Source: an uncultured Oscillospiraceae bacterium (GTDB taxonomy: Bacteria > Bacillota > Clostridia > Oscillospirales > CAG-382). Taken from it: a stretch of 63,537 nucleotides of DNA. The stretch lies in NCBI GenBank assembly GCA_964525815.1, contig CAZGJQ010000001.1, positions 1 through 63,537 of the forward strand, given 5' to 3'. The notes beneath the pieces are model-generated. The model did no database searches. It was given only the letters and a program-made list of their open reading frames with translations, and was not told the DNA's origin. Below, one piece after another: positions 1-63,537 of the stretch (positions are counted from its first letter, which is position 1; every line of letters begins with the position of its first letter). The position numbers were made by a program, and so were the translations under genes.

Positions 1-126
1 ACGCAAATCCTTCCCCCGTTCCTACACTCCGCAGCGATTGGAGTAAACCATCATCAAGCTGTTGTAAAACTGGATGAAAAAACGACAGCGGGACCAACAG
101 CGATAAAATCGAATACCGGATATGAG

Positions 127-165
127 CCGAACAGGAAATATACTTTTTCTTGTTGGGCTTTTTTC
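127..165 (+). terminator. Terminator-like hairpin with T-run upstream of first gene
   Basis: CCGAACAGGAAA (127-138) pairs with TTTCTTGTTGGG (146-157; one G:T, one mismatch), followed by CTTTTTTC. It lies just upstream of GGAGG 179-183 and ATG 188. Confidence 0.35.
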
Positions 166-187
166 ATGCCCGGACACAGGAGGCAGC

Positions 188-1057
188 ATGGCAGTATGTA
201 GAGTTGAAAAGAACAAAAACTATACCACCATGTCCAACTATCATCTGCGAGACCCCAACCTGTCCAACAAAGCACGAGGACTTCTGTCCACGATGCTTTC
301 CCTCCCCGATAATTGGGATTACACAACACGAGGTCTTGCAAGGATTTGTAAGGACGGCGTGGATGGGATTACCGCCCAGCTCAAAGAGCTTGAACGGTAC
401 GGCTACCTTGTACGCCACCGTATTCGTGACAGCACCGGCAGAATCACGGATATGGAGTACATCATCTATGAGCGACCACATACGGCTTCACCAGATACGG
501 AAAAGCCGGATATGGCAAAACCGGATATGGCTTTCCCACGTCTGGAAACTCCCGCACAAATAAATATAGATAAAAGAAGTACAGAAGAAATAAATACTGA
601 TTCAGTAAATACTCATTCATTCTTTTCCGACGGTTCCCGTCCGTCTGTGCTTGCAGCACTTGAAGCGAAGCGAAAAGAAACGAGTGTCAGAGATATGGAT
701 GAGTATAGAGAACTCATAAAGGAGAATATCGACTATGACATTCTTCTCTCGGATATGCCGTATGACCAGGACCGTTTGGAGGAAATTCTGGAGCTGATTG
801 TGGAAACCGTTTGCTCTACGAAAAAATATATCCGAGTTGCCGGTTCGGACTTGCCTGCGGAAGTGGTTCGTTCCAGACTTCTCAAACTGGATGCGGGACA
901 CATTCAATTCGTGTTCGATTGTCTCAAAGAGAATACAACGAAAATTCGCAACATCAAGCAATACCTGTTGACCACGCTGTACAATGCCCCAGCCACCATC
1001 GGCAATTACTATTCAGCGTTGGTTCAGCATGATATGTACGGCGACTCTCGTGACTGA
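188..1057 (+). CDS. Winged-helix DNA-binding, replication-initiator/DnaD-like protein (conserved ICE gene; C-terminal part resembles DUF6017)
   Basis: The ORF-track frame 122..1057 was trimmed to ATG 188, which is preceded by GGAGG at 179-183. The N-terminus (MSNYHLRDPNLSNKARGLLSTMLSLPDNWDYT...LERYGYL) is a typical wHTH of ICE/phage replication organisers. Confidence 0.7.
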   Translation: MAVCRVEKNKNYTTMSNYHLRDPNLSNKARGLLSTMLSLPDNWDYTTRGLARICKDGVDGITAQLKELERYGYLVRHRIRDSTGRITDMEYIIYERPHTASPDTEKPDMAKPDMAFPRLETPAQINIDKRSTEEINTDSVNTHSFFSDGSRPSVLAALEAKRKETSVRDMDEYRELIKENIDYDILLSDMPYDQDRLEEILELIVETVCSTKKYIRVAGSDLPAEVVRSRLLKLDAGHIQFVFDCLKENTTKIRNIKQYLLTTLYNAPATIGNYYSALVQHDMYGDSRD

Positions 1058-1183
1058 CACGGGAGTATTTTTCGCCAAGGAAAGGAGGCTGACTTTTGGA
1101 AATCCATCTTTACCACCGAGAAAGACCGCCTTAGTGCGTTTCTTTCTTGACCTGCACACTCTTAACGGAAGGAGGTATGTATA

Positions 1184-1672
1184 TTGCAGGAAGAAGTTGA
1201 AAGCAGGACAGTTACACTGGCAATCACCACAACGAAGATGACCGCCAATGTTTTGAAACAGGCTATTTCCAAATATCTTGCACACCGCAAGGAAAAGAAA
1301 ATGGAGAAAGCCCGTGCCGGTCCTGTAAAACCCTGCGGGAAGCAAAGCGTGAAGCAGCTCGTAGGGCAAAATCAAGGTGTTACCAACATCGAGATTACAG
1401 ACAAGAACATCAAGGACTTTGAGCGAATTGCGAGGAAATATGGCGTTGATTTCGCTCTGAAAAAGGATAAGACCGGCGATATTCCCAAATACCTTGTTTT
1501 CTTCAAAGCTCGTGATGCCGATGCTCTGACGCAGGCATTCAAAGAGTACACGGCGAAAACCGACCGCAAGAAGGACCGTCCGTCTGTGCTCCATAAGCTC
1601 CGCAGATTCAAGGAACAGGCGGTGGACATCGACACGCCGAAGGTTCGCAAGAAGGAGCTGGATGCACGATGA
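1184..1672 (+). CDS. PcfB family protein (DUF3801)
   Basis: TTG start 8 nt after GGAGG (1171-1175). The motif GVTNIEITDKNIKDFERIARKYGVDFAL is characteristic of PcfB/DUF3801. It overlaps the next gene by 4 nt. Confidence 0.8.
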   Translation: MQEEVESRTVTLAITTTKMTANVLKQAISKYLAHRKEKKMEKARAGPVKPCGKQSVKQLVGQNQGVTNIEITDKNIKDFERIARKYGVDFALKKDKTGDIPKYLVFFKARDADALTQAFKEYTAKTDRKKDRPSVLHKLRRFKEQAVDIDTPKVRKKELDAR

Positions 1673-2293
1673 AACAGGTGAATTACAAAAAGCTCATTCT
1701 GCCCAATATCCCCTATGTGTTCATAGCCCTCTTTGCCACAAAGCTCGGACAGGCCGCACGGCTTGCACCGGGCTTTGACTTTTCCTCCAAGGTTCTGAAC
1801 ATCATGCAGGGATTCTCGATGGCATTTGAAAACATCCTGCCGAGCGTTCATCCGGTTGACCTATTGGTGGGTATTGCCGCCGCAGTCGGCTTAAAGCTGG
1901 CGGTCTACATCAAGGGCAAGAACGCCAAGAAGTTTCGCAAAAATCTGGAATACGGTTCGGCTCGCTGGGGTACACGGGAGGACATTGCGCCATTCGTTGA
2001 CCCTGTGTTTGAGAACAATGTCATTCTCACCCAAACAGAAAGCCTTATGATGTCCAACCGCCCCAAAGACCCCAAAAACGCACGAAACAAAAACGTGCTT
2101 GTGGTCGGCGGTTCGGGTTCCGGTAAGACGAGGTTCTTCATAAAGCCTCAGCTCTTACAAGCCCATTCTTCCTATGTGGTCACGGACCCGAAAGGCGGAT
2201 TAGTCAACGAAACAGGCGCTTTTCTGTTGCGAAAAAACTACCGCTTAAAAATTTTCAATACTATCAACTTCAAGAAGTCGATGCACTATAACC
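1669..2293 (+). CDS. virD4: Type IV coupling protein (VirD4/TraG/TcpA-like), exon 1
   Basis: N-terminal TM segments and Walker A VVGGSGSGKT. Family similarity ends at ...FKKSMHYN; the following residues in the ORF track are intron read-through. Confidence 0.85.
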
Positions 2294-3074
2294 GTGAAGC
2301 GACACGTTGCTCGCAAACAAACTTTGCGTGGGATTAATCCTGCAAAAAGGTAAAAGCGGCGGGAAAACATAGTTTTCCTAACTGATACCTCGAGGAGTGG
2401 AATGATGGGGTAACGCCCTGAAACGCTCCCCCTGATACTGCGTTGGAGGAAACGGAGTGCAGTCTCCGGGACTGACACAGCACGCTGAAGTCGGCTGTCT
2501 GCATCCGCTACTGTCCCTTTGGGGATAAGGCAAAACCGAGCCAGAGGTGGCCGGGGATGTTAGGCCGGGGGTCTATAAAATGCCTATGGAAAGAATGTGG
2601 TTCTCTGACCACTGACAAAAGTCCGAATGTACGGGTCTACAAGTCTCAAACGGCAGAAATGCCGTTGCCGCGTAAGCGGAGCATGTGGGGTAAAGTAAAA
2701 TTGGTTGTTATGAAATTCCCTGTGGCGTTACAGGCGTCACCCAGCATGCAGGCCCAGAGGACAAGCCTAAGGGTATTATGAACAGATAGAGGTAACGGAA
2801 CGTGGAAAGTTCCGGACGTGGAGCGATTGCACGCTATGAAGCGCTGAAAAGGAAAACCGTGTCGGCCATATCGGGAGGTGCGGTATAACTTTTCTTAATC
2901 CGGAATGAAAGTGCAGCCATGCTACCTGTGAAGCCGTGAATAAAGTAAGCGGTAGAGGGACGGGCTGTAGTCAGAGATGGATTGCAAGTATCATTTTCAT
3001 TCCTAACAAACATCATAGGTTCGAGTAGGACTAAGAAAGGCGAAAACCATGAGAAATCAGGTGAGTACCCGACT

Positions 3075-4985
3075 ATGGCAACAAAATCGAAGGTTCAAAA
3101 GAAGGCAAAATTACGCCATGCCGAATACTATGACTTCCAAAGCATTCAAGATAAGCTGTACGCCGACAGCGGCAAAGGGAAAATCTTTAAGAATTTGGTG
3201 GATATAATCACTATGCCGGAAAACATTCGGTTGGCATACCGCAACATTAAGAAGAACAGCGGGAGCAAAACGGCTGGCATAGACAACCATACAATTAAAT
3301 ATCTCGAAAATTTATCTGATGCGCAGCTAATCCGCGCAGTACAAAACAAATTACGCTGGTATGTTCCACAGAGCGTCCGCAGGGTTGAAATTCCCAAAGA
3401 TAACGACCCGTCGAAGAAGCGTCCGCTTGGCATCCCCACCATCATGGACAGACTGATACAGCAATGCGTGTTGCAGGTTTTGGAGCCGATATGCGAAGCA
3501 AAATTCCATGACCAAAGCTACGGCTTCCGGCCAAATCGCAGTCAGGAGAACGCTATCTCCAAGGTGTACAACAATATGCAGCTACGCCATCTGTATTATG
3601 TAGTGGATATCGACATCAAGGGCTTCTTTGACAATGTGAGCCATGGCAAGCTGCTGAAACAACTCTGGACATTGGGCATCCGTGACAAGAAGCTGCTGAG
3701 TATCATTTCAGCTATGCTGAAAGCGGAGGTGGCCGGTATCGGCTTCCCGAAAAGGGGTACGCCGCAGGGCGGCATCATTTCGCCGCTCTTGTCAAATGTA
3801 GTGCTCAACGAGTTGGATTGGTGGCTCGCAAGCCAATGGGAGTACTTCCCTACACGCCATCCGTTCAAATTCTATCGGCACAAAAATGGAAGCGAAAACA
3901 GAGGGAATATGTACACCTCGCTCCGTGCTTTCAGCAGATTGAAGGAAATTTCCTTCGTACGGTATGCGGACGACTTCAAAATCTTCACCAGCAGCTATCA
4001 AAATGCGGTAAAACTGTTCCATGCAACAAAGAATTGGCTGAAAGACCGCCTGAATCTGGATATCAGCCCCGAAAAATCCAAGTTAATTAACCTGAAAGAA
4101 CACTATTCGGAGTTTCTGGGATTCAAGATGAAGGTTGTTCCACGGGGAAAACGCCCGGACGGAAGCACAAAATATTCGGTCGAAAGCCATATCAAGGATA
4201 AAGCGCTGGATAAAATTCGAGAAAACCTTGCGCGGCTAACTTATGATATCGAGTTCCCTTCACAGGGTAAGCATACGCTGTACAGCGCAGTTTGTAAATA
4301 CAATGCGTATGTTATCGGTATTCATGAGTATTACGAGCTTGCAACACATATTTGCAATGACTTGAACGACATCGCCTTCTTTGTCCACAAGAGCCTGAAA
4401 GCACGGCTTCGAAACAGGCTTAAATCTGCTAAAGTTGTAAGGAAACGGAAAATTCCATGTAAAATCTCCACGGTTATCAAAAATCGGTATGGTGACAGCA
4501 ATCAATTGAAATATGTGGAGGGCTGCGCTCTTGCCCCGATTGGGTACGCACGACACAGAATCGCCAAGCAAAAGAAACGGTCGGTCAATTCCTACACACC
4601 GGAGGGCAGGGCTGAAATTCACAGCAGCTTGAACAACATTGATATGAATACCCTGCACTATCTGATGCGCAATCCTGTTCTACATTGTTCCATCGAATAC
4701 AACGACAACAGATTGTCGCTCTATTCGGCACAGCAGGGCAAATGTGCGCTCACGGGCAAACCGCTGACCATCGGCGATATCCACTGTCATCATAAAGTTC
4801 CCAAGCATTTGGGCGGCACGGACAAATACCAAAATCTTACGCTTATATGCGAAGCCGCCCACCGTCTAATCCACGCCACAAACATCGATACCATCGCAAA
4901 ATATATGGAAATCCTGAACCTTACACCCAAGCAGATGAAAACCCTGAATAGCTTTAGGAGCCTTGCTTCTGTTGAGAGTTGTTAG
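3075..4985 (+). CDS. Group II intron reverse transcriptase/maturase with C-terminal HNH endonuclease
   Basis: ATG 3075 gives MATKSKVQKK... RT motifs include RPLGIPTIMDRLIQQ and YADD (VRYADDFKIF). The maturase X region is followed by an HNH motif (CHHKVPKHLGGTDKYQNLTLICEAAHRLIH). Confidence 0.9.
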   Translation: MATKSKVQKKAKLRHAEYYDFQSIQDKLYADSGKGKIFKNLVDIITMPENIRLAYRNIKKNSGSKTAGIDNHTIKYLENLSDAQLIRAVQNKLRWYVPQSVRRVEIPKDNDPSKKRPLGIPTIMDRLIQQCVLQVLEPICEAKFHDQSYGFRPNRSQENAISKVYNNMQLRHLYYVVDIDIKGFFDNVSHGKLLKQLWTLGIRDKKLLSIISAMLKAEVAGIGFPKRGTPQGGIISPLLSNVVLNELDWWLASQWEYFPTRHPFKFYRHKNGSENRGNMYTSLRAFSRLKEISFVRYADDFKIFTSSYQNAVKLFHATKNWLKDRLNLDISPEKSKLINLKEHYSEFLGFKMKVVPRGKRPDGSTKYSVESHIKDKALDKIRENLARLTYDIEFPSQGKHTLYSAVCKYNAYVIGIHEYYELATHICNDLNDIAFFVHKSLKARLRNRLKSAKVVRKRKIPCKISTVIKNRYGDSNQLKYVEGCALAPIGYARHRIAKQKKRSVNSYTPEGRAEIHSSLNNIDMNTLHYLMRNPVLHCSIEYNDNRLSLYSAQQGKCALTGKPLTIGDIHCHHKVPKHLGGTDKYQNLTLICEAAHRLIHATNIDTIAKYMEILNLTPKQMKTLNSFRSLASVESC

Positions 4986-5013
4986 AATGACACGCAATCA
5001 CATCTTTGATGGC

Positions 5014-5047
5014 AAGCCGGGTGAGCTGAAAGGTTCATGCCCGGTTT
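5014..5047 (+). ncRNA. Group II intron domain V
   Basis: A 34-nt hairpin, AAGCCGGGTGAGCTGAAAGGTTCATGCCCGGTTT, with the AGC triad at 5015-5017, a GAAA loop at 5028-5031 and the closing stem AAGCCGGG/CCCGGTTT. Confidence 0.8.
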
Positions 5048-5096
5048 AGGGCGGGGGAAAATCCGCAGATAACATCAAAGGATTACCTATCGCTAT

Positions 5097-6289
5097 CCTT
5101 TGCTTATATCCATTCGGAGAAGGATATTTTGAAGTTGGTGACAACCCTAATCACCAATACCAAAGGTGACGGAAAATCCGGTGACGAGTTCTGGACGAAA
5201 GCGGAAACGCTGCTGTACACGGCTCTTATCGGATATATTCACTATGAAGCTCCGCCGGAAGAACAGAACTTTGCCACTCTGCTGGAGTTCATCAACGCTA
5301 TGGAAGTCCGTGAGGATGACGAGGAGTACAAAAATCCCGTTGACCGTATGTTTGAAGAACTGGCAGAAAAAGACCCAAACCACTTTGCGGTGCGCCAATA
5401 TGCAAAGTATTCTTTAGCGGCTGGCAAAACTGCTAAGTCGATTTTGGTGAGCTGCGGTGCTCGTCTGGCTCCCTTCGATATTGCAGAGCTTCGTGAAATC
5501 ACCATGTACGATGAGTTAGAGCTGGATACGCTTGGCGACAAGATATTCATTAACCCCAACGACCCCAAGGATAAGAGGTTTAGAAAGACGGCGCTGTTCC
5601 TCATTATGAGTGACACCGATTCGACCTTTAACTTCTTAATCTCTATGATTTATTCGCAGCTTTTCAACCTGCTTTGTGAGAAAGCTGATGACGTGTACGG
5701 TGGCAGATTGCCCGTCCACGTTCGATGCCTTATCGACGAGGCGGCGAATATCGGTCAGATTCCGAACCTTGAAAAGCTGGTAGCCACCATCCGAAGCCGT
5801 GAAATCTCTGCCTGTCTTGTCCTGCAGGCACAATCACAGTTAAAGGCTTTGTATAAGGACAATGCTGACACCATCATCGGTAACATGGACTCCCGTATCT
5901 TCCTGGGCGGTGCGGAACCGACCACGCTGAAAGAACTGAACCAGTCACTCGGCAAGGAAACGATTGATACCTTCAATACTGGTGAGAGCCGTGGCAGAGA
6001 GGTTTCTCATTCTCTTAACTATCAAAAGCTCGGAAAAGACCTTGCGACGATAGACGAGCTTGCCGTCCTTGATGGCGGTAAGTGCATCCTGCAGCTTCGT
6101 GGTGTAAGACCGTTTATGTCAAATAAATTCGATATAACCAAGCACCCGAACTACAAGTACCTGTCAGATGCAGACGACAGGAACTATTTCGATGTGGAAA
6201 AGTACCTCTCCACCCGTCTTAAAACCAAACCGGACGATGTTTACGAAGTTTTTGAAGTAGATGCGTCCGATGCGTCAGCAACCGCCTAA
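5097..6289 (+). CDS. virD4: Type IV coupling protein (VirD4/TraG/TcpA-like), exon 2
   Basis: It continues the frame of exon 1 after intron removal. The sequence includes TNTKGDGKSGDEFWTKAE and LIDEAANIG (Walker B-like). Confidence 0.85.
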
Positions 6290-6374
6290 CAAGCGGTTTT
6301 TATTATAGATAAGACGCCAAAGACAAAATGACCACTTTCAAAAATTAAACCAAACAAAAATTTTTGAAAGGAGC

Positions 6375-6437
6375 GCTGAAAGCAAGATTCTGTGGTCTGT
6401 GCGGCACTTGTGCCAATGCACACTCTTAGCTTTCAGC
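6375..6437 (+). promoter_or_regulatory. Leader hairpin separating the only SD-like sequence from the Maff2 start codon
   Basis: GCTGAAAGC (6375-6383) is perfectly complementary to GCTTTCAGC (6429-6437). AAAGGAG at 6367-6373 lies 1 nt before the stem and ATG 6449 lies 11 nt after it. There is no SD directly upstream of the ATG. Confidence 0.4.
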
Positions 6438-6448
6438 AACATTAGTAT

Positions 6449-6661
6449 ATGGCATTTTTTACTTCTGCAGTTGGTGTCCTCCAGACTCTCGTTATTGCTC
6501 TTGGTGCCGGTCTTGGCATTTGGGGTGTTATCAACCTTCTGGAAGGTTACGGTAACGACAACCCCGGTGCAAAGTCCCAGGGTATGAAGCAGCTCATGGC
6601 AGGCGGCGGTGTCGCTCTCATCGGTACGACCCTCGTTCCTTTGCTCTCCAGCTTGTTCTAA
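6449..6661 (+). CDS. Maff2 family small membrane protein
   Basis: A 70-aa protein with two hydrophobic segments and a central EGYGNDNPGAKSQGMKQL loop typical of the Maff2 family in Clostridial ICEs. Confidence 0.75.
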   Translation: MAFFTSAVGVLQTLVIALGAGLGIWGVINLLEGYGNDNPGAKSQGMKQLMAGGGVALIGTTLVPLLSSLF

Positions 6662-6697
6662 AGGACTGTTTCCGAAAGCAAATCAATTCCAGACCAT

Positions 6698-6729
6698 AAG
6701 GGGATACCGTTTGACGGCGGTATCCCCTT
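6698..6729 (+). other. Perfect 12-bp intercistronic hairpin (no T-run)
   Basis: AAGGGGATACCG (6698-6709) pairs with CGGTATCCCCTT (6718-6729) around an 8-nt loop. It sits between Maff2 and the VirB6-like gene, immediately before that gene's SD. Confidence 0.5.
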
Positions 6730-6750
6730 GAAAGGAGGGATACGCCGTCT

Positions 6751-7623
6751 ATGGGAATGATTATGGATTCGATAACCGAGTGGCTAAAAGAGATTTTGGT
6801 CAGCGGTATCATCAGTAATCTCTCCGGTATGTTCGACAGCGTGAACCAACAGGTCGGTGATATTGCAGGGCAAGTGGGAGCGACTCCCCAAGCGTGGAAC
6901 GGCGCAATCTACAACATGATACGAAGTTTGTCGGATAACGTCATCATCCCGATAGCCGGTGTCATACTTGCGTTCGTTATGACCCTGGAGCTAATCCAGA
7001 TGGTAGCGGACAAAAACAATATGCACGGCGATGTGGACACCTGGATGTTCTTTAAGTGGATTTTCAAGACGGCTGCCGCCGTGCTGATTGTCACCAACAC
7101 ATGGAACATCGTTATGGGCGTTTTCGATGTAGGTCAGAGTGTAGTGAATAGTGCCGCAGGCGTTATCGCACATGATACTTCCATCGACATCAATTCAATC
7201 GTTGTGGACTTGGAAGCCAGACTTATGGCGATGGATCTGGGGCCGCTATTCGGTCTGTGGTTCCAGAGCCTGTTTGTCGGCATCTGCACTTGGGCACTCA
7301 CTATCTGTATTTTCATCATCACCTACGGTCGCATGATTGAAATATACCTCGTGACCTCCGTTGCTCCTATCCCTATGGCAACGATGGTCAGCAAGGAAAG
7401 CGGAAACATGGGTCAGAATTACCTGCGCTCCCTGTTTGCGTTAGCTTTCCAAGCCTTTCTCATTATTGTCTGTGTGGCGATTTATGCGGCTCTCGTTCAG
7501 AACATCGCCGTTGGAACAGACATCAGTTATGCCATCTGGACTTGCATGGGTTACACGGTTCTGCTGTGCTTCACCCTGTTCAAGACCGGCTCTATGGCTA
7601 AATCTATCTTCTCGGCACATTAA
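6751..7623 (+). CDS. VirB6/TrbL-like polytopic membrane T4SS protein (CD1112-type)
   Basis: A 290-aa protein with multiple TM segments. SD GAAAGGAGGG lies upstream. The position between Maff2 and PrgI/VirB4 is as in related ICEs. Confidence 0.75.
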   Translation: MGMIMDSITEWLKEILVSGIISNLSGMFDSVNQQVGDIAGQVGATPQAWNGAIYNMIRSLSDNVIIPIAGVILAFVMTLELIQMVADKNNMHGDVDTWMFFKWIFKTAAAVLIVTNTWNIVMGVFDVGQSVVNSAAGVIAHDTSIDINSIVVDLEARLMAMDLGPLFGLWFQSLFVGICTWALTICIFIITYGRMIEIYLVTSVAPIPMATMVSKESGNMGQNYLRSLFALAFQAFLIIVCVAIYAALVQNIAVGTDISYAIWTCMGYTVLLCFTLFKTGSMAKSIFSAH

Positions 7624-7641
7624 GAACGGAGGTGGTTAAAT

Positions 7642-8010
7642 ATGGCTTATGTGCCCGTACCCAAAGACCTGAACGCAGTCAAAACCAAGGTTATGTTCAA
7701 CCTTACCAAACGTCAGCTCGTGTGCTTCGGCTCCGGTGCTGCGGTTGCCATTCCTCTGTTTTTTCTGTGTAAAAGCTGCATGGACACAAGTGTGGCGTCG
7801 CTCATTATGATTCTCGTCCTTTTGCCGTTTATGATGCTGGCCATGTACGAAAAGAACGGACAGCCCCTGGAAAAGATTGTCCGTAACATCGTGCAGGTCT
7901 GCATCCTGCGTCCCAAGCAGCGACCGTACCGGACCAACAACTTCTATACGGTACTGGAACGACAGGAAAAACTCGATAAGGAGGTATATCGTATTGTCCA
8001 CAAAAAGTAA
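7642..8010 (+). CDS. PrgI family T4SS membrane protein
   Basis: The N-terminus MAYVPVPKDLNAVKTKVMFNLTKRQLVCFG followed by TM segments is the PrgI-family signature. Confidence 0.75.
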   Translation: MAYVPVPKDLNAVKTKVMFNLTKRQLVCFGSGAAVAIPLFFLCKSCMDTSVASLIMILVLLPFMMLAMYEKNGQPLEKIVRNIVQVCILRPKQRPYRTNNFYTVLERQEKLDKEVYRIVHKK

Positions 8011-10381
8011 GCTCACGAGGGCGGAAAGAAAAGAAATTGAAGCCGCCATCGCAAGAGCGAAAAACCAGGATAAAAAGAAGAAGTCGGCACAGGACTCCAT
8101 TCCCTTTGAGCGAATGTTTCCCGACGGCATCTGCCGTGTGAAGCCCGGCTACTTCACCAAAACCATCCAGTTCCAGGACATCAACTATCAGCTCAATCAA
8201 AACGAAGATAAAACGGCTATCTTCGAGGGCTGGTGTGATTTCCTCAACTACTTCGACAGCTCTGTAAAATTCCAGTTGTCCTTTATGAATATGGCGGCAA
8301 ACAAGGACACCTATGGGAGCAGCATCGAAATCCCGTCACAGGGCGACGACTTTGACGGTATCCGTGAGGAATACACGGATATGCTGAGAAGCCAGCTTGC
8401 CCGTGGCAACAACGGTCTTATCAAGACCAAGTATCTGACCTTCGGTATTGAAGCGGCAAGCGTTAAGGAGGCAAAGCCGAGGCTTGACCGCATTGAGACC
8501 GACATTCTCAACAACTTTAAGAGGCTCGGCGTGACAGCAGAACCCTTGAACGGCAAACAGCGCCTTGCCTTGATGCACGGGATGTTCCACATGGATGAGC
8601 AGCTTGATTTCAACTTTTCTTGGGACTGGCTGGCACCCACCGGACTTTCCGTAAAGGACTTCATCGCCCCAAGCTCCTTTGAGTTTAGAAACGGCAAGGA
8701 GTTCGGTGTCGGCAAGAAACTGGGTGCCGTGTCCTTCCTGCAAATCCTTGCTCCCGAACTCAATGACCGTATGCTGGCAGACTTCCTTGATATGGAGTCC
8801 AGCTTGATTGTCACCATGCACATTCAGTCGGTTGACCAGGTAAAGGCAATCAAGACGGTTAAGCGTAAAATCACCGATTTGCAGAAAATGACCATTGAGG
8901 AACAGAAAAAGGCAGTTCGCTCCGGTTACGATATGGACATCATTCCAAGCGACCTTGCCACCTACGGCAATGAGGCAAAGAAAATCCTGCAGGATTTGCA
9001 GAGCCGTAACGAGCGTATGTTCCTTCTGACCTTCCTTGTGCTCAACACAGCAAACACCAAACAGCAGCTTGCCAACAACGTATTCCAGGCATCCAGCATT
9101 GCCCAGAAATACAACTGCCAGCTCACAAGACTCGACTTTCAGCAGGAAGAAGGGCTGATGTCCTCTCTGCCGTTGGGACTCAACCAAATCGAAATTCAGC
9201 GAGGCTTGACCACATCAAGCGTCGCTATTTTTGTACCCTTTACCACGCAGGAGTTGTTCCAGACCGGCGACGAAGCGCTGTACTGCGGCATCAACGCTCT
9301 TTCCAACAACCTCATTATGGTAGACCGAAAGAAGCTGAAGAACCCTAACGGCTTGATTCTTGGCACACCGGGCAGTGGTAAGTCCTTCTCGGCAAAGCGT
9401 GAGATTGCCAATGTGTTTCTCGTAACCGATGATGATATTATCATCTGCGACCCCGAAGCCGAGTACGGTCCCCTGGTGGAGCGTCTGCACGGACAGGTTA
9501 TCCGCATTTCTCCGACCTCGCCTCACTATATCAATCCCATGGATTTGAACCTCAACTATTCGGACGACGAAAATCCGTTGTCGCTGAAATCTGACTTTAT
9601 CCTCTCTCTGTGCGAGTTGATTGTCGGCGGCAAGGAGGGCTTGCAGCCTGTCGAAAAGACGGTCATCGACCGTTGTGTGCGATTGGTGTACCGGGACTAT
9701 CTGGCTGACCCCGTTCCCGAAAAGATGCCCATTCTGGAGGACTTGTACAACGAGCTTTTGAAACAGGAGGAAAAAGAAGCCCACTATATCGCAACCGCTT
9801 TGGAAATCTATGTTTCCGGCTCCCTCAATGTGTTCAACCACCGTACCAACGTGGATATTCACAGCCGTATCGTGTCCTACGACATCAAGGAGCTGGGAAA
9901 ACAGCTCAAGAAAATCGGTATGTTGATTGTCCAGGACCAGGTGTGGAACAGGGTGACGGTCAACCGTGAGGCACGGAAATCCACCCGCTACTATATCGAC
10001 GAAATGCACCTGCTTTTGAAGGAGGAGCAGACAGCAGCATACAGCGTCGAGATTTGGAAGCGATTCCGTAAATGGGGTGGCATCCCCACGGGTATCACGC
10101 AGAATGTCAAAGACCTGTTATCCAGCCGTGAGGTTGAGAACATCTTCGAGAACTCTGACTATATCTATATGCTGAACCAGGCATCCGGCGACCGTCAGAT
10201 TCTTGCCAAGCATCTGAATATATCGCCTCACCAGCTCTCGTATGTCACCCACAGCGGTGAAGGCGAAGGGCTGCTTTTTTATGGCTCCGTTATCCTGCCT
10301 TTCGTTGACCGATTCCCGAAGGATACCGAACTGTACCGTATCATGACCACCAAGCCGCAGGAACAGACGGCTAAGAATTAA
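7994..10381 (+). CDS. virB4: VirB4-like conjugal transfer ATPase
   Basis: The ORF-track frame 7877.. was trimmed to TTG 7994, 10 nt after AAGGAGG (7978-7983). It has Walker A GTPGSGKS, Walker B YYIDEMH and the typical VirB4 length. Confidence 0.85.
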   Translation: MSTKSKLTRAERKEIEAAIARAKNQDKKKKSAQDSIPFERMFPDGICRVKPGYFTKTIQFQDINYQLNQNEDKTAIFEGWCDFLNYFDSSVKFQLSFMNMAANKDTYGSSIEIPSQGDDFDGIREEYTDMLRSQLARGNNGLIKTKYLTFGIEAASVKEAKPRLDRIETDILNNFKRLGVTAEPLNGKQRLALMHGMFHMDEQLDFNFSWDWLAPTGLSVKDFIAPSSFEFRNGKEFGVGKKLGAVSFLQILAPELNDRMLADFLDMESSLIVTMHIQSVDQVKAIKTVKRKITDLQKMTIEEQKKAVRSGYDMDIIPSDLATYGNEAKKILQDLQSRNERMFLLTFLVLNTANTKQQLANNVFQASSIAQKYNCQLTRLDFQQEEGLMSSLPLGLNQIEIQRGLTTSSVAIFVPFTTQELFQTGDEALYCGINALSNNLIMVDRKKLKNPNGLILGTPGSGKSFSAKREIANVFLVTDDDIIICDPEAEYGPLVERLHGQVIRISPTSPHYINPMDLNLNYSDDENPLSLKSDFILSLCELIVGGKEGLQPVEKTVIDRCVRLVYRDYLADPVPEKMPILEDLYNELLKQEEKEAHYIATALEIYVSGSLNVFNHRTNVDIHSRIVSYDIKELGKQLKKIGMLIVQDQVWNRVTVNREARKSTRYYIDEMHLLLKEEQTAAYSVEIWKRFRKWGGIPTGITQNVKDLLSSREVENIFENSDYIYMLNQASGDRQILAKHLNISPHQLSYVTHSGEGEGLLFYGSVILPFVDRFPKDTELYRIMTTKPQEQTAKN

Positions 10382-10394
10382 GGAGGATTTCACT

Positions 10395-10898
10395 ATGAAC
10401 AACGAACACTATCTCATTCACAAGGACGACTACATCAAGCACATCGACGAAAAGGTGATGCTGTATTCCTTTGTGAAACAGCTCACTCACCACATCGGTA
10501 AACTGAAAGCCACCCATGAAAACGAACCCATTATGAAAATGGCGGCAACCTACGCCATCGCCGCCGAAAAGCTGTTTGACAGTTGGGGCATTCCCAAATC
10601 CTACCTTGTTTTTGATGACGAGGATGCCCTTGCCGAACTGATGGAGAACGAGCTGATTGCTCCCGAAGATGCAGGCTATTATCCCATCGACGATGAGGAA
10701 GATGATAACTGCAACTTTGAGTGTCGCTGCGGTGACTGCTGCGGCTGTTGCGCCGAGGATGAAGCGGACGGCTTCGACGATGACGAGGATGGCGTAGAAA
10801 GCGTGGATGACTTTATCGAAATGCTGGGAGCCATGTCCGCTGTAATTCACAACATCTTCGGTGATAAGGTGTCCGTTCACATCGTCATTGAGGACTAA
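10395..10898 (+). CDS. Highly acidic hypothetical protein with a Cys cluster
   Basis: A 167-aa protein with SD AAGGAGG upstream. It has D/E-rich stretches and CNFECRCGDCCGCC. No family was recognised. Confidence 0.6.
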   Translation: MNNEHYLIHKDDYIKHIDEKVMLYSFVKQLTHHIGKLKATHENEPIMKMAATYAIAAEKLFDSWGIPKSYLVFDDEDALAELMENELIAPEDAGYYPIDDEEDDNCNFECRCGDCCGCCAEDEADGFDDDEDGVESVDDFIEMLGAMSAVIHNIFGDKVSVHIVIED

Positions 10899-10931
10899 CC
10901 CTGCTTACCCTGCGATGGGAGGTGATTGCCT

Positions 10932-12683
10932 ATGAGTAAGCGTTCGCCAAGGCTGCAGTTTACCGACGAAGAACGGGCATCCCCGGAGCTTGAAAAGGTC
11001 ATTCGGAAAGCCGATAAAGCGGCGGACAAGCTGGACAAAGCCGAGGCAAAAATCCCGAAGAAAACCGTCAAACGCAAAGAGCGTATTGTGGGCGAGGATG
11101 GCAAGGTCACGGTAAAACTGCACTTTGAGGAAGTGGAAAAGAAAGCACCCTCCAAGCTCTCCCATGCGGTAACTGCCACGCCGGTCAACACCGTGCTTGG
11201 AACAGCGCACCGCAAAATCCGGGAGACCGAGGAGGATAATGTGGGCGTGGATGGTGCTCACAAACTGGAAGAAGTTGCCGAGGGCGGTGTGCGGACACTT
11301 GAATCCGCACACCGTTCCCATAAGCTCAAGCCTTACCGTGCGGCAGCTCATGCCGAGGTAAAAGCAGACAAAGCCAATATCCGTGCGCTGAATAAGCAGG
11401 CTCAGCAGCAGAACCCACAGTTTTCCAGCAACCCCTATTCCAGATGGCAGCAGAAGCGAGCCATTAAAAAGGAATTTATGGCGGCAAAGGCTGGCAAAGG
11501 TGCAAAGAATACGGCGCAGACAGCGCAAACCACGGCAAAGACCGCAAAGAAAGCCACAGAAGGAACAAAGAAAACAGCAGCGTTTTTCAAAGGGCATTGG
11601 AAAGGAGCCTTGATAGTCGTGGGTCTCTTTCTAATCGTGGCGTTCTTACTCGGTGTCGTTTCTTCTTGTTCGGTCATTGTACAAAGCGGTGTATCCGGTT
11701 TTAGTGCTTCCACCTACGCTGCCCAGGATGCCGATATGCAGGCTGCGGAGGCTCAGTATTGTGCCCTTGAAGCAGAGCTGCAGGAGTACCTGGACAACTA
11801 CGAAAGCACCCATGACTACGATGAATACCACTACGATTTGGATGAAATCGAACACGACCCCTATGTGCTGATTTCTGCTATCTCAGCCCTGCACGGCGGT
11901 GAATGGACGATTGATGAGGTCGGCGGTACCATCCAAATGCTGTTCGACAAGCAGTATATTCTAACGGAAACGGTCACAACCGAAACGAGGTATCGGACGG
12001 AAACCAGAACCGGAACCACCACCTATACAGACCCCGACACAGGAGAAACCGTTACCGAGGAATATGAGTACGAGGTTGAAGTCCCTTACACCTACTACAT
12101 CTGCACAGTGGAGCTTGAAAACTTTAACCTCTCTCATGTGCCGGTGTATATCATGAGCCAAGACCAACTCTCCATGTACGCCACCTATATGAGTTCCCTT
12201 GGGAATCGTCCCGACCTGTTCCCGGATTCGTCGTATGTGAACCGCTATTACAGCACCGAGTATGAGAATTATGAAATCCCGGCGGATGCTCTGTCTGACC
12301 CACAGTTCGCCGCTATGATGGAGGAAGCAGAGAAATACCTGGGCTATCCCTATGTATGGGGCGGTTCCTCACCTTTGACTTCCTTTGACTGCTCCGGTTT
12401 TGTCTCCTGGGTGGTCAACAACTGCGGTGTGGGCTGGAATATCGGCAGACTTGGTGCTTCGGGTCTGCTGGGTATCTGTACGAGAGTTTCTTCATCCAAT
12501 GTTCGCCCCGGTGACCTGGTATTCTTTGAGGGCACCTACGATACCACGGGAGCTTCCCATGTGGGTATCTATGTGGGCAATAACCGGATGATTCACTGTG
12601 GCGACCCTATCCAGTATGCTGACCTTTCCTCAAGCTACTGGCAACAGCACTTTTTAGCCTATGGGCGTTTACCAAGTCCGTAA
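10932..12683 (+). CDS. Membrane-anchored NlpC/P60 (C40) peptidoglycan hydrolase of the T4SS
   Basis: ATG 10932 lies 10 nt after GGAGG (10917-10921). There is a central TM segment and a C-terminal NlpC/P60 domain (YVWGGSSPLTSFDCSGFVSWV...HVGIYVGNNRMIH). Confidence 0.85.
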   Translation: MSKRSPRLQFTDEERASPELEKVIRKADKAADKLDKAEAKIPKKTVKRKERIVGEDGKVTVKLHFEEVEKKAPSKLSHAVTATPVNTVLGTAHRKIRETEEDNVGVDGAHKLEEVAEGGVRTLESAHRSHKLKPYRAAAHAEVKADKANIRALNKQAQQQNPQFSSNPYSRWQQKRAIKKEFMAAKAGKGAKNTAQTAQTTAKTAKKATEGTKKTAAFFKGHWKGALIVVGLFLIVAFLLGVVSSCSVIVQSGVSGFSASTYAAQDADMQAAEAQYCALEAELQEYLDNYESTHDYDEYHYDLDEIEHDPYVLISAISALHGGEWTIDEVGGTIQMLFDKQYILTETVTTETRYRTETRTGTTTYTDPDTGETVTEEYEYEVEVPYTYYICTVELENFNLSHVPVYIMSQDQLSMYATYMSSLGNRPDLFPDSSYVNRYYSTEYENYEIPADALSDPQFAAMMEEAEKYLGYPYVWGGSSPLTSFDCSGFVSWVVNNCGVGWNIGRLGASGLLGICTRVSSSNVRPGDLVFFEGTYDTTGASHVGIYVGNNRMIHCGDPIQYADLSSSYWQQHFLAYGRLPSP

Positions 12684-12694
12684 AGGAGGATGTT

Positions 12695-12952
12695 ATGAAC
12701 CCGAAAGTCGTGAAACTCCGTGAGGAGCGAGAAAAGAATGTGGCGAAGATTGCTTCACTGCAGGAAAGAAACAAGAAGATTGATGTGGACATTATCCGCA
12801 TCGAGAACACGGACATCATCGGAATGGTGCGGGAGTACGGTCTGTCGCCCGACGCTCTCTTTGAGCTGATTACGGCAGCAAAGAAGAACCCCATCCCGTC
12901 TGTGTCCATTCCCGAAACTATGGAAACGGAGGAAATGAACAGTCATGAATAA
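12695..12952 (+). CDS. DUF4315 family protein
   Basis: An 85-aa coiled-coil protein with KLREEREKN...ENTDIIGMVREYGLSP, as in DUF4315. It has a strong SD. Confidence 0.7.
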   Translation: MNPKVVKLREEREKNVAKIASLQERNKKIDVDIIRIENTDIIGMVREYGLSPDALFELITAAKKNPIPSVSIPETMETEEMNSHE

Positions 12953-14081
12953 ATTCAGAAAAATTTTTGCTCTTATGCTCGCTGTGCTTTGCATGGCGAG
13001 CTTTTCTATTACAGCATTTGCTTCGGGCGGCGACGAAGCACCGACCACGGGCGTAGAAGCCACCGAACCCACGGAAACCGCCGAGCCGACCGAAGGTGCA
13101 GAGGAAGTTCCTTATTCCTATGTCATCAATGAGGATGGCAGCGTGGTAATCACCTTGAACGATGCTGTCACCGAGGAAATCAAGACCACCGGAAAAGTCG
13201 TGACAAACGGCGGTCGTCTAAATCTGCGGACCGGAGCCGGTATGAGCTATGAGATTATCGACCAGCTCCGCTGCGGCGAGGAAGTCACCGTTATCGGCTC
13301 CGAGGGCGATTGGTATGAGGTCATCGTTCCCGAAAAGAAAGGATTTGTTCACAGCGACTATCTGGAGCTTATGCAAGAAGCCGAGCAGAACAGCAATATT
13401 GACTCTGCCTTGCTTTCCATGATTATGCAGTTCATGTCGAACGGTGTCGGCGGCGCTGATGGAGAAAGCGGAGAAGCCTTTACGCCAAGTGGCAATTTGA
13501 GCCTTATTGATGACTTTTTCCAGGTTGAAGCGGAAGCTACCGAAAACAGCCCTCAGCGAGATAAGCAGTTCATCACGTTGGAATCGAAGAACGGAAACAT
13601 CTTCTACCTTGTTATCGACCGCAACGGCGACCAGGAGAATGTGTACTTCATGAATCTGGTGGACGAAGCAGACCTTATGACTTTGATTGAGGCAAACAAA
13701 GACGGTACACAGGCTCCGGTTTGCTCCTGTACTGATAAATGCGCCGTTGGTGCTATCAAGACCGACTGCGAGATTTGCCGCACCAATATGAGTGAGTGTG
13801 TCGGCAGAGAGCCGGTGGTTGAAACCGAACCCACTGAGCCGACCGAAGAACCTGCCGAGGAAAAGCCTGCCGCCAATCCCATGCCCGTTATCATTCTTCT
13901 GATTGCCGGTGCAGGCGGCGGTGCGTTCTACTGGTTCAAAATCCGCAAGCCGAAGGACAAGACCACAGGAAACAACGACCTTGACGATTACGACTTCGGA
14001 CAGGATGACGAGGACTACGACGAGGAGACCGAAATTGACGATGCTGATTTGATGGCGGAAAGCGAGGAAAACAAAGGATAA
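12945..14081 (+). CDS. Secreted and anchored SH3 plus DUF4366 domain protein
   Basis: It has a signal peptide (MNKFRKIFALMLAVLCMASFSITAFA), an SH3b-like segment (RLNLRTGAGMSYEIIDQL...GDWYEV), a DUF4366-like core (FITLESKNGNIFYLVIDR), a C-terminal TM segment and an acidic tail. Confidence 0.75.
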   Translation: MNKFRKIFALMLAVLCMASFSITAFASGGDEAPTTGVEATEPTETAEPTEGAEEVPYSYVINEDGSVVITLNDAVTEEIKTTGKVVTNGGRLNLRTGAGMSYEIIDQLRCGEEVTVIGSEGDWYEVIVPEKKGFVHSDYLELMQEAEQNSNIDSALLSMIMQFMSNGVGGADGESGEAFTPSGNLSLIDDFFQVEAEATENSPQRDKQFITLESKNGNIFYLVIDRNGDQENVYFMNLVDEADLMTLIEANKDGTQAPVCSCTDKCAVGAIKTDCEICRTNMSECVGREPVVETEPTEPTEEPAEEKPAANPMPVIILLIAGAGGGAFYWFKIRKPKDKTTGNNDLDDYDFGQDDEDYDEETEIDDADLMAESEENKG

Positions 14082-14239
14082 TGCGTTTCTTTGACAGTTG
14101 TGTGGAGCGAGTGATGTTGGCAGATGTCGCAGAGGACATCGCCAATGACCTCGCTTTTGAAAGATATTTGAAGAAGCTCCATGAAAACAAGGAGCGTCAG
14201 AAAGCCTATCAAGCGAAAAAAGGAGAAAGACAAACATGA
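14081..14239 (+). CDS. Small translationally coupled ORF (52 aa), hypothetical
   Basis: Below the ORF-track cutoff. Its ATG overlaps the upstream stop (TAATG at 14079-14083) and its TGA overlaps the topB ATG (ATGA at 14236-14239). It translates as MRFFDSCVERVMLADVAEDIANDLAFERYLKKLHENKERQKAYQAKKGERQT. Confidence 0.4.
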   Translation: MRFFDSCVERVMLADVAEDIANDLAFERYLKKLHENKERQKAYQAKKGERQT

Positions 14240-16281
14240 CAAAAAGATTGGTAATTGCTGAAAAGCCCTCTGTGGGTATGTCCATCGCTGCCGTCCTCGG
14301 TGTAAAAGACCGCAAGGACGGCTACATGGAGGGTCGTGACTATATCGTATCCTGGGGGTTCGGACACCTCTGCGAGCTTGCCAACGCAGACAGCTACGAT
14401 GTGAAGTATGCCAAATGGAGCTATAACGACCTGCCCATCGTGCCTGCCAACTGGAAGTACAAAATCCCCCGTGACAAGTACAGCCAGTTCGCTACCTTGA
14501 AGCATCTGATGAATCGACCCGACGTGTCCAATGTCATCAACGCCTGTGATGCAGGGCGTGAGGGCGAGCTTATCTTCCGCAACATCTATCAGATGACCGG
14601 ATGCAAAAAGCCTATCTATCGCCTTTGGATTTCCTCTATGGAAGATGCCGCTATCGCCCAAGGCTTCCGTGAGCTGAAGGACGGCAAGGAGTACGACAAC
14701 CTCTTTGCCGCCGCCCGTTGCCGTGAGTGGGCTGACTGGCTCGTCGGTATCAACGCAACACGTCTTTTCTCCGTGTTGTATCACCGCACTTTGAATGTCG
14801 GTCGTGTGGTTTCTCCGACCCTCGCTCTGCTCGTTCAGCGTGAAGCGGATATTGGAGCGTTCAAGCCCGAACCCTTCTACACGGCAGAGCTTGACTTTGG
14901 TTCTTTTACAGCCGCAAGCGAGAAGTTCAAGAAGAAGTCCGATGCGGAGGCGGTCGTTCCTAAAGCCAATGAGCCTGTTGTGGTGGAGTCCGTCACAAGC
15001 AAGGAAAAGAGCGAGAAAGCTCCGGCACTCTATGATTTGACCACGCTCCAGAGAGAAGCGAACCGTCAGTTCGGCTACACCGCACAGCAGACCCTCGATT
15101 ACGTTCAGAGCCTTTATGAAAAGAAGCTCTGCACCTATCCCCGTACCGACAGTCGTTATCTCACCGATGATATGGCAAACGGCGTAAATGCCGTGGTCGA
15201 TTGCTCGGTTGGTATCTGCGGAGTGTCTGCACCTGCTGTAGTTCTGCGTGAGCAGATCTGCAACAGCAAAAAGGTGTCAGACCACCACGCTATTATCCCT
15301 ACAACGGTTGCCGCCAAGACCGATTTGAACATTCTGCCTGCAGGAGAGCGTGAAATTCTCACGATGATTGCAAAGCAGGTACTCCGTGCCGTCAGCGAGA
15401 GCTATCGTTATTGTGAAACGGTCGCTGTTATTACCTGTAACGGCAACACCTACACCACCAAGGGCAAGACCGTTTTGGAGACCGGATGGAAAGCCTACAA
15501 TGACAAGGAGCAGACCGATAAGATTCTGCCCGAACTTGCCGATGGTGACAAGCTGCAGGTCGCAAGCTCCGAAATCAAGGAAGGTATGACCAAGCCCCCG
15601 GCACACTTTACCGAGGATTCTCTACTGTCTGCTATGGAAGTGGCAGGAGCAAAGGAAATGCCCGATGATGCCGAGCGTAAGGGCTTGGGTACACCTGCAA
15701 CGAGAGCCGGTATCATCGAAAAGCTGATTGCTACGGGATTTGTGGAGCGTAAGAAAGCGAAAAAGACCGTTAGCCTTATTCCTGCACAGACGGGTATCTC
15801 TCTGATTACTGTTCTCCCCGAACAGCTTCAGTCCCCCTTGCTCACCGCAGAATGGGAGCACAAGCTGAAAATGGTGGAAAACGGCGAAATGGATGCCGAT
15901 ACCTTTATGGCAGAAATCTCCCTTATGGTCAGCGAGCTTATCAAAACCTACTCTGTCATTAAGGGTGCGGAGGTTCTGTTTCCCTCCGGTCGTGATGTAA
16001 TTGGCAAGTGCCCTCGCTGCGGTGGTGACGTTACCGAAAGTAAAAAGGGCTTTTTCTGCGAGACCAACGATTGCCGCTTCGGTCTGTGGCGTGACAACAA
16101 GTTCCTTACAAGCAAGAAAATCTCCCTGTCCAAGAAAATGGCGGCGACCTTGCTGAAAAACGGTCGTATCCCTGTTAAGGGTATCTTCTCCGAGAAAACC
16201 GGAAAGTCTTACGATGCAACCCTCGTAATGACCGACGACGGAGCAAAGACACTTTACAGTTTGGATTTCGGCAAGGAATAA
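14236..16281 (+). CDS. topB: DNA topoisomerase III
   Basis: TOPRIM N-terminus (RLVIAEKPSVGMSIAAVLG...SWGFGHL), a type IA topoisomerase core (YPRTDSRYL) and a C-terminal Zn-ribbon (CPRCGGDV...FFCE). Confidence 0.9.
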   Translation: MTKRLVIAEKPSVGMSIAAVLGVKDRKDGYMEGRDYIVSWGFGHLCELANADSYDVKYAKWSYNDLPIVPANWKYKIPRDKYSQFATLKHLMNRPDVSNVINACDAGREGELIFRNIYQMTGCKKPIYRLWISSMEDAAIAQGFRELKDGKEYDNLFAAARCREWADWLVGINATRLFSVLYHRTLNVGRVVSPTLALLVQREADIGAFKPEPFYTAELDFGSFTAASEKFKKKSDAEAVVPKANEPVVVESVTSKEKSEKAPALYDLTTLQREANRQFGYTAQQTLDYVQSLYEKKLCTYPRTDSRYLTDDMANGVNAVVDCSVGICGVSAPAVVLREQICNSKKVSDHHAIIPTTVAAKTDLNILPAGEREILTMIAKQVLRAVSESYRYCETVAVITCNGNTYTTKGKTVLETGWKAYNDKEQTDKILPELADGDKLQVASSEIKEGMTKPPAHFTEDSLLSAMEVAGAKEMPDDAERKGLGTPATRAGIIEKLIATGFVERKKAKKTVSLIPAQTGISLITVLPEQLQSPLLTAEWEHKLKMVENGEMDADTFMAEISLMVSELIKTYSVIKGAEVLFPSGRDVIGKCPRCGGDVTESKKGFFCETNDCRFGLWRDNKFLTSKKISLSKKMAATLLKNGRIPVKGIFSEKTGKSYDATLVMTDDGAKTLYSLDFGKE

Positions 16282-16287
16282 CGACAA

Positions 16288-16322
16288 TGCCGACCTGTGG
16301 GACTATTCCTTACGGGTCGGCA
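16288..16322 (+). terminator. Hairpin after topB
   Basis: TGCCGACC (16288-16295) pairs with GGTCGGCA (16315-16322). The T-run is weak. Confidence 0.4.
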
Positions 16323-16375
16323 AATTACATAGTCTTATACAATTTACATCTAATCTGTAGAAAGAATCAGAAAAA

Positions 16376-16387
16376 TGTGCTATAATA
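16376..16387 (+). promoter_or_regulatory. Extended -10 promoter element (TGCTATAAT)
   Basis: TGTGCTATAAT lies in an AT-rich intergenic region upstream of the GNAT leader. Confidence 0.4.
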
Positions 16388-16437
16388 ATTAAAGTCGATT
16401 GCAATTCGGCTTCAAATTAAATTTATTAAAGAGGTAA

Positions 16438-16530
16438 ATGCTGTTTGAAGAACAACAAGCCAATGGATATTGTAGCGTAAGCGGAGGCTTCGCAAATACT
16501 ACAATACCGCAAAGTCTCCGCCTTTTCTGA
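16438..16530 (+). CDS. Candidate 30-aa leader peptide overlapping a terminator hairpin
   Basis: AAAGAGG at 16429-16435 precedes ATG 16438. The ORF (MLFEEQQANGYCSVSGGFANTTIPQSLRLF) runs through the hairpin GCGGAGGCTT (16481-16490)/AAGTCTCCGC (16512-21) and stops in its T-run. Confidence 0.3.
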   Translation: MLFEEQQANGYCSVSGGFANTTIPQSLRLF

Positions 16531-16556
16531 TTTATTTTCAAAGGAGCAAAAATAAG

Positions 16557-17180
16557 ATGAAAACAAATTACAATATTCGTTTAGAAACAGAAAAAGACTA
16601 TAAGGAAGTTGAAAACCTTGTTCGAGAAGCGTTCTGGAATGTGTATCGTCCCGGATGTATGGAGCATTATCTTATTCACGAATTAAGGAAAAATCCCGAT
16701 TTCATCCGTGAACTTTATTTTGTGATGGAGCTTGACGGCAAAATCATCGGTCAAAACGCTTTTACCAAAGCAGAAATTATAACCGATGATGATGCTCACA
16801 TACCTGTTCTTACAATGGGACCAATCTGCGTCGCAAATGAGCTTAAACGGCAGGGATATGGAAAGGCTTTACTTGACTATTCTCTTGCAAAAGCTACCGA
16901 GCTTGGATATGGTGCAGTATGCTTTGAGGGTAATATTGATTTTTACAGCAAAAGTGGCTTTATTCTTGCAAGCAAAAAGAAAATTCACTACGAGGGTGAG
17001 CCGAGGGATGCTGTTGTGCCGTACTTCCTCTTAAAAGAACTGAAACAAGGTTATCTTGACGGTGTGGAAGGTGTATTTTATCAACCAATGGGACAGTACG
17101 CCGATGAAGCAGCCGCAGAGGAATTTGACAAACAGTTTCCCGAAAAGGAAAAACTGAAACTTCCCGGTCAGCTAATTTAA
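16557..17180 (+). CDS. GNAT family N-acetyltransferase (cargo)
   Basis: Acetyl-CoA binding motif (ELKRQGYGKALLDYSL), a 207-aa length and an AT-rich flanking context. Confidence 0.8.
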   Translation: MKTNYNIRLETEKDYKEVENLVREAFWNVYRPGCMEHYLIHELRKNPDFIRELYFVMELDGKIIGQNAFTKAEIITDDDAHIPVLTMGPICVANELKRQGYGKALLDYSLAKATELGYGAVCFEGNIDFYSKSGFILASKKKIHYEGEPRDAVVPYFLLKELKQGYLDGVEGVFYQPMGQYADEAAAEEFDKQFPEKEKLKLPGQLI

Positions 17181-17193
17181 TAAACGGATAAAT

Positions 17194-17231
17194 GAAGCCA
17201 ATCGCAAGGAGCAATCCAAGCGATTGGCTTC
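17194..17231 (+). terminator. 12-bp hairpin terminator after the GNAT gene
   Basis: GAAGCCAATCGC (17194-17205) pairs with GCGATTGGCTTC (17220-17231), followed by TTAT. Confidence 0.5.
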
Positions 17232-17309
17232 TTATATCCTACCAGAGCATTACATAGCAGTCTTAGACTTCGGTTTAAGGCTGCTAATTTTTTTGAAAGG
17301 AGTTAGTCT

Positions 17310-19622
17310 ATGGCTGAGAATGAAAAGCAGACCAACAAGGAAAGACTGAAAGACATTACCGACAGCATAGAAAGAGGTATCGAAGAACTCTTTCAATCCG
17401 ACAAGTACGCTGAATATCTCCGCACGATGAGCCGTTTTCACAAGTACAGCGTGAACAACACAATGCTCATCTATATGCAGAGGCCCGACGCCACTTTGGT
17501 GGCAGGCTTCAACAAGTGGAGAGACCAATTCGAGCGTAACGTGATGAAGGGCGAAAAAGGCATTAAAATCATCGCCCCCACGCCCTACAAAAAGAAGATT
17601 GAGCAAGAAAAGCGTGACCCCGACACCAACCTGCCTATGCTGGATGCGGACGGCAAGGTTATTGTCGAGGAAAAGGAAATCAAAATCCCGATGTTCAAGC
17701 CCGTAACGGTGTTTGATGTGTCGCAGACAGACGGAAAACCCCTGCCGCAGCTCGCCTCTGACCTCCAGGGCAATGTGCAGAACTACGAGGTCTTTATGGA
17801 AGCCTTGCGGCGTTCCTCTCCCGTACCGATTGACTTCAAGCCGATTGCGGATAACGCAGACGGCTATTTTTCCCTGGATAATCAGCGAATTACCATCCGT
17901 GAGGGTATGAGCGAAGTGCAAACGGTCTCTGCCGTCGTCCACGAAATCGCACACTCCAAGCTCCACAATCAGAAGAAAATCGAAGAACCGAAAGATGCCG
18001 AAAAGTATCAAGAGGTCGAGATTTTCGATGTACCCGGTCTGTTCTCCAACGGTCGCATTGACCCTGCCACCATTCCCGAAGGAATGTATGTCTATGACCT
18101 GCGTGGCTCTGACGATGACCCAGGACAGCCTATCACGGTGGAAAACCACGTTACTGTCAATCATGCCGGTTCGGTTATTACAGCCAAGCCCCTTGACCTT
18201 GGCGAAAATGGACGGCTGACCTTTACTGAGGAGGAAGGTCTGAACTTTGTCGGCGGTGAGATTTCCGCTTACCGTTTCTTAAATGAACAGAGAAAAGACC
18301 GCAACACCGAGGAGGTCGAAGCCGAAAGCATTTCTTTTGCCGTTTGTGCCTATTATGGTATTGCTACAGGTGAAAACAGCTTCGGCTATATCGCCACCTG
18401 GTCGAAGGACAAGGAACTGAAAGAGCTTCGTGCGAGCCTTGAGACCATCAACAAAACATCCTCCGAGCTGATTACCGACATCGACCGTCACTACGCCGAT
18501 ATTATGAAAGAGCGTGAGGCTGAAATGGCGATTGAAACCGAAGAAAAGCCTTTGGCAGAAATGAACATTCTGGAAATGGTAGACCATTTCATGGAGCAAG
18601 GAATGACCGAGGAACAGGCAAACGACCTTGCTCACGCAGAATGGCAGGCAAGAAAAATCAACGCCGAACCTGCGATGACGGAAGCGGTTGATGAAAGCAC
18701 GGCTTCCGGCGAGAGTACAGCGGCAATCGACCCGCCTATTGAGGAGGAACCTCCTACCCAAGCTCCCGATAACGGATATATGCCCGACCCGTCTATGTCT
18801 ATCGAGGCGATGAACGCTTACGGCTATATGGATTCGGATATGCTTCCTCTTTCCAAGGAACGAGCATTGGAGCTGTTTGAGCGTGATGTTCCCATTTATA
18901 TGCTCTACGAGGGCAACACCGAAGCGATGGCGTTCGACACCGAGGACATTGTTCTGTTCTCCGGTTGCTTTGGTATCACCCGTGAGGATTGGGATGCCAT
19001 CAAAAACGAAGTGCCCCCTATGGATGCCGATATTATCCGCCAGAAGCGTGAGCAGGCGTTCCTTGAAAGTCCCGGTGACACCTACGCTATCTATCAGTTG
19101 AAGCGTGACGATGCCACCACGGATATTCGCTTTATGAACTCCGACTATCTGAAATCCAAGGGCATTGAACCGCAGTACGAAAATTATGAGCTTATCTATA
19201 CCGGAGCACTCACCAAGGACGGCAGCCAGATGGATAAGTTAGAGGATTTGTACCGTGTTTTCAACATCGAGCACCCCCAGGACTTCACAGGACACAGCCT
19301 TTCTATCAGCGACATCGTGGCGTTAAAGCAGGCAGGTGTGGTATCCTATCACTACGTTGACAGCGTTGGATATAAGGAGCTGCACAACTTCCACAATACC
19401 GACAATTATCTGAAAAACGCAGAAATGCAGTTGGAAGATGACTACGGTATGATTGATGGTGTTATCAATAACGCACCGAAAGAGCCGGTCAAAGCTCCTG
19501 TTCCCAAGAAGGAAGAAACCAAATCAAAGAAACCGTCCGTTCTCGCAAAGCTCCGTCAGTACCAAACCGAGGACAGACAGCAAACTACACAGCACAGAAG
19601 TGCGGAAAGGGATTTAATATGA
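17310..19622 (+). CDS. ArdC-like ssDNA-binding/metalloprotease protein with YodL-like and DUF4316-like C-terminal regions
   Basis: ArdC-N/DUF1738-like segment (YSVNNTMLIYMQRPDATLVAGFNKWRDQFERNVMKGEKGIKI), an HExxH motif (VHEIAHSKLH), a YodL-like segment (YAIYQLKRDD...GHSLSISDIV) and NAEMQLEDDYGMIDGVINN. Confidence 0.75.
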   Translation: MAENEKQTNKERLKDITDSIERGIEELFQSDKYAEYLRTMSRFHKYSVNNTMLIYMQRPDATLVAGFNKWRDQFERNVMKGEKGIKIIAPTPYKKKIEQEKRDPDTNLPMLDADGKVIVEEKEIKIPMFKPVTVFDVSQTDGKPLPQLASDLQGNVQNYEVFMEALRRSSPVPIDFKPIADNADGYFSLDNQRITIREGMSEVQTVSAVVHEIAHSKLHNQKKIEEPKDAEKYQEVEIFDVPGLFSNGRIDPATIPEGMYVYDLRGSDDDPGQPITVENHVTVNHAGSVITAKPLDLGENGRLTFTEEEGLNFVGGEISAYRFLNEQRKDRNTEEVEAESISFAVCAYYGIATGENSFGYIATWSKDKELKELRASLETINKTSSELITDIDRHYADIMKEREAEMAIETEEKPLAEMNILEMVDHFMEQGMTEEQANDLAHAEWQARKINAEPAMTEAVDESTASGESTAAIDPPIEEEPPTQAPDNGYMPDPSMSIEAMNAYGYMDSDMLPLSKERALELFERDVPIYMLYEGNTEAMAFDTEDIVLFSGCFGITREDWDAIKNEVPPMDADIIRQKREQAFLESPGDTYAIYQLKRDDATTDIRFMNSDYLKSKGIEPQYENYELIYTGALTKDGSQMDKLEDLYRVFNIEHPQDFTGHSLSISDIVALKQAGVVSYHYVDSVGYKELHNFHNTDNYLKNAEMQLEDDYGMIDGVINNAPKEPVKAPVPKKEETKSKKPSVLAKLRQYQTEDRQQTTQHRSAERDLI

Positions 19623-19837
19623 ACTTCTCAAACGATGAAATGAACCTTATGTGTATCTATGATACCGGCGACAGAATGGGTACGCTGAAAGCTCTGCGTG
19701 ATATGAGAACAGAGCTTGACCGGGAGGAAATCGAGCTTCGTGCTATGACCGACTCTGCCATCGCTAAACTGGAAGCCATGACCGACGATGACTACGGCAA
19801 GCTGGAGTTGTACCCCGATTTCGACGATGAAGAATAA
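19619..19837 (+). CDS. Transposon-transfer assisting family protein
   Basis: A 72-aa protein with MNFSNDEMNLMCIYDTGDRMGTLKALRDM..., typical of this small family. It has an ATGA overlap with the upstream gene. Confidence 0.7.
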   Translation: MNFSNDEMNLMCIYDTGDRMGTLKALRDMRTELDREEIELRAMTDSAIAKLEAMTDDDYGKLELYPDFDDEE

Positions 19838-19846
19838 AATCAAGCG

Positions 19847-19871
19847 AGCCGCCCGAACTGTTCGGGCGGCT
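19847..19871. terminator. Bidirectional hairpin between convergent genes
   Basis: AGCCGCCCGA/TCGGGCGGCT inverted repeat located between the + gene end (19837) and the - gene end (19878). Confidence 0.55.
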
Positions 19872-19877
19872 ATGACT

Positions 19878-20906
19878 TTAATCATCTATTTTATCTTTTG
19901 GGTGTGCATGATGATGTTTTTCATCTTCTCCAATATGAGAATGAGGGTGACTGTGTTCAATCATATGGCTGTGGGTAGTGCCATCGTGCGTGTGGGTCAT
20001 AATGTGAGTGTGGGCGTGTGCGTGATAGGTAATCATTGTATCTGCAACAATTACGGCTGAACCCAATAACATCAGAACCAACGCAATAAAGTAATTTTGT
20101 GTGAGTGTTTCTTTCAAGAATACAAAAGACAAGAAAGCACCCACAAACGGTGCAATCGCATAGTATGCACTCGTTTTTGCTGCACCCAATATGCTTTGAG
20201 CTTTAATGTAATAGAAAATGCTCAAACCATAAGCCACAAAACCGAGACTTAGGGCAAGCAGCACAAGTAGCATATCGGGTAGTTGTTCTCCTATTACAAG
20301 AGCAATTATCAGCGAGCCAAGACCAGAAAAGATGCCTTTAAGGGTAACAATCTGATAGGGGCTTTTGTCTGAAATTTTACGGGTACAGTTGTTTTCAAGG
20401 CCCCAACACAAGGCGGCTAATAACACAAATCCCGAACCCCACGAAAATTGCAGGCTCGACATATCCTCGAAGCTGAGAATTGCACTTGATAAGGAAATTA
20501 GCACTATCGCAACCCAAAGACGCTTTGAAATTAGTTCCTTGAAAACCAATAGTGCAATCAGCGAGGTAGCAACGATTTCAAAATTGTTCAGTAGCGAAGC
20601 ATTGGATGATGTGGTATGCAGCAAGCCGAACATCAGAAAAATCGGTGCCAATATATCTAAGAAAATCATTCCGAGAGTATAGGGCAAATCACTTTTTGTT
20701 AAAAGCTTCGCCTTGTCAATTTTCTTGCGCTTGAAAAAGAACAATATGCCAACGCCAATTCCTGCACCAAGATACAGAAACGCTGCCATCATAGTAGGCT
20801 CGACATTCTTTAGCAACACCTTGGATGCAGGCATATTAAGAGCATAAAAAACGGCGGCAAGAATGGCAAATACCGTTGCTTTTATTTTGCTATTAGATTT
20901 CTTCAT
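19878..20906 (-). CDS. DMT/EamA family transporter with a His-rich C-terminal tail (cargo)
   Basis: About ten TM segments in two EamA-like halves. The C-terminus is TYHAHAHTHIMTHTHDGTTHSHMIEHSHPHSHIGEDEKHHHAHPKD. Confidence 0.8.
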   Translation of the reverse strand: MKKSNSKIKATVFAILAAVFYALNMPASKVLLKNVEPTMMAAFLYLGAGIGVGILFFFKRKKIDKAKLLTKSDLPYTLGMIFLDILAPIFLMFGLLHTTSSNASLLNNFEIVATSLIALLVFKELISKRLWVAIVLISLSSAILSFEDMSSLQFSWGSGFVLLAALCWGLENNCTRKISDKSPYQIVTLKGIFSGLGSLIIALVIGEQLPDMLLVLLALSLGFVAYGLSIFYYIKAQSILGAAKTSAYYAIAPFVGAFLSFVFLKETLTQNYFIALVLMLLGSAVIVADTMITYHAHAHTHIMTHTHDGTTHSHMIEHSHPHSHIGEDEKHHHAHPKDKIDD

Positions 20907-20910
20907 CGTG

Positions 20911-21186
20911 TTATCTCATATTAGCGAAACGCTCTACTGCCTTTGTAAAGCTCTCGATAGTCTTATCTGCATCTCCGTTTTCGATACCATCACGAACACA
21001 ATGCTTGATGTGACCTTCCAACACAACCTTTCCGCAGCTATGTACTGCTGATTTCACAGCGTTTAACTGCGATAGCACTTCCTCACAAGGCTTGTCCTCG
21101 TCAATCATTCGGTCGATGGCTTGAATCTGACCGATGATTTTATTCAATCTACGGTGTAGATTGAAGGTGTCCATACATTTACTCAT
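20911..21186 (-). CDS. csoR: CsoR/RcnR/FrmR family metal-sensing repressor
   Basis: A 91-aa protein with RLNKIIGQIQAIDRMIDEDKPCEEVLSQLNAVKSAVHSCG. The C..H..C ligand pattern matches DUF156 repressors. Confidence 0.8.
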   Translation of the reverse strand: MSKCMDTFNLHRRLNKIIGQIQAIDRMIDEDKPCEEVLSQLNAVKSAVHSCGKVVLEGHIKHCVRDGIENGDADKTIESFTKAVERFANMR

Positions 21187-21199
21187 AACATCCTCCTTT

Positions 21200-21250
21200 A
21201 TACCTATGGGGGTATGGGTATATTATACGCTATTGGTAAGATTTTTTCAA
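21200..21250 (-). promoter_or_regulatory. Sigma-A type promoter plus CsoR-type operator
   Basis: On the minus strand, TTGAAA (21245-21250), a 17-nt spacer and TATAAT (21222-21227). Immediately downstream is ATACCTATGGGGGTAT (21200-21215), an ATACC/GGTAT inverted repeat around a G-tract, like the copZA-type CsoR operators I recall. Confidence 0.5.
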
Positions 21251-21328
21251 TAGGCTCAAGAAAGTTTACAATTACATAGCCGACAGGACACCAACACACG
21301 GCTAACATTTCAGAAGGAGGTTTTTACA

Positions 21329-24300
21329 TTGCCAAGTAAACTGGACTTTTACTCACAAATGGCAGACCGAACAGCAAGGCAGGTCACAGGCAGTTTTGGT
21401 GAGTGGACGGCGTTCCTTGAAACAATGGGACGACTGTATAAGTACCCGTTCCACGAGCAGTTGATGATTTTCGCCCAAAAGCCAAACGCAACTGCCTGTG
21501 CCGACTATGACCTTTGGAATAAGCAGATGGGCAGATATGTCCGTCGTGGCACCAAGGGCATCGCTTTGATTGACACATCCGGCGACAATCCAAGGCTCAA
21601 ATATGTGTTTGATGTTTCCGATACAGGCGGCAGAGAGAACTCTCGCCGCCTTAATCTTTGGGAGTACAAGGACGAGCATCAAGACACTGTTACCGCAGCT
21701 CTGGAAAATCGCTTTGGCGTTTCCGGTGAGAAAGGTCTTGCCGACCAACTGGAGAAAATTGCATCCAAGCTCGTGACCGAATACTGGAACGACAACCGCC
21801 GTGACATCCTCGGCATCCTTGCCGATTCCTTCCTTGAGGAGTATGATGATTACAACGTAGAGGTTGCGTTCCGCAATGCCGCTACCGTGAGCACCACCTA
21901 CACGCTCATGTCTCGCTGTGGCCTGAACCCCGGCGATTACTTTGAGCACGAGGACTTTTTGAGCGTATTCGACTTTAACACCCGTGACACAATCGCTGCC
22001 CTCGGCACGGTTATCAGCAATACCTCCGAGCAGGTTTTAAGGCAGATTGCGGTCACAGTAAAAAATCACGAGCGAGAAGCAAGTCTGCAGCAGCAGGCGG
22101 AAAGGACACAGAGTTATGGAGAACACATTGAACTACACGAAGAACGGGGATTACTTTATCCCGAATCTGACGCTGACCGAGACCGAGACGAAGCCCCTGG
22201 GCAAGTATGGCAGGATGCGGAAGCAGTACCTGCAGGAGCACAGACCGGTGCTGTGGAACCAGATGATTCTGTCGGAGAGCCTGTACCCGCATCTGAGGGA
22301 AATCGACGAGACGGCGAACCGCAGAATGGAACAGATGATGCCCGAACTGATGAAAGCGAACGGCGTGACGGAGGAACTGAAAGCCAGCGACCCGATGAAG
22401 TGGGTGGGCTTGATGAACAACCTCAAAGCGCAAGCCGAAGAAACAATTCTCGCAGAACTGGTTCTGGCATAACCGGACAGCTAACCCTCTTTGACGTAGG
22501 GTTATTCCCAAGTGAACAAGAACAAATATCCTTCATTGATGAAGCGGAGAGTGTAAAACCTGCACCCTTCGCTTTTTCTTTTGCCCAGGAGGATATTGAC
22601 GATGTGCTTCGCCTTGCAAGCAACTCAGAGCACACACGAATGAATGTAGCTGCGGCTTTCCAAAAGCAAAAGCCGATGGATGAAATCGTGTCTCTGCTCC
22701 AAAAGGAATATCACGGCGGCGCAGGATTAAAGTCCGAGCGTGGTGAGTTCTCGGTATGGTATGCCGAGGACGGTATTCACCTTGCCAAAGGCAGAACGGC
22801 GAGATATTCCAAGACCGCACAGGTCATTTCTTGGGAGGATGCCGCCGAGCGTATCGGTCAGCTTATGGATGAGGGCAAGTACGCCACCAATGTGGAGCTT
22901 GCCGAAGCGGAGCTTCACGAGCGTACCGAGCTTTCTCATAAGCTGTGGTATATCCGTGGGGATTTGAGCGATGAAGCCAGGGAGCAGAATGTTCTCGGCA
23001 CTTTGCAGGACTACCGCAGAGGCGGTTTTCCCGATGCGACCGCAAGGCTCGCAGAGGATTTGAAAGACCCCACTTTCCGTGAAATGCTGTCTGCCGATTA
23101 CGCCGCTTTTATGGATGCCTACAAAGCAGAACGTGATGTAATGCGTTTCCACTACCACAAGCCCGTTGAGATTTGGAACGCTCTGCAAGACCTTGACTTG
23201 CCAAGGCGTGAATGTACCTCCGATATGGCAGAAGTGCCGAAGGTGGGAATGTTCATCACCGAGGACGAGATTGATGCGACCTTGAACCGAGGCAGTAATG
23301 TCAAGGGCGGCAAGGGTCGTATTTACGGTTATCTTACCGGCTCTCACAACTCTAAGGAAAAGGCAGACTTCCTAAAGAACGAGTACGGTATCGGCGGCAG
23401 CTCTCACTCTGTATCCGGTCGTGGATGGATTGACAGCTCCGGCAAGGGCATCCGCTTGCAGAAGCCCGATTGTGCCGATGTGGAGCTGAACTGGAACAAG
23501 GTTCTCACACGCTTTGAAAACCTTATCCGAAACGGCAGATATTTCACCCCCGAACAGAAAGCCAAGTATGAGGAAATGCAGACCCGTGAGGGACAATTCC
23601 GCAAGCTGATGGACGCATATAACGACATCAAGCACGAACATCCCGATGATATTGTGCTGTTCCAAGTCGGAGATTTCTTTGAAACGTACGGCGAGGATGC
23701 CAAAACCGCTGCAAAGCTGCTTGACCTCAATCTGACCACACGCCCCGTTGCCGGTGCCGGACGAGTGGAAATGTGCGGTATTCCTGCCCACACTTTGGAG
23801 CAGTCCGTTGAAAAGCTCCGTGCCACCCACGGCGTTACTGTCTCGGAGTTTAACGGCATCGTAAACGAGCATATAAGCCGTTCCTTGCCCGTTCTCCCGG
23901 CGGTTGAGGAATTATCCCAAGAACCTGAAATTGAGCCTGTAAGCGTTACAGAAGCCCCAAATGAGTCCCCACCTGCGACAGTTGAAGCTCCCGTTGTCTC
24001 CCGTGAAATCACGCAAGCTGAAATTGATGAAGCTCTGCAAAGATGGAATGGCGATATAGAAAGCAAGCGTTCCGTGGTTCGCTATATGGCAGACCACGCC
24101 CGTGAGCGTGACACAGCCGCTTGGCTCTCCAAGGAATACGGCGGCGATGTATCGAAGCCCCTGCACATCACCGTGACAGGTACGGACATTGATTATGAAA
24201 TGTCCTGGGCAAAGGTACAGCGCCGAGTGGCACAACTCATCAAGGAGGACAGGTTTTATACCCAAGAGGAATACGACCGTCTGGACGATATTGACCCCGT

Positions 24301-27300
24301 GTATATCCGTGCGGAGCTTGCCCAGCGTGGTATCGTGAACGGCGAATTGGTCGAACCCGAAAAGCTCGACAATGACCCTTTTATTCAGCAGGTAAACGCA
24401 GATGTGAAGTCACTTTCCGAGTCCGTTGAAGCGTGGGAAGCCGAACAGGAAGCGAAACGAAATGAAGCGATTGCAAGGTTGACCGATGAACAGCAGACCT
24501 TTGTGGAAGCTATGAATGTGGCAGGCTATGTGTATCAGCACAACGTTGGATATTCCGGCGAGCCTATCGTTTTCTATGCCAACACGGACAGCTATCCTAT
24601 CAGCTTTGCAAACTGGAACGATGCGTACGACTGGATTGATAATGCCGAGCTGAAGCTGGAACCCGGTCTCCGTGACAAGGTACAAGCGGTTCTTCATCCC
24701 GATGAACCACCTCGTATGACCGATGCGGAGTTTGCAGCCGAACACCTTGTCCCTCGTGAGTCCACCTATGAGATTGACGGTCGCAGATTTATCGTTGACA
24801 GCGTAAATCTTGACTTCGGAAGCGTTAGCCTGCAGGACGTGACCTTCCAGAACCAAACGGGCTTTCCGATTTTCAGAAGTGAATCCATTGAGTTTATGCG
24901 TAGGCTCGTGGAGATCAGCGAAGCACAGTGTAATGCGGAGCTGCCTACCGAGCCGAAACTGGAGTCCGAGACCGTGGCGTTTTACTCTGCGGAGGACAAT
25001 CATCTTCCGTATGATGTGGAAATCCGCACCATCAAGGCGGTCGAACCCGAACCGCCTACCCCTAAACCGGAGCTTCACAACTTCCAAATCACCGATGACC
25101 ACCTGGGCGAAGACGTGGTGACGGCGAACGCAGGCTTTTCGCCGAAAGCAAAGTTCCGTATGAATATGGATGCCATCAATCTTCTGAAAGAATTGGAGTT
25201 TGACGGCAGACAGGCAACACCGGAAGAACAGGTTATTTTGTCGAAATATGTCGGTTGGGGCGGTCTGGCAGATGCCTTTGATGAAACAAAGGACAACTGG
25301 AAGAACGAGTTCGCAGAGCTATACGCAACCCTTTCTCCCGAAGAATACGCCGCAGCACGAAGTTCTACACTGAACGCTCACTATACAAGTCCTACCGTCA
25401 TTAAGGCTATCTATGAAGCCGTTGGCAATATGGGCTTTGAGACCGGCAACATTCTGGAGCCGTCTATGGGCGTCGGCAATTTCTTCGGTTGTCTGCCCGA
25501 AACGATGCAGAACAGTAAGCTCTACGGCGTGGAGCTGGACAGCATCACAGGGCGAATCGCAAAACAGCTTTACCCCAAGGCAGACATCACTATTGCAGGC
25601 TTTGAGACCACCGACAGACGAGACTTCTATGACCTCGCTATCGGCAACGTGCCTTTCGGTCAGTACCAAGTGAACGACCGTGCTTATAACAAGCTCGGCT
25701 TTTCTATCCACGATTACTTTTTTGCCAAGGCTCTCGACCAGGTAAGACCGGGCGGTGTGGTTGCGTTCGTGACCTCCCGATACACCATGGATAAGCAATC
25801 TCCCGAAGTGCGTAAGTATATCGCACAGAGAGCCGAACTGCTCGGTGCTATCCGTCTGCCCAACAATGCTTTCAAGGCAAACGCAGGAACAGAGGTCGTC
25901 TCCGACATCATCTTCCTGCAAAAGCGTGACAGACCGATTGAGATTGAACCCGATTGGGTGCATCTTGGCAAGAACGACGACGGGTTTGCCATCAACAGCT
26001 ATTTCATCGACAACCCCGAAATGGTGCTTGGTCGCCAGACCTCGGAAAGCACACAGTACGGTAAACAGGACTTTACTGTTGAGCCGTATGAGGGCTTGGA
26101 TTTGAGCGTTCAGCTCAAGTACGCTATCCAGAACATCAAGGGCACTTATACCGAAGCGGAGCTTCCCGAACTCGGTGATGGTGAAGCCATTGATACCTCT
26201 ATCCCGGCAGACCCGAACGTAAAGAACTACTCCTATACCGTGGTGGACGGCGATGTGTACTACCGTGAAAACAGCCGAATGGTGAAGCCCGAACTCAACG
26301 CAACGGCAACGGAGCGTGTTAAGGGTATGGTGGAGCTTCGGGACTGCGTTCAAAAGCTCATCGGTCAGCAGATGGACGGTTTCGTTTCGGATGCGACCAT
26401 CCGTGAGACCCAAAGAGAGCTGAACGACCTCTACGACAAATTCACAGCAAAACACGGTCTTATCAACAGCCGTGGCAACGCACTTGCTTTTGCAGACGAC
26501 AGCTCCTATTATCTGCTTTGCTCTCTGGAAGTGCTCGACGAGGACAACAACCTCAAACGCAAGGCGGATATGTTCACCAAGCGTACCATTAAGCCGAGCG
26601 AGGTCGTGACCTCGGTTGACACGGCTGCGGAAGCTCTGGCAGTTTCTATCGCAGAGAAAGCCCGTGTGGATATGGAGTATATGTCCTCTCTGACCGGCAA
26701 GAGCGAAGAAGAACTCGCAAGCGATTTGCGTAGCGTTATCTATATGGATTTCAACCGCAAGCCCGATGGCCCGTACACTTGGCGTACTGCTGATGATTTT
26801 CTCTCCGGTAACGTCCGTGAAAAGCTCGCCTACTATCAGAAAGCTCTTGACCTTCTTCCCGAAGATGCGAACCACCGCAACGAGATTGCCGACAATGTGG
26901 AAGCTCTTAAAATGGCACAGCCCAAAGACCTGGATGCCTCTGAAATCGAAGTACGCCTCGGTGCAACGTGGATTGACAAGTCCTATATTCAGCAGTTTAT
27001 GGTGGAGACCTTTGAACCGCCGTATTACCTGCGCAGGAGCATCGAAGTGAACTACTCGCCTTTCTCGGCAGAATGGAACATTACGGGGAAATCTCAGCCG
27101 TCCTACAGCGACGTAAACGCCTATATGACCTACGGCACGGACAGAGCCAACGCCTACAAGATTTTGGAGGACACTCTGAATCTGCGTGATGTTCGTATCT
27201 ATGACACCGTAACTGACCCCGACGGCAAGGAAAGACGTGTGCTGAACTCCAAGGAAACGACCCTTGCACAGCAGAAGCAGCAGGCAATCAAAGATGCGTT

Positions 27301-30082
27301 CCAGGATTGGATTTGGAGAGACCCGGACAGACGACAGGAGCTTGTCACGAAGTACAACGAGCTTTTCAACTCCAATCGTCCCCGTGAGTACGACGGCTCT
27401 CATATCGTGTTCAGCGGTATGAACCCCGAAATCAAGCTCCGTGAACATCAGCTCAATGCCGTTGCTCACATTCTCTACGGCGGGAACACCTTGCTTGCAC
27501 ACGAAGTTGGCGCAGGCAAGACCTTTGAAATGGTCGCCGCCGCTATGGAAAGTAAACGCCTCGGTCTTTGTCAAAAGCCTTTGTTTGTCGTTCCCAACCA
27601 CTTGACCGAGCAATGGGCAAGTGAGTTCCTCCGTCTTTATCCGTCTGCCAATATTCTTGCCGCAACAAAAAAGGACTTTGAGCCGAGAAACCGCAAAAAG
27701 TTCTGCGGCAGAATTGCTACCGGCGACTACGATGCCATCATCATCGGACACAGCCAGTTTGAGCGTATTCCCGTATCCCAGGAACGACAGGAGCGACTTC
27801 TGCAGGAGCAGATTGCAGAGATTGAGGAGGGCTTGGAGGAACTGAAAGCCAGCCGAGCCGAACGCTTTACCATCAAATCCCTGGAGCGTACCAAAAAGGG
27901 CTTGGAGACGAGACTGCAGAAGCTCCAGGACAGCTCCCGCAAGGATGATGTAATCACCTTTGAACAGCTCGGCGTTGACCGTCTGTATGTGGACGAGGCG
28001 CACAATTACAAGAATTTGTTCCTCTACACGAAGATGCGAAACGTGGCAGGTCTCTCGACCACCGATGCACAGAAGTCCTCTGATATGCTTCTCAAATGCC
28101 GCTATATCGACGAGCTGACCGACAGCCGAGGCGTGATATTCGCAACGGGAACTCCCGTCTCTAACTCCATGACGGAGCTGTACACGATGATGCGATACCT
28201 GCAGCACGACACCATTCGCAACAAGGGATTGGCACACTTCGATTGTTGGGCATCCACTTTTGGAGAGACCACAACCGCCATTGAGCTTGCACCGGAGGGT
28301 ACGGGCTACCGAGCAAGAACACGATTTGCAAAGTTTTTCAATCTGCCCGAACTGATGAACCTGTTCAAAGAAGCGGCAGACATTAAGACAGCCGACCAGC
28401 TCAACCTACCGACCCCGACACCTATCTACCACAACGAAGTGGCACAGCCTACGGAAATCCAAAAGGCTATGGTGCAGGAGTTGTCCGAAAGAGCCGCTGC
28501 GGTTCATTCGGGTAAGGTTGACCCGTCCGTGGACAATATGCTTCGCATTACCTCAGACGGTCGCAAGCTCGGTCTCGACCAACGCATCATCAATCCAAAC
28601 CTTCCCGATGAGCCGACAAGTAAGGTCAATATGTGCGTGGATAACATTCATCGCATTTGGGAGGACGGTCACGCTGACAAGCTGACCCAGCTCGTGTTCT
28701 GTGATTTGAGCACACCGAAAAGCACAGCGACCAAGAGAGCTGCCAAAGCTCCTGCAGGAAATCTCGACAGCCCCGAAATCCGGGCATTGGAGCACCTTGC
28801 AGAAAAGGACGGCGGCACAGAGGAAGAACAGCGCTTCACCGTCTATGATGACATCCGAGACAAATTGGTGGAGCGTGGTATTCCGAGAGAACAGATTGCT
28901 TTCATTCACGAGGCAAATACCGAAGCCCGTAAAAAGGAATTGTTCAGCAAAGTCCGTTCCGGTCAAGTCCGTGTTCTTATGGGTTCCACCTTTAAGATGG
29001 GAGCCGGTATGAACGTCCAGGACAGGCTTATCGCACTCCACGACCTTGATGCACCCTGGAGACCCGGAGACCTTGAACAGCGTTCCGGTCGTATTATTCG
29101 CCAGGGCAATATGAACCCCGAAGTCCACATTTACCGCTATGTGACGGAGGCGACCTTCGATGCGTACCTTTGGCAGACCTTGGAGAACAAGCAGAAGTTT
29201 ATCTCGCAGATTATGACTTCCAAATCTCCCGTGAGAGCCTGCGATGACATTGACGAAACTGCACTTTCCTATGCGGAAATCAAAGCTCTGTGTGCCGGTG
29301 ATGAGCGAATTAAAGAGAAGATGGACCTGGATGTGGATGTTGCTCGTTTGAAGCTGATGAAGGCAAACCACCAAAGTCAGCAGTACCGCTTGGAGGACAA
29401 TCTGCTCCGTTATTTCCCCGAACAGATTGAGCAGAACAAGAAATTCATTGAAGGCTTCAATGCCGATATGAAAACTCTTGCAGAGCATCCTCACCCCGTT
29501 GACTGCTTTGCCGGTATGACAGTTAGGGGCGACGTGTTGACCGATAAGGAAAACGCAGGCGCAGCACTTGTTGATGCTTTCAAAGATGTTAAGGGACTTG
29601 ACCCTGTGCAGATTGGCACTTACCGAGGCTTTACGATGTCGCTCACCTTGGAGGACTTCGGGCGTGATTACGTTCTGACCCTCAAAGGACAGATGACCCA
29701 CCGTGTCACCCTCGGCAAAGACCCTCGTGGTAATTTGACAAGAATCGACAACGCTCTGAATGGTATGGCTGAACGCCTTAACACCGTTCAGGGCAAGCTC
29801 GACAGTCTCTATTCGCAGATGGAGACCGCAAAGCAGGAGCTTGGCAAGCCGTTCCCGCAGGAGGCAGAGCTGAAAGCGAAATCCGCAAGGCTGGCTGAAC
29901 TCAATATCGCTTTGAACATCGACGATAAGACCCCCCTTGAAGCTATGGCAGAGGAAGCTCCATCGAGAGCCGAGATTGCCAAATCCGCAAAACCGTCCGT
30001 CTTGCAAAAGCTCCATTCCTACGATAAGACGAGCAAGGCAGACCCGTTAGAACCGAAAAAATCCAAAGAGGAGGTACGCTGA
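21329..30082 (+). CDS. Giant polyvalent protein: ArdC-N-like ssDNA-binding, MutS-I-like, N6-adenine DNA methyltransferase and SNF2 helicase domains
   Basis: A single 2917-codon open frame with a TTG start 8 nt after GAAGGAGG. The domains are listed as separate features below. Confidence 0.85.
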   Translation: MPSKLDFYSQMADRTARQVTGSFGEWTAFLETMGRLYKYPFHEQLMIFAQKPNATACADYDLWNKQMGRYVRRGTKGIALIDTSGDNPRLKYVFDVSDTGGRENSRRLNLWEYKDEHQDTVTAALENRFGVSGEKGLADQLEKIASKLVTEYWNDNRRDILGILADSFLEEYDDYNVEVAFRNAATVSTTYTLMSRCGLNPGDYFEHEDFLSVFDFNTRDTIAALGTVISNTSEQVLRQIAVTVKNHEREASLQQQAERTQSYGEHIELHEERGLLYPESDADRDRDEAPGQVWQDAEAVPAGAQTGAVEPDDSVGEPVPASEGNRRDGEPQNGTDDARTDESERRDGGTESQRPDEVGGLDEQPQSASRRNNSRRTGSGITGQLTLFDVGLFPSEQEQISFIDEAESVKPAPFAFSFAQEDIDDVLRLASNSEHTRMNVAAAFQKQKPMDEIVSLLQKEYHGGAGLKSERGEFSVWYAEDGIHLAKGRTARYSKTAQVISWEDAAERIGQLMDEGKYATNVELAEAELHERTELSHKLWYIRGDLSDEAREQNVLGTLQDYRRGGFPDATARLAEDLKDPTFREMLSADYAAFMDAYKAERDVMRFHYHKPVEIWNALQDLDLPRRECTSDMAEVPKVGMFITEDEIDATLNRGSNVKGGKGRIYGYLTGSHNSKEKADFLKNEYGIGGSSHSVSGRGWIDSSGKGIRLQKPDCADVELNWNKVLTRFENLIRNGRYFTPEQKAKYEEMQTREGQFRKLMDAYNDIKHEHPDDIVLFQVGDFFETYGEDAKTAAKLLDLNLTTRPVAGAGRVEMCGIPAHTLEQSVEKLRATHGVTVSEFNGIVNEHISRSLPVLPAVEELSQEPEIEPVSVTEAPNESPPATVEAPVVSREITQAEIDEALQRWNGDIESKRSVVRYMADHARERDTAAWLSKEYGGDVSKPLHITVTGTDIDYEMSWAKVQRRVAQLIKEDRFYTQEEYDRLDDIDPVYIRAELAQRGIVNGELVEPEKLDNDPFIQQVNADVKSLSESVEAWEAEQEAKRNEAIARLTDEQQTFVEAMNVAGYVYQHNVGYSGEPIVFYANTDSYPISFANWNDAYDWIDNAELKLEPGLRDKVQAVLHPDEPPRMTDAEFAAEHLVPRESTYEIDGRRFIVDSVNLDFGSVSLQDVTFQNQTGFPIFRSESIEFMRRLVEISEAQCNAELPTEPKLESETVAFYSAEDNHLPYDVEIRTIKAVEPEPPTPKPELHNFQITDDHLGEDVVTANAGFSPKAKFRMNMDAINLLKELEFDGRQATPEEQVILSKYVGWGGLADAFDETKDNWKNEFAELYATLSPEEYAAARSSTLNAHYTSPTVIKAIYEAVGNMGFETGNILEPSMGVGNFFGCLPETMQNSKLYGVELDSITGRIAKQLYPKADITIAGFETTDRRDFYDLAIGNVPFGQYQVNDRAYNKLGFSIHDYFFAKALDQVRPGGVVAFVTSRYTMDKQSPEVRKYIAQRAELLGAIRLPNNAFKANAGTEVVSDIIFLQKRDRPIEIEPDWVHLGKNDDGFAINSYFIDNPEMVLGRQTSESTQYGKQDFTVEPYEGLDLSVQLKYAIQNIKGTYTEAELPELGDGEAIDTSIPADPNVKNYSYTVVDGDVYYRENSRMVKPELNATATERVKGMVELRDCVQKLIGQQMDGFVSDATIRETQRELNDLYDKFTAKHGLINSRGNALAFADDSSYYLLCSLEVLDEDNNLKRKADMFTKRTIKPSEVVTSVDTAAEALAVSIAEKARVDMEYMSSLTGKSEEELASDLRSVIYMDFNRKPDGPYTWRTADDFLSGNVREKLAYYQKALDLLPEDANHRNEIADNVEALKMAQPKDLDASEIEVRLGATWIDKSYIQQFMVETFEPPYYLRRSIEVNYSPFSAEWNITGKSQPSYSDVNAYMTYGTDRANAYKILEDTLNLRDVRIYDTVTDPDGKERRVLNSKETTLAQQKQQAIKDAFQDWIWRDPDRRQELVTKYNELFNSNRPREYDGSHIVFSGMNPEIKLREHQLNAVAHILYGGNTLLAHEVGAGKTFEMVAAAMESKRLGLCQKPLFVVPNHLTEQWASEFLRLYPSANILAATKKDFEPRNRKKFCGRIATGDYDAIIIGHSQFERIPVSQERQERLLQEQIAEIEEGLEELKASRAERFTIKSLERTKKGLETRLQKLQDSSRKDDVITFEQLGVDRLYVDEAHNYKNLFLYTKMRNVAGLSTTDAQKSSDMLLKCRYIDELTDSRGVIFATGTPVSNSMTELYTMMRYLQHDTIRNKGLAHFDCWASTFGETTTAIELAPEGTGYRARTRFAKFFNLPELMNLFKEAADIKTADQLNLPTPTPIYHNEVAQPTEIQKAMVQELSERAAAVHSGKVDPSVDNMLRITSDGRKLGLDQRIINPNLPDEPTSKVNMCVDNIHRIWEDGHADKLTQLVFCDLSTPKSTATKRAAKAPAGNLDSPEIRALEHLAEKDGGTEEEQRFTVYDDIRDKLVERGIPREQIAFIHEANTEARKKELFSKVRSGQVRVLMGSTFKMGAGMNVQDRLIALHDLDAPWRPGDLEQRSGRIIRQGNMNPEVHIYRYVTEATFDAYLWQTLENKQKFISQIMTSKSPVRACDDIDETALSYAEIKALCAGDERIKEKMDLDVDVARLKLMKANHQSQQYRLEDNLLRYFPEQIEQNKKFIEGFNADMKTLAEHPHPVDCFAGMTVRGDVLTDKENAGAALVDAFKDVKGLDPVQIGTYRGFTMSLTLEDFGRDYVLTLKGQMTHRVTLGKDPRGNLTRIDNALNGMAERLNTVQGKLDSLYSQMETAKQELGKPFPQEAELKAKSARLAELNIALNIDDKTPLEAMAEEAPSRAEIAKSAKPSVLQKLHSYDKTSKADPLEPKKSKEEVR
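21440..21620 (+). other. ArdC-N-like ssDNA-binding domain of the polyvalent protein
   Basis: YPFHEQLMIFAQKPNATACADYDLWNKQMGRYVRRGTKGIALI parallels the ArdC-N motif of the protein encoded at 17310. Confidence 0.5.
22116..22472 (+). CDS. tnpV: TnpV-family ORF nested out of frame inside the polyvalent gene
   Basis: The 118-aa ORF (MENTLNYTKNGDYFIPNLTLTETETKPLGKYGRMRKQYLQEHRPVLWNQM...GVTEELKASDPMKWVGLMNNLKAQAEE) matches the TnpV family of Tn4451-type elements along its whole length as I recall it. AAAGGA lies 9 nt upstream of the ATG, and third codon positions are strongly G/C-biased. Confidence 0.6.
   Translation: MENTLNYTKNGDYFIPNLTLTETETKPLGKYGRMRKQYLQEHRPVLWNQMILSESLYPHLREIDETANRRMEQMMPELMKANGVTEELKASDPMKWVGLMNNLKAQAEETILAELVLA
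23645..23842 (+). other. MutS domain I-like module of the polyvalent protein
   Basis: DDIVLFQVGDFFETYGEDAKTAAKLLDLNLTTR...VEMCGIPAHTLEQSVEKLRATHGVTV resembles the MutS N-terminal mismatch-binding domain. Confidence 0.6.
25370..25935 (+). other. N6-adenine DNA methyltransferase domain of the polyvalent protein
   Basis: AdoMet motif ILEPSMGVGNFFG and catalytic motif GNVPFG (25643-25660). Confidence 0.75.
27440..29110 (+). other. SNF2-family helicase domain of the polyvalent protein
   Basis: Motif I LAHEVGAGKTFEM, motif II YVDEAHNYKN and the helicase-C motif LEQRSGRIIRQGN. Confidence 0.8.
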
Positions 30083-30084
30083 TT

Positions 30085-30570
30085 ATGGATAGCGAGAAGA
30101 TAAATGTGCTCGTGGTTGAACCGGAGAAAAAGCCGTATATGAAAGAAATTTCATCGGAGCTTTCTTCTCTGCAGCACGAGGTCGGCGGCTATATTCAAGC
30201 CGTTTATCCCTATGATGAGCCTGTCGCCATTATTTGCGACGAAGAAGCGAAACTGAAAGGAAGCGAACTGAACCGTGTGCTCCGTGACGAGGACGGCAAA
30301 ATCTATGATGTGATTGCCGGCACATTCCTTGTCGTGGGTTTGGGCGAGGAGGATTTCTCCTCGCTCACTCCCGAACACGCAAAGCAGTTCAAGGAAAAGT
30401 TTGACACACCCGAAATGTTTATGCGGCTCAATGGCAAGCTGGTTATGATTCCTATGGAGGAAGAAAGAGTAAAAGCAAAGAAGCCGTCCGTGCTTCAAAA
30501 GCTCAACGATATGAAAACATTGGATGCCCCTTCTGCCGTTAAGAAGCCCCACGCAAAGGAGGAACGCTGA
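30085..30570 (+). CDS. DUF3846 domain protein
   Basis: INVLVVEPEKKPYMKEISSELSSLQHEVGGYIQAVYPYDEPVAIICDEEAKLKG is typical of DUF3846. It has a strong SD. Confidence 0.75.
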   Translation: MDSEKINVLVVEPEKKPYMKEISSELSSLQHEVGGYIQAVYPYDEPVAIICDEEAKLKGSELNRVLRDEDGKIYDVIAGTFLVVGLGEEDFSSLTPEHAKQFKEKFDTPEMFMRLNGKLVMIPMEEERVKAKKPSVLQKLNDMKTLDAPSAVKKPHAKEER

Positions 30571-31391
30571 TGACCAACGAAGAACTGAACACGGCATTGT
30601 ATGAAAAACTCTTTGCCGAGCAACAGGACTTCAAAGGGTGGCTGGTAAAACAGCCACCCGAAGAAATCCTCAAACACGCCTACGAGTATGTTATCCGTGA
30701 GGATATTGTTATCGAGATGGAGTACCACGACTTGACCGACGATGAGGCGAAAGCTCTGCTTGCCGATGAAAAGCCCCTGCAGGCTATCTTCTCTGTATAT
30801 GAAAATATCGAGGGCGGTCATATGGACGAAATCCGAGATTGTATTGAATCCAGGGCAAAGACCTGTATAGAAAATCAGCGTGAAGCCCTCCGCAATCTTC
30901 CCGTGTATATCTTCTCTGCGACCTTTGCTAAAGGACACGGAGAGCTTGAAGAATACCGAGCCTCGTTCAAGGCGAATGTTGCTTGCAGGGATGCCATCGA
31001 GGATGCGATTGCAAGCCACTACGCAGATAACCGTTTGGACGGTTCCTGTGTGCAGGAGGTCGTTGACCGTTTCGGTGCGGAGCGTGTTTCTTTCGTTCTT
31101 GCCAACACCATACAGCACAAGGATTGGGATGGGAGTATTTCTCCGCAGAATAAGGAGTGGGCAAAAGCCGAGCCTGTCCCGAATGACTTCGATGCCTGGA
31201 ACAACAAAAAAACCTTGGAGTATTCCTGCAACAAGGCTCACCCTGGTCTTATCAATCTGTTCGTCAATCGGTTCAGAAAGGAACAGGAGCTTGAAAAAGC
31301 AAAGAAGCCGTCTGTGCTGAAAAAGCTCCACGAGGCAAAAGCGGATGTGCCGAAAAAGTCTCCGAGCAAAACAAAGGAGGCTGAATTGTAA
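30570..31391 (+). CDS. DUF3849 domain protein
   Basis: ASFKANVACRDAIEDAIASHY...VSFVLANTIQHKDWDGSISPQNKEWA is typical of DUF3849. It has a 1-nt overlap with the upstream gene. Confidence 0.7.
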   Translation: MTNEELNTALYEKLFAEQQDFKGWLVKQPPEEILKHAYEYVIREDIVIEMEYHDLTDDEAKALLADEKPLQAIFSVYENIEGGHMDEIRDCIESRAKTCIENQREALRNLPVYIFSATFAKGHGELEEYRASFKANVACRDAIEDAIASHYADNRLDGSCVQEVVDRFGAERVSFVLANTIQHKDWDGSISPQNKEWAKAEPVPNDFDAWNNKKTLEYSCNKAHPGLINLFVNRFRKEQELEKAKKPSVLKKLHEAKADVPKKSPSKTKEAEL

Positions 31392-31729
31392 TGGCAAATC
31401 GCAATCGCCCCGTTCAAGTGAAATTCCGTGTAACACCGGAAGAACGCAAAATGATTGACAGGCGTATGGAGCAAGCAGGCACGATGAACATGGCGGCATA
31501 TCTTCGCAAAATGGCTATCGACGGATATGTGGTCAAGCTGGAACTGCCGGAGCTACGTGATTTAATTTCCTTGCTCCGTCGTACCAGCAACAACTTCAAT
31601 CAGATTGCCCGCCGAGTAAACTCAACCGACCGCATCTATGCCGATGATATTGCCGAGATGAAAAATCTGCTGGAACAGATTTGGGAGGCAGACAACCGCA
31701 TCCTCGAAAAGCTCGCCGCCATCGACTGA
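31391..31729 (+). CDS. mobC: MobC family relaxosome accessory protein
   Basis: A 112-aa RHH-type N-terminus (VKFRVTPEERKMIDRRMEQAG) and LRRTSNNFNQIARRVN, the MobC signature. It has a TAATG overlap with the upstream gene. Confidence 0.85.
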   Translation: MANRNRPVQVKFRVTPEERKMIDRRMEQAGTMNMAAYLRKMAIDGYVVKLELPELRDLISLLRRTSNNFNQIARRVNSTDRIYADDIAEMKNLLEQIWEADNRILEKLAAID

Positions 31730-31795
31730 GCCGTGACATCCTTGCGAATTTTTCAAAGTCACGGTACAATAAAGTCAGAAAAGGAGGGATTTTCG

Positions 31796-32086
31796 ATGAA
31801 GTTCATTTTGAAGATATTGGCGGCACCTGTAATTGCAATCCTGGTAGTGTTCATCTGGTTGTGTGCCTTGCTGCTGAAATTGTCCGCCTGGGTGTTCGGC
31901 ATTGTGAGCACAATCCTCGGTGTGCTCGGTCTTGCGGTTCTGATTCTCGACAATGTGACCAACGGCATTATCATCTTAGTGTTTGCCTTCCTCGTAAGTC
32001 CCGTGGGCTTGCCAATGGTAGCAGCCTGGATGATTGGACAAATACAGAGATTTCGTTACTTCGTGCAGGATGCAATTTACGGATAA
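31796..32086 (+). CDS. Small three-TM membrane protein, hypothetical
   Basis: The ORF-track frame was trimmed to ATG 31796, which follows AAAGGAGGGA. The protein begins MKFILKILAAPVIAILVVFIWLCALLL... Confidence 0.6.
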   Translation: MKFILKILAAPVIAILVVFIWLCALLLKLSAWVFGIVSTILGVLGLAVLILDNVTNGIIILVFAFLVSPVGLPMVAAWMIGQIQRFRYFVQDAIYG

Positions 32087-32122
32087 TTCAACTTCGACAC
32101 AGGTTGTGTACAAGTTAATTTG

Positions 32123-32156
32123 AGACGGGTGTGGCTTTGGCTGTGCCCGTCTTTTA
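32123..32156 (+). terminator. Hairpin plus T-run immediately upstream of the relaxase SD (terminator, or possibly an oriT-associated repeat)
   Basis: AGACGGG (32123-32129) pairs with CCCGTCT (32146-32152), followed by TTTTACA. Confidence 0.35.
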
Positions 32157-32177
32157 CATAGGAGGAGGTGAACGACT

Positions 32178-33575
32178 ATCGCAACAACACGCATTATTCC
32201 CATGCACATTACCAAGGGCAAAACCCTTGCCCAGTCCATTTCAGACAGAACAGACTACGGCTTGAATCCCGAAAAGACGAATGACGGTGAATTGACATCT
32301 GCCTATGCCTGCGACCCTCGCTCCTTTGTAGCAGAGGTCTTAGTGTCGAAAAGGCAATACAAACATTTTACCGGCAAGGAAGAAAAGAACGATGTGCTCG
32401 TTTACCAGGTTCGCCAATCCTTCAAGCCGGGGGAAGTGACACCGGAAGAAGCAAATCAAATCGGTTATGATTTCGCCTCCCGCTTTCTCAAAGGAAAACA
32501 CGCTTTCTTTGTTTGCACGCACACAGATAAATCTCATATCCATAATCATATTTATTGGAACGCTGTCACGCTGGATTGCAAAAAGAAATTCAGAGATTTC
32601 CGCAGGTCGCACAGAGCCGTCTCCCGTCTGAGTGACCTTATCTGCACCGAACATCAGTTGTCGGTCATTGATAAACCGCAGCGTGGTGGCACAGCCTACA
32701 ATAAGTGGCACGGCTTTAAGGGAAAACCGTCCCATCGTGAATTGCTGCGGATTGCCATTGATGAAGCTCTGGAGCAGAAGCCCCATGACTTTGATGCGTT
32801 CCTTTCACTTCTTGCCGAACAGGGCTTCAAAGTGAAAAACGGAAAACACCTTACCTTTGTTCATCCCGACTTCAAGCAAAACATCCGAATGTACACTCTG
32901 GGCGATGAATACTCGGAGGATGCTGTTCGTGCTATCATCAAGGGGCAGAGAGTGCATCAGCCGAAGAAACGCAGAAAGGTATGGGACGCCAACAGACCGC
33001 AGAGCATTATCGACATTCAAGCCAAGCTCGCCGCAGGCAAGGGCGAGGGCTATCGTCGTTGGGCGACCGTTGAGAACCTGAAGCGTATGGCAAAGACAAA
33101 GCTCTATATGGATGAGCACGGTCTGGACTATGATGCAATGTCGGCTCGCAAATCCGAACTGGCAAAGAAAGAAAAAGAGCTTTCTGCGAAAATCACAGAA
33201 GCTCAAAATCGGATTGCCGAGGTCAATGTCCTAAAGACCCATATCGTCAATTATTCCAAAACAAGGGATGTGTACGTTGCCTACCGGAAGTCCGGTTACT
33301 CAAAAAAGTATTTGGAGGAACACGAGGATGACATCATCATCCACAAGGCGGCAAAGAAAGCATTTGACGAATTGGGCGTGAAGAAGCTCCCGACCATCAA
33401 GAGCCTGCAGGTGGAATTTGCCGAACTGCTTACCACGAAAAAAGAAGCGTATGCGGAACTGAAAAAAGTACGTGACGAGCTTCGTGACATTGCCGTTCAC
33501 ACGGCAAACTATGAAGAATTGCGTGACCTCGCTGAGCGAGATCCACGCAAAGAGAAAGAGCACGGTCGTGAATGA
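32178..33575 (+). CDS. Relaxase/mobilisation nuclease (PF03432-type, HxDxxxHxH motif), probable non-ATG start
   Basis: Histidine triad HTDKSHIHNHIYWN. The conserved relaxase N-terminus (I)ATTRIIPMHITKGKT extends 8 codons upstream of the first ATG (32202) to ATC 32178, which lies 9 nt after GGAGGAGG (32161-32168). An in-frame TGA is at 32169. Confidence 0.8.
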   Translation: MATTRIIPMHITKGKTLAQSISDRTDYGLNPEKTNDGELTSAYACDPRSFVAEVLVSKRQYKHFTGKEEKNDVLVYQVRQSFKPGEVTPEEANQIGYDFASRFLKGKHAFFVCTHTDKSHIHNHIYWNAVTLDCKKKFRDFRRSHRAVSRLSDLICTEHQLSVIDKPQRGGTAYNKWHGFKGKPSHRELLRIAIDEALEQKPHDFDAFLSLLAEQGFKVKNGKHLTFVHPDFKQNIRMYTLGDEYSEDAVRAIIKGQRVHQPKKRRKVWDANRPQSIIDIQAKLAAGKGEGYRRWATVENLKRMAKTKLYMDEHGLDYDAMSARKSELAKKEKELSAKITEAQNRIAEVNVLKTHIVNYSKTRDVYVAYRKSGYSKKYLEEHEDDIIIHKAAKKAFDELGVKKLPTIKSLQVEFAELLTTKKEAYAELKKVRDELRDIAVHTANYEELRDLAERDPRKEKEHGRE

Positions 33576-33660
33576 CCGTGCTCCATTAGCGTCGGAACGA
33601 TGCGTAGCCACAGATGAAATCTGTGTTAAAGGGGTTCGGGGATGTTTCCCAGACAAGCGA

Positions 33661-33699
33661 TTTATATGCCTCTGCTTCGGCAGGGGCATATAAATTTTT
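33661..33699 (+). terminator. Strong intrinsic terminator ending the transfer operon
   Basis: TTTATATGCCTCTGC / GCAGGGGCATATAAA forms a 15-bp stem (one G:T) with a TTCG loop, followed by TTTTT. An extra hairpin, GAGCACGGTC/GACCGTGCTC, lies at 33558-33583 over the stop codon. Confidence 0.7.
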
Positions 33700-33749
33700 G
33701 CACGAGTGGGTACCGCCGTGCCCTGCTTGCCAAGTATGTTTGCCTCGTA

Positions 33750-35948
33750 CTATTCGATAGTTCTGATATAGTTCTTCAGTTTTACAATTCTGTCCTCCGT
33801 GTCAATACCATCGGGGTTTTGTGAAATAGCGAGTGTCTCGACAACGCTATCATCGTCATTGTTATAAACCACATAAGAATCGTTTTCGCATGAGATATAG
33901 GTATGAGCATAAATCAAATATTGTCCCATATCGTCTCTGGACAAATGAACATCGTCGGCTTCTTTTAAGTAAGGCATATATGTATTCTGTGACCATGCGG
34001 ATTTTGTCTGCATAATGGAGAATAAGTACGGCTTAGTATCAGCTTCATTATTGCTTAACTTGCCGAAGCTACCTGGACGAAAAACAGAATACTTTACATA
34101 GTAATAATTCCATGGATAAATCCCATCGTTCTCACACTTCGTAATAAATGCTGAGGAGATATTATCAAGTACATCATCATTGAATGTCTCATTAGTATCC
34201 AACAAAGAAATTAAAATTGTCTTTGTATTGTCAAATCCGCTATTGGCGCTTCTGTGAAAAAGCTCATTCCACGCCAACTGCAGCCGCTTAGATGCATACT
34301 GATAACGCCATTTATTTCTTTCTTGTTGCCCATAATTTCCGGTAGCCATTAATGCACAGTCAATCTTATCCCAAGAACAGGTAAAGAGAGATGTGAAGCG
34401 AGGGCCATAAGAAAGGTTTTCAAGTCCGATAATTCCAATTTGTCCATATAGCATTTCATTGTCTTCAAGTGCAAAGACTGCTTCTGCAAGGTCTGGATGT
34501 TCTTCCAAAAATTCGAGCTTCTCTTTTTCCTCTTTCAACTGATTTACATTGAAGTTGTTTTCAATGCTGTCATCAATCAAGCCAGTAAGAATAACTGCAT
34601 CGACCGCTTGAAGAATAGCGGGGATTCTATTTCTATCAAGTCTGTCGCTGACCTCATCTTCAGAATTTTGAATCAAGTTATTTACTATTCTAATTCTTCG
34701 GACAAAATCATCCTTTGATACTTCCTCCTGATGTTTCAGATATACCGTGATAGCATAAAGCAACACAATTCGGTTTAATGGGAATTGACGGATTCTGCCG
34801 GATTTATCCGAGTAGGAGTGGATGCAATCCTCAAAAATATCAATCTTGTTTCTGGAATCAACAACGATTTTTCCTGTTTCATGGGTATGGCTCATAAAGG
34901 ATGTTAGAAACTCCGTAGGATTACTATATCCATCAATAAAGCACCAACAATTAAAGAATGCTTCAAGCGTTGCGATATTGTTCAGGGTGTTTTCACCCTG
35001 TGCAGAAAAATACAAGTGAAGCAAATCGAAAACATCATTGCTGTAGCTCTGAGGTGACTCACCGTTCCGATAACAAATCATATCGCAAATGAATTTGAAA
35101 TAACGCAAAAACTTATCGTCAATGATATTGTCATCTACATCGTCATCACTTCCGTTACGATACTTCCAAAGAAGGTCTGTCCATGTCTTATCAATACTTG
35201 CAAAGATTCTGTCAGCGTTTTTTTCTCCGGTCTCTCCGTCAAGTATTCTGATTTCACGCTCCAACTCTGCTTTGAAGTGTTCAAAGAGAGTCAATGGCTT
35301 ACCACGAGAGTTCATCTTAATGTAAAGCTCATCGGTGAGTCCCATATCTTTTATGGGCAGGAAGTAAAAAGTAATAGCTTGATTCTCTAAACGCTCCCAA
35401 ATGTTTGGAACATCCTTAAAGCGTTCATTAATTGCATCCAGCATAACTAACATTGAGCTGATAGTCGGGTCTTTTTTCCAATCCAGTGGGAACCATGCTT
35501 GATTGATAATTTCCGAAGAAAGGTTGCCCTCAAATGATGGAACAAAGTCAACTAACTCTGTGCAAAAATATCTTGCACTATATCTTGTTTCATAGCTGAA
35601 TCCTTTAAGGAACTCGTATTTTTCTGCAGAAATCTTTTCTTTCTTTGCGGCGTACCAATGCAACAAGAATAGCGTGGTTAAACGCTGCTGGCCGTCCAAG
35701 GGAGTCATCGTGCCTTTATCATCGATGTCACCGTACACAAAGTCCAAGGTGATGGAATCGCCGGCAATGGCATTATAGAGAGAATCCAGAAAACGAACTC
35801 TTATTCTATTCACATCATCGTCCACACGCCCTTGAGCATAGTCACGCTGAATGAGTGGAATAGCAATTTTCTTAAGCTGAACAGGTTCTTCACCGTCCAT
35901 AAACGCAGTTTCAAATATATCAATAAATGAGCGGAGTGTTGCACCCAT
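33750..35948 (-). CDS. DUF262 (ParB-like nuclease superfamily) protein with a long uncharacterised C-terminal region
   Basis: N-terminal IPLIQRDYAQGR and DGQQRLTTLFLLHWY. No DUF1524/His-Me motif was seen in the C-terminal half. It has a TAATG overlap with the upstream gene. Confidence 0.75.
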   Translation of the reverse strand: MGATLRSFIDIFETAFMDGEEPVQLKKIAIPLIQRDYAQGRVDDDVNRIRVRFLDSLYNAIAGDSITLDFVYGDIDDKGTMTPLDGQQRLTTLFLLHWYAAKKEKISAEKYEFLKGFSYETRYSARYFCTELVDFVPSFEGNLSSEIINQAWFPLDWKKDPTISSMLVMLDAINERFKDVPNIWERLENQAITFYFLPIKDMGLTDELYIKMNSRGKPLTLFEHFKAELEREIRILDGETGEKNADRIFASIDKTWTDLLWKYRNGSDDDVDDNIIDDKFLRYFKFICDMICYRNGESPQSYSNDVFDLLHLYFSAQGENTLNNIATLEAFFNCWCFIDGYSNPTEFLTSFMSHTHETGKIVVDSRNKIDIFEDCIHSYSDKSGRIRQFPLNRIVLLYAITVYLKHQEEVSKDDFVRRIRIVNNLIQNSEDEVSDRLDRNRIPAILQAVDAVILTGLIDDSIENNFNVNQLKEEKEKLEFLEEHPDLAEAVFALEDNEMLYGQIGIIGLENLSYGPRFTSLFTCSWDKIDCALMATGNYGQQERNKWRYQYASKRLQLAWNELFHRSANSGFDNTKTILISLLDTNETFNDDVLDNISSAFITKCENDGIYPWNYYYVKYSVFRPGSFGKLSNNEADTKPYLFSIMQTKSAWSQNTYMPYLKEADDVHLSRDDMGQYLIYAHTYISCENDSYVVYNNDDDSVVETLAISQNPDGIDTEDRIVKLKNYIRTIE

Positions 35949-37660
35949 TATGCTTCCTCCTTTTCCAAAACGATAGGCTCATCCAAATAATCTGCGAGCA
36001 CGATATTTATGGCATTGACATAAGAAATTCGGTCAGCCTGTCCCCAAAAGTGGAGTTGATTATCCGCAGAAGGTGTATAGTATTTCAAGAATGCCATCTT
36101 TGTGCAGAACGGAATATACTGCCCCTTTTTATCCATGTCTACAATAACATTTCTCTTTACATCAAAAGTAGAATTGTTGAGTGCTGCGTTGTCGGCAGTG
36201 TTCAGCAAAGCAAGATTGGCAATGGAGTGCAAATACTCAGTATTACCAGATACGGAGAGCATAGCAAGAACCTTTTGCTGGATTCCCTCAAATTCAGTAC
36301 GCTCGAGTTTGGATTTATCTATGGCAGCCTGCATTTCTTCAACCAACATATCGTGGCTATGCCCTATAGATTTGACCGAAGGAATATGAAGTGCAAGCCA
36401 TTCTTTCCATACCTCTTGGGTACGCATACCTTCAGATTGCTGTGCGTGGATATGCTCCAAGCTCCAAGAAACTTTGCTGCTTTTATTATACTTAAATTTG
36501 TCGAACGGAAACCATTGTGTGTGTTCGCCGTTTTGTCTTACAGATTCAACGTTGAACAAGAACAAAAGCGTGCTTATACGCTTATATTCCAAAGGTTTTT
36601 CATAACTCAACTCAGAGTAGTTACCAGATATAGCGACACTATTTTTTATGAACCCATTGAGCATAGAGTTGAACTCGTCTTTGGTTTTGTTTTCCGACAG
36701 TTCAAAAATTTTATGTAGGGTTAAAGTATTAGACGCAATAAGATAACCAATTTTATGATAAAGTTCATGGTTCTCAAACCAGTCTTTCAAGATAAGGAAT
36801 GTCTGCTGAATCTTTCTCCAAATCTTATCCAGGGAGTTTGTATTACGCATTTCATCAAACTTAAAGAATGTGTAATACTTTTCACGAGTTGAGTCTTGTT
36901 TGCCGGAAATCAAATCAAGAACAAGGTCAATGCGTGTTTGATATTTGTTTTTAATGTTATTGGTCAAAAAATACCACAAAGAATCATTGTGTAGTTCCTT
37001 TTCGATGTTATCCCATTGCAAGGAAATTTCCTCTTGCTTTTTTCTATCCATATTGTCAGAACTGTCACGGCTGAGAAACATTGCCTTTACAAGTTCAGCA
37101 CTTGTGAGAGGAATTTTGCCTATGTTCAAGCGAGTAAACAAGGAAATAGCATCTTCGTTCTCGCCAACTTCGTACCAAATAATTTTTACATCCTCTTTGA
37201 AGTATTCAAAAATGTGCATGACGCGAATCTGCATATCCTGTTCAAACCATTTTTGAATTGTTATGTATGCATTGGCAATGAACCAAAAGTCGATGTTATC
37301 TTCCTGCTTAGACAAATCAACAGTCTTCAAAAAATCTGCAGACTGTTCTCTTGTTTCGTATGAAATAGAGAATGCAGGCTCACTAAAGAATGGGTTGACA
37401 TTCTTCATGTATTTATAGATGAGATACAGGGTTGTGAGTCTCTGCTGACCATCAACAAGCTCAAAGGCTTCGCCTCTTTTACGGACGACAACAGGCTGTA
37501 GGCAATAATTATTCTTGCCATTTTGGTAAACATCGTCCAGAAGACGAGTGACTTCATCCTCGCCCCATCTATATCCCCGCTGGTATGAGGGGACAAAAAA
37601 CTCACCCTTTATTTCTCCAACAAACTTGGTAACAAGTATTATATTGTTATTTGTAGTCAT
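35948..37660 (-). CDS. GmrSD/BrxU-like DUF262 plus DUF1524 protein (type IV restriction-like)
   Basis: Trimmed to ATG 37660 (MTTNNNIILV), 11 nt after the upstream stop. It has the DUF262 motifs FFVPSYQRGYRWG and VDGQQRLTTLYLIY, plus a C-terminal DUF1524-like SLEHIHAQQSE...NLALLNTADNAALNNSTF. Confidence 0.8.
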   Translation of the reverse strand: MTTNNNIILVTKFVGEIKGEFFVPSYQRGYRWGEDEVTRLLDDVYQNGKNNYCLQPVVVRKRGEAFELVDGQQRLTTLYLIYKYMKNVNPFFSEPAFSISYETREQSADFLKTVDLSKQEDNIDFWFIANAYITIQKWFEQDMQIRVMHIFEYFKEDVKIIWYEVGENEDAISLFTRLNIGKIPLTSAELVKAMFLSRDSSDNMDRKKQEEISLQWDNIEKELHNDSLWYFLTNNIKNKYQTRIDLVLDLISGKQDSTREKYYTFFKFDEMRNTNSLDKIWRKIQQTFLILKDWFENHELYHKIGYLIASNTLTLHKIFELSENKTKDEFNSMLNGFIKNSVAISGNYSELSYEKPLEYKRISTLLFLFNVESVRQNGEHTQWFPFDKFKYNKSSKVSWSLEHIHAQQSEGMRTQEVWKEWLALHIPSVKSIGHSHDMLVEEMQAAIDKSKLERTEFEGIQQKVLAMLSVSGNTEYLHSIANLALLNTADNAALNNSTFDVKRNVIVDMDKKGQYIPFCTKMAFLKYYTPSADNQLHFWGQADRISYVNAINIVLADYLDEPIVLEKEEA

Positions 37661-37671
37661 ACTTTCCCGCC

Positions 37672-38079
37672 CTAAAGTTCTTTCAATCGTTCCAACCATT
37701 TTTGGATGCTACCATCTTTGAAAAAGCCAAGCAACGCACCGTCGCAAAATCGTTCAGCGCGGACAGCGCCCATAATCAAAGCCATTATACATTGAGCATC
37801 CAATTTTGAAACATCTGCGTCGCTCATGGATTTACTTCCCCATTCAAGCCCGTTTTGGTTCAAAACATCACCATATCTTGTCAGTTCGAAATCGCTATTC
37901 TTATCGCTGAAATCGTACACATCATCGATAAAGTGATGAACCATTTTGGAGTAGTTTACAAAAGGCATCTGAATAGGGCATTCCGGAGTGCCATCATTTT
38001 TATGGTCGATGGCCCAAGTGCCAAACTTATCTTCATCCAGATGAGGAAGATACTTTGTCAGATTTTCAAATTTACTCAT
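37672..38079 (-). CDS. DUF6508-like protein (family recalled from memory)
   Basis: Trimmed to ATG 38079 after AAGGAGG. It has PECPIQMPFVNYSKMVHHFIDDVY and a C-terminal RAERFCDGALLGFFKDGSIQKWLERLK. Confidence 0.6.
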   Translation of the reverse strand: MSKFENLTKYLPHLDEDKFGTWAIDHKNDGTPECPIQMPFVNYSKMVHHFIDDVYDFSDKNSDFELTRYGDVLNQNGLEWGSKSMSDADVSKLDAQCIMALIMGAVRAERFCDGALLGFFKDGSIQKWLERLKEL

Positions 38080-38227
38080 TTTCAACCTCCTTACCTTCCT
38101 CAAAAGTTGTGTCAATGCCTATAAGCTCCTGGACTTATTGACATTCCACATATTCGAGAGCTTTCAGACCAATCATAGAATTTTTCGTAATGATCATCCC
38201 AAGTCACCACCGACCCACGCTTTCTGG

Positions 38228-38887
38228 TTATTTGATTTCCCACACAAAGGTAGCGGTGTCGCTCACATCAATGTCATCGGGCTGGATATCCATATCAGCC
38301 ATTGCTCTCATTGGCATAGCCATAACTCTTTCTTCAAGCATATAGTCTGTGCGAGAAATAATATTGAGTTCGCCCCAATTATAATCAAGGGTAAGCAGGT
38401 CACCCAGTTCCACATCGGATGCTTCACACAGGACTTTTGCTTTTTCTCGTGCATTGATAGTAGCAGACTTCAAAAGCTCCTTATTAACTGCAGACGGGTC
38501 TTTCACCGTAAAGGCGATAGAAAGCTCCGGCTTCGCAAGGGATTTTGAAATAGCACTAAGTGTTTGAGCCAAACGCTTTGTATCGAAGTCAAATTCAACC
38601 TTTAACCGATGGCTACACACATAACCGCTGAATACGCTCTTATAATTCCCGTTTTTATTCTTAACACTCTCGTAGGCGGTGCGGACATTGAAGCTTGTAG
38701 TCCTCACTGATTTCTTCTCAAAGCCAACAGCTTCAAGAGAGACGTTAAGGTAATCAATCTGCTGTGCAGCTTGCTCCATCGTTTCTTCGTATTCCATACC
38801 TTGTGCTTCAAGGTTCATGGACACGACAACATAATCGGGAGCAGTCTTTACATTTCCCATTCCTTTGACTGTAATTGTTCTTGGCAT
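38228..38887 (-). CDS. SIMPL (DUF541) domain protein lacking a signal peptide
   Basis: It begins MPRTITVKGMGNVKTAPDYVVVSMNLEAQG, the first beta-strand of SIMPL domains, directly with no hydrophobic leader. ATG 38887 lies 7 nt after GGAGG. Confidence 0.7.
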   Translation of the reverse strand: MPRTITVKGMGNVKTAPDYVVVSMNLEAQGMEYEETMEQAAQQIDYLNVSLEAVGFEKKSVRTTSFNVRTAYESVKNKNGNYKSVFSGYVCSHRLKVEFDFDTKRLAQTLSAISKSLAKPELSIAFTVKDPSAVNKELLKSATINAREKAKVLCEASDVELGDLLTLDYNWGELNIISRTDYMLEERVMAMPMRAMADMDIQPDDIDVSDTATFVWEIK

Positions 38888-38901
38888 AGTCATTCCTCCC
38901 G

Positions 38902-41900
38902 TTATAATGATTTCATCACATCAAGCAAACGCTGATAGCTATCAACATCGTGATATTTTACATTCTCCGTGGAAATCTCATTAAAGAGTTTTCTTGCACA
39001 AGAGATTTTGGCTTTTTCAATGGGCCTCATGCTAAGGCTTTCCATTGTTCCTTTTGTTTCTGCAATAAAGAAGATGTGCTTTACTGTACCCTCGTTAAAT
39101 GCAATCGCCCAGTCGGGAGAGTAGTTGCCAACCGGAGTAGGAATATGGAATCCTCTCGGCAGCTTAGCATAAACACACACTTCATCGGCGTTATCCAAGT
39201 CCTCTGCGAATCGGCGCTCCACGCTCTTTTCTGCGTAGCCGTCAGTAAATACATAATCTTGAATATGCTTAGTCGCCTTAAACGCCTTATCGATGCTTGC
39301 CGATGTTTTTTCTGCGGTGAAGATAGTGCTGTCATATTCGCCCTCGATTTGGTCGTAGGAGATATGCTCGACAATCATTGTAGCTTTCTGCTCGTTAATT
39401 AGACGAACAACCTTGGCGATAAATTCTTCGGGGTTCGCCTTGTACATGGCAAACTTCAAAGGCGAGATGCCCTTGATAATCTCAACCACAGTCTTACGGG
39501 TGAGAACAGTGCCCTCCGCAATCTTTCCAACAAGGTCATACTTGATATGGCTTACTTCGCCTCGTTTGAGAGTGGTTGTACGGGTCTTTGCAGTCTTAAA
39601 CGCCTCGCCACGCTCCAATGCGTTTGTGCTCATTTCCTCGGTCTGTTCGCCCTTGGAGACGGTGTAGGTCAGCTCGGAAACGAACAGCTCCTTGTCGATA
39701 TGTTCGATAGCCTTTTTAATCAGCTCTGAGCTTTCAAAGGAAACGGCGTAGGCATATTTGTGATTGATACGCTTCCAAAGCTCTTGGAACTCCTGCTTAT
39801 GGAAGTTCTTGTTAAGCTCGTTCTTTTCAATTTTGGTCTGCTTGCCGTCATCAATCATACGAGCAAGAGCGGATTCATCAAAGATGGCCTGCACGAGGGT
39901 ATGTACCCCCTCTGCCATAGGAGCAAGGCTGCCGGGCATAGGAGCAAGCGTACCCATTTCCAAATCCATGCGGTACTTGTCCGTAACCTTTCTATCCATA
40001 TCCACATAGCTGTTCTGAATCAGATAGAACTCAATATTACTTGCAGTCTTTTCATCAATGGCTATAGGCTTGCCGTCTACCTTGACGAACTTGCCCTTAA
40101 AGTAATCGCTGGTAGCAGCGGTCGGGCGGTCGTATAGAACCTTCTTGATGTCGGATTGCAAATCCGCAACGAAGCCCTTATAACTTTCACTTGCGATAAC
40201 CGTCAGCTTGTTGATGTTGTGGATGCTCTCGCCGAGAACCTCCATATCCATTCTGTTACCGACCTGGTTGACACAAAGACGGAGACCACGTCCAACTTCC
40301 TGCCGCTTCTGCGTGGAGCTGTCGCTATGTTTTAGCGTACAAATCTGGAACACATTGGGGTTATCCCAGCCTTCACGCAGAGCCGAGTGAGAGAAGATAA
40401 ATCTTGTCGGCTCGCCAAAGGAAAGCAAGCGCTCCTTGTTCTTCAAGATAAGGTCATAAGCGGAAATATCATCCGAGAACTCAGAGCCACGCTTGAGGGC
40501 AGAGTTCACGCTATGACCGGTCTTCTTGTCGATACTGAAATAGCCCTTGTGGGTATCAGCGATTTCAATCTCTCGCAAATACTTCTGATACGGCGTGTCA
40601 AACATTGTCAGATATTCGTTGAGAATGGCGGTGTATTCTTCTTCAAAAATCTTTCCATATTCACCGAGTAGCTCGTTGCCGTCCTCGTCATACCGGCGGT
40701 ACTTGGCAACCTCGTCAATGAAGAACAAAGACAGGGTTTTTATACCCATTTCAAACAGCTTTTCTTCTTTCTCAAAGTGAGATTGAATGGTCTCTCTTAT
40801 TTGGATACGGCGCATATCCTGCTCAACAATATCGCCGATAACCTCGCCTTGGTGGATAACGGTGCCGCCTGTGAATGTCACAGTACCGCTAAGTGGCTCA
40901 ATGTCGGAGATAACATAGCCGTTCTTATACTGCTCCATTTCGTTTGATTTGTAGTAGAGGTCATCGCCCACGGCAAAAGTAAAGAGTTTTCGTGCGTGAC
41001 CTGCGTTCTGTGCAACCTCGATTTCCAGTTTTGCCATAGGCGGCTTGTTCGGGGACAGAATAATATTTTCAAGATAGAGATACTTGCTCGTGCCGCTGAG
41101 GTTCTTAACCTCAAAGCCCTTGACCTCAATCTTCTTAACGAGCTTTTTGTTAAAGGCATCCAGAGCATCCAGTACATACACAAGGTTGTGCTCCTTGGCA
41201 TGGGTAGCCGAATAGTTCAAGCTGAACAGAGGATTGAAGTTTTTGAGCGCCTTTTGTGTAACTTCGCCGCCCATTTTCTGCGGCTCGTCCAGAATGATGA
41301 TAGGTCTGTTCGCCTTGATAACATCAATCGGACGGCGAGAGCCGAACTCATCACGCTTGGAGTAAATAATGCGGGCTTCCTTGCTTTTTCCGTCCTCTTT
41401 CAAGGAGGAAGCGAAAGCCTGGGTATTGATAATCATGACATTGATACCGGAGCCGGATGAGAAGTTGTCAAGCTCGTTGAGGTTAGAGCTGTTGTAGATG
41501 AAGAAGCGGGCCTTCTTGCCGTACTGCTCCATAAAGTGGTCGGCGGTAATCTGGAAGGTCTTATTGACCCCCTCACGGATAGCAACGCTCGGCACAACGA
41601 CAATGAACTTGCTCCAGCCGTAACGCTTGTTCAGCTCAAACATGGTCTTGATGTAGACATAGGTTTTGCCCGTGCCGGTCTCCATTTCGATATCAAGAGA
41701 GCAACGCCCGATGTTACCAATGAGCTTGTCCGAGGTCTTGATATTGTTCTCGCTTTGTATGGCACGGATGTTTTCAAGCAACTGAGCGTCGGTCAGCTCG
41801 ATAGCTTCATTTTTATAGCCGGTGTCGCCCATGATATCGTCGTCATCATTGAGCATGGCAAGCTGCATCTGCTGATTTGGCTGGAGCTTGCCCAGGTCGC

Positions 41901-42003
41901 GGATATATGTAGTCCGGTCGTAGTTGGGCTGCCCGTTAAATACACGAACAATCGCCTCCACGGCTTCGGTTTGATACTGCTGTATCTTGAAATTGAATTT
42001 CAT
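38902..42003 (-). CDS. res: Type III restriction enzyme Res subunit
   Basis: Trimmed to ATG 42003 (MKFNFKIQQYQTEAV) after GGAGGAG. It has helicase motifs METGTGKTYVY and ILDEPQKMGG, plus a C-terminal PD-(D/E)xK (YSPDWAIAF...FIAETKG). Confidence 0.9.
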   Translation of the reverse strand: MKFNFKIQQYQTEAVEAIVRVFNGQPNYDRTTYIRDLGKLQPNQQMQLAMLNDDDDIMGDTGYKNEAIELTDAQLLENIRAIQSENNIKTSDKLIGNIGRCSLDIEMETGTGKTYVYIKTMFELNKRYGWSKFIVVVPSVAIREGVNKTFQITADHFMEQYGKKARFFIYNSSNLNELDNFSSGSGINVMIINTQAFASSLKEDGKSKEARIIYSKRDEFGSRRPIDVIKANRPIIILDEPQKMGGEVTQKALKNFNPLFSLNYSATHAKEHNLVYVLDALDAFNKKLVKKIEVKGFEVKNLSGTSKYLYLENIILSPNKPPMAKLEIEVAQNAGHARKLFTFAVGDDLYYKSNEMEQYKNGYVISDIEPLSGTVTFTGGTVIHQGEVIGDIVEQDMRRIQIRETIQSHFEKEEKLFEMGIKTLSLFFIDEVAKYRRYDEDGNELLGEYGKIFEEEYTAILNEYLTMFDTPYQKYLREIEIADTHKGYFSIDKKTGHSVNSALKRGSEFSDDISAYDLILKNKERLLSFGEPTRFIFSHSALREGWDNPNVFQICTLKHSDSSTQKRQEVGRGLRLCVNQVGNRMDMEVLGESIHNINKLTVIASESYKGFVADLQSDIKKVLYDRPTAATSDYFKGKFVKVDGKPIAIDEKTASNIEFYLIQNSYVDMDRKVTDKYRMDLEMGTLAPMPGSLAPMAEGVHTLVQAIFDESALARMIDDGKQTKIEKNELNKNFHKQEFQELWKRINHKYAYAVSFESSELIKKAIEHIDKELFVSELTYTVSKGEQTEEMSTNALERGEAFKTAKTRTTTLKRGEVSHIKYDLVGKIAEGTVLTRKTVVEIIKGISPLKFAMYKANPEEFIAKVVRLINEQKATMIVEHISYDQIEGEYDSTIFTAEKTSASIDKAFKATKHIQDYVFTDGYAEKSVERRFAEDLDNADEVCVYAKLPRGFHIPTPVGNYSPDWAIAFNEGTVKHIFFIAETKGTMESLSMRPIEKAKISCARKLFNEISTENVKYHDVDSYQRLLDVMKSL

Positions 42004-43298
42004 GTATTTGCTCCTCCTTCCAAGTAGAGAATAGCTACAGAAATCAAGGCAAGGCAACGCCTGTAAAAATAGTCGTATTGCCTGTTATCTATAATATCAA
42101 TCTTGGTCGTTTCATGATGACGGATTCTGAAACTATTCCCTATGTTGGTTAGGGCCTTAAACTCTGCTTCATACATAGATTTGAAGTTCGGCTCAGAACA
42201 ACTCATGTCGTCAATTATTTTATTTGCGGAATGTGCCTTGTCGAGTGCCGGAGAATAATACGTTTTCAGCCGTTCAAACGCATCCCAAAGCTTTTCTACA
42301 GCGATTTGCTTATTGCTATCGTGATAGTAGCGTTCAGCTTCGGTAACAAGTTCCTTTAACCCCATTTCCGATATAGACGATATCTCATTCTTGCTAATGG
42401 ACACATCAAGCGTGTTTATGAGACGACCTTGTTCAAACTTGTAATTGATGGAGTTCAGTTTGAATAATGCATTTAACTGCGCTGCAAATGCTCCTTCTGA
42501 GTTGTAATTCTCGTATAGTTCCAACGCATCAAAAACATAGAACGGAGAGTTCTTTAAGATGAATTGCTTCATATCATTAGTCTCTACATAGTTCCCGGAA
42601 GCATCATAGCATTTAGGGGTGTAAAACTGCGAGAGGTCTCGAAAAACGCATTCACTTGTGGTTATTTCGTATTGCCAACCTGTCTCATCGGTTTCCCTAT
42701 AAACTGTGGTGAATTTTTCGAGCAATGCACATAATTGGCTTCGCATCTTCATAGTCAAGGAAAGTTTCAACCGTTTGGATTTAATATCAGTTTGGTTTCT
42801 TTGAGAAAATGGTATAAACAAAGCTGTTTCCTCTGGATTATACTTCTTCCAACCATAAACATCACGACCAGATATTTTGCTTTCGGGATACAACTCATAT
42901 CCGTCATTGCGAAGCAAGCCGTTTACAGCATCGAGAAACTCTTTCCAATATCCATTTTCAACTCTCACAGCCGGATGAAATGAAGCACAAAGGAATTTGA
43001 GAAGCACCTCGTCATCGCCATCAAGAAGCTGGAACCTTTCATCTTCAAATACCCAATCATCCTCATAGTCGTTGTTGTTGATGGTGTGCTGCCAGATGTC
43101 ACCCTCTGCGTTATCAAAACGACTATCGAAGCTTGGTAAGGCAGATAAATCGTATAGCCGCTTTAGAAAATCCATTTCGCTCAATTTACCGTAACAAGAG
43201 CATTGGATTCTCTTTGATTCCCAAAATTCCTGCACGTCCATACCGTATTGAAACAGAGCGAAAATATCCCGTTTGGTTATTTCGGTAATCTGTTTCAC
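42000..43298 (-). CDS. AbiJ-N-terminal-domain-like protein with an uncharacterised C-terminal domain, inserted between mod and res
   Basis: A GTG start lies directly after the mod TAA, with AAGGAAGGTG upstream. The N-terminal pattern FLKRLYDLSALPSFDSRFDNAEGDIWQHTINNNDYEDDWVFEDERFQLLDGDDEVLLKFLCASFHPAVR matches what I recall as AbiJ-NTD4. The C-terminus has IGNSFRIRHHE. Confidence 0.65.
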   Translation of the reverse strand: MKQITEITKRDIFALFQYGMDVQEFWESKRIQCSCYGKLSEMDFLKRLYDLSALPSFDSRFDNAEGDIWQHTINNNDYEDDWVFEDERFQLLDGDDEVLLKFLCASFHPAVRVENGYWKEFLDAVNGLLRNDGYELYPESKISGRDVYGWKKYNPEETALFIPFSQRNQTDIKSKRLKLSLTMKMRSQLCALLEKFTTVYRETDETGWQYEITTSECVFRDLSQFYTPKCYDASGNYVETNDMKQFILKNSPFYVFDALELYENYNSEGAFAAQLNALFKLNSINYKFEQGRLINTLDVSISKNEISSISEMGLKELVTEAERYYHDSNKQIAVEKLWDAFERLKTYYSPALDKAHSANKIIDDMSCSEPNFKSMYEAEFKALTNIGNSFRIRHHETTKIDIIDNRQYDYFYRRCLALISVAILYLEGGANT

Positions 43299-45254
43299 TT
43301 AGAGCACCTTCCTTACTGTCGAAGGACTGATAGAAGCAAAAATTTGGTCGAAGTTTGTCAGCACCGAGTCGCTTGCCATTCCGCTGTCACGGAACACGGC
43401 GTAGTAGGGCTGCTGCTTTGCAATAGTCGTAACAACATCGTCGGAGATGTTGTTGTCAAAGCAGGCATACAAAAAGCCGTCTGCAACATTGAACACCTTG
43501 CAGCCGTTGATAGTAGTTTCCTCAATCTTGGAGGAAAGGAGCACACCGAGGTCAAGCATAACCTGAAACAGCAAATCTTCGGGAGTTCTCTCCTCTTTGA
43601 TGTTGCTGGCGTAGTTGTCAAAGGTGGCCTGCGCAACCTCGTCGGGCTTGTAGAACACTTCCTTCATGTTGGATGTGTCGCATTTGAGCACACGGAAGCC
43701 TGTGTCAAGGTTCTGTGCCGTCAAGCCGTTTTCTTCTTTGATTTTTGCGCCTGCACGGCGGATGCGTTCTTTGCCGATTTCGCAGATGTTTTTGTAGCCG
43801 GCCTTGTAAGCCTCGCTTTTTTCGTCGGTTTCTTCGGGGATTTGCACCATGATGAATTTGCGTTTGCCCCCGTCCTCGGCGTTGAGCTGCATGACTGCGT
43901 GGGCGGTGGTGGCAGAGCCGGAAAAAAAGTCCAAAATTGTATCACTGCCAGAAGAAAGCATATTCATCATGTAAGTTATGACATCAACAGGTTTCACATT
44001 TTCAAATACTCTAACACCATTAAATAAATCTTGAACGCATTGTGTGCCTACATTATATATACTCATCATTTCTTTGGGGATTAAAGTAGAAGGAGCCCCC
44101 ATAGCTTCTCCCAAATATTTTTTGATGTAAATATTCCAATGAGCTTGTTCACCGTTTGCAGATACTAGAGGGCCCGTTGTGGTCTTTTTGAATGTGACCA
44201 TATTATCCTTTAACACTTCATCGAATTTCGGACGAATAAAGCGATATATATATCCGTCCTTTGGATATACAACTTCACCATCGGGACACTCTATACCATA
44301 TTTTTGATTAACATTGGTAGATTTATTCTTAAACACAAAGTCCTTATCACGATATAGTCCTCTATCGTCTTTTTGCGTGTACATTTTGATTGCATCAGAA
44401 GACAGCGGTGCATATATTGTGTTCAAATCATTTTTATTCTTAGTGTACACAAGAATATACTCATGTGTTTTACTTGCGAACTTTGGTCTAATTCCACCTG
44501 CCGTAGAACAGTTCCAGATAAAGCAGTTTACTAGATTATCTTCACCAAAAATGTCATTGCAACATTTTTTCATGTTTTCGATTTCATTATCATCAATGCT
44601 TATTACGAGAACACCCTGGTCGGAGAGTAAGTCTTTTGCCAGTCTAAGGCGAGGATAAATCATATTAAGCCAATCAGTATGAAAACGACCGTTGCTATCG
44701 AGGTTTTTTACAAGGCGGTTGCCCTCATCATCAAACTGCCCGCTGTGTTCCATGTATTCATCGGTGCTTTGGGCAAAGTTATCCTCATACACAAAATCGT
44801 TGCCCGTGTTATAGGGCGGGTCTATGTAAATCATCTTTATTTTGCCAAGGTAGGTTTCCTGTAAGAGCTTCAACACCTCAAGGTTATCACCCTCGATATA
44901 GAGGTTTTCAGTTGTTTCAAAGTCTACACTTCCGCTGCTGCAATAGGGCTTGCCGCTGCTGTCTGCTCCTGTAGGAAATTCTTCATCATCACGAACCGGG
45001 CGCAGGGTTTTGGCAATGGGAGTATTGGCAAGCAAAACAGACTTCTTCTTGTCCGGCCATGTAAATTGATAGCGCTCCTCCTTGCCCTCAACAACCTTGA
45101 CAGAGATTTCCTGCATCAGCACATCCTTGTCAATAGCACGGACAACCTCGCCGTTCTCGTCAATAGCCTCCGTGACAGCGTTGGGGAACATAGCCGCCAA
45201 CGCTCTGAAATTATCATCGGCTTTGTTCGCCGTTTGCATTTTAAGTTTATCCAT
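43299..45254 (-). CDS. mod: Type III R-M Mod subunit (N6-adenine DNA methyltransferase, beta class)
   Basis: Catalytic IDPPYNTGNDF lies upstream of the AdoMet motif DFFSGSATTAHAV. GGAGGA is 8 nt before the ATG. Confidence 0.9.
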   Translation of the reverse strand: MDKLKMQTANKADDNFRALAAMFPNAVTEAIDENGEVVRAIDKDVLMQEISVKVVEGKEERYQFTWPDKKKSVLLANTPIAKTLRPVRDDEEFPTGADSSGKPYCSSGSVDFETTENLYIEGDNLEVLKLLQETYLGKIKMIYIDPPYNTGNDFVYEDNFAQSTDEYMEHSGQFDDEGNRLVKNLDSNGRFHTDWLNMIYPRLRLAKDLLSDQGVLVISIDDNEIENMKKCCNDIFGEDNLVNCFIWNCSTAGGIRPKFASKTHEYILVYTKNKNDLNTIYAPLSSDAIKMYTQKDDRGLYRDKDFVFKNKSTNVNQKYGIECPDGEVVYPKDGYIYRFIRPKFDEVLKDNMVTFKKTTTGPLVSANGEQAHWNIYIKKYLGEAMGAPSTLIPKEMMSIYNVGTQCVQDLFNGVRVFENVKPVDVITYMMNMLSSGSDTILDFFSGSATTAHAVMQLNAEDGGKRKFIMVQIPEETDEKSEAYKAGYKNICEIGKERIRRAGAKIKEENGLTAQNLDTGFRVLKCDTSNMKEVFYKPDEVAQATFDNYASNIKEERTPEDLLFQVMLDLGVLLSSKIEETTINGCKVFNVADGFLYACFDNNISDDVVTTIAKQQPYYAVFRDSGMASDSVLTNFDQIFASISPSTVRKVL

Positions 45255-46128
45255 TATCCTGTTCCTCCGTTTCCTTTACTGGAAATATCGTCTTTAATTC
45301 AAGGGCAATTTCTTCGGCAGTCATAGCCGCCGTTGTCATAGCCTTTCTATCGGCAATCATCGGGCTATATTCCACCACTTGTTTTTTCGTTAGGTCATGC
45401 CAAATGGGAAGGATTGTTTTCCCGTTCACCGTTTCTAACTGAAACAGAGCGTTTAGCTCAGTCTTTGTCCAATATTTATGTTCCGCTATATAATTAGGTG
45501 ATAAAACCACAATACCATATCGAGATTTTCTCAATCCGTTGTCTATTCGTTCTCTCATTGAATCTCCCCATTGCAGGCGTTGAGTATCATACCAAACCTT
45601 GAAGCCAATTTTCTCCATTTCAGCAACAAACTCATCAACAAAAGACTCTTTATCTTCAAAAGCGTGAGATACAAAAACATCATATTCTTCGCTTGTGTCA
45701 CTAATGGTATCAGTCAGAATAGTCGGAGCTAAGCTTGTTGTAACTCGCTGCCGCAATTCAGCAATTCGGGCTTCATAAGCAGACTGAACTTGCTTGCTCG
45801 CCTTGTCTTGCTTTTTCTGGTCAGCCTGCTGTGCCTTTTGCAACTTCAAATACGCATCATTACGCTTATTCCTTTTGTCGGAGATTTTCTTGCCCAAGTC
45901 TGCACTTTCGCCAGACCTTTTTGCATAGTCACCCTGCCACCCCGAAATCTGTTTCAATTTGCTCGATGCCGTAGTAGCAGATGTGCTTTTTGTTATGCTT
46001 TTTTGAGTGCTATTGATTTTCCCTTGAAGATTAGCACAGTCTTTATCTTTAGCCGCCTTTTTCTTTTCAAGGTCAGCTATTTCTTTATCAAGCGTATTAA
46101 CTTGTCTTTGATATTGGTCAATTGACAT
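45247..46128 (-). CDS. Coiled-coil plus TIR domain protein
   Basis: The first roughly 148 aa are K/Q/A-rich and coiled-coil-like. The TIR domain begins YDVFVSHAFEDKESFVDEF...GIVVLSPNYIAEHKYWTKTELNAL. It has an ATGA overlap with DUF4391 and an 8-nt overlap with mod. Confidence 0.8.
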   Translation of the reverse strand: MSIDQYQRQVNTLDKEIADLEKKKAAKDKDCANLQGKINSTQKSITKSTSATTASSKLKQISGWQGDYAKRSGESADLGKKISDKRNKRNDAYLKLQKAQQADQKKQDKASKQVQSAYEARIAELRQRVTTSLAPTILTDTISDTSEEYDVFVSHAFEDKESFVDEFVAEMEKIGFKVWYDTQRLQWGDSMRERIDNGLRKSRYGIVVLSPNYIAEHKYWTKTELNALFQLETVNGKTILPIWHDLTKKQVVEYSPMIADRKAMTTAAMTAEEIALELKTIFPVKETEEQDNG

Positions 46129-46733
46129 CAGACCACCTCTAAATCTTTCTTCAACTTATTTATCTGCTGCACCATCTCAAACTTTTTGTTCGGCTGTTTT
46201 TCTGTGCGGGCTTGTTTTTCAAGGCGGTCAATCTCTTTTTGTAGTCGCTGCCGTTTATCATCAGCCGCAATCTGTTCATCAAGGGTGTTTTCGCCCTCTA
46301 TCTCTACTCCGCCCACCTGCACGACTATATTTTCCCATACGGCATCGAGGGTTAAGCCCTTTAGCGGCAATTCGAAGGAGTTTTTCGGCTTCCATGGGGT
46401 CTGCATCAACCTTGTGTGATAAATGGCAAGTTTATGTTCATTGCCGCATTCTAAAACAAACAACATATTCTGCTCTATTAGCTTTGACAATGTGGCGATT
46501 GTGCTCTCAGCAAAGTCTTTCTTTTTAAGCATCGCCTGCACCACAAAAAAGGTTTTAACCTGCTGCCCCTCAGGGATCAGTATCTTAGCGGGCGACACTT
46601 CGTTTACAATGATGATTTTTGAAATATCGGCATCAATCTTTTCTTTTGCTGCCGTGTTCATCTGGAATTTTGAATATATCGCTTTCTTGGGGAGCTGCTT
46701 GTGCAGCTCCGTTACCTTTGGAAGTCCTAACAT
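46128..46733 (-). CDS. DUF4391 domain protein
   Basis: A 201-aa protein with FFVVQAMLKKKDF...MLFVLECGNEHKLAIYH, as I recall for DUF4391. That family is typically adjacent to SNF2 helicases and methyltransferases. Confidence 0.65.
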   Translation of the reverse strand: MLGLPKVTELHKQLPKKAIYSKFQMNTAAKEKIDADISKIIIVNEVSPAKILIPEGQQVKTFFVVQAMLKKKDFAESTIATLSKLIEQNMLFVLECGNEHKLAIYHTRLMQTPWKPKNSFELPLKGLTLDAVWENIVVQVGGVEIEGENTLDEQIAADDKRQRLQKEIDRLEKQARTEKQPNKKFEMVQQINKLKKDLEVV

Positions 46734-46737
46734 GCGC

Positions 46738-49700
46738 TCACCTCACCACTAAAAAGCATATCAGCTCAAAATCGTCTAAGCCTTTTATCTCGCCGGATAA
46801 AAAGCTAACCTGACCGCCGCCTAAAAAACTGTCAATGTCGTTTTCTTCCTTAACATCAATAATGGAATTGATAGCCTCGGAGAGAAGCTCGGAAATCTCA
46901 CTCATGTCACGGCCGTCTTCGGTTTCATCATTAAAACGGTGATACAGCTCCTCAATAGGCTTGTCCTGCCCACGGCATACAAAACGCATGATGTCAAGCA
47001 TTTTCTTGGGCTGGAGATAGTCGCAAACGACTTCGCCCTCATCGCTTACATAGACCATGTAGAACGGATGAAGTCTATTTTTGTTGTCAATGTTGATGCT
47101 CTGGGCACGGTTTTTCAAAACATAAATAACCCCCGGAGGGCAATCAGCAGAGGCAGGAGCAACGGCGTGAAGTCCCATAGGGGTGCGCTCCAGTTCGGGA
47201 TGCCGCTTGATATAATCGAGCAAATCCAGACGAAACTCGTTAAGTCCCAAGTCCATAATGGATATACCGGTTGACATTTCCTCAATATCAACCACTTCTT
47301 CTTGCAACCGTTGGAGCTGTGCTTTGCGGTATTCGAGGTCGTTCTTTTCTTCGTTGGAGAGGATATTATCGTCGCCGGTGGCGGTCATATCCACAATCTT
47401 CATTCGGGTCTCAACCTTGGATTTCAGATTGATATATTCGTCAAGAGTAATATCGGGCCAGAAGTTCACAAGCTGAATCACCTTATTTTTGCTGCCAATA
47501 CGGTCAACACGACCAAAACGCTGAATAATCCGGACAGGGTTCCAATGTATGTCGTAGTTGATAACATAGTCGCAATCCTGCAAGTTCTGACCTTCGGAGA
47601 TACAGTCGGTTGCGATCAAAATATCAATAGCGGTCTTGTCACCAGGCATCAATAGCTCTTTGTCCTTTGAAACAGGAGAAAAGCAGGTCAGAACCGTGTT
47701 CATGTCTGCCTTTTTAAGCTTAGCCGTTGTACGCCCCTCAACAGAGCCGGTGATAACAGCGGTGTGTAGGCCGAACTTTTTCTGCATATAAGGAGCGACA
47801 TTATCATAGAGGTACATTGCCGTGTCGGCGAAGGCAGTAAAGATAATAACCTTTTTATTGTCCTCATTGCTAGAGTGTTCAATCTTATTTCTGAGATCAG
47901 CCAAAAGCACCTGCAGCTTGTTGTCGTGCTCTGGTGTAATATCGTCAACCATGATGGTGAGCAGCTCCAAAATATCTTGGTCTTTTGCCAGCTCTGCTCG
48001 CCAAGAAATTCTATCCATATCGGCAAGGTCGATCTGGACCTTTTTGCCGATAGATACAAACTCATCACCATTTTGGTCATCAAGGTCGTATTCATCAGCA
48101 TTGGAGATGTCAGTAAGGTCGATTTTGGCACCGGTGGTGCATTCATAACTATCAATTGTTTTTATGGTCTCATCAATTATCCCCTTAATTCTGCGAAGCG
48201 TAAGGTTAAAGGAGAAGACAGAGCTTTCCATACGCTTCATAAGGTTTATTGCCATGAGGCGGCGAATACCAAGCTCACGGTTGGATTGAGTAAACCCTAC
48301 ATTTACTTTATTATCTCCGTACATCTCTGCGTACTTTTCCATACGGCTCGGCAGTATGTAGTGAGATGGACGGTAAATATCCAGATTGAGCTTTGCAAGC
48401 TGCTCAAATATTTCATTGTAGCTAATTGCATCCTTCAGGTCGGTCAGATGAGGTCTGTGAGACTTGGGAGGCAATCTTTCGGGGAACTTACCTATAGCGG
48501 TGGTGTCGTAGTATTTTTCAATATGTTTTCTGGAACGAGCGATTGTTACGCTGTCAAGCACTTCAAAAAAGTCAAAGTCCAACATCCTGAGCAAATTATC
48601 GGTAGTGCGGTCGCAAGGGTCCCACTTGCTCCATGTGTTGAACGCTTTTTGTGCGTTTCTGAAAATCTCATCAATAGTGTGAGAGGTTTTTAGCTTGTTA
48701 TCCAGCTGCTTAGAGTCACCCTCATAGGCGAGCTGAAGCTGATTCTTCAAATCGTTGAAACGGGTATTGACGGGCGTTGCAGACATCATAAGCACCTTTG
48801 TCTTTACGCCTTTACGAATAACCTGCTTCAAAAGTGTAGTGTAGCGATTATCTTTTTCGTCATCTTCCTTGTCCAGCTTACCGCCGTTTCGGAAGTTGTG
48901 GGATTCATCGATAACAACGAGGTCATAGGTATCCCAGCGCAGACGAGACAAATCCGTGCCGTTAGATGTGCCGTTAGTACGCCCAAGGTCGGTATGATAG
49001 AGAACCTTGTAGTTCAAGCGGTCTTCTGCGAGAGGGTTGTTGATATAGTTGTCACGATATGTATTCCAGTTGTTTGAGAGCTTCTTTGGGCAAAGAACAA
49101 GAACACTCTTGTTTCTGGTTTCGTAATACTTAATTACCGCCAAAGCAGTAAATGTCTTACCAAGACCAACAGAGTCGGCAAGAATACAACCGTTGTATTT
49201 TTCAAGTTTATTGATAATTGCAAGAGCAGCATCTCGCTGGAAGTTAAACAGCATACCCCAAACCTTGCTGTCCTTAAAGCCGGTGGCTTCATTAGGCAGC
49301 GTATCTTCGGATACATCATCCAGAAACTCATTGAAAATATTAAACAGCGTAATGAAGTAAATAAACTCTGGCGAGTTCTCATTATAAACCGCCGTGATAT
49401 TCTCAACCACTTGGTCAGTTACATCCTGGAAATTCTTCTTGTCGTTCCAAAGCTGTTCAAAGAGGTCTATGTAGCTTTTGCTCATCGGGAACGATAATCT
49501 CTGCGTGAAGTTATAGGCATAATTGCCACGCTCACAACCAAGGTCAACGGTGGTGAACTCGTTGAACGGCATATATGTGTATTGGTCCTTCTCATTCATA
49601 ACATTGAGGAATCCGGGCACTACCTGGCTGGTCGTATTGGATTTGAATGTTGCCTTTTGTTTAATCCATTCCGCACACTCTTTTGCAATAGCTCGTTGTG

Positions 49701-50004
49701 TCAGCTCGTTGCGGAGACGAATTTCAAACTCTGTACCATAGAGGTTTTGCTCACGGGTCATACGAGGAATGTAAAACTCACGCTTGGATTTCTCAGCCTT
49801 GTCCATCGTGAAAGTAGGAGAGGTAAAAATGAACTGTAAATCCTCAATACCGGAAAGGTTCTTCTTCAATTCCTCATAAGCATAGATAGAAAAGCAGACC
49901 GCTGCGATTCTCAGCTTGCTTTTCTTTGTAATTGTCTCTGATAAATCATCACGAACCCGTGTATTGATATTATCTATCATCTTTGGCATCGATATTGCTT
50001 CCAT
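46738..50004 (-). CDS. SNF2-family helicase (1088 aa)
   Basis: Motif I ILADSVGLGKTFTA, motif II VVIDESHNFRN, motif III MSATPVNTR and motif VI QRFGRVDRIGS. GGAGG lies 8 nt before ATG 50004. The N-terminal roughly 250 aa were not assigned. Confidence 0.9.
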   Translation of the reverse strand: MEAISMPKMIDNINTRVRDDLSETITKKSKLRIAAVCFSIYAYEELKKNLSGIEDLQFIFTSPTFTMDKAEKSKREFYIPRMTREQNLYGTEFEIRLRNELTQRAIAKECAEWIKQKATFKSNTTSQVVPGFLNVMNEKDQYTYMPFNEFTTVDLGCERGNYAYNFTQRLSFPMSKSYIDLFEQLWNDKKNFQDVTDQVVENITAVYNENSPEFIYFITLFNIFNEFLDDVSEDTLPNEATGFKDSKVWGMLFNFQRDAALAIINKLEKYNGCILADSVGLGKTFTALAVIKYYETRNKSVLVLCPKKLSNNWNTYRDNYINNPLAEDRLNYKVLYHTDLGRTNGTSNGTDLSRLRWDTYDLVVIDESHNFRNGGKLDKEDDEKDNRYTTLLKQVIRKGVKTKVLMMSATPVNTRFNDLKNQLQLAYEGDSKQLDNKLKTSHTIDEIFRNAQKAFNTWSKWDPCDRTTDNLLRMLDFDFFEVLDSVTIARSRKHIEKYYDTTAIGKFPERLPPKSHRPHLTDLKDAISYNEIFEQLAKLNLDIYRPSHYILPSRMEKYAEMYGDNKVNVGFTQSNRELGIRRLMAINLMKRMESSVFSFNLTLRRIKGIIDETIKTIDSYECTTGAKIDLTDISNADEYDLDDQNGDEFVSIGKKVQIDLADMDRISWRAELAKDQDILELLTIMVDDITPEHDNKLQVLLADLRNKIEHSSNEDNKKVIIFTAFADTAMYLYDNVAPYMQKKFGLHTAVITGSVEGRTTAKLKKADMNTVLTCFSPVSKDKELLMPGDKTAIDILIATDCISEGQNLQDCDYVINYDIHWNPVRIIQRFGRVDRIGSKNKVIQLVNFWPDITLDEYINLKSKVETRMKIVDMTATGDDNILSNEEKNDLEYRKAQLQRLQEEVVDIEEMSTGISIMDLGLNEFRLDLLDYIKRHPELERTPMGLHAVAPASADCPPGVIYVLKNRAQSINIDNKNRLHPFYMVYVSDEGEVVCDYLQPKKMLDIMRFVCRGQDKPIEELYHRFNDETEDGRDMSEISELLSEAINSIIDVKEENDIDSFLGGGQVSFLSGEIKGLDDFELICFLVVR

Positions 50005-50086
50005 GTTTTCAACCTCCGCCCGGCATCGTAGTTTTTCTGTGGTGCCAGAACCATTTTATAAAATTAGCTGTACGATAAAACGGACA

Positions 50087-50299
50087 TTACGCTTTGTCCG
50101 TGCGTACAGCTTCACAAATATCCCCTATGTCACAATCCAAATACTCACAAATACGCAACAGAATAGAAAGGGCTACTTCTTCTCCCTTGTTGAGTTTACT
50201 CATAGTACCTGTCGCAAGCTGCAAGTCTTTGCGTAGCTTGGGTTTAGAAATCTCTTTTTCAATAAGCAGTACCCAAAGTTTCTTATAACTAATTTTCAT
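50087..50299 (-). CDS. Small XRE/Cro-type HTH protein heading the defence island
   Basis: A 70-aa protein with KDLQLATGTMSKLNKGEEVALSILLRICEYL, an HTH_26/YozG-like motif. SD GAAGAGG lies upstream. Confidence 0.7.
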   Translation of the reverse strand: MKISYKKLWVLLIEKEISKPKLRKDLQLATGTMSKLNKGEEVALSILLRICEYLDCDIGDICEAVRTDKA

Positions 50300-50480
50300 A
50301 AATTTTACCTCTTCACCTTATGATAGTCTAAAAAGGTTAGCGTTAAAGTACACGAACTGTATTATAACACAAACCAACACAGATTGCAATAAAATGCTCT
50401 GTAAATTAAAGAAAACATTGCAACTTCTTGAAGCGTTTATTTGCATGAATAGAAATTGGATAAGACGAACTTATTTATGT

Positions 50481-50522
50481 AAAAAATTAGCACAAGCCAT
50501 GTGTCAATGCGTGGCTTGTGCT
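50481..50522 (-). terminator. Intrinsic terminator after the yolD-like gene
   Basis: AGCACAAGCCA (50489-50499) pairs with TGGCTTGTGCT (50512-50522). On the minus strand it is followed by AATTTTTT. Confidence 0.7.
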
Positions 50523-50945
50523 TTATTCAAGAAATTGAAAAATATCGCTCTCAAGATTTATCACATCATCCATGGGTATCTTTGTTCCGTTTGTCGTTGT
50601 GATCATCCGTTCGTATTCGTCAACCTTTTTGATTTTATCTGTAGTGGTTAGGTAAGCACCGCCGGATTTTGTTTCGTCCGGTTTGAAATATGTAATAGCA
50701 ATATCGGGCTGCTCGTCCAGCCTTTCAAAGAGAATCTGAAATTTCATATTCAAGTTACTGAGAGCTTCTTCATCCAGTTCTATCTTTTCATCCGTAAGCC
50801 GACCGGTCTCCTTGATGGCGGCATCATACCCTGTAAGGGCGGCAAAAGGAGAGAATTGTGCAGCCCGGTCTTTCAAGGACATCTGCGGCCTCGTCTTTGA
50901 TATAGGATGCGGCAGATTGATAATGTCATCATAATCACCAGTCAT
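50523..50945 (-). CDS. YolD-like protein
   Basis: RAAQFSPFAALTGYDAAI and its position downstream of a Y-family polymerase, with an ATGA overlap, are typical of the YolD family. Confidence 0.75.
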   Translation of the reverse strand: MTGDYDDIINLPHPISKTRPQMSLKDRAAQFSPFAALTGYDAAIKETGRLTDEKIELDEEALSNLNMKFQILFERLDEQPDIAITYFKPDETKSGGAYLTTTDKIKKVDEYERMITTTNGTKIPMDDVINLESDIFQFLE

Positions 50946-52450
50946 GCCTTGTGTCCTCCAATCTGTGCATTCCGGTCTTTGGCGGTCGCACCTTCTTCAA
51001 GGTTCATACCCTTTAGGATGGCGTTTTTGCCGTACCGCTTCTTGATGGTCAACATGGCTTGTTGCATTTTCTTTTCTCGTTCAAGCTCTGCTTGTTCTCG
51101 CGCCTGTTTTACTTGAAGTGCCTCGTAGTCTGTGAATAAGTCGAGCTGTTCAAAGCCGACATTTTTCTGTGGTGCGGTGGATTCCTCTATCACACGACCT
51201 GCGGTGATATTCAATCTTCTTACAAGAAGGTTTTTATCTACAATACGGTCATACAGTTCCGAAACGGCAGATAATATTTTCTTGGTGGAAGATGTATAGC
51301 CGTCAAGATTTATCGTGCCATGAGCGTGTTTGGGGATTTGGCGACCATAGTGGTCTTTTGTGATTTCGCCGTGGTACTTGCTCTTGATTACAGGGTCTGT
51401 CAAATTCTCAATATCATATCCAACCGTAATAACAATTTGGTCTGTGACAAGTCCTTTGCTTACCAAGTCTAAAACAAGCAGATCTGCCATTTCACGAAGA
51501 ACGAGTTTTGCCTTATTTGTCTTGTACGGATAATGCAAGACCTGTCCCGAACCCAGACTGTTGGTAGACGGTTTATAGGCTTTTATCGCTTCAATCGTGC
51601 AAGGTTCCCAACCCCATGCATGGTCAATTAGCAGTTCCGCATTTTTCCCAAAGAGCTTGTATAGCTTGTCCTCGTCATTTACGGAGCAGCGAGCAATATC
51701 GCCCATCGTGAACATTCCATTTTCTTCGAGCTTCTTAGCATACCCTCTGCCAACTCGCCAAAAGTCGGTCAAAGGTTGGTGCTTCCATAGCGTTTTTCTA
51801 AAGGTCATTTCGTCAAGCTCTGCAACACGGACACCGTTTTCGTCGGCGGGGATATGCTTTGCAACAATGTCCATAGCGACCTTACAGAGGAACAGATTTG
51901 TTCCAATTCCTGCGGTCGCTGTAATTCCGGTTGTCTCCACTACATCCAAAATAATCTTCATGGCAAGGTCGTGCGGAGACAGCTTATATGTATTCAAGTA
52001 GTCGGTGACATCCATAAACACTTCGTCGATGGAATACACCACAATGTCCTCCGGTGCGACATATTTCATATAGACACTATAGATGCGGGTGCTATATTCC
52101 ATGTAGTGCGCCATTCTCGGAGGGGCAATTATAAAGTCTATTGCAAGTTCTGGATTTGCTTGTAGTTCTGAATATAAGTGGGACGAACCATCTTGTCTTC
52201 GCCCAGGAGCATCGTGCCGTCGCCCTATATTGGCTTCCTTAATTCTTTGTTTAACCTCAAACAATCGTCCTCGTCCAGAGATTCCATAGGACTTGAGTGA
52301 GGGTGTAACCGCCAGGCAGATAGTCTTGTCCGTGCGGCTTTCGTCTGCAACGACAAGGTTGGTGTCCATTGGGTCAAGACCTCGTTCTCTGCACTCAACC
52401 GAAGCATAGAACGATTTGAGGTCAATGGCGATATAGGTTCTTTGTTTCAT
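50942..52450 (-). CDS. Y-family (UmuC/UvrX/DinB-like) translesion DNA polymerase
   Basis: Trimmed to ATG 52450. It has IAIDLKSFYASVECRERGLDP, SIDEVFMDVT and ATAGIGTNLFLCKVA. Confidence 0.85.
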   Translation of the reverse strand: MKQRTYIAIDLKSFYASVECRERGLDPMDTNLVVADESRTDKTICLAVTPSLKSYGISGRGRLFEVKQRIKEANIGRRHDAPGRRQDGSSHLYSELQANPELAIDFIIAPPRMAHYMEYSTRIYSVYMKYVAPEDIVVYSIDEVFMDVTDYLNTYKLSPHDLAMKIILDVVETTGITATAGIGTNLFLCKVAMDIVAKHIPADENGVRVAELDEMTFRKTLWKHQPLTDFWRVGRGYAKKLEENGMFTMGDIARCSVNDEDKLYKLFGKNAELLIDHAWGWEPCTIEAIKAYKPSTNSLGSGQVLHYPYKTNKAKLVLREMADLLVLDLVSKGLVTDQIVITVGYDIENLTDPVIKSKYHGEITKDHYGRQIPKHAHGTINLDGYTSSTKKILSAVSELYDRIVDKNLLVRRLNITAGRVIEESTAPQKNVGFEQLDLFTDYEALQVKQAREQAELEREKKMQQAMLTIKKRYGKNAILKGMNLEEGATAKDRNAQIGGHKA

Positions 52451-52513
52451 GCCTCGGTCACTCCTCTCGAATAACATCAGCTATGCAAGCTGAAACTAAC
52501 TATACACAATTGG

Positions 52514-53992
52514 TTAATTCTTTAAATAATCTGTTACAGCTTTTTTTATTTGCAAAACAAACTGATGGTACATCGGAAGTAGACCATGTTCAGTATTGGG
52601 CGTAGCAAAAGTAAGGTCATTCCATTTTTCGGGATTTTTCTCTTGCTCTTGTAAGCATGATAAAAAACTCATGTTCTGCAAAACCATAAGCTCGATTTCC
52701 TTTAATGGAACAATTTTGACATGGCTATGTATATACTGTTTTTCCTCTTGCGTGATGTCGCCAACTTTTTTAATTCGCATTTCAAATACTTTATCATATA
52801 CTTTGTTTTTTGGAACCACAGCATCTTCTAATACAACGGCTACACCAAATAAATTCTTTTGGTCATAGCCCTTATCTAAATTAAAATGATTATCTGAAAA
52901 ATTTATTATTTGTTGATAGACCTGAAGTATTGCATCTGCATATATTTTAATTTCTCGTTCAATTTCTTCTTGGTTAAACTGTCGTATTTTCAAACTTGGC
53001 GATAATGCTTTAGTATCATAGAAAGTACAATAATCTCCTTCAGACACTATAACATCCGGCGTCCGAAATTCATTTCTGCCAATCGTATAAATAATTTCAG
53101 GACTAATCCATGTAACGCTTGGAATTTCTTTGTATATATCGAACAGATACCTTTCAATTACATCTTTTCCAAACTTTTTTCGCAACATATCGTTTCCTGA
53201 TGTGAGTCTATTTAACAATGATTCCGTAACTGCATTTATTACCAAATAAGGAGATGGAATATATGTGAATTTGGAATCCGAAACTAATGGATAAACATAT
53301 TGTATTTTTAATCCGTAATAATAATCTAATACATTGTCCTTATATAGTGTTGTCAATTCCTTCTTGTACTTATCCTTTTCGATGCACAACTTCTGAAAGA
53401 CGTTATCTATTTGAAACGCCTTTGCCAATAACCTCTGACATTCTTTAGCATCTCCTTGCTTATGTGCTTCATGGCTACAATATACAAATACTATATAAGC
53501 AAATATCATAAAATCGACATATGAAGCCTGAAACTTTTGGTAAAATTCCGACTTCATATCAATGTTAGAATTAGAAAAACCAAAGAAATAATTATAACGA
53601 AATAATTTCTGTAAAAATACGCCCTGTACGGGATGTTGTTGTAGAGCAGAAATCATCATAAACGTATCGGCATATGTTCCGTTTGTTTCTGCAAGTGTCA
53701 ACTCAGGATGCCAATAATTACGAATTTTTGTTATGATTTTTGAAAAAATTTCTGAATCTATTTGCTGGTCAACACTATCATTATCATAAATCACAGAAAA
53801 AGCCGCAAATGTTTCTAATTCCCAGGGCATTATATTCTGATTAAATGCTAGTTTCATATCGACTTCAGAACTACTCATTATCCTTGATGCAAACCGTTGA
53901 CACATCATCATTTTGCTATCAAATGAATATTCCTCCAATTCTTTTAGGAACGATAGTTTAGAGTGAGTTAAATCATCTTCGGGCATAAACAT
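52514..53992 (-). CDS. Hypothetical 492-aa protein, very AT-rich, with a possible PD-(D/E)xK motif
   Basis: Trimmed to ATG 53992, 6 nt after AGGAGG. No family was recognised. The candidate nuclease motif is RTPDVIVSEGDYCTFYDTKA. Confidence 0.6.
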   Translation of the reverse strand: MFMPEDDLTHSKLSFLKELEEYSFDSKMMMCQRFASRIMSSSEVDMKLAFNQNIMPWELETFAAFSVIYDNDSVDQQIDSEIFSKIITKIRNYWHPELTLAETNGTYADTFMMISALQQHPVQGVFLQKLFRYNYFFGFSNSNIDMKSEFYQKFQASYVDFMIFAYIVFVYCSHEAHKQGDAKECQRLLAKAFQIDNVFQKLCIEKDKYKKELTTLYKDNVLDYYYGLKIQYVYPLVSDSKFTYIPSPYLVINAVTESLLNRLTSGNDMLRKKFGKDVIERYLFDIYKEIPSVTWISPEIIYTIGRNEFRTPDVIVSEGDYCTFYDTKALSPSLKIRQFNQEEIEREIKIYADAILQVYQQIINFSDNHFNLDKGYDQKNLFGVAVVLEDAVVPKNKVYDKVFEMRIKKVGDITQEEKQYIHSHVKIVPLKEIELMVLQNMSFLSCLQEQEKNPEKWNDLTFATPNTEHGLLPMYHQFVLQIKKAVTDYLKN

Positions 53993-54046
53993 TACTTGCC
54001 TCCTTTGTTCAATCAAACAATATTCTACAAATTCTTGTTTGTTGGA

Positions 54047-54214
54047 TTAAACGCAAAGGCTCGCAGCCCACTCGTTTAACTCCGCTTTACTTACATTGCT
54101 CTTAAAAACTTTGCCGTCAACCAATTTAGCGTTCGGGCAGCTTGGGGCAAGTTTTTCGTTTGTCTTTCCCATAGCGCTACCGCCAGAAGTGGTAAACGGT
54201 ACAATGTTCCTCAT
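54047..54214 (-). CDS. Small ORF (55 aa) translationally coupled to immA-like gene
   Basis: Below the ORF-track cutoff. It has an ATGA overlap with the ImmA-like stop at 54211-54214 and translates as MRNIVPFTTSGGSAMGKTNEKLAPSCPNAKLVDGKVFKSNVSKAELNEWAASLCV. Confidence 0.3.
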   Translation of the reverse strand: MRNIVPFTTSGGSAMGKTNEKLAPSCPNAKLVDGKVFKSNVSKAELNEWAASLCV

Positions 54215-54753
54215 TTCAAAAAATCACTTCTATGCTCTATCCTGCGAAGGTTATAGCCGGTTTCAGCAAGATGGGCAATCTTCAAAGCAACAAGGTTAAT
54301 ATCGGTATTCATAGCCCTTGAAATTTGCTCTGATGTGTAATCGTAATGATATATATACTCAAGGATTTCATCGGTATCCAGCAGGATTTCAGAAGCCACA
54401 ATATTTGCTTCGTATTCCGGTTTAGTTGTCATATCGTATAGCATGAACTCCTTGATGGCTTTGCCTTTTGCAAGGTGGCGGTGTAATTGGTCGTGACCAA
54501 TCTCATGGGCACAGACAATACGCTGCATCCTCTCACTTAAATCTTGGTTAATAAAGATAAAGCGGTTTCTCTTAATTACCTTGTACATTCCTTTTAACGG
54601 TCCAATGTCTTCACAGAACAGAACCTCGATTCCAAGCTCGTCAGCAATACGGAATGGGTCTCTTGTGCCGCAGCGTTTGACAAGAGAACTGCCAACTTTG
54701 GATAGACTTTCAGCGTTAATAATCCCACCTCCCATCGTGGAATACTTTATCAT
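54211..54753 (-). CDS. ImmA/IrrE family metallopeptidase
   Basis: HExxH motif in VCAHEIGHDQLH. It lies immediately downstream of an XRE repressor gene. Confidence 0.8.
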   Translation of the reverse strand: MIKYSTMGGGIINAESLSKVGSSLVKRCGTRDPFRIADELGIEVLFCEDIGPLKGMYKVIKRNRFIFINQDLSERMQRIVCAHEIGHDQLHRHLAKGKAIKEFMLYDMTTKPEYEANIVASEILLDTDEILEYIYHYDYTSEQISRAMNTDINLVALKIAHLAETGYNLRRIEHRSDFLK

Positions 54754-54776
54754 CCTTTTCGTACCAAAAAGCGGAC

Positions 54777-55196
54777 TTATTCTGTTTCAGTTGCTTTTCG
54801 ATACTTTTTCGGTGTGTATTTTTTGTTCTTTTCCTTTGCAATCCAGTAAGCATCGTTCAGCGCCTTCATTGCTCCCTCGATAGCTTCCTCACTCAGCGAA
54901 CCACCGGCAAACATTCCGGTCACTTCACTAACAAGCTCGTCTATATCCCGGGCAGCCTTGGAACCGCCTTTTTCGTGAGCGTCAGCAACCATCATGCCGC
55001 TGCTGCCCAAAAGATACTCGGTTGTCGTACCCAGTGCGTCTGCAATCCTCTGAACAACCTCAATTTGATAAGGTCTGCGGGAACCGAGTTCGTAATTTTG
55101 AATTGTGCGGGTTGAGACGCCAGCCAATTTGGCCAGTTCCGCCTGCGTGATATTTGCTTCGCCTCTCTTTGCTTTCAATCGGTCTTTGAAAATCAT
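54777..55196 (-). CDS. XRE-family HTH repressor (ImmR-like)
   Basis: ITQAELAKLAGVSTRTIQNYELGSRRP. SD AAGAGGTG lies upstream. Confidence 0.85.
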   Translation of the reverse strand: MIFKDRLKAKRGEANITQAELAKLAGVSTRTIQNYELGSRRPYQIEVVQRIADALGTTTEYLLGSSGMMVADAHEKGGSKAARDIDELVSEVTGMFAGGSLSEEAIEGAMKALNDAYWIAKEKNKKYTPKKYRKATETE

Positions 55197-55220
55197 AAGG
55201 CACCTCTTTCTTTAATTTTT

Positions 55221-55367
55221 GCGAACACGAACACTTTTTCACAACATTCTATTGACGCGAAATTATGTTCGTGCTAAAATGTACTCACGAACACGCAATA
55301 ATGTTCGTTAAATTATCATACCACACGAAATTAAGAGTGTCAACAAAAACACGAAATATTGTTCGTG
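55221..55367. promoter_or_regulatory. Divergent promoter region with multiple CACGAA/TTCGTG (Cheo-box-like) operator half-sites
   Basis: Plus-strand promoter: TTGACG 55252-55257, 17 nt, TAAAAT 55275-55280. Minus-strand promoter: TTGACA (55338-55343), 17 nt, TATGAT (55315-55320). The 14-mers are CGAAATTATGTTCG (55258-55271), CGCAATAATGTTCG (55294-55307) and CGAAATATTGTTCG (55352-55365). Extra CGAACA half-sites lie at 55222-55233 and 55288-55292. Confidence 0.6.
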
Positions 55368-55402
55368 CAGATTTTTAACTTTTTTGTGAACGGAGGGTTT
55401 TT

Positions 55403-55663
55403 ATGCTAAACACACGATGCCGCAAGGCTTATGTTTCGGTTAATGTCGATATTGATGAGGAGGGTGGCCTTCATCCACGGCTTATCAGGTGGAAGGACGG
55501 GCTTGTATTCCAAATCGACCAGGTTTTATTCAAATGTCGTGCCGCCTCTAAAAAGGTCGGCGGCGGCGGAATAAGATATACCGTTATGATTAGAGGAAGG
55601 GAGTCGTTTCTATTCCATGAGGGTAATAAATGGTTCGTAGAAGCAAAGGAGGATTGCCAATGA
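55403..55663 (+). CDS. Small conserved hypothetical protein (86 aa)
   Basis: CGGAGGG SD lies upstream. The protein has a beta-rich pattern (LIRWKDGLVFQIDQVL...GGGGIRYTVMIRGRESFLFHEGNKWFVE). Its function is unknown. Confidence 0.6.
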   Translation: MLNTRCRKAYVSVNVDIDEEGGLHPRLIRWKDGLVFQIDQVLFKCRAASKKVGGGGIRYTVMIRGRESFLFHEGNKWFVEAKEDCQ

Positions 55664-56394
55664 TTTTATCTCACGCAAAAATTGAAGAAATTGCAGCAGC
55701 GGTCACAAAGGACTTCAACTTGTTTTTCTTCGGACAGGAAACGAATGAAGGAAAAAGGATGCCGCAAGTGACCCCTATTGACCAGTTTGCAAAAGAATAT
55801 CTTCACCTGAGTGTATCATTTGAAAATCTCTCCACGGATGGCAGCTTTTGTGGGTTGACGGCTTATGAGGATACGGAATACTCAATCGAAGAAAACGGAA
55901 TTGAAAGAATAATTCCATTAAAAAAGAATCAGGTTCTTTTGGATAGCAGTTTTATCGCTCCCGGCAATATCAGAAAACTCTGTGGCAAGCGTAGGTTCAC
56001 CCTTGCCCATGAATGTGCTCATCAGCTTCTTTTCCAACTGGAATCGGACGAGCAGAAGGCAGCGTGTTGCAAGCTATATACCGAACGCCGTACATATTCC
56101 TTGAGAGATTTGAAATCCAACGAGGATTGGAATGAATGGCAGGCAAATGCTTTGGGAGCCGCTATACTGATGCCGCAGAAGGAAATAGACCTTGCTATGT
56201 GGCGATTTGCACCAGACAGGATTATTCAAAACTATAATGGCTGGCTTCTCCAGCATGACCGTATGGCGGTCGAAATGATGTGCGGCACTTTTGGAGTATC
56301 TAAAGCTGCTCTTTTGATTCGTCTCCGGCACCTCGATTATCTGGAAGACCGACCATATTCGGAATATAAAGAGCCTTGGGAGGTGTGGGCATGA
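55660..56394 (+). CDS. Second ImmA/IrrE-like metallopeptidase
   Basis: Trimmed to ATG 55660 after GGAGG, with an ATGA overlap with the upstream ORF. HExxH motif in FTLAHECAHQLLF. Confidence 0.75.
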   Translation: MILSHAKIEEIAAAVTKDFNLFFFGQETNEGKRMPQVTPIDQFAKEYLHLSVSFENLSTDGSFCGLTAYEDTEYSIEENGIERIIPLKKNQVLLDSSFIAPGNIRKLCGKRRFTLAHECAHQLLFQLESDEQKAACCKLYTERRTYSLRDLKSNEDWNEWQANALGAAILMPQKEIDLAMWRFAPDRIIQNYNGWLLQHDRMAVEMMCGTFGVSKAALLIRLRHLDYLEDRPYSEYKEPWEVWA

Positions 56395-56633
56395 GAAAGA
56401 ATATCAGAGTTCAAGAACCATCACAAGAAATGCAACTGAAAATAATACGGGCAAGGACGGCAATAGCCTCACAAAAACAGCGAAATATCAAGTGCCCGTA
56501 TTGCTGCCACAATGCGATTACCGTCTATGAAGACACAAGAGGTCATGTGGAGGCGAAGTGCAAAAAATGCGGTTGTGTTACTGTCTTCAATGTGCTTAGC
56601 ATGAGAAGACTTCGCCACTATTTACACAAGTAG
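56391..56633 (+). CDS. Small zinc-ribbon protein (80 aa)
   Basis: ATGA overlap with the upstream gene. It has CPYCCH...CKKCGC (two CxxC pairs). Confidence 0.6.
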   Translation: MRKNIRVQEPSQEMQLKIIRARTAIASQKQRNIKCPYCCHNAITVYEDTRGHVEAKCKKCGCVTVFNVLSMRRLRHYLHK

Positions 56634-56700
56634 TTAAGAAAAAACTAAATATAGTTCATAGCTGAGCTGTGGAGCCGCCTGAAAGGTGTAGTCATCCCAA

Positions 56701-56815
56701 AAGCCGCATGAGATAGAAGTACGCAAGTATTTCTATTTTATCGGCACGGGAATTGTGACCACCCTCATGCGGCTCTTTTTTTGACCTTTCTGCTGTTCCC
56801 ATCAGCGGAAAGGTC
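56701..56815 (+). other. Two consecutive stable hairpins, the first nested and followed by a T-run
   Basis: P1 is AGCCGCATGAG (56702-56712) with CTCATGCGGCT (56764-56774), then CTTTTTTT. It encloses ATAGAAGTAC-GCAA-GTATTTCTAT (56713-56736). The second hairpin is GACCTTTCTGCTG (56783-56795) with CAGCGGAAAGGTC (56803-56815). Confidence 0.5.
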
Positions 56816-56923
56816 TTTATGTTATATACCCAATTTTGCCGTACAGTACGGCGTTGTCGTGGTCCTCCGCTTTGGAATTTGACTTCACCAAAAATCAAAT
56901 TTCAAAAAAACGGAGGAACCAAT

Positions 56924-57415
56924 ATGTCAAACAGATTTAACAAAACAAGCATTTATGCCCTTAACAAGAAATACCCGGATGCCGTCGTGTACCCGACTGC
57001 GGATGGGAAGCAGGTTCGTGTCACTTGTGACGACTTTCCGAGCGAAGCCGATTTTCTCGCTTTCAAAGAGTGGTCTGATGAAAACTTCCACGAGGAAGAA
57101 AACCTTGAACACAGAGAATCCAATCACACTTTGTCTATGGATGATTTGTCCGAAGCAGCTCTTGCCGTCCCTGCAGACGATGTTGCTATGATTCGTCGCC
57201 AAGAACAAGCTGAGAAACGCCGCAAAGAAAAAGAACTCGTCATTCAAATGAAGGACAAGCTCACGGACATACAATTCCGCAGACTTTGGATGTATTGCGT
57301 TGATGGTCTGGACACCTATGAAATTGGCGAATTGGAGGGGTCAAGCCACCAGGCGGTATCTAAGTCAATTCGTCTCGCAATAAAAAAATTAAAAAGATTT
57401 TCGCTGAAACCATAA
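56924..57415 (+). CDS. Sigma-70 region-4-like HTH protein
   Basis: Trimmed to ATG 56924 after CGGAGGA. The C-terminal LTDIQFRRLWMYCVDGLDTYEIGELEGSSHQAVSKSIRLAIKKLK is a sigma r4/LuxR-like HTH. Confidence 0.7.
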   Translation: MSNRFNKTSIYALNKKYPDAVVYPTADGKQVRVTCDDFPSEADFLAFKEWSDENFHEEENLEHRESNHTLSMDDLSEAALAVPADDVAMIRRQEQAEKRRKEKELVIQMKDKLTDIQFRRLWMYCVDGLDTYEIGELEGSSHQAVSKSIRLAIKKLKRFSLKP

Positions 57416-57871
57416 AAATGGGTTGCTAAAACGCCCCCAAAACGGCGATAGGTGAAGGAACAAAATCATGTGTCCTTCACCGCACCGAATGAAGTTACTT
57501 AAAACGAGTTCGTGCAACGGCTCCTTGACAACTGAATATTCACTCATCAGATACATTCCTGTGTACCACGAGCTACGGCAGGGTGAACGCCACGACCCTA
57601 TTTCATAGGCGAGCGACAATTCACCACAACCTGCGAGATTCGGATTGCTCCCGAACCGGCGACGACGGACACAGGGTTAATGATACTTCTGTAATTCGCA
57701 GCCCGGTCACAAAGAAGACGGGGAGGTTAGATTCCTATGGAACGGTCTCGCAAGCCGTCGTCTGATGAATCCCACTACCGGGGGCGGAGATAAATACGGT
57801 AATAAGCAAACATTCGAGGAGTGAGCCGCTAAGGTGGTTCGCTCCTGTACATAAAAGACAAAGGAGGCTTT

Positions 57872-58777
57872 ATGGAACTTAAAATTGACCCAGAATTTGA
57901 GGACAAGATACCGCCTCTTACAGCCGAAGAATTTCAGCAGCTTGAAAGTAATATTCTCGCTGACGGATTGGTGATTAGCCCAATTATCACTTGGAATGGT
58001 GTTATCGTGGACGGGCACAACCGCTACCGCATTGTGAGCAAGCACCCCCTCATTCAGTTTACCACTTGTGAGAAAGCCTTTATTGACCGATACGAAGCGA
58101 TTGCCTGGATTTGTAAAAATCAGCTCGGTCGCAGAAATCTTACTCTTAATCAGAAGAAGTATCTGATTGGAAAGCAATATGAGGTTGAAAAGCAAAGGCA
58201 AGGTACAAACAATCAGTACATTCAAGCCAAAAGTGAAAGTTCCCAGATTGGGAACTTTCACTCGACCGAAAAGACCTGTGACCGTATCGCAAAAGAAAAT
58301 AGCATCAGTAAAAACTCCGTGCTTCGTGCAGAAGCCTATTCAAAGGCAGTAGATATTGCCGATGAAATCGAACCCGGTATCCGAGCTGAATTTCTAAACG
58401 GCAGCATAAGAGCTACAGAGAAAGAGATTCATGCTCTTGCAAGAGCAGACCCTGAAGACAGACCGGCAATCATCGAGGAAATACGAAAACCGCCAGATGA
58501 CAAAAAGAAACCACCGTCCAAACCTATCGGAAAGCCATTGACCAAAGTGGAACAAGCATCCGTAGATATGCTGACCACCCGTGGTAAGGGTACGGTGGAA
58601 GATATGCTCTATGAATTGGAGGATTCTTTGGATTCCTTGATGTTTCGCTGGACAATGTGTCTTTCCAATAACCGAGATTACTTTTCTGACGAGAAGTATC
58701 GGTCTCAAATTCATCAGTTAGCCCATACAGGACTTAATTACTTACAAAAAATACTTATAGGAGAAATACCAAAATGA
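57872..58777 (+). CDS. ParB N-terminal (ParB/Srx) domain protein
   Basis: IITWNGVIVDGHNRYRI and RNLTLNQKKYLIGKQY. It has a strong SD, AAAGGAGG. Confidence 0.7.
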   Translation: MELKIDPEFEDKIPPLTAEEFQQLESNILADGLVISPIITWNGVIVDGHNRYRIVSKHPLIQFTTCEKAFIDRYEAIAWICKNQLGRRNLTLNQKKYLIGKQYEVEKQRQGTNNQYIQAKSESSQIGNFHSTEKTCDRIAKENSISKNSVLRAEAYSKAVDIADEIEPGIRAEFLNGSIRATEKEIHALARADPEDRPAIIEEIRKPPDDKKKPPSKPIGKPLTKVEQASVDMLTTRGKGTVEDMLYELEDSLDSLMFRWTMCLSNNRDYFSDEKYRSQIHQLAHTGLNYLQKILIGEIPK

Positions 58778-59556
58778 AGACAAAGAAGTTTATGTTCAAG
58801 GAAATCATGCTTTCCAGTGCTCAAATTGAAGTGCCGAGAGGGACATATCAGCGTAAATTCAACGCCCGGCGTGCTCTCAAAATTGCCGAGGATTTTGATG
58901 AGCGCATCGCCAACGAACCCAAGGTCAGCTATCGTGACGGAAGATATTTCGTTTTTGACGGTCAGCACACCATCGCTGCCCGTAAGCTTCGCAATGGGGG
59001 CAACGACCTCCAATTTAAGTGCAAGGTATACTTTGACATGACCGAGAAGGACGAGGCTATGCTGTTCGCACAGCAGACCGGAATTTCGGCTTCGCTTTCC
59101 GCCGGTGCTCGCATCCGTGCTTTGATTTTCGGCGGCGACCCTATTGCCATTGCTTTTATGGAAGCCAACAATAACATCGGCATCTGTTTGGATTACGACC
59201 AGGAGCGTGGACTGAACCGTATCGGCTGCATAAAGACCGCCTATGATGCCTACAACAGCATCGGTGAGGAACGCTACAAGGAAGCTATGCTCATCTTGAA
59301 AACGACTTGGAATGGCGAACCAGATTCCTTCCGTTCGGAAAATGTTATCGGTGTGACCCGTTTTGTTGACCTCTACCATGACGAATACTGTTCCCATCGC
59401 CTTGTGACCCAGCTCCGCTATGTTGATCCGCTTACCATTTATCGTGAGGGGCGAGCGACCGGCATCAACCTTGCGGGATACAAAAAGTATCTGTACCAGG
59501 TACTACGCATTTACAACGGCAACAGTAAGAAGAAGACCCTACCGTTGAAATTTTGA
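58774..59556 (+). CDS. Second ParB-like/DUF6551-like protein
   Basis: ATGA overlap with the upstream gene. YQRKFNARRALKIAEDFD...YFVFDGQHTIAA is a ParB-like nuclease fold motif. Confidence 0.65.
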   Translation: MKTKKFMFKEIMLSSAQIEVPRGTYQRKFNARRALKIAEDFDERIANEPKVSYRDGRYFVFDGQHTIAARKLRNGGNDLQFKCKVYFDMTEKDEAMLFAQQTGISASLSAGARIRALIFGGDPIAIAFMEANNNIGICLDYDQERGLNRIGCIKTAYDAYNSIGEERYKEAMLILKTTWNGEPDSFRSENVIGVTRFVDLYHDEYCSHRLVTQLRYVDPLTIYREGRATGINLAGYKKYLYQVLRIYNGNSKKKTLPLKF

Positions 59557-59634
59557 TATATCCATGTGGCGACTATGGCATTGCTGTAGTCGCTTTGACA
59601 TACCCGCTATGGAATGTAGAAAGGAACCTACCGT

Positions 59635-60015
59635 ATGAAAGATAACTGGAATTATCGTCGTGGTGACATTTACCTTGTTGACCTCGGCACAAATATTGGC
59701 TCGGAGCAAGGCGGTTGCCGCCCGGTATTAGCTATCCAAAATAATGTAGGAAATCATTACGGACCTACTCTAATCGTCGTTCCGATTACATCTCGCTTTT
59801 GGAAGAAAGCAAACCAACCCACTCATTCTGTACTTGAGGGAGTACCTAACCTTACAAGCCCCTCCGTGGTACTTACAGAGCAGATTATCACCATTGATAA
59901 AACAAGGGTGATGAAATATCTCGGAAAAGTCTCTGATGAGCAAATGAACAATATTGATAAGGCGATTATGGTCAGCCTGAATTTGGGACAGTCTTTTAGG
60001 GATTGCCCCATTTAA
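59635..60015 (+). CDS. mazF: PemK/MazF family toxin endoribonuclease
   Basis: RRGDIYLVDLGTNIGSEQGGCRPVLAIQNNVGNHYGPTLIVVPITS is the canonical MazF/PemK N-terminus. Confidence 0.85.
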   Translation: MKDNWNYRRGDIYLVDLGTNIGSEQGGCRPVLAIQNNVGNHYGPTLIVVPITSRFWKKANQPTHSVLEGVPNLTSPSVVLTEQIITIDKTRVMKYLGKVSDEQMNNIDKAIMVSLNLGQSFRDCPI

Positions 60016-60077
60016 GTTATACACATTAAGAATCAAAAAATCGCATAGAGATGTAGCTGGCTCGAAAGGAGGGCTGT

Positions 60078-60329
60078 ATGCAGGATTCGATGATTACCTA
60101 CATGAAGAATATTGACCTTAAAGATATCAACCGTGATGAGCTGGTGGACATCCGTGATGTTAAGGTAAATACGGCACTTCCCAAACGGGAGCGTGCCGTT
60201 GATTTTATCCGCCAGATTGGAAATCCATATTGCTACAAGCACGGCAAATATGTGGTAAAGGTCGGCTTCTCCGATACAGAGGTATCCTTGGAGGAACGAC
60301 TTGCCGGGTACATTCGCTCGAAGTGCTGA
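60078..60329 (+). CDS. Small conserved protein commonly preceding large serine recombinases (DUF6870-like)
   Basis: An 83-aa protein with VDIRDVKVNTALPKRERAVDFIRQIGNPYCYKHGKYVVKVGF. SD GAAAGGAGGG lies upstream. Confidence 0.6.
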   Translation: MQDSMITYMKNIDLKDINRDELVDIRDVKVNTALPKRERAVDFIRQIGNPYCYKHGKYVVKVGFSDTEVSLEERLAGYIRSKC

Positions 60330-60432
60330 CATCCTCGACAGCATGGGACGGAATAAGTAAAATACAGGCAGGACTAAAACGACGCTCCAAGCTCGGTGGT
60401 TTTGCCATTACTGAGATAAGGAGTGTACAATC

Positions 60433-62064
60433 ATGCTAAATACGCAGAAAAAGATTTGGAATGCCACACTCTATCTCCGTCTGTCCCGTGACGATGGCGA
60501 TAAGGAGGAGTCCAACAGCATTACCGGACAGCGTGAGCTGCTCCGGGACTACATATCGCAACGCCCCGAACTCAGGGAGTATGCGGTAAGGGTTGACGAT
60601 GGTTTTTCCGGTTCAACCTTTGAAAGACCGAGTTTTCAGAAAATGATTGAGGATGTTAAAGCAGGACGAACGGACTGCATTATCGTCAAAGACCTCAGCC
60701 GCTTCGGTCGTAACTATCTGGATGCCGGTGAGTATATCGAAAAGATATTCCCATTCCTCGGTGTCCGCTTCATTGCTGTCAATGACCATTATGACAGCCT
60801 CGGAGACAAGAAAGCCTCCGATGACTTAATTATTCCGATCAAAAACCTTATCAACGAAGCCTATTGCCGTGATATATCGGTGAAGATTCGCTCTCAGCTT
60901 GAAATCAAGCGAAAGAACGGCCAGTTCCTCGGCTCCTTTGCCACCTTTGGCTATCTTAAAGATGAACAAAACAAAAACAAGCTGGTCGTTGATGAGTACG
61001 CTGCCGATATTGTTCGTGACATCTTCAAATGGAAATTGGAGGGTGTCAGCCCACAGGATATAGCCGATACCCTTAATAAGCTGGGTGTCCTCTCTCCGAT
61101 GGAATACAAACGCTCCCTTGGGATGAAGTTCACCACTTCTTTTAAGACCAACACCAAAGCCTTATGGTCTGCAGGTACGGTGATTCGTATTCTAAAAAAC
61201 CCGATTTATACCGGCGTTCTCGTGCAAGGCAAGGAAACCACACCAAGCTATAAGGTTCATAAACGCATTACCAAGGATGAAAGCGAGTGGATTGTCATAG
61301 AGGACAGTCACGAAGCCATCATTACAAAAATTGACTTTAACAGCGTTCAAAAGATATTGAAACTGGATACCCGCCGCAGTCCGGATGACGAAGCGGTTCA
61401 GTTATTCAGCGGTATGGTGTTCTGTGGCGATTGCGGTGCCAGTATGGTTCGTAAAACCGTTCCCGCAGGCGGCAGGAAATATATTTATTATGTTTGCTCT
61501 GCCCATAAGCAGGACAAAAACTGCTCTCCCCATCGAATGAGAGATACAGTCCTTGAGGGAATCGTGCTGGACAGCTTGAAACAGCACATCCGTGAGGTAG
61601 TGGATATGAGCGAGCTGATAGAGATTACAGACACAGCTCCGCTTCGTACCGCACAGGCTCAAAAGGTTCAAAGGCAGCTTGACAAAAAGCACGAGGAATA
61701 TGAGAAACTCCAAAAACTGCTGATGTCGCTGTATGAAAACCTTACGGACGGTATTATCGACCGTGAGGAATATGCACGGCTAAAACAAAGCTTTGCCATC
61801 CGTGCCGATGAAACTGAAAAGCAGATGGACGCTCTCAGAGAAAGCCTTACCGATATTCAAAATCATGGTACGGAAAATGCGTGGACGGATGAGTTCATCA
61901 AACGGCAAGGATTGACGGCTCTTGACCGTGCCGTGGTGGTTGCACTGATAGATAAAATCTTGATACACAGCGATGATGTGCTGGAAATCATTTATCGCTG
62001 GCAGGATGAGTTTGCTTGGCAGATTGACATTCTTAGGAGTGCAAGGCTGCGGGAGGTAGTATAA
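60433..62064 (+). CDS. Large serine recombinase
   Basis: Resolvase catalytic domain (ATLYLRLSRDDGD...GQRELL; IVKDLSRFGRN), a recombinase domain, and a Zn-ribbon (CGDCGASM...YYVCSAH) followed by a coiled coil. Confidence 0.9.
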   Translation: MLNTQKKIWNATLYLRLSRDDGDKEESNSITGQRELLRDYISQRPELREYAVRVDDGFSGSTFERPSFQKMIEDVKAGRTDCIIVKDLSRFGRNYLDAGEYIEKIFPFLGVRFIAVNDHYDSLGDKKASDDLIIPIKNLINEAYCRDISVKIRSQLEIKRKNGQFLGSFATFGYLKDEQNKNKLVVDEYAADIVRDIFKWKLEGVSPQDIADTLNKLGVLSPMEYKRSLGMKFTTSFKTNTKALWSAGTVIRILKNPIYTGVLVQGKETTPSYKVHKRITKDESEWIVIEDSHEAIITKIDFNSVQKILKLDTRRSPDDEAVQLFSGMVFCGDCGASMVRKTVPAGGRKYIYYVCSAHKQDKNCSPHRMRDTVLEGIVLDSLKQHIREVVDMSELIEITDTAPLRTAQAQKVQRQLDKKHEEYEKLQKLLMSLYENLTDGIIDREEYARLKQSFAIRADETEKQMDALRESLTDIQNHGTENAWTDEFIKRQGLTALDRAVVVALIDKILIHSDDVLEIIYRWQDEFAWQIDILRSARLREVV

Positions 62065-63537
62065 ATGGCAAGGACAAAACGAAAGACAAATCCGCTTGTG
62101 CAGGAGGTGGCGACTCCCGCACCGGAAAAGAGAATATACAAAACAGCCGCCTATGTTCGCTTGTCCGTAGAAGACAGCGGAAAGCCAGGTACAGATACTA
62201 TTGAGGGACAAAAGGCTCTGCTGACCTCTTTTATTGAAAGCAAGGAAACGATGGAGCTTGTTTCTCTGTTCTGTGACAACGGGCGAACCGGCACGGACTT
62301 TGACCGCCCTCAGTTTGAGAAAATGATGGATGAGGTCCGCAGAGGTCGTATTGATTGCATCGTAGTGAAAGACCTATCCCGTTTCGGTCGCAACTATAAA
62401 GAAACCGGCAATTACCTGGAGCGTATCTTTCCGTTTCTCGGCGTTCGCTTCATCGCCGTCAATGACAATTTCGATACGCTGACGGCAGAACGGACGCAGG
62501 ATGGCTATATCGTGCCTCTCAAAAACCTTATCAACGAGGTTTATAGCAAAGATATTTCTAAAAAATCTGCATCTGCTCTCCATGTCAAGCAACAGAACGG
62601 TGAGTTCATCGGAGCGTGGGCACCGTATGGATACAGCAAAGACCCCGACAATAAGCACCACCTTGTTATTAACGAGGAAACAGCTCCCGTCGTACAGCAG
62701 ATATTCCGCTTACGTTATGAGGGTATCAGCGTGGTGCGGATAGGCAGGCGGCTCAACGATGCCGGTATTCTTTCCCCCTCGGCATATCTCTACGAAACAG
62801 GCGAGGTCAAGACAGAGAAATACAAGGGTGTGCTGTGGCATACGCAGATTATCAAGAGCATTTTAGCACATCCGGTTTACATAGGTCACATGGTTCAAGG
62901 GCGCAAAAGGCAGTCCTTTTATGAGGGTAAACGACAGACCTATGTGGACGAAGCCGACTGGATTATCGTCCGAAATACCCACGAACCGATTATTGATGAA
63001 GAAACCTTTGAGACGGTTCAGAAAATTGCATATCAAAAAAAGAGGGAATACAACGACCGCCTTGGAAAGTTCTCACATCTGGAACACACTGAGAATATTC
63101 TGCAAGGGCTTGTATGGTGTCCGAACTGCCAAAGACCGATGGTTCGATACAAGAATGTAAGCCACGAGAAAAAGCTGTGGTACACCTATATCTGCCCCAG
63201 TCATGCTGATGACCCTGCCCGCTGCTCCTTTGTGAGCATCCGTGAGGATGAACTGAATGAGGTGCTCTTTACGGCCATACAGTCACAGATAGATATAGCT
63301 GCGGATATGGAAGCGGTGGTGAAGAAGCTGAACGCACAACCGGACTACCGCCGTCAGCGTTCCGATTCCACAGCAAAGTTGGAAATGGCAAGGCGTACTC
63401 TAAAGCGTACCCATTCTCTCTATGACAGCCTGTATCAGAACTATGTGGAACAGCTTATGACCGAGCAAGAATATGTAACCCTCAAAGCAAGGTACAAAGC
63501 TGAAGCTGAGGAAGCCGAAAGGCTAATTGCCGTTTTG
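62065..63537 (+). CDS. Second large serine recombinase (3' end truncated by the window edge)
   Basis: Not in the ORF track because no stop is reached. ATG 62065 directly follows the TAA of the upstream gene. It translates as MARTKRKTN...AAYVRLSVEDSGK...VVKDLSRFGRNY...CPNCQRPM...YICPSH and remains open to 63537. Confidence 0.85.
   Translation, partial: MARTKRKTNPLVQEVATPAPEKRIYKTAAYVRLSVEDSGKPGTDTIEGQKALLTSFIESKETMELVSLFCDNGRTGTDFDRPQFEKMMDEVRRGRIDCIVVKDLSRFGRNYKETGNYLERIFPFLGVRFIAVNDNFDTLTAERTQDGYIVPLKNLINEVYSKDISKKSASALHVKQQNGEFIGAWAPYGYSKDPDNKHHLVINEETAPVVQQIFRLRYEGISVVRIGRRLNDAGILSPSAYLYETGEVKTEKYKGVLWHTQIIKSILAHPVYIGHMVQGRKRQSFYEGKRQTYVDEADWIIVRNTHEPIIDEETFETVQKIAYQKKREYNDRLGKFSHLEHTENILQGLVWCPNCQRPMVRYKNVSHEKKLWYTYICPSHADDPARCSFVSIREDELNEVLFTAIQSQIDIAADMEAVVKKLNAQPDYRRQRSDSTAKLEMARRTLKRTHSLYDSLYQNYVEQLMTEQEYVTLKARYKAEAEEAERLIAVL

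Follow-up and report, generated by a model that had tools for sequence, protein, structure and literature searches.

Introduction

Substrates of the Agrobacterium VirB/VirD4 system carry a positively charged C-terminal signal that is read by the VirD4-type coupling protein (PMC6362355, PMC10025392), and the toxins of the Xanthomonas type IV secretion system (T4SS) end in the XVIPCD, a folded domain of ~120 residues that has been proven experimentally to bind the all-alpha domain of the coupling protein (T4CP) (PMC8740702). Conjugative systems also move proteins, and the pED208/F T4SS transfers ParA, ParB, SSB and PsiB to recipients (PMC8406263). The ArdC-N and polyvalent protein classes were predicted in 2017 to be T4SS-delivered, with no signal named, and their delivery was coupled to the N-terminal ssDNA-binding ArdC-N as a ‘header’ (Iyer et al., PMC5512222). 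On the Gram-positive side, a 2025 review finds limited experimental evidence and raises the question of effector export by further Gram-positive T4SSs (PMC12857230). Little is understood of how conjugation systems in these bacteria select protein substrates, or of whether any protein other than the relaxase is injected at all.

The window analysed here is a stretch of 63,537 nucleotides from an uncultured Oscillospiraceae bacterium. In an earlier note on this DNA, a short motif, PSVLxKL, had been seen close to the C-terminus of five different proteins and proposed as a docking or translocation signal. We followed the motif through related loci and databases, and on balance consider it part of a portable C-terminal tag that probably serves T4CP/T4SS recruitment or translocation in Tn1549-family conjugative elements.

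Results

The element in the window is a B-type integrative and conjugative element (ICE) of the Tn1549 family (Table 1). Pfam identifies the gene set of the family in its typical order (MOBP relaxase and MobC, CD1115-type VirD4, CD1110-type VirB4, PcfB, TopB and a CD1107-like protein), the VirB4 is 65-71% identical to that of Tn1549 and its relatives, and the relaxase and T4SS genes are co-oriented, the latter being the defining trait of the B-type (PMC12084326). The stop codon of pcfB overlaps the start codon of the T4CP gene, and alignment to the uninterrupted T4CP of a related locus (L006) shows that a group II intron splits a Pro codon of the latter gene after its first letter (C/CC). The 2917-aa MutS_I/methylase/SNF2 protein is also present in metagenome relatives.

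Table 1. Tail carriers, tail modules and conjugation genes of the element (nucleotide positions in the window)
Feature	Position	Strand	Basis
pcfB (DUF3801, 162 aa), backbone gene, tail carrier	1184..1672	+	Pfam DUF3801 6.6e-42
PcfB tail module ..DRPSVLHKLRRFKEQAVDIDTPKVRKKELDAR	1574..1669	+	core HMM; AF2 model
VirD4-like coupling protein (T4CP), exon 1	1669..2293	+	tblastn vs intact L006 T4CP, residues 1-208; Pfam T4SS-DNA_transf
Group II intron interrupting T4CP gene	2294..5096	+	junction from alignment to uninterrupted L006 T4CP
Intron-encoded protein ORF	2982-4985	+	inside T4CP group II intron
T4CP exon 2, acidic C-terminus ..DDVYEVFEVDASDASATA	5097..6289	+	Pfam TraG-D_C, T4SS-DNA_transf, TrwB_AAD_bind
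VirB4-like ATPase, without tail	7877..10381	+	anchor for gathering related loci
ArdC-N + metallopeptidase-like + LPD28 + YodL + DUF4316 protein (770 aa), tail carrier	17310..19622	+	Pfam
ArdC-like protein tail module ..SKKPSVLAKLRQYQTEDRQQTTQHRSAERDLI	19527..19619	+	core HMM; DUF4316 profile ends on core
Polyvalent MutS_I / N6-methylase / SNF2-helicase protein (2917 aa), tail carrier	21329..30082	+	Pfam
Methylase-helicase tail module ..SAKPSVLQKLHSYDKTSKADPLEPKKSKEEVR	29987..30079	+	core HMM
DUF3846 protein (161 aa), tail carrier	30085..30570	+	Pfam DUF3846 covers residues 6-106 only
DUF3846 protein tail module ..AKKPSVLQKLNDMKTLDAPSAVKKPHAKEER	30478..30567	+	core HMM
DUF3848 + DUF3849 protein (273 aa), tail carrier	30570..31391	+	Pfam
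DUF3849 protein tail module ..AKKPSVLKKLHEAKADVPKKSPSKTKEAEL	31302..31388	+	core HMM
MobC/NikA-like relaxosome accessory protein, without tail	31391..31729	+	Pfam
MOBP-type relaxase, without S[VI]L core, ending ..RKEKEHGRE	32202..33575	+	Pfam, HMM

The five heptads lie where they had been placed (nt 1580-1600, 19533-19553, 29993-30013, 30484-30504 and 31308-31328, all on the + strand), each in frame with a real gene, and the distances from the Pro to the last residue, counted before as 30, 29, 29, 28 and 27, are correct, as are the domain labels of the carriers, which agree with their Pfam content. The six-frame translation of the window holds these five matches and no others, against 0.014 expected from composition and a mean of 0.03 (maximum 1) in 200 dinucleotide-preserving shuffles. 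An HMM of the 20-residue core scores the five tails at 31-37 bits and the next best match in the window at 6.6 bits. The carriers had been described as five backbone proteins, a term that suits PcfB; the other four are ‘variable-region’ proteins of this ICE family (PMC12084326).

Across related loci, the core of the tail is a basic residue followed by [P/K/E]-S-[V/I]-[L/R/M]-x-[Q/K]-L, after which come a charged spacer and a terminal K..E-x-E-[R/L/I]-COOH. The spacer is flexible, rich in K, E, P and A, and about 12-16 residues long, while the core forms a short amphipathic helix (S-[V/I]-[L/R/M]-x-[Q/K]-L-x-x-[F/Y/M/L]) opened by a basic patch and a helix-capping [K/R]-[P/K/E]-Ser. The tails have a mean net charge of about +3, and K, E and R make up 35% of their residues. 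PSVLxKL is present in all five proteins of the window, but its Pro is not invariant family-wide (Pro 56%, K 20%, E 8%); the Ser that follows is, and Leu at +5 is found in 93% of the tails. In 93 of 102 unique tails, this Ser lies 26-31 residues from the chain end. The fixed position is confirmed, but the conserved unit is larger than the heptad: the motif looks locked in place because what is conserved is a whole tail of ~30-35 residues including the terminal K..ExE[R/L/I]. In a low-confidence AF2 model of PcfB (mean pLDDT 66), a break at residues 131-134 precedes a core helix (135-147) and a disordered end (149-162), and such a separate short helix, followed by disorder, would be typical of a linear docking motif.

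The invariant Ser is encoded by all six Ser codons, so that the constraint is on protein and not on DNA; the Leu positions likewise use six codons, and DNA identity among the five cores of the window is only 55-89%. Given this low nucleotide identity and free synonymous variation, we rejected the view that the tail stems from a repeat at the DNA level or from a recent duplication.

Two Pfam families touch the tail. The DUF4316 profile ends on the KPSVLxKL of the ArdC-like protein (residues 698-749; 66.9 bits against a gathering threshold of 25), the only one of the five proteins to pass, and the isolated tails of all five proteins fall below that threshold of 25 bits. Positions ~99-130 of DUF3801 are the PcfB tail, and PcfB scores 143 bits (gathering threshold 24.1); against the other four tails, positions 98-130 give 12-15 bits or nothing, and those proteins are not members, although the C-terminal third of the profile weakly matches the ArdC-like and DUF3849 tails. 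Three of the five tails match neither DUF4316 nor DUF3801.

With the VirB4-like ATPase as anchor, 80 related loci were gathered. The tail is borne by 111 ORFs, all on the coding strand, in 63 of 86 related loci, and at a threshold of >=10 bits the core-only HMM gives 105 matches 20-45 residues from a stop codon in the 86 loci against 2 elsewhere. The HMM scan of related ICEs that had been suggested as a check thus finds the motif conserved in orthologues and distant relatives, at a near-constant distance to the C-terminus. Every PcfB homologue of the related loci has the tail (45/45), as do 236 of 238 database PcfB proteins (232 strict and 4 near matches). Tn1549 itself carries PSIRxxL on PcfB, a 1306-aa YodL/ArdA/ArdC polyvalent protein and an adjacent 314-aa protein; the tail also occurs in distant Streptococcus and Anaerococcus elements, and its conservation reaches elements with 29% PcfB identity. 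In the related loci it is always found inside Tn1549-family conjugation modules. The S[VI]L core is missing from a plasmid of Lacticaseibacillus that has PcfB and a T4CP of the same (CD1115-type) family, and the tag is therefore not universal to PcfB-bearing systems.

A HMMER search of 1.84 billion representatives with a 41-position tail profile gave only 42 significant matches, owing to the shortness of the profile; almost all were at the C-terminus, and the three that lay elsewhere in the protein were two low-complexity repeat false positives and one frameshifted-looking fragment. The plasmid collection held no match for the ICE (megablast) or the tail peptide (tblastn). A database search with a 43-residue tail profile recovered, on account of its candidate filter, only short fragments of close relatives; among these, metagenome fragments join the body of one protein to the distal tail of another, and these chimeras show a tail that appears portable between proteins.

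The carriers in related loci fall into 13 body clusters with more than 20 Pfam families. The 64 that are not PcfB have ArdC-N, YodL, ArdA, DnaG zinc-ribbon, DarA, RadC, MutS-I/methylase/SNF2, DUF3846 or DUF3849 domains, with Pfam counts of 33 for YodL, 30 for ArdC-N, 19 for LPD16, 9 for the DnaG zinc ribbon, 8 for LPD28, 5 for DUF5688, 4 for M78, 3 for ArdA and 2 for DarA_C; MutS_I, RadC, SpoVG, DUF3846 and SNF2 also occur, DUF4316 is matched by 36 of the 64, and some are polyvalent proteins with a peptidase. The analysis shows the carriers to be soluble proteins encoded by the element, with domains that would be expected to act on entering DNA or on the recipient. HMM and core checks found the tail absent from T4CP, VirB4, VirB6, PrgI, the cell-wall hydrolase, TopB, MobC and the relaxase, and the core is absent from the relaxases of the window and of four related loci (L001-L004). 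The tail is likewise missing from phage homologues: DUF3846 homologues of four cultured phages end after the domain, the ArdC-N proteins in two phage records (one deposited as unverified) have no tail, and the tail HMM gave 0 matches in a small sample of six phage loci.

Different proteins of one element have the same core variant, PSVL in B-type and PSIR in A-type elements, and the Streptococcus/Anaerococcus clade has [K/E]SI[L/H/T]. This concerted variation within elements has a permutation p of about 2-4e-4, and is not significant (p = 0.15) when the A-type and Streptococcus/Anaerococcus clades are left out; it reflects only 2-3 clade-level evolutionary events, and gene conversion could be its source. 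The similarity of cargo tails follows that of the PcfB tails (partial r = 0.71, controlling for cargo body) and that of the T4CPs (partial r = 0.53, cargo body controlled, and confounded by phylogeny). The acidic C-terminus encoded by T4CP exon 2 is a candidate receptor for the basic tail, though a weakly supported one because acidity is not universal: over 55 T4CPs the median C-terminal net charge is -4, and 15 of the 55 are at or above 0.

Discussion

We propose that in the donor cell the tail would dock its carriers at the type IV secretion channel, either on the VirD4-like coupling protein itself or on a complex that it forms with PcfB, and that the docked carriers would be delivered into the recipient together with or before the DNA. 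Helix and free charged C-terminus may be read simultaneously, which would give the fixed distance to the chain end. Each comparative prediction of a shared signal that was open to test was borne out, and the docking or translocation signal of the earlier note gains from a tail that is conserved, position-locked, constrained at the protein level, concerted in its variants, and present on unrelated soluble proteins but not on the machinery or phage homologues; it is weakened by the relaxase. This obligatory T4SS substrate has no tail, so a role of the tail as the general signal of this T4SS is excluded. The relaxases of F and R388 use internal signals, and a tail on the relaxase is not a universal requirement for T4SS signals. 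The function of the tag stays putative because the relaxase has no tail, the backbone protein PcfB is not an obvious cargo, and the concerted variation amounts to 2-3 events. As a universal backbone protein, PcfB fits the role of adaptor or regulator as well as that of cargo.

A wider joint reading can be put forward tentatively, and we would rate its chances slightly short of even. The tail would be a portable export tag, the first to be defined by sequence for any Gram-positive conjugative T4SS, and would define an ‘injected proteome’ of the Tn1549 family; alone it would suffice to deliver a heterologous fusion from donor to recipient, and PcfB would be a dedicated adaptor or a co-transferred DNA-binding partner. 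If this is true, the injected proteome comprises PcfB, anti-restriction proteins, methylase-helicases, primases and polyvalent proteins. No description of the tail as a shared signal came up in literature searches on DUF4316, PcfB, signals of Tn1549 and translocation signals of Gram-positive systems.

The rival that survives best, although we regard it as unlikely, is a donor-side assembly motif without export, by which the tail would dock carriers on a hub (PcfB, the relaxosome/T-strand complex, or another ICE or host protein), so that they accumulate where transfer takes place or on the DNA. PcfB is indeed a universal carrier that is translationally coupled to the T4CP; its core fold is weakly KH-like (ssDNA/RNA-binding), the resemblance being non-significant in a Foldseek search of the model against the PDB, which gave no significant match. 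Many carriers have the ssDNA-binding ArdC-N domain, the DNA-riding ‘header’ of Iyer et al. (PMC5512222), and the tailless relaxase also suits assembly in the donor. Yet it is the recipient and not the donor that needs anti-restriction and methylase functions, the tail is also found on carriers without any DNA-binding domain, and it is not evident why binding to a hub should demand a constant distance from a free C-terminus.

The KKPSVLxKLxxF core might instead bind anionic membrane, like the C-terminal helices of MinD or FtsA, and do no more than bring its carriers to the membrane; its alternating basic and hydrophobic residues, predicted helicity and the positive net charge of the tail would allow this. 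We hold it quite improbable: lipid binding requires neither the invariant Ser and the conserved Gln/Lys and Leu nor the conserved terminal K..ExE[R/L/I] and the 26-31-residue spacing, and the clade-specific change of L to R (PSIR) in the hydrophobic face speaks against a face that inserts into lipid. Known membrane-targeting helices, from which the tail differs in both respects, lie at the extreme chain end and have a larger hydrophobic face.

A degron or processing site, which would drive proteolysis of potentially toxic carriers or be cleaved by an ICE or host protease, and thereby keep their amounts low or switch them on in the donor, might also be expected at the C-terminus, but the tails end in ..ER, ..EL or ..EI, unlike the hydrophobic degrons of the ssrA type. 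Peptidase domains of the M78 or zincin type occur in many of the carriers, polyvalent proteins that presumably process themselves (PMC5512222), but PcfB and small single-domain proteins have the tail too, and proteolysis leaves the absence from phage homologues and the restriction to a single T4SS family unexplained; we therefore give this reading very little credence. A non-functional shared ending (a recombination scar, a cassette junction or a translated DNA- or RNA-level element) could draw on the exchange of tails between proteins and the shuffling of variable genes in these ICEs (PMC12084326), but is hardly tenable, being largely refuted by the codon analysis, in which synonymous codons vary freely while residues stay fixed and DNA identity between cores is low; conservation out to elements with 29% PcfB identity also speaks against it.

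A recruitment or translocation tag, our preferred reading, would predict exported proteins from sequence, could be deleted or transplanted in reporter assays, and could be used as bait for the receptor. Being short, fixed in position and simple to mutate, such a tag offers the testable handle that had been missing for the prediction, made in 2017, that anti-defence proteins of the polyvalent type travel along with the DNA. The Tn1549 family is the dominant ICE family in gut Firmicutes and the vehicle of vanB. Since the family is very common in the human gut and disseminates resistance to vancomycin, a means to block or exploit the tag could matter for the spread of resistance and for protein delivery into hard-to-transform gut anaerobes.

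Comparison with known systems

The tail and the signals of Agrobacterium VirE2, VirE3, VirF, VirD2 and VirD5 are alike in being C-terminal, hydrophilic, net-positive and unstructured, and each is common to unrelated proteins that act in the recipient, as predicted for the ICE carriers. The Agrobacterium signal is a loose Arg-rich pattern without a strict motif, whereas the ICE tail has an invariant Ser, a defined helix, fixed spacing and a terminal ExE[R/L/I]; it belongs to a Gram-positive (monoderm) T4SS, and the ICE relaxase, unlike VirD2, has no tail. With the XVIPCD the tail shares the architecture of a conserved C-terminal module on many unrelated bodies of one T4SS family, and in both cases substrates are predictable from sequence. 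The ICE module is a peptide of ~35 residues that is known from sequence alone, while the XVIPCD is a folded domain of ~120 residues.

The Sog and TraC primases are further proteins exported by conjugative T4SSs, whose plasmid-encoded cargo serves establishment and anti-defence in the recipient, and the list of ICE carriers likewise holds primase zinc ribbons and anti-restriction domains. We know of no common sequence tag among those Gram-negative conjugative substrates, whose transfer is established, whereas the ICE carriers have a common tag and their transfer is predicted only.

DUF4316 (PF14195) and DUF3801/PcfB (PF12687) are both families of unknown function that were defined together with an upstream domain, and neither isolates the tail or spans the terminal ExE[R/L/I]. 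In the polyvalent protein of Tn1549, DUF4316 is internal and more than 300 residues from the real tail; no mention of DUF4316 was found in the literature searched. The ArdC-N ‘header’ hypothesis concerns the same proteins of the same ICE family and makes the same prediction of T4SS delivery. The ICE tail differs from that header in being C-terminal, and is also found on proteins without ArdC-N, namely PcfB, the DUF3846 and DUF3849 proteins and the methylase-helicase.

A shared tail on five proteins of the element

In a six-frame regular-expression scan of the window, the heptapeptide PSVLxKL matched exactly five times, each on the forward strand and in frame with a long open reading frame, as the earlier note had described together with the distances to the C-terminus (see the table). 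Amino-acid composition predicts 0.014 such matches, and 200 dinucleotide-preserving shuffles gave a mean of 0.03 and a maximum of one. The heptad is the core of a C-terminal module of ~35 residues (the tail), and a 20-residue core hidden Markov model (HMM) scored the five tails at 31–37 bits and the next best window segment at 6.6 bits. A recent nucleotide duplication is ruled out, since the 36-nt cores are merely 55–89% identical as DNA. A further core copy (..SRPSVLAALEAKRKE..) lies 138 residues from the C-terminus of a replication-initiator-like DUF6017 protein encoded just upstream of pcfB. This internal copy, one of only two non-C-terminal core matches in 86 loci, is kept in the closest relative (locus L006, 4831–5700; 10.6 bits), and may be either coincidental or a docking site within the protein.

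Tail-bearing genes and other features of the window (heptad position and Pro-to-last-residue distance where a tail is present)
Feature	Position	Strand	Domains or remarks	PSVLxKL heptad	Residues from Pro to end
DUF6017 protein	122-1057		DUF6017/HTH_36; internal core at 641-661
PcfB	1184-1672	+	DUF3801 (Pfam)	1580-1600	30
T4CP exon 1	1669-2293
Group II intron	2294-5096
Intron-encoded protein	2982-4985
T4CP exon 2	5097-6289
Acetyltransferase	16557-17180		GNAT
ArdC-like protein	17310-19622	+	ArdC-N, LPD28, YodL, DUF4316 (Pfam)	19533-19553	29
Cargo pair	19878-21186	-	EamA-family transporter with His-rich C-terminus; CsoR-like metal-sensing repressor
Polyvalent protein (2917 aa)	21329-30082	+	MutS_I, methylase, SNF2 (Pfam)	29993-30013	29
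DUF3846 protein	30085-30570	+	DUF3846 (Pfam)	30484-30504	28
DUF3848/DUF3849 protein	30570-31391	+	DUF3848, DUF3849 (Pfam)	31308-31328	27
Defence-type island	33750-50004	-	two GmrSD-N proteins; ResIII helicase-endonuclease (1051 aa); SNF2/ResIII helicase (1088 aa)
Large serine recombinase	60433-62064		probably the ICE integrase

The host element

The conjugation module fills the leftmost 33.6 kb and, by Pfam, encodes the DUF6017/HTH protein, PcfB, a VirD4-like coupling protein (T4CP), VirB4, an NlpC/P60 hydrolase, a CD1107-like protein, topoisomerase III, MobC and a MOBP-type relaxase. Through its PcfB homologues, the plasmid collection pointed to Tn1549 (the vanB transposon of pMG2200) and its relatives. 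Gene content and order place the integrative and conjugative element (ICE) in the B-type of the Tn1549 family as defined in PMC12084326. That survey of Faecalibacterium ICEs lists the function of PcfB as 'not defined' and classes the ArdC/YodL/methylase proteins as 'variable' genes. The index of the assembly collection lists this exact DUF3846 protein in 538 blocks, with identical neighbours in all six places shown, and the ICE is therefore common.

The T4CP gene is split by a group II intron, placed by comparison with an uninterrupted relative, which divides a Pro codon after its first base (C/CC). In locus L097 a reverse-transcriptase insertion lies within the polyvalent methylase-helicase gene instead, and in Anaerococcus pAPRE01 the helicase protein is cut off by an intron from its last exon, which bears the tail. 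The opposite-strand cargo pair sits between two tail-bearing genes, and the defence-type island is found further downstream, past the relaxase.

Conservation and anatomy of the tail

A motif and HMM scan of related ICEs, proposed in the earlier note, covered 80 VirB4-anchored loci, one genome per species, along with five complete elements of the plasmid collection. The tail proved conserved, at a mostly fixed distance from the C-terminus: the iterated tail HMM found 111 tail-bearing ORFs in 63 loci. All but three lie on the VirB4 strand (108), and these three belong to one locus stored inverted, so that antisense false positives number zero. Among all ORFs of at least 60 aa in the 86 loci, the core-only HMM gave 105 matches of at least 10 bits at 20–45 residues from the stop and two elsewhere. 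Matches to a looser motif, P[ST][VIL]xxx[LIMV], cluster tightly 25–34 residues from the C-terminus, where they number 44–62 against 1–3 per 5-residue bin elsewhere. Tn1549 itself carries variants on PcfB (..QRPSIRKVL..GLEL), on the 1306-aa ArdA/ArdC/YodL polyvalent protein (..EKPSIRAQL..GLEVE) and on the adjoining 314-aa protein (..PRPSIRKQL..NELEV).

The consensus of 102 unique tails, counted from Ser as position 0, reads K or R at -2 (98%), P (56%), K (20%) or E (8%) at -1, Ser at 0 (100%), V (71%), I (20%) or L (7%) at +1, L (68%), R (10%) or M (9%) at +2, Q or K at +4 and Leu at +5 (93%). The motif as first noticed thus recurs near C-termini, but its invariant residue is the Ser and not the Pro. 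Counted from the C-terminus, K is preferred at -7 and E at -4 and -2, the last residue is R (44%), L (34%) or I (12%), and the mean net charge of the tail is +3. The Ser lies 26–31 residues from the end in 93 of the 102 tails; the position looks locked because all ~35 residues form a single module. The invariant Ser uses all six of its codons and the Leu positions use six, which places the constraint on the protein. Of 238 PcfB-family proteins in a collection of 5.8 billion, 232 have the strict core, four depart from it at a single residue and two carry frameshifts.

Proteins with and without the tail

PcfB is tail-bearing in all 45 loci that contain a homologue. The other 64 carriers fall into 12 body clusters, and their Pfam domains are DUF4316 (36), YodL (33), ArdC-N (30), LPD16 (19), DUF6782 (10), DnaG zinc ribbon (9), LPD28 (8), DUF5688 (5), Peptidase_M78 (4), ArdA and DUF3848 (3 each), DUF3849, DarA_C, LPD18, MutS_I and MPTase-PolyVal (2 each), and RadC, SpoVG, DUF3846, LPD15, LPD25 and SNF2 (1 each). 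This count is conservative: an ArdA protein of locus L003 (..EKSSIMDRL..GEIEL) fell below the HMM threshold. The module moves between proteins, since in metagenome fragments (P0012, P0019, P0024, P0040) bodies of the DUF3846 type or of other kinds are fused to the DUF3849-type distal tail (..PKKSPGKAKEAEL). Recombination in these fragments occurred at or near the PSVL core.

In the window and related loci, the tail was not found on the T4CP, VirB4, VirB6, PrgI, cell-wall hydrolases, topoisomerase III, MobC or relaxases. Away from a type IV secretion system, the same domains are tailless: in four cultured phages the DUF3846 protein stops where the domain does or just beyond, a pair of ArdC-N proteins from phages have no tail either, and the tail HMM gave no matches on six phage loci. 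A GenBank record labelled 'UNVERIFIED: Bacteriophage sp.' (MT836243.1, L091) was rejected as a phage, as its tailed PcfB, T4CP, VirB6 and VirB4 identify a Tn1549-family ICE fragment; other MT83xxxx phage-collection records matching ICE proteins may be similarly misassigned. The Lacticaseibacillus paracasei plasmid NZ_CP007125.1 encodes PcfB and the same T4CP family, yet lacks the S[VI]L core. A terminal ..ER (KERER, DIER and ALER) is shared by its PcfB, relaxase and DUF3991 primase-like protein, by chance or because a terminal acidic-Arg end may be an older part of the signal.

In its anatomy, distribution, specificity, selection and modularity, the tail is a conserved, portable, protein-level C-terminal module specific to one conjugation-system family. 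It marks PcfB and a changing set of soluble proteins whose domains predict action on the entering DNA or in the recipient.

Predicted structure and candidate receptor

An AlphaFold2 model of PcfB (33 sequences) has modest confidence (mean pLDDT 66) and predicts a long helix followed by a beta-alpha-beta-beta-alpha core. In the tail, a break at 131–134 (..DRPS) precedes a separate helix at 135–147, corresponding to the tail core, and a disordered stretch at 149–162, a prediction that fits a capped amphipathic helix with a flexible charged end. A Foldseek search against the PDB found nothing significant, the best hits being weak KH-domain matches (E at least 0.06); these recur on type I KH domains. 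Such domains bind ssDNA or RNA, and this weak likeness is a hint of possible binding of the transferred strand by PcfB. The last 20 residues of the T4CP are usually acidic (median net charge -4) and are neutral or basic in 15 of 55, making this C-terminus a weak candidate for the tail receptor.

Concerted variation within elements

Cores of PcfB and of other carriers in the same element share 5.5 of 13 residues, against 4.74 ± 0.20 after permutation of elements (p about 4e-4), and the likeness persists when each PcfB core type is represented by a single element. Between elements, the similarity of cargo tails (those on proteins other than PcfB) correlates with that of the T4CP (r = 0.72) and of the PcfB tail (r = 0.81), and more weakly with that of the cargo's own body, taken as the 200 residues before the tail (r = 0.58). 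Partial Mantel values for the cargo tail are 0.53 (T4CP) and 0.71 (PcfB tail; p = 2e-4 each). The within-element signal is gone (p = 0.15) when the A-type (PSIR) and Streptococcus/Anaerococcus ([K/E]SI[L/H/T]) clades are removed, so the evidence amounts to just two or three clade-level switches common to several proteins. These would fit co-evolution with a single receptor, and also gene conversion.

Proposed role of the tail

The tail is a robust, widespread and directly testable feature with a function that we infer. The earlier note read it as a translocation or coupling-protein docking signal, and we likewise lean towards a recruitment or translocation tag for the T4CP or a PcfB–T4CP complex. 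Either of these would read the tail, and the proteins that bear it would be recruited or exported through the conjugation system. Against this reading stand the tailless relaxases, the presence of the tail on PcfB, a backbone protein, and the Lacticaseibacillus PcfB/T4CP plasmid without the core. Assembly of the carriers on a donor-side hub is the foremost alternative, though an unlikely one; membrane targeting by the tail is considerably less probable, and a degron or processing site slightly less so again. The codon data all but exclude a functionless junction.

Pfam DUF4316 and the end of DUF3801, two families of unknown function tied to upstream domains, each hold part of the tail. No mention of DUF4316 was found in the openly searchable literature. 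[quoted passage not shown] By analogy, the tail would belong with C-terminal T4SS signals, a known kind, and may have been described earlier outside the openly searchable literature. Its closest parallels are the charged C-terminal signals on VirB/D4 substrates in Agrobacterium and the XVIPCD domain found on Xanthomonas effectors. Gram-negative conjugation systems, which transfer establishment proteins and primases, offer a further one (PMC8406263).

Follow-up and report, generated by a model that had tools for sequence, protein, structure and literature searches.

The window, a 63,537-nucleotide stretch of DNA from an uncultured Oscillospiraceae bacterium, carries a giant polyvalent gene within a conjugation module, its neighbours being VirB4-like, coupling-protein and relaxase genes. 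The gene begins with a TTG codon, at the same position at which the homologous giant proteins start with MPSKL, and is preceded by a Shine–Dalgarno (SD) sequence (Table 1). It has 1788 homologues. The predicted protein comprises, in order, an ArdC-N-like N-terminus, a linker, an uncharacterised domain, a MutS-I domain, an Eco57I-like N6-methyltransferase and an SNF2/ResIII helicase, and Pfam places MutS_I at residues 760-839, Eco57I at 1425-1507, SNF2/ResIII at 2035-2229 and Helicase_C at 2517-2593. Multiple effector domains (MutS_I, Eco57I-like methylase and SNF2/ResIII/Helicase_C) are thereby carried in one polypeptide on a conjugative element. This architecture, in which the ArdC-N-type header is putative, together with its location in a conjugation module, matches the polyvalent proteins of conjugative elements surveyed by Iyer et al. 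2017 (PMC5512222), in which an ArdC-N-type header is combined with MutS-I and a methylase–SNF2 helicase dyad.

The assignment of the header, which a preliminary description of this DNA had called ArdC-N-like, is less firm. No Pfam family, ArdcN (PF08401) included, matched the N-terminal domain of the window up to an E-value of 1, and a PDB profile search with the domain found nothing. Only the relatives lend the assignment weak support, their N-terminal domains matching ArdcN below threshold (21.7 bits against a cut-off of 22.6, E 2.4e-4; E 0.008). A free-standing ArdcN-type gene is also present in the window, at 17310-19622.

Table 1. Features of the giant polyvalent gene and of the open reading frames that overlap it
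Feature	Position	Strand	Remarks
Giant-gene SD, GAAGGAGG	21313..21320	+	8 nt 5' of the TTG; read from sequence
Giant polyvalent gene	21329..30082	+	TTG start, 2917 codons, no internal stop
N-terminal header domain	21329..22108	+	~250 aa; conserved, always followed by nested tnpV; dN/dS 0.14
Internal SD, GAAAGGA	22100..22106	+	9 nt 5' of the tnpV ATG
tnpV	22116..22472	+	ATG, 118 codons, TAA; +1 frame of the giant gene
Giant-frame linker, residues 263-382	22115..22474	+	tnpV DNA read one base earlier
Antisense ORF, 152 aa	22053..22511	-	accompanied by a second ORF, 22151..22426, 91 aa
First post-linker domain (QLTLFD...FPSEQEQI...)	22475..23602	+	dN/dS 0.18; no Pfam match

The nested tnpV reading frame

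The linker of the giant protein coincides with a second, complete reading frame on the same strand. Its product had been thought to resemble TnpV from end to end, and indeed the Pfam family TnpV (PF14198) aligns over the whole of its model (1-111 of 111) with 148.8 bits and an E-value of 7.1e-44, clearing the gathering score of the family, 27 bits. The AlphaFold2 model of the protein has a mean pLDDT of 86. The tnpV ATG lies 787 nt (3x262+1) beyond the first base of the giant gene, which puts tnpV in the +1 frame, and the giant frame runs through the same DNA without interruption for all of its 2917 codons, as first described. Exactly eight of the 118 sense codons of tnpV end in T, and the dinucleotides after them (TA, AT, CT, GG, CT, CT, CT and CT) are never AA, AG or GA. 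The giant frame yields a low-complexity stretch here, with 16 Glu, 15 Gly, 14 Asp, 13 Arg, 10 Ala, 9 Pro and 9 Ser in residues 263-382, in agreement with the D/E/R/G/P-rich character originally noted. A lookup of the exact TnpV sequence of the window in public gene calls returned no record, and a search of plasmid DNA with the tnpV region returned weak tnpV matches only.

Two antisense frames are open across the same DNA, again as first described. They are rejected as genes, being a by-product of codon bias that is not conserved: of 40 relatives, 29 keep the in-phase antisense frame open, five the second one and none the third.

Signals for translation initiation lie directly upstream of tnpV. 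The internal SD, which the giant frame translates as an invariant Glu-Arg, is present in all 40 dereplicated relatives while the adjacent bases are variable, and nearly all of 44 diverse loci carry a GAAAGGAG- or GAAGGAGG-like SD before the tnpV ATG. All of the 40 and nearly all of the 44 have GAAAGGA(G) at a distance of 7-9 nt from the invariant ATG. Three of the diverse loci (L178, L180 and L182) have no obvious SD ahead of the chosen ATG. Mapping of the region 5' of 22116, as had been proposed, thus revealed a ribosome-binding site but not a convincing promoter: the internal search gave a single weak match, 9 of 12 positions, at 21819-21847. As better promoter-like sites sit 5' of the giant-gene start, nothing argues for tnpV being transcribed separately.

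Conservation of the layout and selection on the two frames

The arrangement is not peculiar to this genome. In all 80 genome loci compared, an ATG-to-stop TnpV ORF of 116-119 aa lies in the +1 frame and the giant frame stays open through it. Genome hits number at least 574 in total, and cultured carriers include Hungatella hathewayi DSM 13479, Roseburia inulinivorans DSM 16841 and Oscillibacter valericigenes Sjm18-20. A sample found with the N-terminal domain only gave the same picture, with TnpV straight after the domain, always in +1, in 45 of 61 loci; the other loci are contig ends, fragments, partial matches and two very distant loci. The distant relatives L188 and L189 have a +1 ORF of 150 codons at this site. 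All but one of these 45 TnpV-bearing loci have it within an open giant ORF, and the nested layout is found in 44 of the 46 full-length relatives identified through the N-terminal domain. Five plasmids, from C. perfringens, C. botulinum, Virgibacillus, Monoglobus and Cohnella, carry it as well, and the nested ORFs of the distant plasmids are bona fide TnpV (E 2e-21 to 5e-24). Across many genera and a GC content of 24-60%, the common layout consists of the N-terminal domain, a GAAAGGAG-like SD and ATG, a +1 TnpV ORF and a stop-free giant frame. Relatives with this layout reach down to about 22-30% N-domain identity, and the pairwise identities of TnpV and of the N-terminal domain are correlated with r = 0.97 over 116 distinct loci, a value matched by none of 999 Mantel permutations. 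The comparison shows that relatives now only about 22-30% identical, in Clostridia and Bacilli, have inherited the nested arrangement in one piece from their common ancestor. In some relatives (L148, L152 and L081) the giant ORF is split or ends a few hundred bases past tnpV, so the full-length fusion is not universal further downstream. One apparent close relative without TnpV, L137, was rejected as such, being a truncation at a rearrangement breakpoint.

The two frames are conserved in very different ways. The proposed comparison of dN/dS, a measure that is biased by construction in overlapping frames, gave NG86 values of 0.25 for the TnpV frame, 1.75 for the giant frame and 1.19 for the third frame over the overlap; the flanks have 0.14 (N-terminal domain) and 0.18 (first post-linker domain). 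Amino-acid identity is 72.3% for TnpV, 52.0% for the giant-frame linker and 52.5% for the third frame, and nucleotide identity is 75% in the overlap and 69% and 61% in the flanks. The variability of codon positions delimits the change precisely. In the flanks the third position of the giant codons is the most variable (0.45-0.65). Exactly over 22109-22474 this position, which is the second position of tnpV, becomes the least variable (0.07-0.26) and the third position of tnpV the most; giant-frame periodicity resumes at the tnpV stop, with position-3 variability back at 22475. Collectively, these patterns show that purifying selection at the amino-acid level acts on the TnpV frame only, and the giant-frame linker evolves like untranslated sequence, without amino-acid-level constraint. 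Since the linker is no better conserved than the third frame, its apparent conservation is a by-product, or shadow, of TnpV. It had been suggested that homologues conserving the linker would speak against the nested gene. That test was mis-specified: the homologues do seem to conserve the linker, but no more than they conserve the third frame. The suggestion that the segment is dual-coding is borne out, with a qualification. Both frames are maintained, but amino-acid constraint falls on TnpV only and the giant frame is merely kept open.

That it is kept open by selection is evident from the stops that are missing. When the synonymous codons of tnpV in the window were re-drawn from flanking usage, the giant frame acquired 6.7 stops and not one of 2000 draws was stop-free; when its own synonymous codons were shuffled, 1.35 stops arose, and the probability of none was 0.18. 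No giant-frame stop occurs in the overlap in either set of relatives (40 of 40 and 44 of 44 loci), although the number expected is 2.1-2.8 under synonymous shuffles and 5.7 under flank codon usage (mean probability of none 0.007), where combined probabilities overstate significance, the loci being partly from MAGs and phylogenetically non-independent. The third frame contains 9-18 stops across tnpV, and the corresponding (-1) frame of free-standing tnpV genes contains 1-9, on average 4.75. T-ending codons make up 7.6% of nested tnpV compared with 21.6% of the flanks, and 18% of free-standing tnpV; GC3 in nested tnpV is 0.83 compared with 0.63. The giant frame is thus shown to be under selection solely to stay stop-free across the overlap, and this openness to be achieved through fewer T-ending tnpV codons and safe placement of the remaining ones. 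The local shift in composition is due to this avoidance of stops. The composition of the linker likewise follows from the overlap, since the first position of the giant codons is the third position of tnpV: the linker is D/E/R/G/P/A-rich where the third positions of tnpV are G/C-rich, and K/R/E/S/N-rich in the low-GC plasmids.

Proposed double decoding, possible origins and alternative readings

Based on these observations, tnpV is very probably a real protein-coding gene that lies entirely within the giant polyvalent gene of an integrative conjugative element, shifted to the +1 frame. A single mRNA would be decoded twice. Ribosomes starting at the TTG at 21329 would produce the 2917-aa protein, in which the tnpV DNA is read as a compositionally biased and probably disordered tether of ~120 residues joining the N-terminal header to the rest. 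Ribosomes recruited by the internal SD would initiate independently at the ATG at 22116 and produce the 118-aa TnpV. TnpV would in this way be co-expressed with the giant protein early after transfer, and may be its partner. The comparative data indicate that the gene-within-gene is ancient; it did not arise as a recent cassette or through an error of assembly.

How it came about is less certain. Ancient fusion, which is compatible with present dual coding, is a tentative proposal that we consider plausible but do not favour strongly. Here, an operon of an N-domain gene, tnpV and a large helicase/methylase gene would have become one ORF: without its stop, the N-domain gene would have continued through tnpV, in the -1 frame, and on to the large gene, and synonymous changes in tnpV would afterwards have purged the stops. 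The criteria usually applied make TnpV the older frame, it being folded (mean pLDDT as above) and strongly constrained while the host frame is low-complexity and unconstrained, and free-standing tnpV genes exist, as do free-standing ArdcN-type genes such as the one in the window. However, none of more than 180 loci shows an unfused intermediate, with the N-domain gene and tnpV each closed by a stop ahead of the large gene. Moreover, all free-standing tnpV genes examined stand behind a serine-recombinase-sized ORF, with no N-domain remnants found beside them, and a typical tnpV has about five stops in the -1 frame, so that several synonymous changes would have had to coincide. In a midpoint-rooted NJ tree, which is weak and lacks support values, the deepest branches are nested. 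The converse order of events, in which the TnpV family started out nested, through overprinting in the tether or one very early capture, and the TnpX-adjacent free-standing tnpV genes are repeated escapes, is possible but rather unlikely.

A different mode of expression was also considered, namely programmed +1 frameshifting near the SD-like sequence, which would yield, besides the full-length protein, an N-domain–TnpV fusion terminated by the tnpV stop. SD-like elements stimulate +1 shifting in prfB, where the spacing is roughly 3 nt. A conserved SD-like element just 5' and a TnpV frame that is open for 18-195 nt 5' of the ATG in many loci are in line with such a mechanism. However, every locus examined, including all 80 genome loci, retains an ATG in the equivalent position although the giant-frame peptide is unconstrained there, and the 7-9 nt between SD and ATG are the spacing of initiation and not that of prfB. 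Further, the bases between SD and ATG vary freely and no conserved slippery or hungry codon was found, one locus (L038) has a stop in the TnpV frame just 18 nt 5' of the ATG, and free-standing TnpV members start at the same residue. Frameshifting is therefore improbable. Still less credible is that the TnpV frame is an unexpressed fossil which stays open through constraint on the DNA as giant linker or RNA element. The higher nucleotide identity of the overlap relative to both flanks would suit it, but the constraint has the periodicity of the TnpV frame (position 2 least and position 3 most variable), the linker peptide is conserved no more than the untranslated third frame, the dN/dS values set the two frames apart, and the ATG, stop and SD of tnpV are all conserved.

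The reading that a tnpV cassette recently landed in a tolerant linker, or that an assembly or sequencing indel falsely joined genes, is effectively refuted: although mobile Tn4451-type elements are the best-known source of TnpV (PMC3158075) and GC and purine skew are raised locally (22100-22500), more than 120 independent assemblies from many genera, spanning GC 24-60%, have the same frame relationship, which excludes the indel; TnpV co-diverges with the host domain (r = 0.97) down to relatives at ~22-30% identity, contrary to a recent or repeated insertion; stop avoidance accounts for the composition shift; and a search for flanking direct or inverted repeats as cassette boundaries gave only chance 10-13-mers.

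Comparison with known systems and implications

The TnpV of Tn4451/Tn4453-type elements belongs to the same family end to end, has a similar length (~115-120 aa) and also occurs on mobile elements of Bacillota. In Tn4451-type elements, however, tnpV is free-standing and lies directly 3' of the large serine recombinase gene tnpX, whereas here it is embedded in another gene. The Tn4451-type synteny, absent for tnpV of the window, is typical of free-standing members and does not define the family. The serine recombinase of the window (60433-62064) is located 38 kb from tnpV. An excision role like that of lambda Xis has been suggested for TnpV (PMC3158075). This is unsupported by the present data, as a Foldseek search with the predicted fold against PDB and BFVD gave no match with E <1 and a PDB sequence-profile search found no solved relative.

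Among genes that are known to be embedded, a close counterpart is lambda Rz/Rz1: the inner gene is complete, has a ribosome-binding site of its own and is contained entirely in the outer one, in the +1 frame. Relatives of Rz/Rz1 occur in embedded and separate arrangements, and both frames encode constrained, interacting proteins. tnpV likewise is fully embedded in +1 with its own SD and belongs to a family with embedded and separate forms, but the host frame over it is an unconstrained tether. The comS gene of Bacillus subtilis, 46 codons long and out of frame in srfAB, occurs in a narrow lineage only, and the domain that it overlaps is functional as an enzyme. Both comS and tnpV are small genes with their own start and a shifted frame inside a co-transcribed giant multidomain gene of Bacillota; in contrast to comS, tnpV is 118 codons long, comes from a large family that includes free-standing members, spans Clostridia and Bacilli and overlaps only a linker. 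The giant gene differs from the polyvalent proteins as surveyed in that its inter-domain linker is an out-of-frame gene; neither TnpV nor overlapping frames occur in that survey (PMC5512222). Literature searches covering TnpV, polyvalent proteins and genes that overlap or are embedded turned up no account of the nested arrangement.

To our knowledge, long same-strand, fully nested genes that are conserved over deep divergence are rare in bacteria and often disputed. tnpV offers a 118-codon example with clean comparative evidence, present in hundreds of conjugative elements of gut Clostridia as well as on plasmids of Clostridium and Bacillales. It follows that a conspicuous, apparently conserved low-complexity linker in a major class of polyvalent anti-restriction proteins is the shadow of another gene. 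Gene callers report either TnpV together with spurious antisense ORFs or just one of the two overlapping genes, TnpV or the giant gene, and many TnpV copies are consequently missing from protein databases. Finally, through the nested layout TnpV, a family of uncharacterised proteins, becomes linked to the machinery by which conjugative elements establish themselves, and this link provides a concrete handle for finding the function of TnpV. If the nested state is ancestral, TnpV would be a dedicated partner of polyvalent proteins, be it a chaperone, a regulator or a co-transferred factor, and embedding would enforce its co-expression and linkage, as with Rz/Rz1.

Nested tnpV and its element

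The tnpV gene inside the giant polyvalent gene is a real finding. The preliminary description had proposed a complete TnpV-family ORF, and the HMM check that it called for bears this out: Pfam TnpV (PF14198; gathering score 27) covers the ORF across the full model (1–111 of 111, 148.8 bits, E 7.1e-44). The host gene, whose TTG start is preceded by GAAGGAGG, runs through tnpV without a stop and reads the overlap one base earlier (offset 787 = 3 × 262 + 1), as had been described. Equally accurate were the reports of a low-complexity stretch in the giant frame (the linker, residues 263–382, rich in E/G/D/R/A/P/S), of two open antisense frames opposite tnpV, both present as ORFs, and of exactly 8 of 118 tnpV codons ending in T, none of them followed by AA, AG or GA. 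Besides its N-terminal ArdC-N-like domain (N-domain), the giant protein has Pfam MutS_I, Eco57I-like methylase and SNF2/ResIII/Helicase_C domains.

The giant gene belongs to a conjugation module, whose neighbouring genes encode a coupling protein, VirB4-like ATPase, NlpC/P60 hydrolase, CD1107-like protein, topoisomerase III, second polyvalent protein, relaxase and large serine recombinase. A group II intron seems to interrupt the coupling-protein gene (2982–6289).

Features of the window
Feature	Position	Strand	Remarks
Group II intron-type reverse transcriptase/HNH ORF	2982–4985		directly upstream of ORF 5129–6289
ORF	5129–6289		matches C-terminal part alone of T4SS coupling protein (model positions 131–442)
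Smaller polyvalent gene	17310–19622		just upstream of giant gene; true Pfam ArdcN (ArdcN-LPD28-YodL-DUF4316); no nested tnpV
EamA-family transporter gene	19878–20906	opposite	between the two polyvalent genes
Giant gene	21329–30082	+	2917 codons
tnpV	22116–22472	+	118 codons + TAA
Antisense ORF	25319–28237	-	972 aa, opposite giant gene
Antisense ORF	28553–30016	-	487 aa, opposite giant gene
Defence-type cargo block	33750–52477	-
Two GmrSD-like endonucleases	within 33750–52477	-	cargo block
Type III-like Res helicase-endonuclease	38902–42057	-	cargo block
AbiJ-like protein	42000–43298	-	cargo block
N6/N4 methylase	43299–45254	-	cargo block; accompanies Res helicase-endonuclease
Second SNF2 helicase	46738–50004	-	cargo block
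Y-family polymerase	50942–52477	-	cargo block

Conservation, selection and initiation

Residues 1–700 of the giant protein, used as query, retrieved 1788 homologues, and in their alignment the D/E/R/G/P linker seemed to be kept in the giant frame down to ~50% identity. A scan with one genome per species then gave 80 loci, with hosts including Hungatella, Enterocloster, Oscillibacter, Lawsonibacter, Roseburia and Agathobaculum and 53–87% identity in the giant N-terminal region. Every locus has a TnpV ORF of 116–119 codons, 62–87% identical to that of the window, with an ATG at the homologous site; the offset from the giant frame is +1 throughout, and that frame is open across the ORF in 80 of 80. 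At the more distant loci TnpV is better conserved than the host protein.

Selection was analysed in 40 sequences dereplicated at 95%. In the flanks variability is highest at giant codon position 3 (0.45–0.65). The pattern flips at 22109–22474, where giant position 3 (tnpV position 2) is least variable (0.07–0.26) and giant position 1 (tnpV position 3) most variable (0.31–0.45), and the normal pattern resumes at the tnpV stop. The frame-by-frame comparison suggested earlier, run by the Nei–Gojobori method, gave dN/dS of 0.25 for the TnpV frame, 1.75 for the giant frame and 1.19 for the third frame, which neither gene translates; the giant-frame values are 0.14 for the N-domain and 0.18 for the domain after the linker. 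dS is also lowered in the TnpV frame (0.77 vs 1.6–2.0 in the flanks). Pairwise identity across the overlap is 72.3% for TnpV, 52.0% for the linker and 52.5% for the third frame. As the linker is as poorly conserved as the third frame, and given its dN/dS, the peptide is under no constraint at the amino-acid level. Linker conservation in homologues, which the preliminary description had named as a refutation of its reading, was thus seen, yet is a shadow of TnpV.

Despite the unconstrained peptide, the giant frame is maintained stop-free across tnpV. It contains no stop in 40 of 40 loci, against 2.1 expected from synonymous codon shuffling within the ORF (mean P(0) 0.11) and 5.7 from codons drawn from each locus's own flanks (mean P(0) 0.007); 9–18 stops occur in the third frame. 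T-ending codons are rarer in tnpV than in the flanks (7.6% vs 21.6%) and GC3 is higher (0.83 vs 0.63). Free-standing tnpV genes, which lie outside any giant gene, served as control: in the equivalent frame they contain 1–9 stops (mean 4.75 over 16 complete genes), and 18% of their codons end in T. Across 44 distinct, diverse sequences sampled from IMG/VR via the N-domain (locus GC 24–60%), no giant-frame stops occur, compared with 2.8 expected.

A Shine–Dalgarno motif, GAAAGGA(G), lies 7–9 nt 5′ of the tnpV ATG in 40 of 40 sequences, while the bases on both sides vary; in the giant frame it gives the invariant Glu-Arg of the protein alignment. This conserved site and the invariant ATG argue for independent initiation of TnpV. 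Programmed +1 frameshifting into the TnpV frame would require a conserved shift site and tighter spacing than that observed, and one relative (L038) has a TnpV-frame stop just 18 nt before the ATG.

Distribution and origin

Plasmids searched by tblastn, with TnpV as query, gave two kinds of match. Free-standing genes sit after serine recombinases (e.g. Campylobacter, Pusillibacter). On C. perfringens, C. botulinum and Virgibacillus plasmids, TnpV matches (27–34% identity) lie beneath annotated SNF2-related/helicase-related genes, in +1, 238–266 codons from the start; they have a start codon and an SD-like site and are bona fide TnpV (E 2e-21 to 5e-24). Nested tnpV also occurs on Monoglobus and Cohnella plasmids. 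Linkers on low-GC plasmids are K/R/E/S/N-rich instead of D/E/R/G/P-rich, as expected if tnpV third positions dictate their composition. An IMG/VR sample drawn via TnpV has 15 nested and 23 free-standing genes among 38 loci; in one drawn via the N-domain, TnpV directly follows the domain in 45 of 61 loci, always in +1 and in 44 of the 45 within an open giant ORF.

The remaining loci of the latter sample are contig ends, fragments, partial ArdC-N-like matches, and L188 and L189. Among full-length giant relatives, only these two near-identical, very distant loci (N-domain ~22% identical) lack a TnpV HMM match. Each has a 150-codon ORF (3602–4054 in L188) in the same +1 frame and at the same place behind the N-domain. 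This ORF, without detectable similarity to TnpV (0.3% probability in hhalign) and without a Pfam match, could be a replaced nested gene, an extremely diverged one, or chance. In some relatives (L148, L152, L146, L081) the giant frame stops 0.3–1 kb past tnpV or splits in two (1671 aa and at least 1348 aa in L081), and in L148 (3797–4258) the TnpV ORF is lengthened to 153 codons; the shortened or split ORFs could be naturally split variants or assembly frameshifts. A close N-domain relative, L137 (874–1638; 65% identity), ends ...IKNY/CNPSHKT* exactly where the SD/tnpV region begins and continues into unrelated DNA, therefore marking a rearrangement breakpoint at the domain–linker junction.

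In overlapping genes the folded, constrained frame is usually taken as the older one. TnpV is that frame here, so the usual criterion favours an ancient fusion or read-through, with TnpV older than the tether reading. A midpoint-rooted neighbour-joining tree hints instead at nesting as ancestral: its deepest branches are nested genes, with free-standing genes in at least four clades among them, which is only suggestive for 49 sequences of a short protein, with no support values and biased sampling. A 590–790-codon ORF, similar to TnpX in size, consistently precedes free-standing tnpV, and no remnants of the N-domain occur beside the gene. The earlier proposal, that a tnpV cassette had landed in the linker, is ruled out as a repeated event, since TnpV and the N-domain diverged together as a unit (r = 0.97 between pairwise identities over 116 distinct loci, ~25% to 100% identity; reached by 0 of 999 Mantel permutations). 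The nested layout is both ancient and widely distributed.

Annotation, precedent and possible role

Public gene calling handles the nested locus badly. The window TnpV is absent as a gene from public gene calls, and most calls of close TnpVs are on short contigs; on longer ones TnpV is called with spurious antisense ORFs although the giant gene has an open frame. Gene calling in public metagenome assemblies picked TnpV and very long antisense ORFs of the kind seen opposite the giant gene (another, of 1221 aa, lies at L081, 6354–10019) over the open giant frame. RefSeq tables for the Monoglobus (NZ_OY725736.1) and Cohnella (NZ_CP051681.1) plasmids list a 'TnpV protein' but leave the open frame around it (>1670 codons) without a CDS, a conflict due to the overlap; on the latter an antisense 'hypothetical protein' stands in place of the giant frame.

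Rz/Rz1 and comS in srfAB are known out-of-frame embedded genes. Nested tnpV is a new, unusually well-supported case within this class; it differs in that its host frame is merely a tether and that it comes from a large family with free-standing members too. A survey of polyvalent proteins (Iyer et al., PMC5512222) contains nothing on TnpV or on overlapping frames, and literature searches covering TnpV as well as embedded and overlapping genes of conjugative elements turned up no account of nested tnpV.

AlphaFold2 models TnpV confidently (pLDDT 86) as a beta-hairpin leading into a helical bundle. A fold search of PDB and BFVD gave no match with E < 1, and a sequence search found no solved relatives. 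The excision role of TnpV was only postulated, from similarity to lambda Xis (PMC3158075), and the fold search lends it no support. In the proposal of Iyer et al. (PMC5512222), an N-terminal header domain serves to deliver polyvalent proteins along with the DNA. Embedding guarantees co-transcription and genetic linkage of tnpV with the polyvalent protein, of which TnpV may be a partner or regulator.

Follow-up and report, generated by a model that had tools for sequence, protein, structure and literature searches.

Results

Organization of the gene block

The window is a 63,537-nucleotide stretch of DNA from an uncultured Oscillospiraceae bacterium. Positions 33750–50299 hold eleven open reading frames, all on the minus strand, and an ORF check verified the tight packing and coordinates given in the initial annotation. 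Pfam agrees with every domain predicted there. From first gene to last, the products match HTH_26, SNF2/Helicase_C, DUF4391, TIR_2, N6_N4_Mtase, AbiJ_NTD3, and ResIII plus RE_endonuc, followed by a tail of SIMPL, DUF6508, GmrSD_N plus GmrSD_C, and GmrSD_N alone. The HTH_26 and SNF2 genes are 82 nt apart, and a gap of 4 nt separates SNF2 from DUF4391. DUF4391 and TIR share 1 nt in a TGATG at 46128 instead of the ATGA overlap first reported; the other junctions listed there are as originally described. TIR overlaps Mod by 8 nt, the Mod TAA directly adjoins the GTG of the AbiJ-like ORF, and the AbiJ-like gene overlaps Res in an ATGA (42000–42003). The ATG of the SIMPL gene at 38887 follows Res after 14 nt, at ribosome-binding-site spacing. 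The tail has 148 nt between SIMPL and DUF6508, 11 nt between DUF6508 and the first GmrSD-like gene, and a TAATG overlap between the two GmrSD-like genes.

A promoter-like site with an extended -10 element (TTGCAA-17-TGnTATAAT; 50361–50389, minus strand) lies about 62 nt upstream of the HTH_26 start codon and is likely the start of the operon transcript. Its identification relies solely on agreement with the consensus, and promoter-like sites are no more frequent across the region than in shuffles (39 found versus 37.1 expected). The two hairpins proposed earlier as bracketing terminators are both real. The one at 50481–50522 (minus strand) is an intrinsic-terminator-like hairpin with a U-run, an 11-bp stem, and a folding energy of -18.6 kcal/mol (z = -4.4), and it ends the upstream ImpB/YolD unit. 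At the other end, two strong hairpins (33557–33584, z = -4.6; 33661–33699, z = -5.3) lie between the convergent second GmrSD-like gene and a relaxase gene; the hairpin at 33557–33584 was called the stronger. The block was also described as AT-rich, and its GC content (0.39–0.47) is indeed below that of the backbone (0.50–0.52), but the AT-rich zone runs past the block to about 55 kb.

Core, cargo, and tail proteins

A 70-residue Cro/C1-type HTH_26 protein (50087–50299; Pfam 4.9e-18) heads the block and is the probable controller of the operon. At least 27 of 66 related loci have a homolog immediately ahead of SNF2 in the same orientation, and the gene is also annotated in L081, L083-85, L166-169, and L173-177. 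The SNF2-family ATPase (46738–50004; 1088 residues) has a Walker A motif, GLGKT, at residue 280 and DESH at residue 366; domain searches with its N-terminal 250 and C-terminal 200 residues match nothing. The protein gives a full-length PADLOC match to C3a139 'HKD+Snf2' (1.7e-130), yet the HxKxxxxD motif is absent. The DUF4391 protein (46128–46733; 201 residues; Pfam 5.4e-31) gave a poor AF2 model (pLDDT 66), and fold comparison with this model returned no match. The type III Mod methyltransferase (43299–45254; 651 residues) matches PADLOC MTase_III over its full length (3.6e-216) and PF01555. The type III Res protein (38902–42003; 1033 residues from the ATG at 42003) matches PADLOC REase_III (1.6e-290), the alignment starting at residue 19 of the long ORF. 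Res is predicted to combine an SF2 ATPase with a C-terminal endonuclease domain.

Two further genes are embedded among these. The gene between DUF4391 and Mod encodes a 293-residue coiled-coil and TIR protein (45247–46128; TIR_2, 3e-18). The conserved glutamate of its W-x-x-x-E-L motif is present, and this catalytic residue and its surroundings are invariant across 11 homologs of 46–84% identity. The gene between Mod and Res encodes a 432-residue protein with AbiJ_NTD3 and NTD4-like regions (42000–43298; Pfam AbiJ_NTD3, 8e-54). Its conserved C-terminal helical domain contains an invariant FRIRHHETTK and is common to PADLOC PDC-S32; an examination of this protein did not establish HEPN identity.

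The tail begins with a 219-residue SIMPL (DUF541) protein (38228–38887; Pfam 2.6e-37) whose domain starts at residue 7 and is not preceded by an N-terminal extension. A 135-residue DUF6508 protein (37672–38079; Pfam 8.2e-15) follows. The next protein (35948–37660; 570 residues) contains DUF262 with a DGQQR motif and DUF1524, has an N-terminal match to PADLOC HEC-06, and is a candidate type IV modification-dependent nuclease. The last (33750–35948; 732 residues) retains DGQQR and lacks DUF1524.

A conserved scaffold with two slots

The block was compared with 178 fetched loci, mostly from gut Clostridia. These loci were gathered with DUF4391 or TIR as bait, which biases the frequencies below accordingly, and their ORFs were called by a simple longest-ORF method. 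The conserved order is SNF2, DUF4391, slot 1, type III Mod, slot 2, and type III Res, and an HTH_26 gene often precedes it. Of the 58 assessable loci, drawn from about 80 species, 52 have all core genes in this order, which confirms the SNF2/DUF4391/Mod/Res core proposed in the initial annotation. The median identity of the SNF2 protein across loci is 77%, and DUF4391 follows SNF2, occasionally with another gene inserted between them. Across pairs of loci, the identity values for SNF2, DUF4391, and Res rise and fall together (rho 0.62–0.71), and some relatives carry an ASCH domain fused to either the DUF4391 protein or SNF2. Mod and Res also exist apart from SNF2 and DUF4391, with Res 80% identical. 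No named system has this gene content, as the initial annotation held, and a description of the SNF2/DUF4391/type III scaffold was not found in the literature.

Slot 1 is filled in 59 of 70 loci and slot 2 in 52 of 63, an occupancy of about 84%; both are empty in four loci. The 209 cargo proteins at all four positions fall into 131 clusters, nearly all restricted to a single slot. Slot 1 carries TIR, ThsB_TIR, KAP NTPase, RES, AAA_13, AbiH, SIR2 plus HerA, and Schlafen proteins, and slot 2 carries AbiJ_NTD, RhuM, Abi_C, Fic, and DUF3644/EC042_2821 proteins. Cargo is mostly of defense type, with PADLOC matches to spbK, HerA, and PDC-S05/S20/S23/S32/S66. Slot junctions are generally tight, with medians of -1 and -4 nt, and of 107 embedded ORFs 103 run in the same direction as their host genes. 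Fixed slots filled at this rate with defense-type genes argue against random stacking.

Turnover of the cargo is high and independent of the core. Among nearest core neighbors of at most 95% identity, slot-1 cargo differs in 46 of 50 comparisons and slot-2 cargo in 48 of 52. In a sister ICE (L081) with flanks 94% identical, AAA_13 replaces TIR in slot 1 and slot 2 is empty, while the core and tail are kept. One break point is 48 nt short of the DUF4391 stop codon, and the others coincide exactly with the stop of Mod and the start of Res; the central target-recognition region of Mod (about 43931–44534) is also swapped. Of 80 metagenome loci with the TIR family, 48 have it in slot 1 and about 20 outside the scaffold. 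AbiJ-like homologs of at least about 70% identity were found in 6 places, always in slot 2 and always overlapping Res by the same 4 nt, and an identical AbiJ-like protein is found behind two different slot-1 genes.

The tail genes have a narrow distribution. Among the 178 loci, SIMPL is restricted to this ICE lineage except for one gene in L074, DUF6508 occurs only in L081, L083, and L084, and the two GmrSD-like genes are confined to the lineage. The complete gene set occurs at 99.9% identity in several metagenomes; beyond such near-identical copies, no locus compared contains all eleven genes.

Discussion

The initial annotation left two alternatives, a single undescribed eleven-component system or a tight stack of several systems. 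These data support the second: a type III restriction-modification (R-M) variant with embedded cargo and a lineage-specific tail, in which the TIR and AbiJ-NTD genes assort independently in two fixed slots. The block is likely made up of three layers, probably on one transcript. The first would be the HTH_26 controller and the four-gene core. Family membership predicts that Mod methylates host sites and Res cleaves unmethylated incoming DNA. SNF2 and DUF4391 may form a joint accessory module; their near-invariant adjacency, their divergence correlated with that of Res, and the ASCH domain fused to either suggest that they act together. Our best guess is a DNA translocase or sensor that extends or regulates restriction. 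In the second layer, the DUF4391/Mod and Mod/Res positions would carry exchangeable single-gene cassettes. Most probably, the TIR and AbiJ-NTD proteins each work as self-contained effectors of the abortive-infection type in a second line of defense; we infer that they act independently of the core, less firmly for the AbiJ-NTD protein, because its closer homologs were found only in slot 2. By sitting in the operon, cargo would be expressed and transferred together with the R-M genes, and homologous recombination within the conserved genes on either side would exchange it. The third layer, the SIMPL, DUF6508, and GmrSD-like genes, is specific to this ICE lineage, and the GmrSD-like pair would be expected to attack modified DNA that evades the R-M core.

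One machine built from all eleven proteins, or at least from SNF2, DUF4391, TIR, Mod, AbiJ-NTD, and Res, is highly improbable. The TIR protein might, for example, produce a nucleotide signal for another component to read. The SLOG fold reads TIR-made signals in Thoeris, and some SNF2 relatives carry a SLOG-type domain. However, the SNF2 of the window lacks SLOG, and SLOG-bearing variants show no enrichment for TIR cargo (3 of about 45). Same-strand packing with translational coupling and the 99.9% identical copies fit a single machine, but TIR and AbiJ-like genes co-occur no more often than by chance (in the genome set, 2 loci where about 1 is expected; among about 50 loci with TIR, 3). The gene content of L081, the cargo turnover near the core, and the lineage restriction of the tail largely refute this reading. 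We give even less credence to the slots being tolerated insertion sites whose cargo is selfish or decaying and has no benefit or defense role. High turnover, the many cargo proteins lacking a Pfam match, and cargo of no obvious defense role (IS200 transposase, GNAT, WapI) would fit such a sink, whereas intact, co-oriented, start/stop-coupled ORFs, enrichment in known defense families, and the invariant TIR catalytic residues would not.

An unlikely, though more credible, reading is that the Mod/Res or SNF2/DUF4391 complex holds the TIR and AbiJ-NTD proteins inactive until a phage anti-restriction protein disables the complex and they fire, as for PrrC. The locus would then be one functionally integrated, two-layer system despite its exchangeable cargo. 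Start/stop overlaps tie cargo to core genes, AbiJ-like genes were observed only in slot 2, and functional docking, not just a history of recombination, could underlie the slot fidelity and the occupancy of about 84%. Cargo also includes AAA_13 (PrrC/RloC-type), RhuM, Fic, and Abi_C proteins, classes found alongside PrrC-like guards in operons of type I R-M (PMC3710099). Against such a guard, free-standing TIR homologs exist, the core occurs with empty slots, and unrelated host systems harbor these cargo families too, the PDC families coming from BREX, DISARM, and type I R-M. Loci that share cargo are no closer in DUF4391 (58.1 versus 58.0% identity) or Mod (55.9 versus 56.2%) than loci that do not, and therefore show no sign of co-adaptation.

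Comparison with known systems

Like EcoP15I and StyLTI, the composite locus has Mod upstream of a Res with SF2 ATPase and C-terminal endonuclease domains, both matching full-length PADLOC type III models, and Mod and Res of this subfamily also stand alone. It differs from type III R-M in that SNF2 and DUF4391 almost always precede the pair, an inserted gene usually parts mod from res, and Res scores below the NCBIfam type III endonuclease equivalog cut-off (382 versus 564 bits). An abortive-infection-type effector gene within an R-M operon recalls PrrC (reviewed in PMC3710099), and PrrC/RloC-type AAA_13 genes fill slot 1 of sister loci. The PrrC host is type I, whereas this scaffold is type III and the window cargo is a TIR and an AbiJ-NTD protein; control of latency by the R-M complex has been demonstrated for PrrC and would be hypothetical for the present cargo.

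DISARM, BREX, and Hma also combine a methyltransferase with an SNF2-family ATPase in one operon, and the window SNF2 partially matches the DrmD, BrxH, and HmaA models (152 bits on DrmD, cut-off 610). The window lacks DrmA/DrmB/DrmC, PglZ/BrxC, and the DUF499 ATPase, and it has a classical type III Res nuclease. The pairing of BREX with BrxU on pEFER, which joins defenses against unmodified and modified DNA, likewise sets a methylation-based system beside GmrSD-like DUF262 proteins. In the window these genes lie downstream rather than embedded, are paired with one lacking the DUF1524 nuclease domain, and resemble HEC-06 only N-terminally.

Another close parallel is 'guilt-by-embedding' (Payne, Hughes, Fineran, Jackson, bioRxiv 10.1101/2024.01.29.577857), in which defense genes are nested in the multi-gene systems Hma, BREX, DISARM, and type I R-M. 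The initial annotation overlooked both this published phenomenon and the place of the TIR gene in candidate family PDC-S66, which it matches over its full length; the AbiJ-like C terminus matches PDC-S32. In both studies defense-type genes are nested between genes of a DNA modification-based system, cassette diversity is high, some families are also found in non-embedded form, and co-orientation is similar (96% in scaffold loci versus 96.7% reported). The host in the window is instead type III R-M with SNF2/DUF4391, its two fixed slots share almost no cargo families, and occupancy is higher than the 62.7% reported for Hma.

Organization of the block

The eleven minus-strand genes proposed between 33750 and 50299 were borne out by ORF listing and start-codon inspection. 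Pfam recovered every domain named for them in the initial annotation: HTH_26, SNF2/Helicase_C, DUF4391, TIR, N6_N4_Mtase (Mod), AbiJ_NTD3 with AbiJ_NTD4 just below threshold, ResIII plus RE_endonuc (Res), SIMPL, DUF6508, GmrSD_N plus GmrSD_C, and GmrSD_N alone. The chosen starts agree with independent gene calls on 99.9%-identical metagenome copies. The gene junctions are as first described except that between DUF4391 and TIR, which is a 1-nt overlap (GTC-TGA-TG) and not an ATGA overlap. From this layout we infer a single transcript for the block. Both hairpins suggested to bracket it are real. At 50481-50522, an 11-bp stem with a U-run behind it (z = -4.4) marks the end of the upstream ImpB/YolD unit. 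The other hairpin, at 33661-33699 (z = -5.3), is accompanied by a second one at 33557-33584, and this pair separates the last gene of the block from the relaxase gene that converges on it. A promoter-like site of the extended -10 type, close to consensus, precedes the HTH start by 62 nt; over the whole region such matches show no enrichment. Compared with the ICE backbone the block has a high AT content, as had been noted, but the AT-rich zone extends beyond it to ~55 kb. A stem-loop over the HTH stop codon (window 50005-50110, z = -2.3), with a 7-bp inner stem and an outer stem, occupies the 82-nt HTH-SNF2 spacer and could be an attenuator, or nothing.

The flanking genes encode a relaxase, DUF3848/DUF3849 proteins, a 2917-aa MutS_I/SNF2 protein, YolD, and ImpB, and show that the flanks belong to a Firmicutes conjugative element. 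The 2917-aa MutS_I plus SNF2/helicase protein is encoded at 21329-30082 on the plus strand, adjoining the DUF3846/3848/3849 and relaxase genes, and this giant gene is also present in three related ICEs (comparison loci L166-L168). A 500-aa ORF at 52514-54016 on the minus strand, between the ImpB and Peptidase_M78/HTH genes, has no Pfam match. The segment 52472-54028 has no counterpart in the sister ICE (L081) and is thus another variable spot in the element. Another metagenome locus, L084, carries the island at 99.9% identity from window position 50690 down to 36128, and its upstream genes (AHSA1, acetyltransferase) are unrelated to those of the window, so the similarity stops inside the YolD-like ORF at 50690.

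The conserved core

A DUF4391 profile was used to collect 80 loci from one-genome-per-species contigs, and their ORFs were called and labelled with the window proteins. Gut Clostridia account for most of the loci, and Negativicutes, Spirochaetes, and Bacteroidota bins for a few. Of the 58 loci with enough flank, 52 have all four core genes in the order SNF2, DUF4391, Mod, Res, a frequency that, like all those from this set, is biased because the loci were gathered by bait and that depends on simple ORF calling. An HTH_26 gene immediately precedes SNF2 in at least 27 of 66 loci. Median pairwise identity is ~77% for SNF2 and Res and ~57% for DUF4391 and Mod. SNF2, DUF4391, and Res have correlated identity matrices (rho 0.62-0.71), and the correlations for Mod are lower (0.30-0.48). 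These values fit a core whose genes were probably passed on together, Mod having recombined more than the others. Sampling anchored on Res returned the same operon in two cases. In a third case Mod and Res (80% Res identity) are present and neither SNF2 nor DUF4391 could be traced, which shows that the R-M pair is separable.

Mod matches PF01555 (7.7e-34) and, over its full length (residues 1-649), the PADLOC model MTase_III PDLC03634 (3.6e-216), as a type III beta-class N6/N4 DNA methyltransferase. Res matches ResIII (1.7e-14) and RE_endonuc (3.2e-29) in Pfam and PADLOC REase_III over its full length (1.6e-290), and it has the type III combination of an SF2 ATPase and a C-terminal PD-(D/E)xK-type endonuclease domain. 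Its score against NCBIfam NF012027 (type III endonuclease) is 382 bits, under the 564 cut-off. In the window mod precedes res on the same strand, but the two are separated by a 432-aa gene, and 52 of 63 related loci also have an insert here. Family membership and layout predict that Mod and Res would act in restriction.

In relatives, a shared ASCH (PUA-like) domain (47% identity) has been fused either to the SNF2 N-terminus (L166-L169) or to the DUF4391 C-terminus (L011:9992-11104 and L036:5070-6194). These Rosetta-stone fusions argue that SNF2 and DUF4391 may act together. Neither of the two DUF4391-ASCH loci inspected has Mod or Res downstream of it.

Eighteen of 66 full-length SNF2 relatives (e.g. 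L025, L040, L054, L069) are ~1204-1221 aa long, roughly 125 aa longer than the window protein. The extra residues are C-terminal in all four examined, and a YAcAr/SLOG-family domain was detected in both extensions scanned (PF10686, 2e-15). This C-terminal domain is probably present on about a quarter of the SNF2 relatives and is absent from the window SNF2. Signalling from TIR to SLOG was considered and set aside, as the window lacks SLOG and SLOG-bearing SNF2 proteins are not enriched with TIR cargo. Apart from one chance-level Cas6_N hit, the N-terminal 255 and C-terminal 220 residues of the window SNF2 have no Pfam match at E ≤ 5, and a 41-sequence profile of these end regions gave no PDB sequence match. 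Two 99.9%-identical metagenome copies of the island (L083 and L085) carry the SNF2 nonsense change E1018* (window 46953, G>T, GAG to TAG), which removes the last 71 residues; the window and L084 copies are intact.

The DUF4391 family numbers 1131 relatives at the 50%-identity cluster level. Literature searches found no functional work on it: the term matched a genome-comparison table and a misprint for DUF7941, and the COG number returned nothing relevant. The AF2 model of DUF4391 is poor (pLDDT 66), a PDB fold search gave nothing below E = 0.1, and a profile search against PDB sequences gave no match. Structure prediction for two proteins, DUF4391 and the AbiJ-like protein, yielded no usable fold assignment. 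The DUF4391 protein had no tblastn match in plasmids. The block DNA gave no match in E. coli genomes, and its only plasmid match spans 88 bp.

Two slots with exchangeable cargo

In the window, slot 1 (the DUF4391|Mod position) houses the TIR gene and slot 2 (the Mod|Res position) the AbiJ-like gene, both in the orientation of the core. Across the related loci slot 1 is filled in 59 of 70 and slot 2 in 52 of 63, and both are empty in only four. The 209 cargo proteins from the 80 loci, counting both slots, the SNF2|DUF4391 position, and the region downstream of Res, form 131 clusters, and nearly all multi-member clusters are restricted to one slot. Pfam assigns slot-1 occupants to TIR (15 of 80 loci), DUF4365, DUF6680, ThsB_TIR, KAP NTPase, RES, AAA_13, AbiH, SIR2 with HerA, and Schlafen. 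Slot 2 holds AbiJ_NTD3/4, RhuM, Abi_C, nucleoside deoxyribosyltransferase, DUF3644/EC042_2821, Fic, and GNAT. PADLOC matches among the cargo are spbK, HerA, PifA-like, and QatA-like, along with the candidate families PDC-S05, S20, S23, S32, S66, and M50B. Cargo genes are closely packed against the core genes throughout (median spacing -1 and -4 nt), and 103 of 107 embedded ORFs are co-oriented. Six consecutive co-oriented genes fill slot 1 at L029:10625-16820, so a slot can take multi-gene inserts of ~6 kb.

The nearest core neighbor of a locus carries different cargo in 46 of 50 cases for slot 1 and 48 of 52 for slot 2, including pairs with 93-95% identical SNF2/Res. The cargo is uncoupled from core relatedness. 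No co-adaptation of DUF4391 or Mod with the cargo was detected; sharing cargo does not go with higher similarity between loci in either protein.

The sister ICE, L081, has the same flanks as the window and is 94% identical at the nucleotide level across ImpB, YolD, HTH, SNF2, and most of DUF4391, and again across Res, SIMPL, and DUF6508. The similarity ends 48 nt before the DUF4391 stop and restarts exactly at the Res start codon. A 742-aa AAA_13 (PrrC/RloC-type) gene replaces TIR in slot 1, and nothing lies between Mod and Res. The center of Mod (window ~43931-44534) has no detectable nucleotide similarity to L081, and both ends of the gene are 86-89% identical; by this sequence comparison the segment looks like a swapped target-recognition region. 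In a second related ICE, which has no tail genes downstream of Res, slot 1 is taken by AAA_13 and slot 2 by Abi_C.

The TIR and AbiJ-like cassettes

A metagenome scan retrieved TIR homologues (58-73% identity) at 80 loci. They lie between DUF4391 and Mod at 48, have Mod downstream and another gene upstream at 9, and have no core gene nearby at ~20. The last group shows that the TIR family also exists outside the scaffold. The TIR domain keeps the catalytic glutamate in W-x-x-x-E-L and many invariant residues, and the protein is a putative NADase by family and genomic layout. It is a full-length member by HMM of the candidate family PDC-S66 (PADLOC, 8.4e-98; residues 1-282 on model positions 1-280 of 282).

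AbiJ-like homologues at or above ~70% identity, from three look-ups, always occupy slot 2 with the same 4-nt overlap onto Res; none was seen outside the scaffold at this identity. The C-terminal half of the protein matches the candidate PDC-S32, which was defined from other host systems. The slot-1 genes that accompany these homologues vary (TIR, RES domain, and two without assignment), and TIR and AbiJ-like genes are found together about as often as expected by chance. L175 and L176 encode identical 433-aa AbiJ-like proteins in slot 2, and the slot-1 gene of one codes for an uncharacterised 295-aa protein and that of the other for a RES-domain protein. In one of these loci a further gene separates SNF2 from DUF4391. 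The pair points to very recent shuffling. The window AbiJ-like protein scores 8.4e-54 against AbiJ_NTD3 and 31.9 bits against AbiJ_NTD4, just below its 34-bit cut-off. Its N-terminal half is variable, and its C-terminal helical domain is conserved with an invariant FRIRHHETTK. The AF2 model is good for residues 160-428, and a whole-chain fold search was uninformative. Assignment as a HEPN/AbiJ protein was rejected: there is no Rx4-6H motif and no Abi_C Pfam match, and hhalign against the Abi_C cargo gave a probability of 0.5%.

Tail genes

The SIMPL, DUF6508, and two DUF262 genes occur only in the ICE lineage of the window (L081, L083, L084), the exception being one SIMPL gene downstream of Res in L074. 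The two GmrSD-like genes of L081 differ from the pair in the window. The 570-aa GmrSD-like protein has DGQQR at residue 70 and a marginal GmrSD_C (DUF1524) match (24.8 bits, cut-off 23); a search of it for the (D/E)H[IVL]xP motif was negative. In the 732-aa protein DUF262 is the only domain. Their family and position make these GmrSD-like proteins candidate nucleases. The published rationale for such proteins beside methylation-based systems is that they target modified DNA escaping the first system.

Relation to known systems

The initial annotation knew of no named system with this gene content and order, and none of the PADLOC and NCBIfam models covers the arrangement. All NCBIfam matches on the block are sub-threshold, and DUF4391, SIMPL, DUF6508, and the second DUF262 protein have no PADLOC match. 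The first GmrSD-like protein has N-terminal PADLOC matches to HEC-06, Orf5, and SspE. SNF2 matches the unnamed PADLOC model C3a139 'HKD+Snf2' over its full length (1.7e-130), and no HKD motif is present in it despite that label. Thoeris consists of a ThsB TIR protein and a ThsA effector (SIR2 or Macro plus SLOG); the window TIR protein gives only a partial ThsB-model match on the TIR domain, and no ThsA-like gene is in the block. DISARM combines DrmA and DrmB (DUF1998) with DrmC or DrmD and the DrmM methylase. The block has only a sub-threshold DrmD match (152 bits versus 610) and no DrmA, DrmB, or DrmC. Hma is made of the HmaA SNF2-nuclease, HmaB methylase, and HmaC ATPase; here the HmaA match is limited to the helicase C-lobe (2.5e-24), and the block has no ATPase partner.

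Two readings had been offered for the block, an undescribed multi-component system and a tight stack of several systems on one transcript. One eleven-gene system is rejected, because the cargo is uncoupled from the core and the tail is lineage-restricted. The stack is accepted in a sharper form, a conserved core with two cassette slots. The novelty lies in the SNF2-DUF4391-type III scaffold and the behavior of its cassettes, not in an 11-part machine. The layout makes a PrrC-like guard relation between core and cargo possible. It is unlikely that the scaffold is an unrecognised type III-like class built for cargo, with the slots as docking sites whose occupants would be kept latent through DUF4391/Mod/Res and freed when restriction is blocked. 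If this were true, it would bring hundreds of unrelated effectors under one activation logic.

The core-and-cassette reading adds a widespread, ICE-borne host scaffold of gut Clostridia that joins a type III Mod-Res pair to SNF2 and the uncharacterised DUF4391. The slots are ~84% filled, and the cargo clusters, many without a Pfam or PADLOC match, make up a list of candidate anti-phage genes for a phylum with few tested defence systems. The scaffold also poses a defined question, namely what SNF2 and DUF4391 contribute to a type III enzyme, and the 94%-identical ICE pair that differs in cargo and Mod recognition region is a natural cassette-exchange experiment.

A description of the SNF2-DUF4391-type III scaffold was not found in the literature. 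The window is clearly an instance of the embedded-defence-gene phenomenon. Anantharaman et al. 2013 (PMC3710099) reported R-M operons that contain HEPN, PrrC/RloC, RhuM, and Fic genes and used PrrC/EcoprrI to illustrate them, and embedding in Hma, BREX, DISARM, and type I R-M was treated systematically by Payne et al. 2024 (bioRxiv 10.1101/2024.01.29.577857), the source of the PDC families. As in the latter study, the window genes are nested and co-oriented, and their content varies between close relatives. Unlike the host systems described there, the window scaffold has two fixed, family-specific slots and a higher occupancy. The window represents embedding on a host scaffold outside those analysed in either study.
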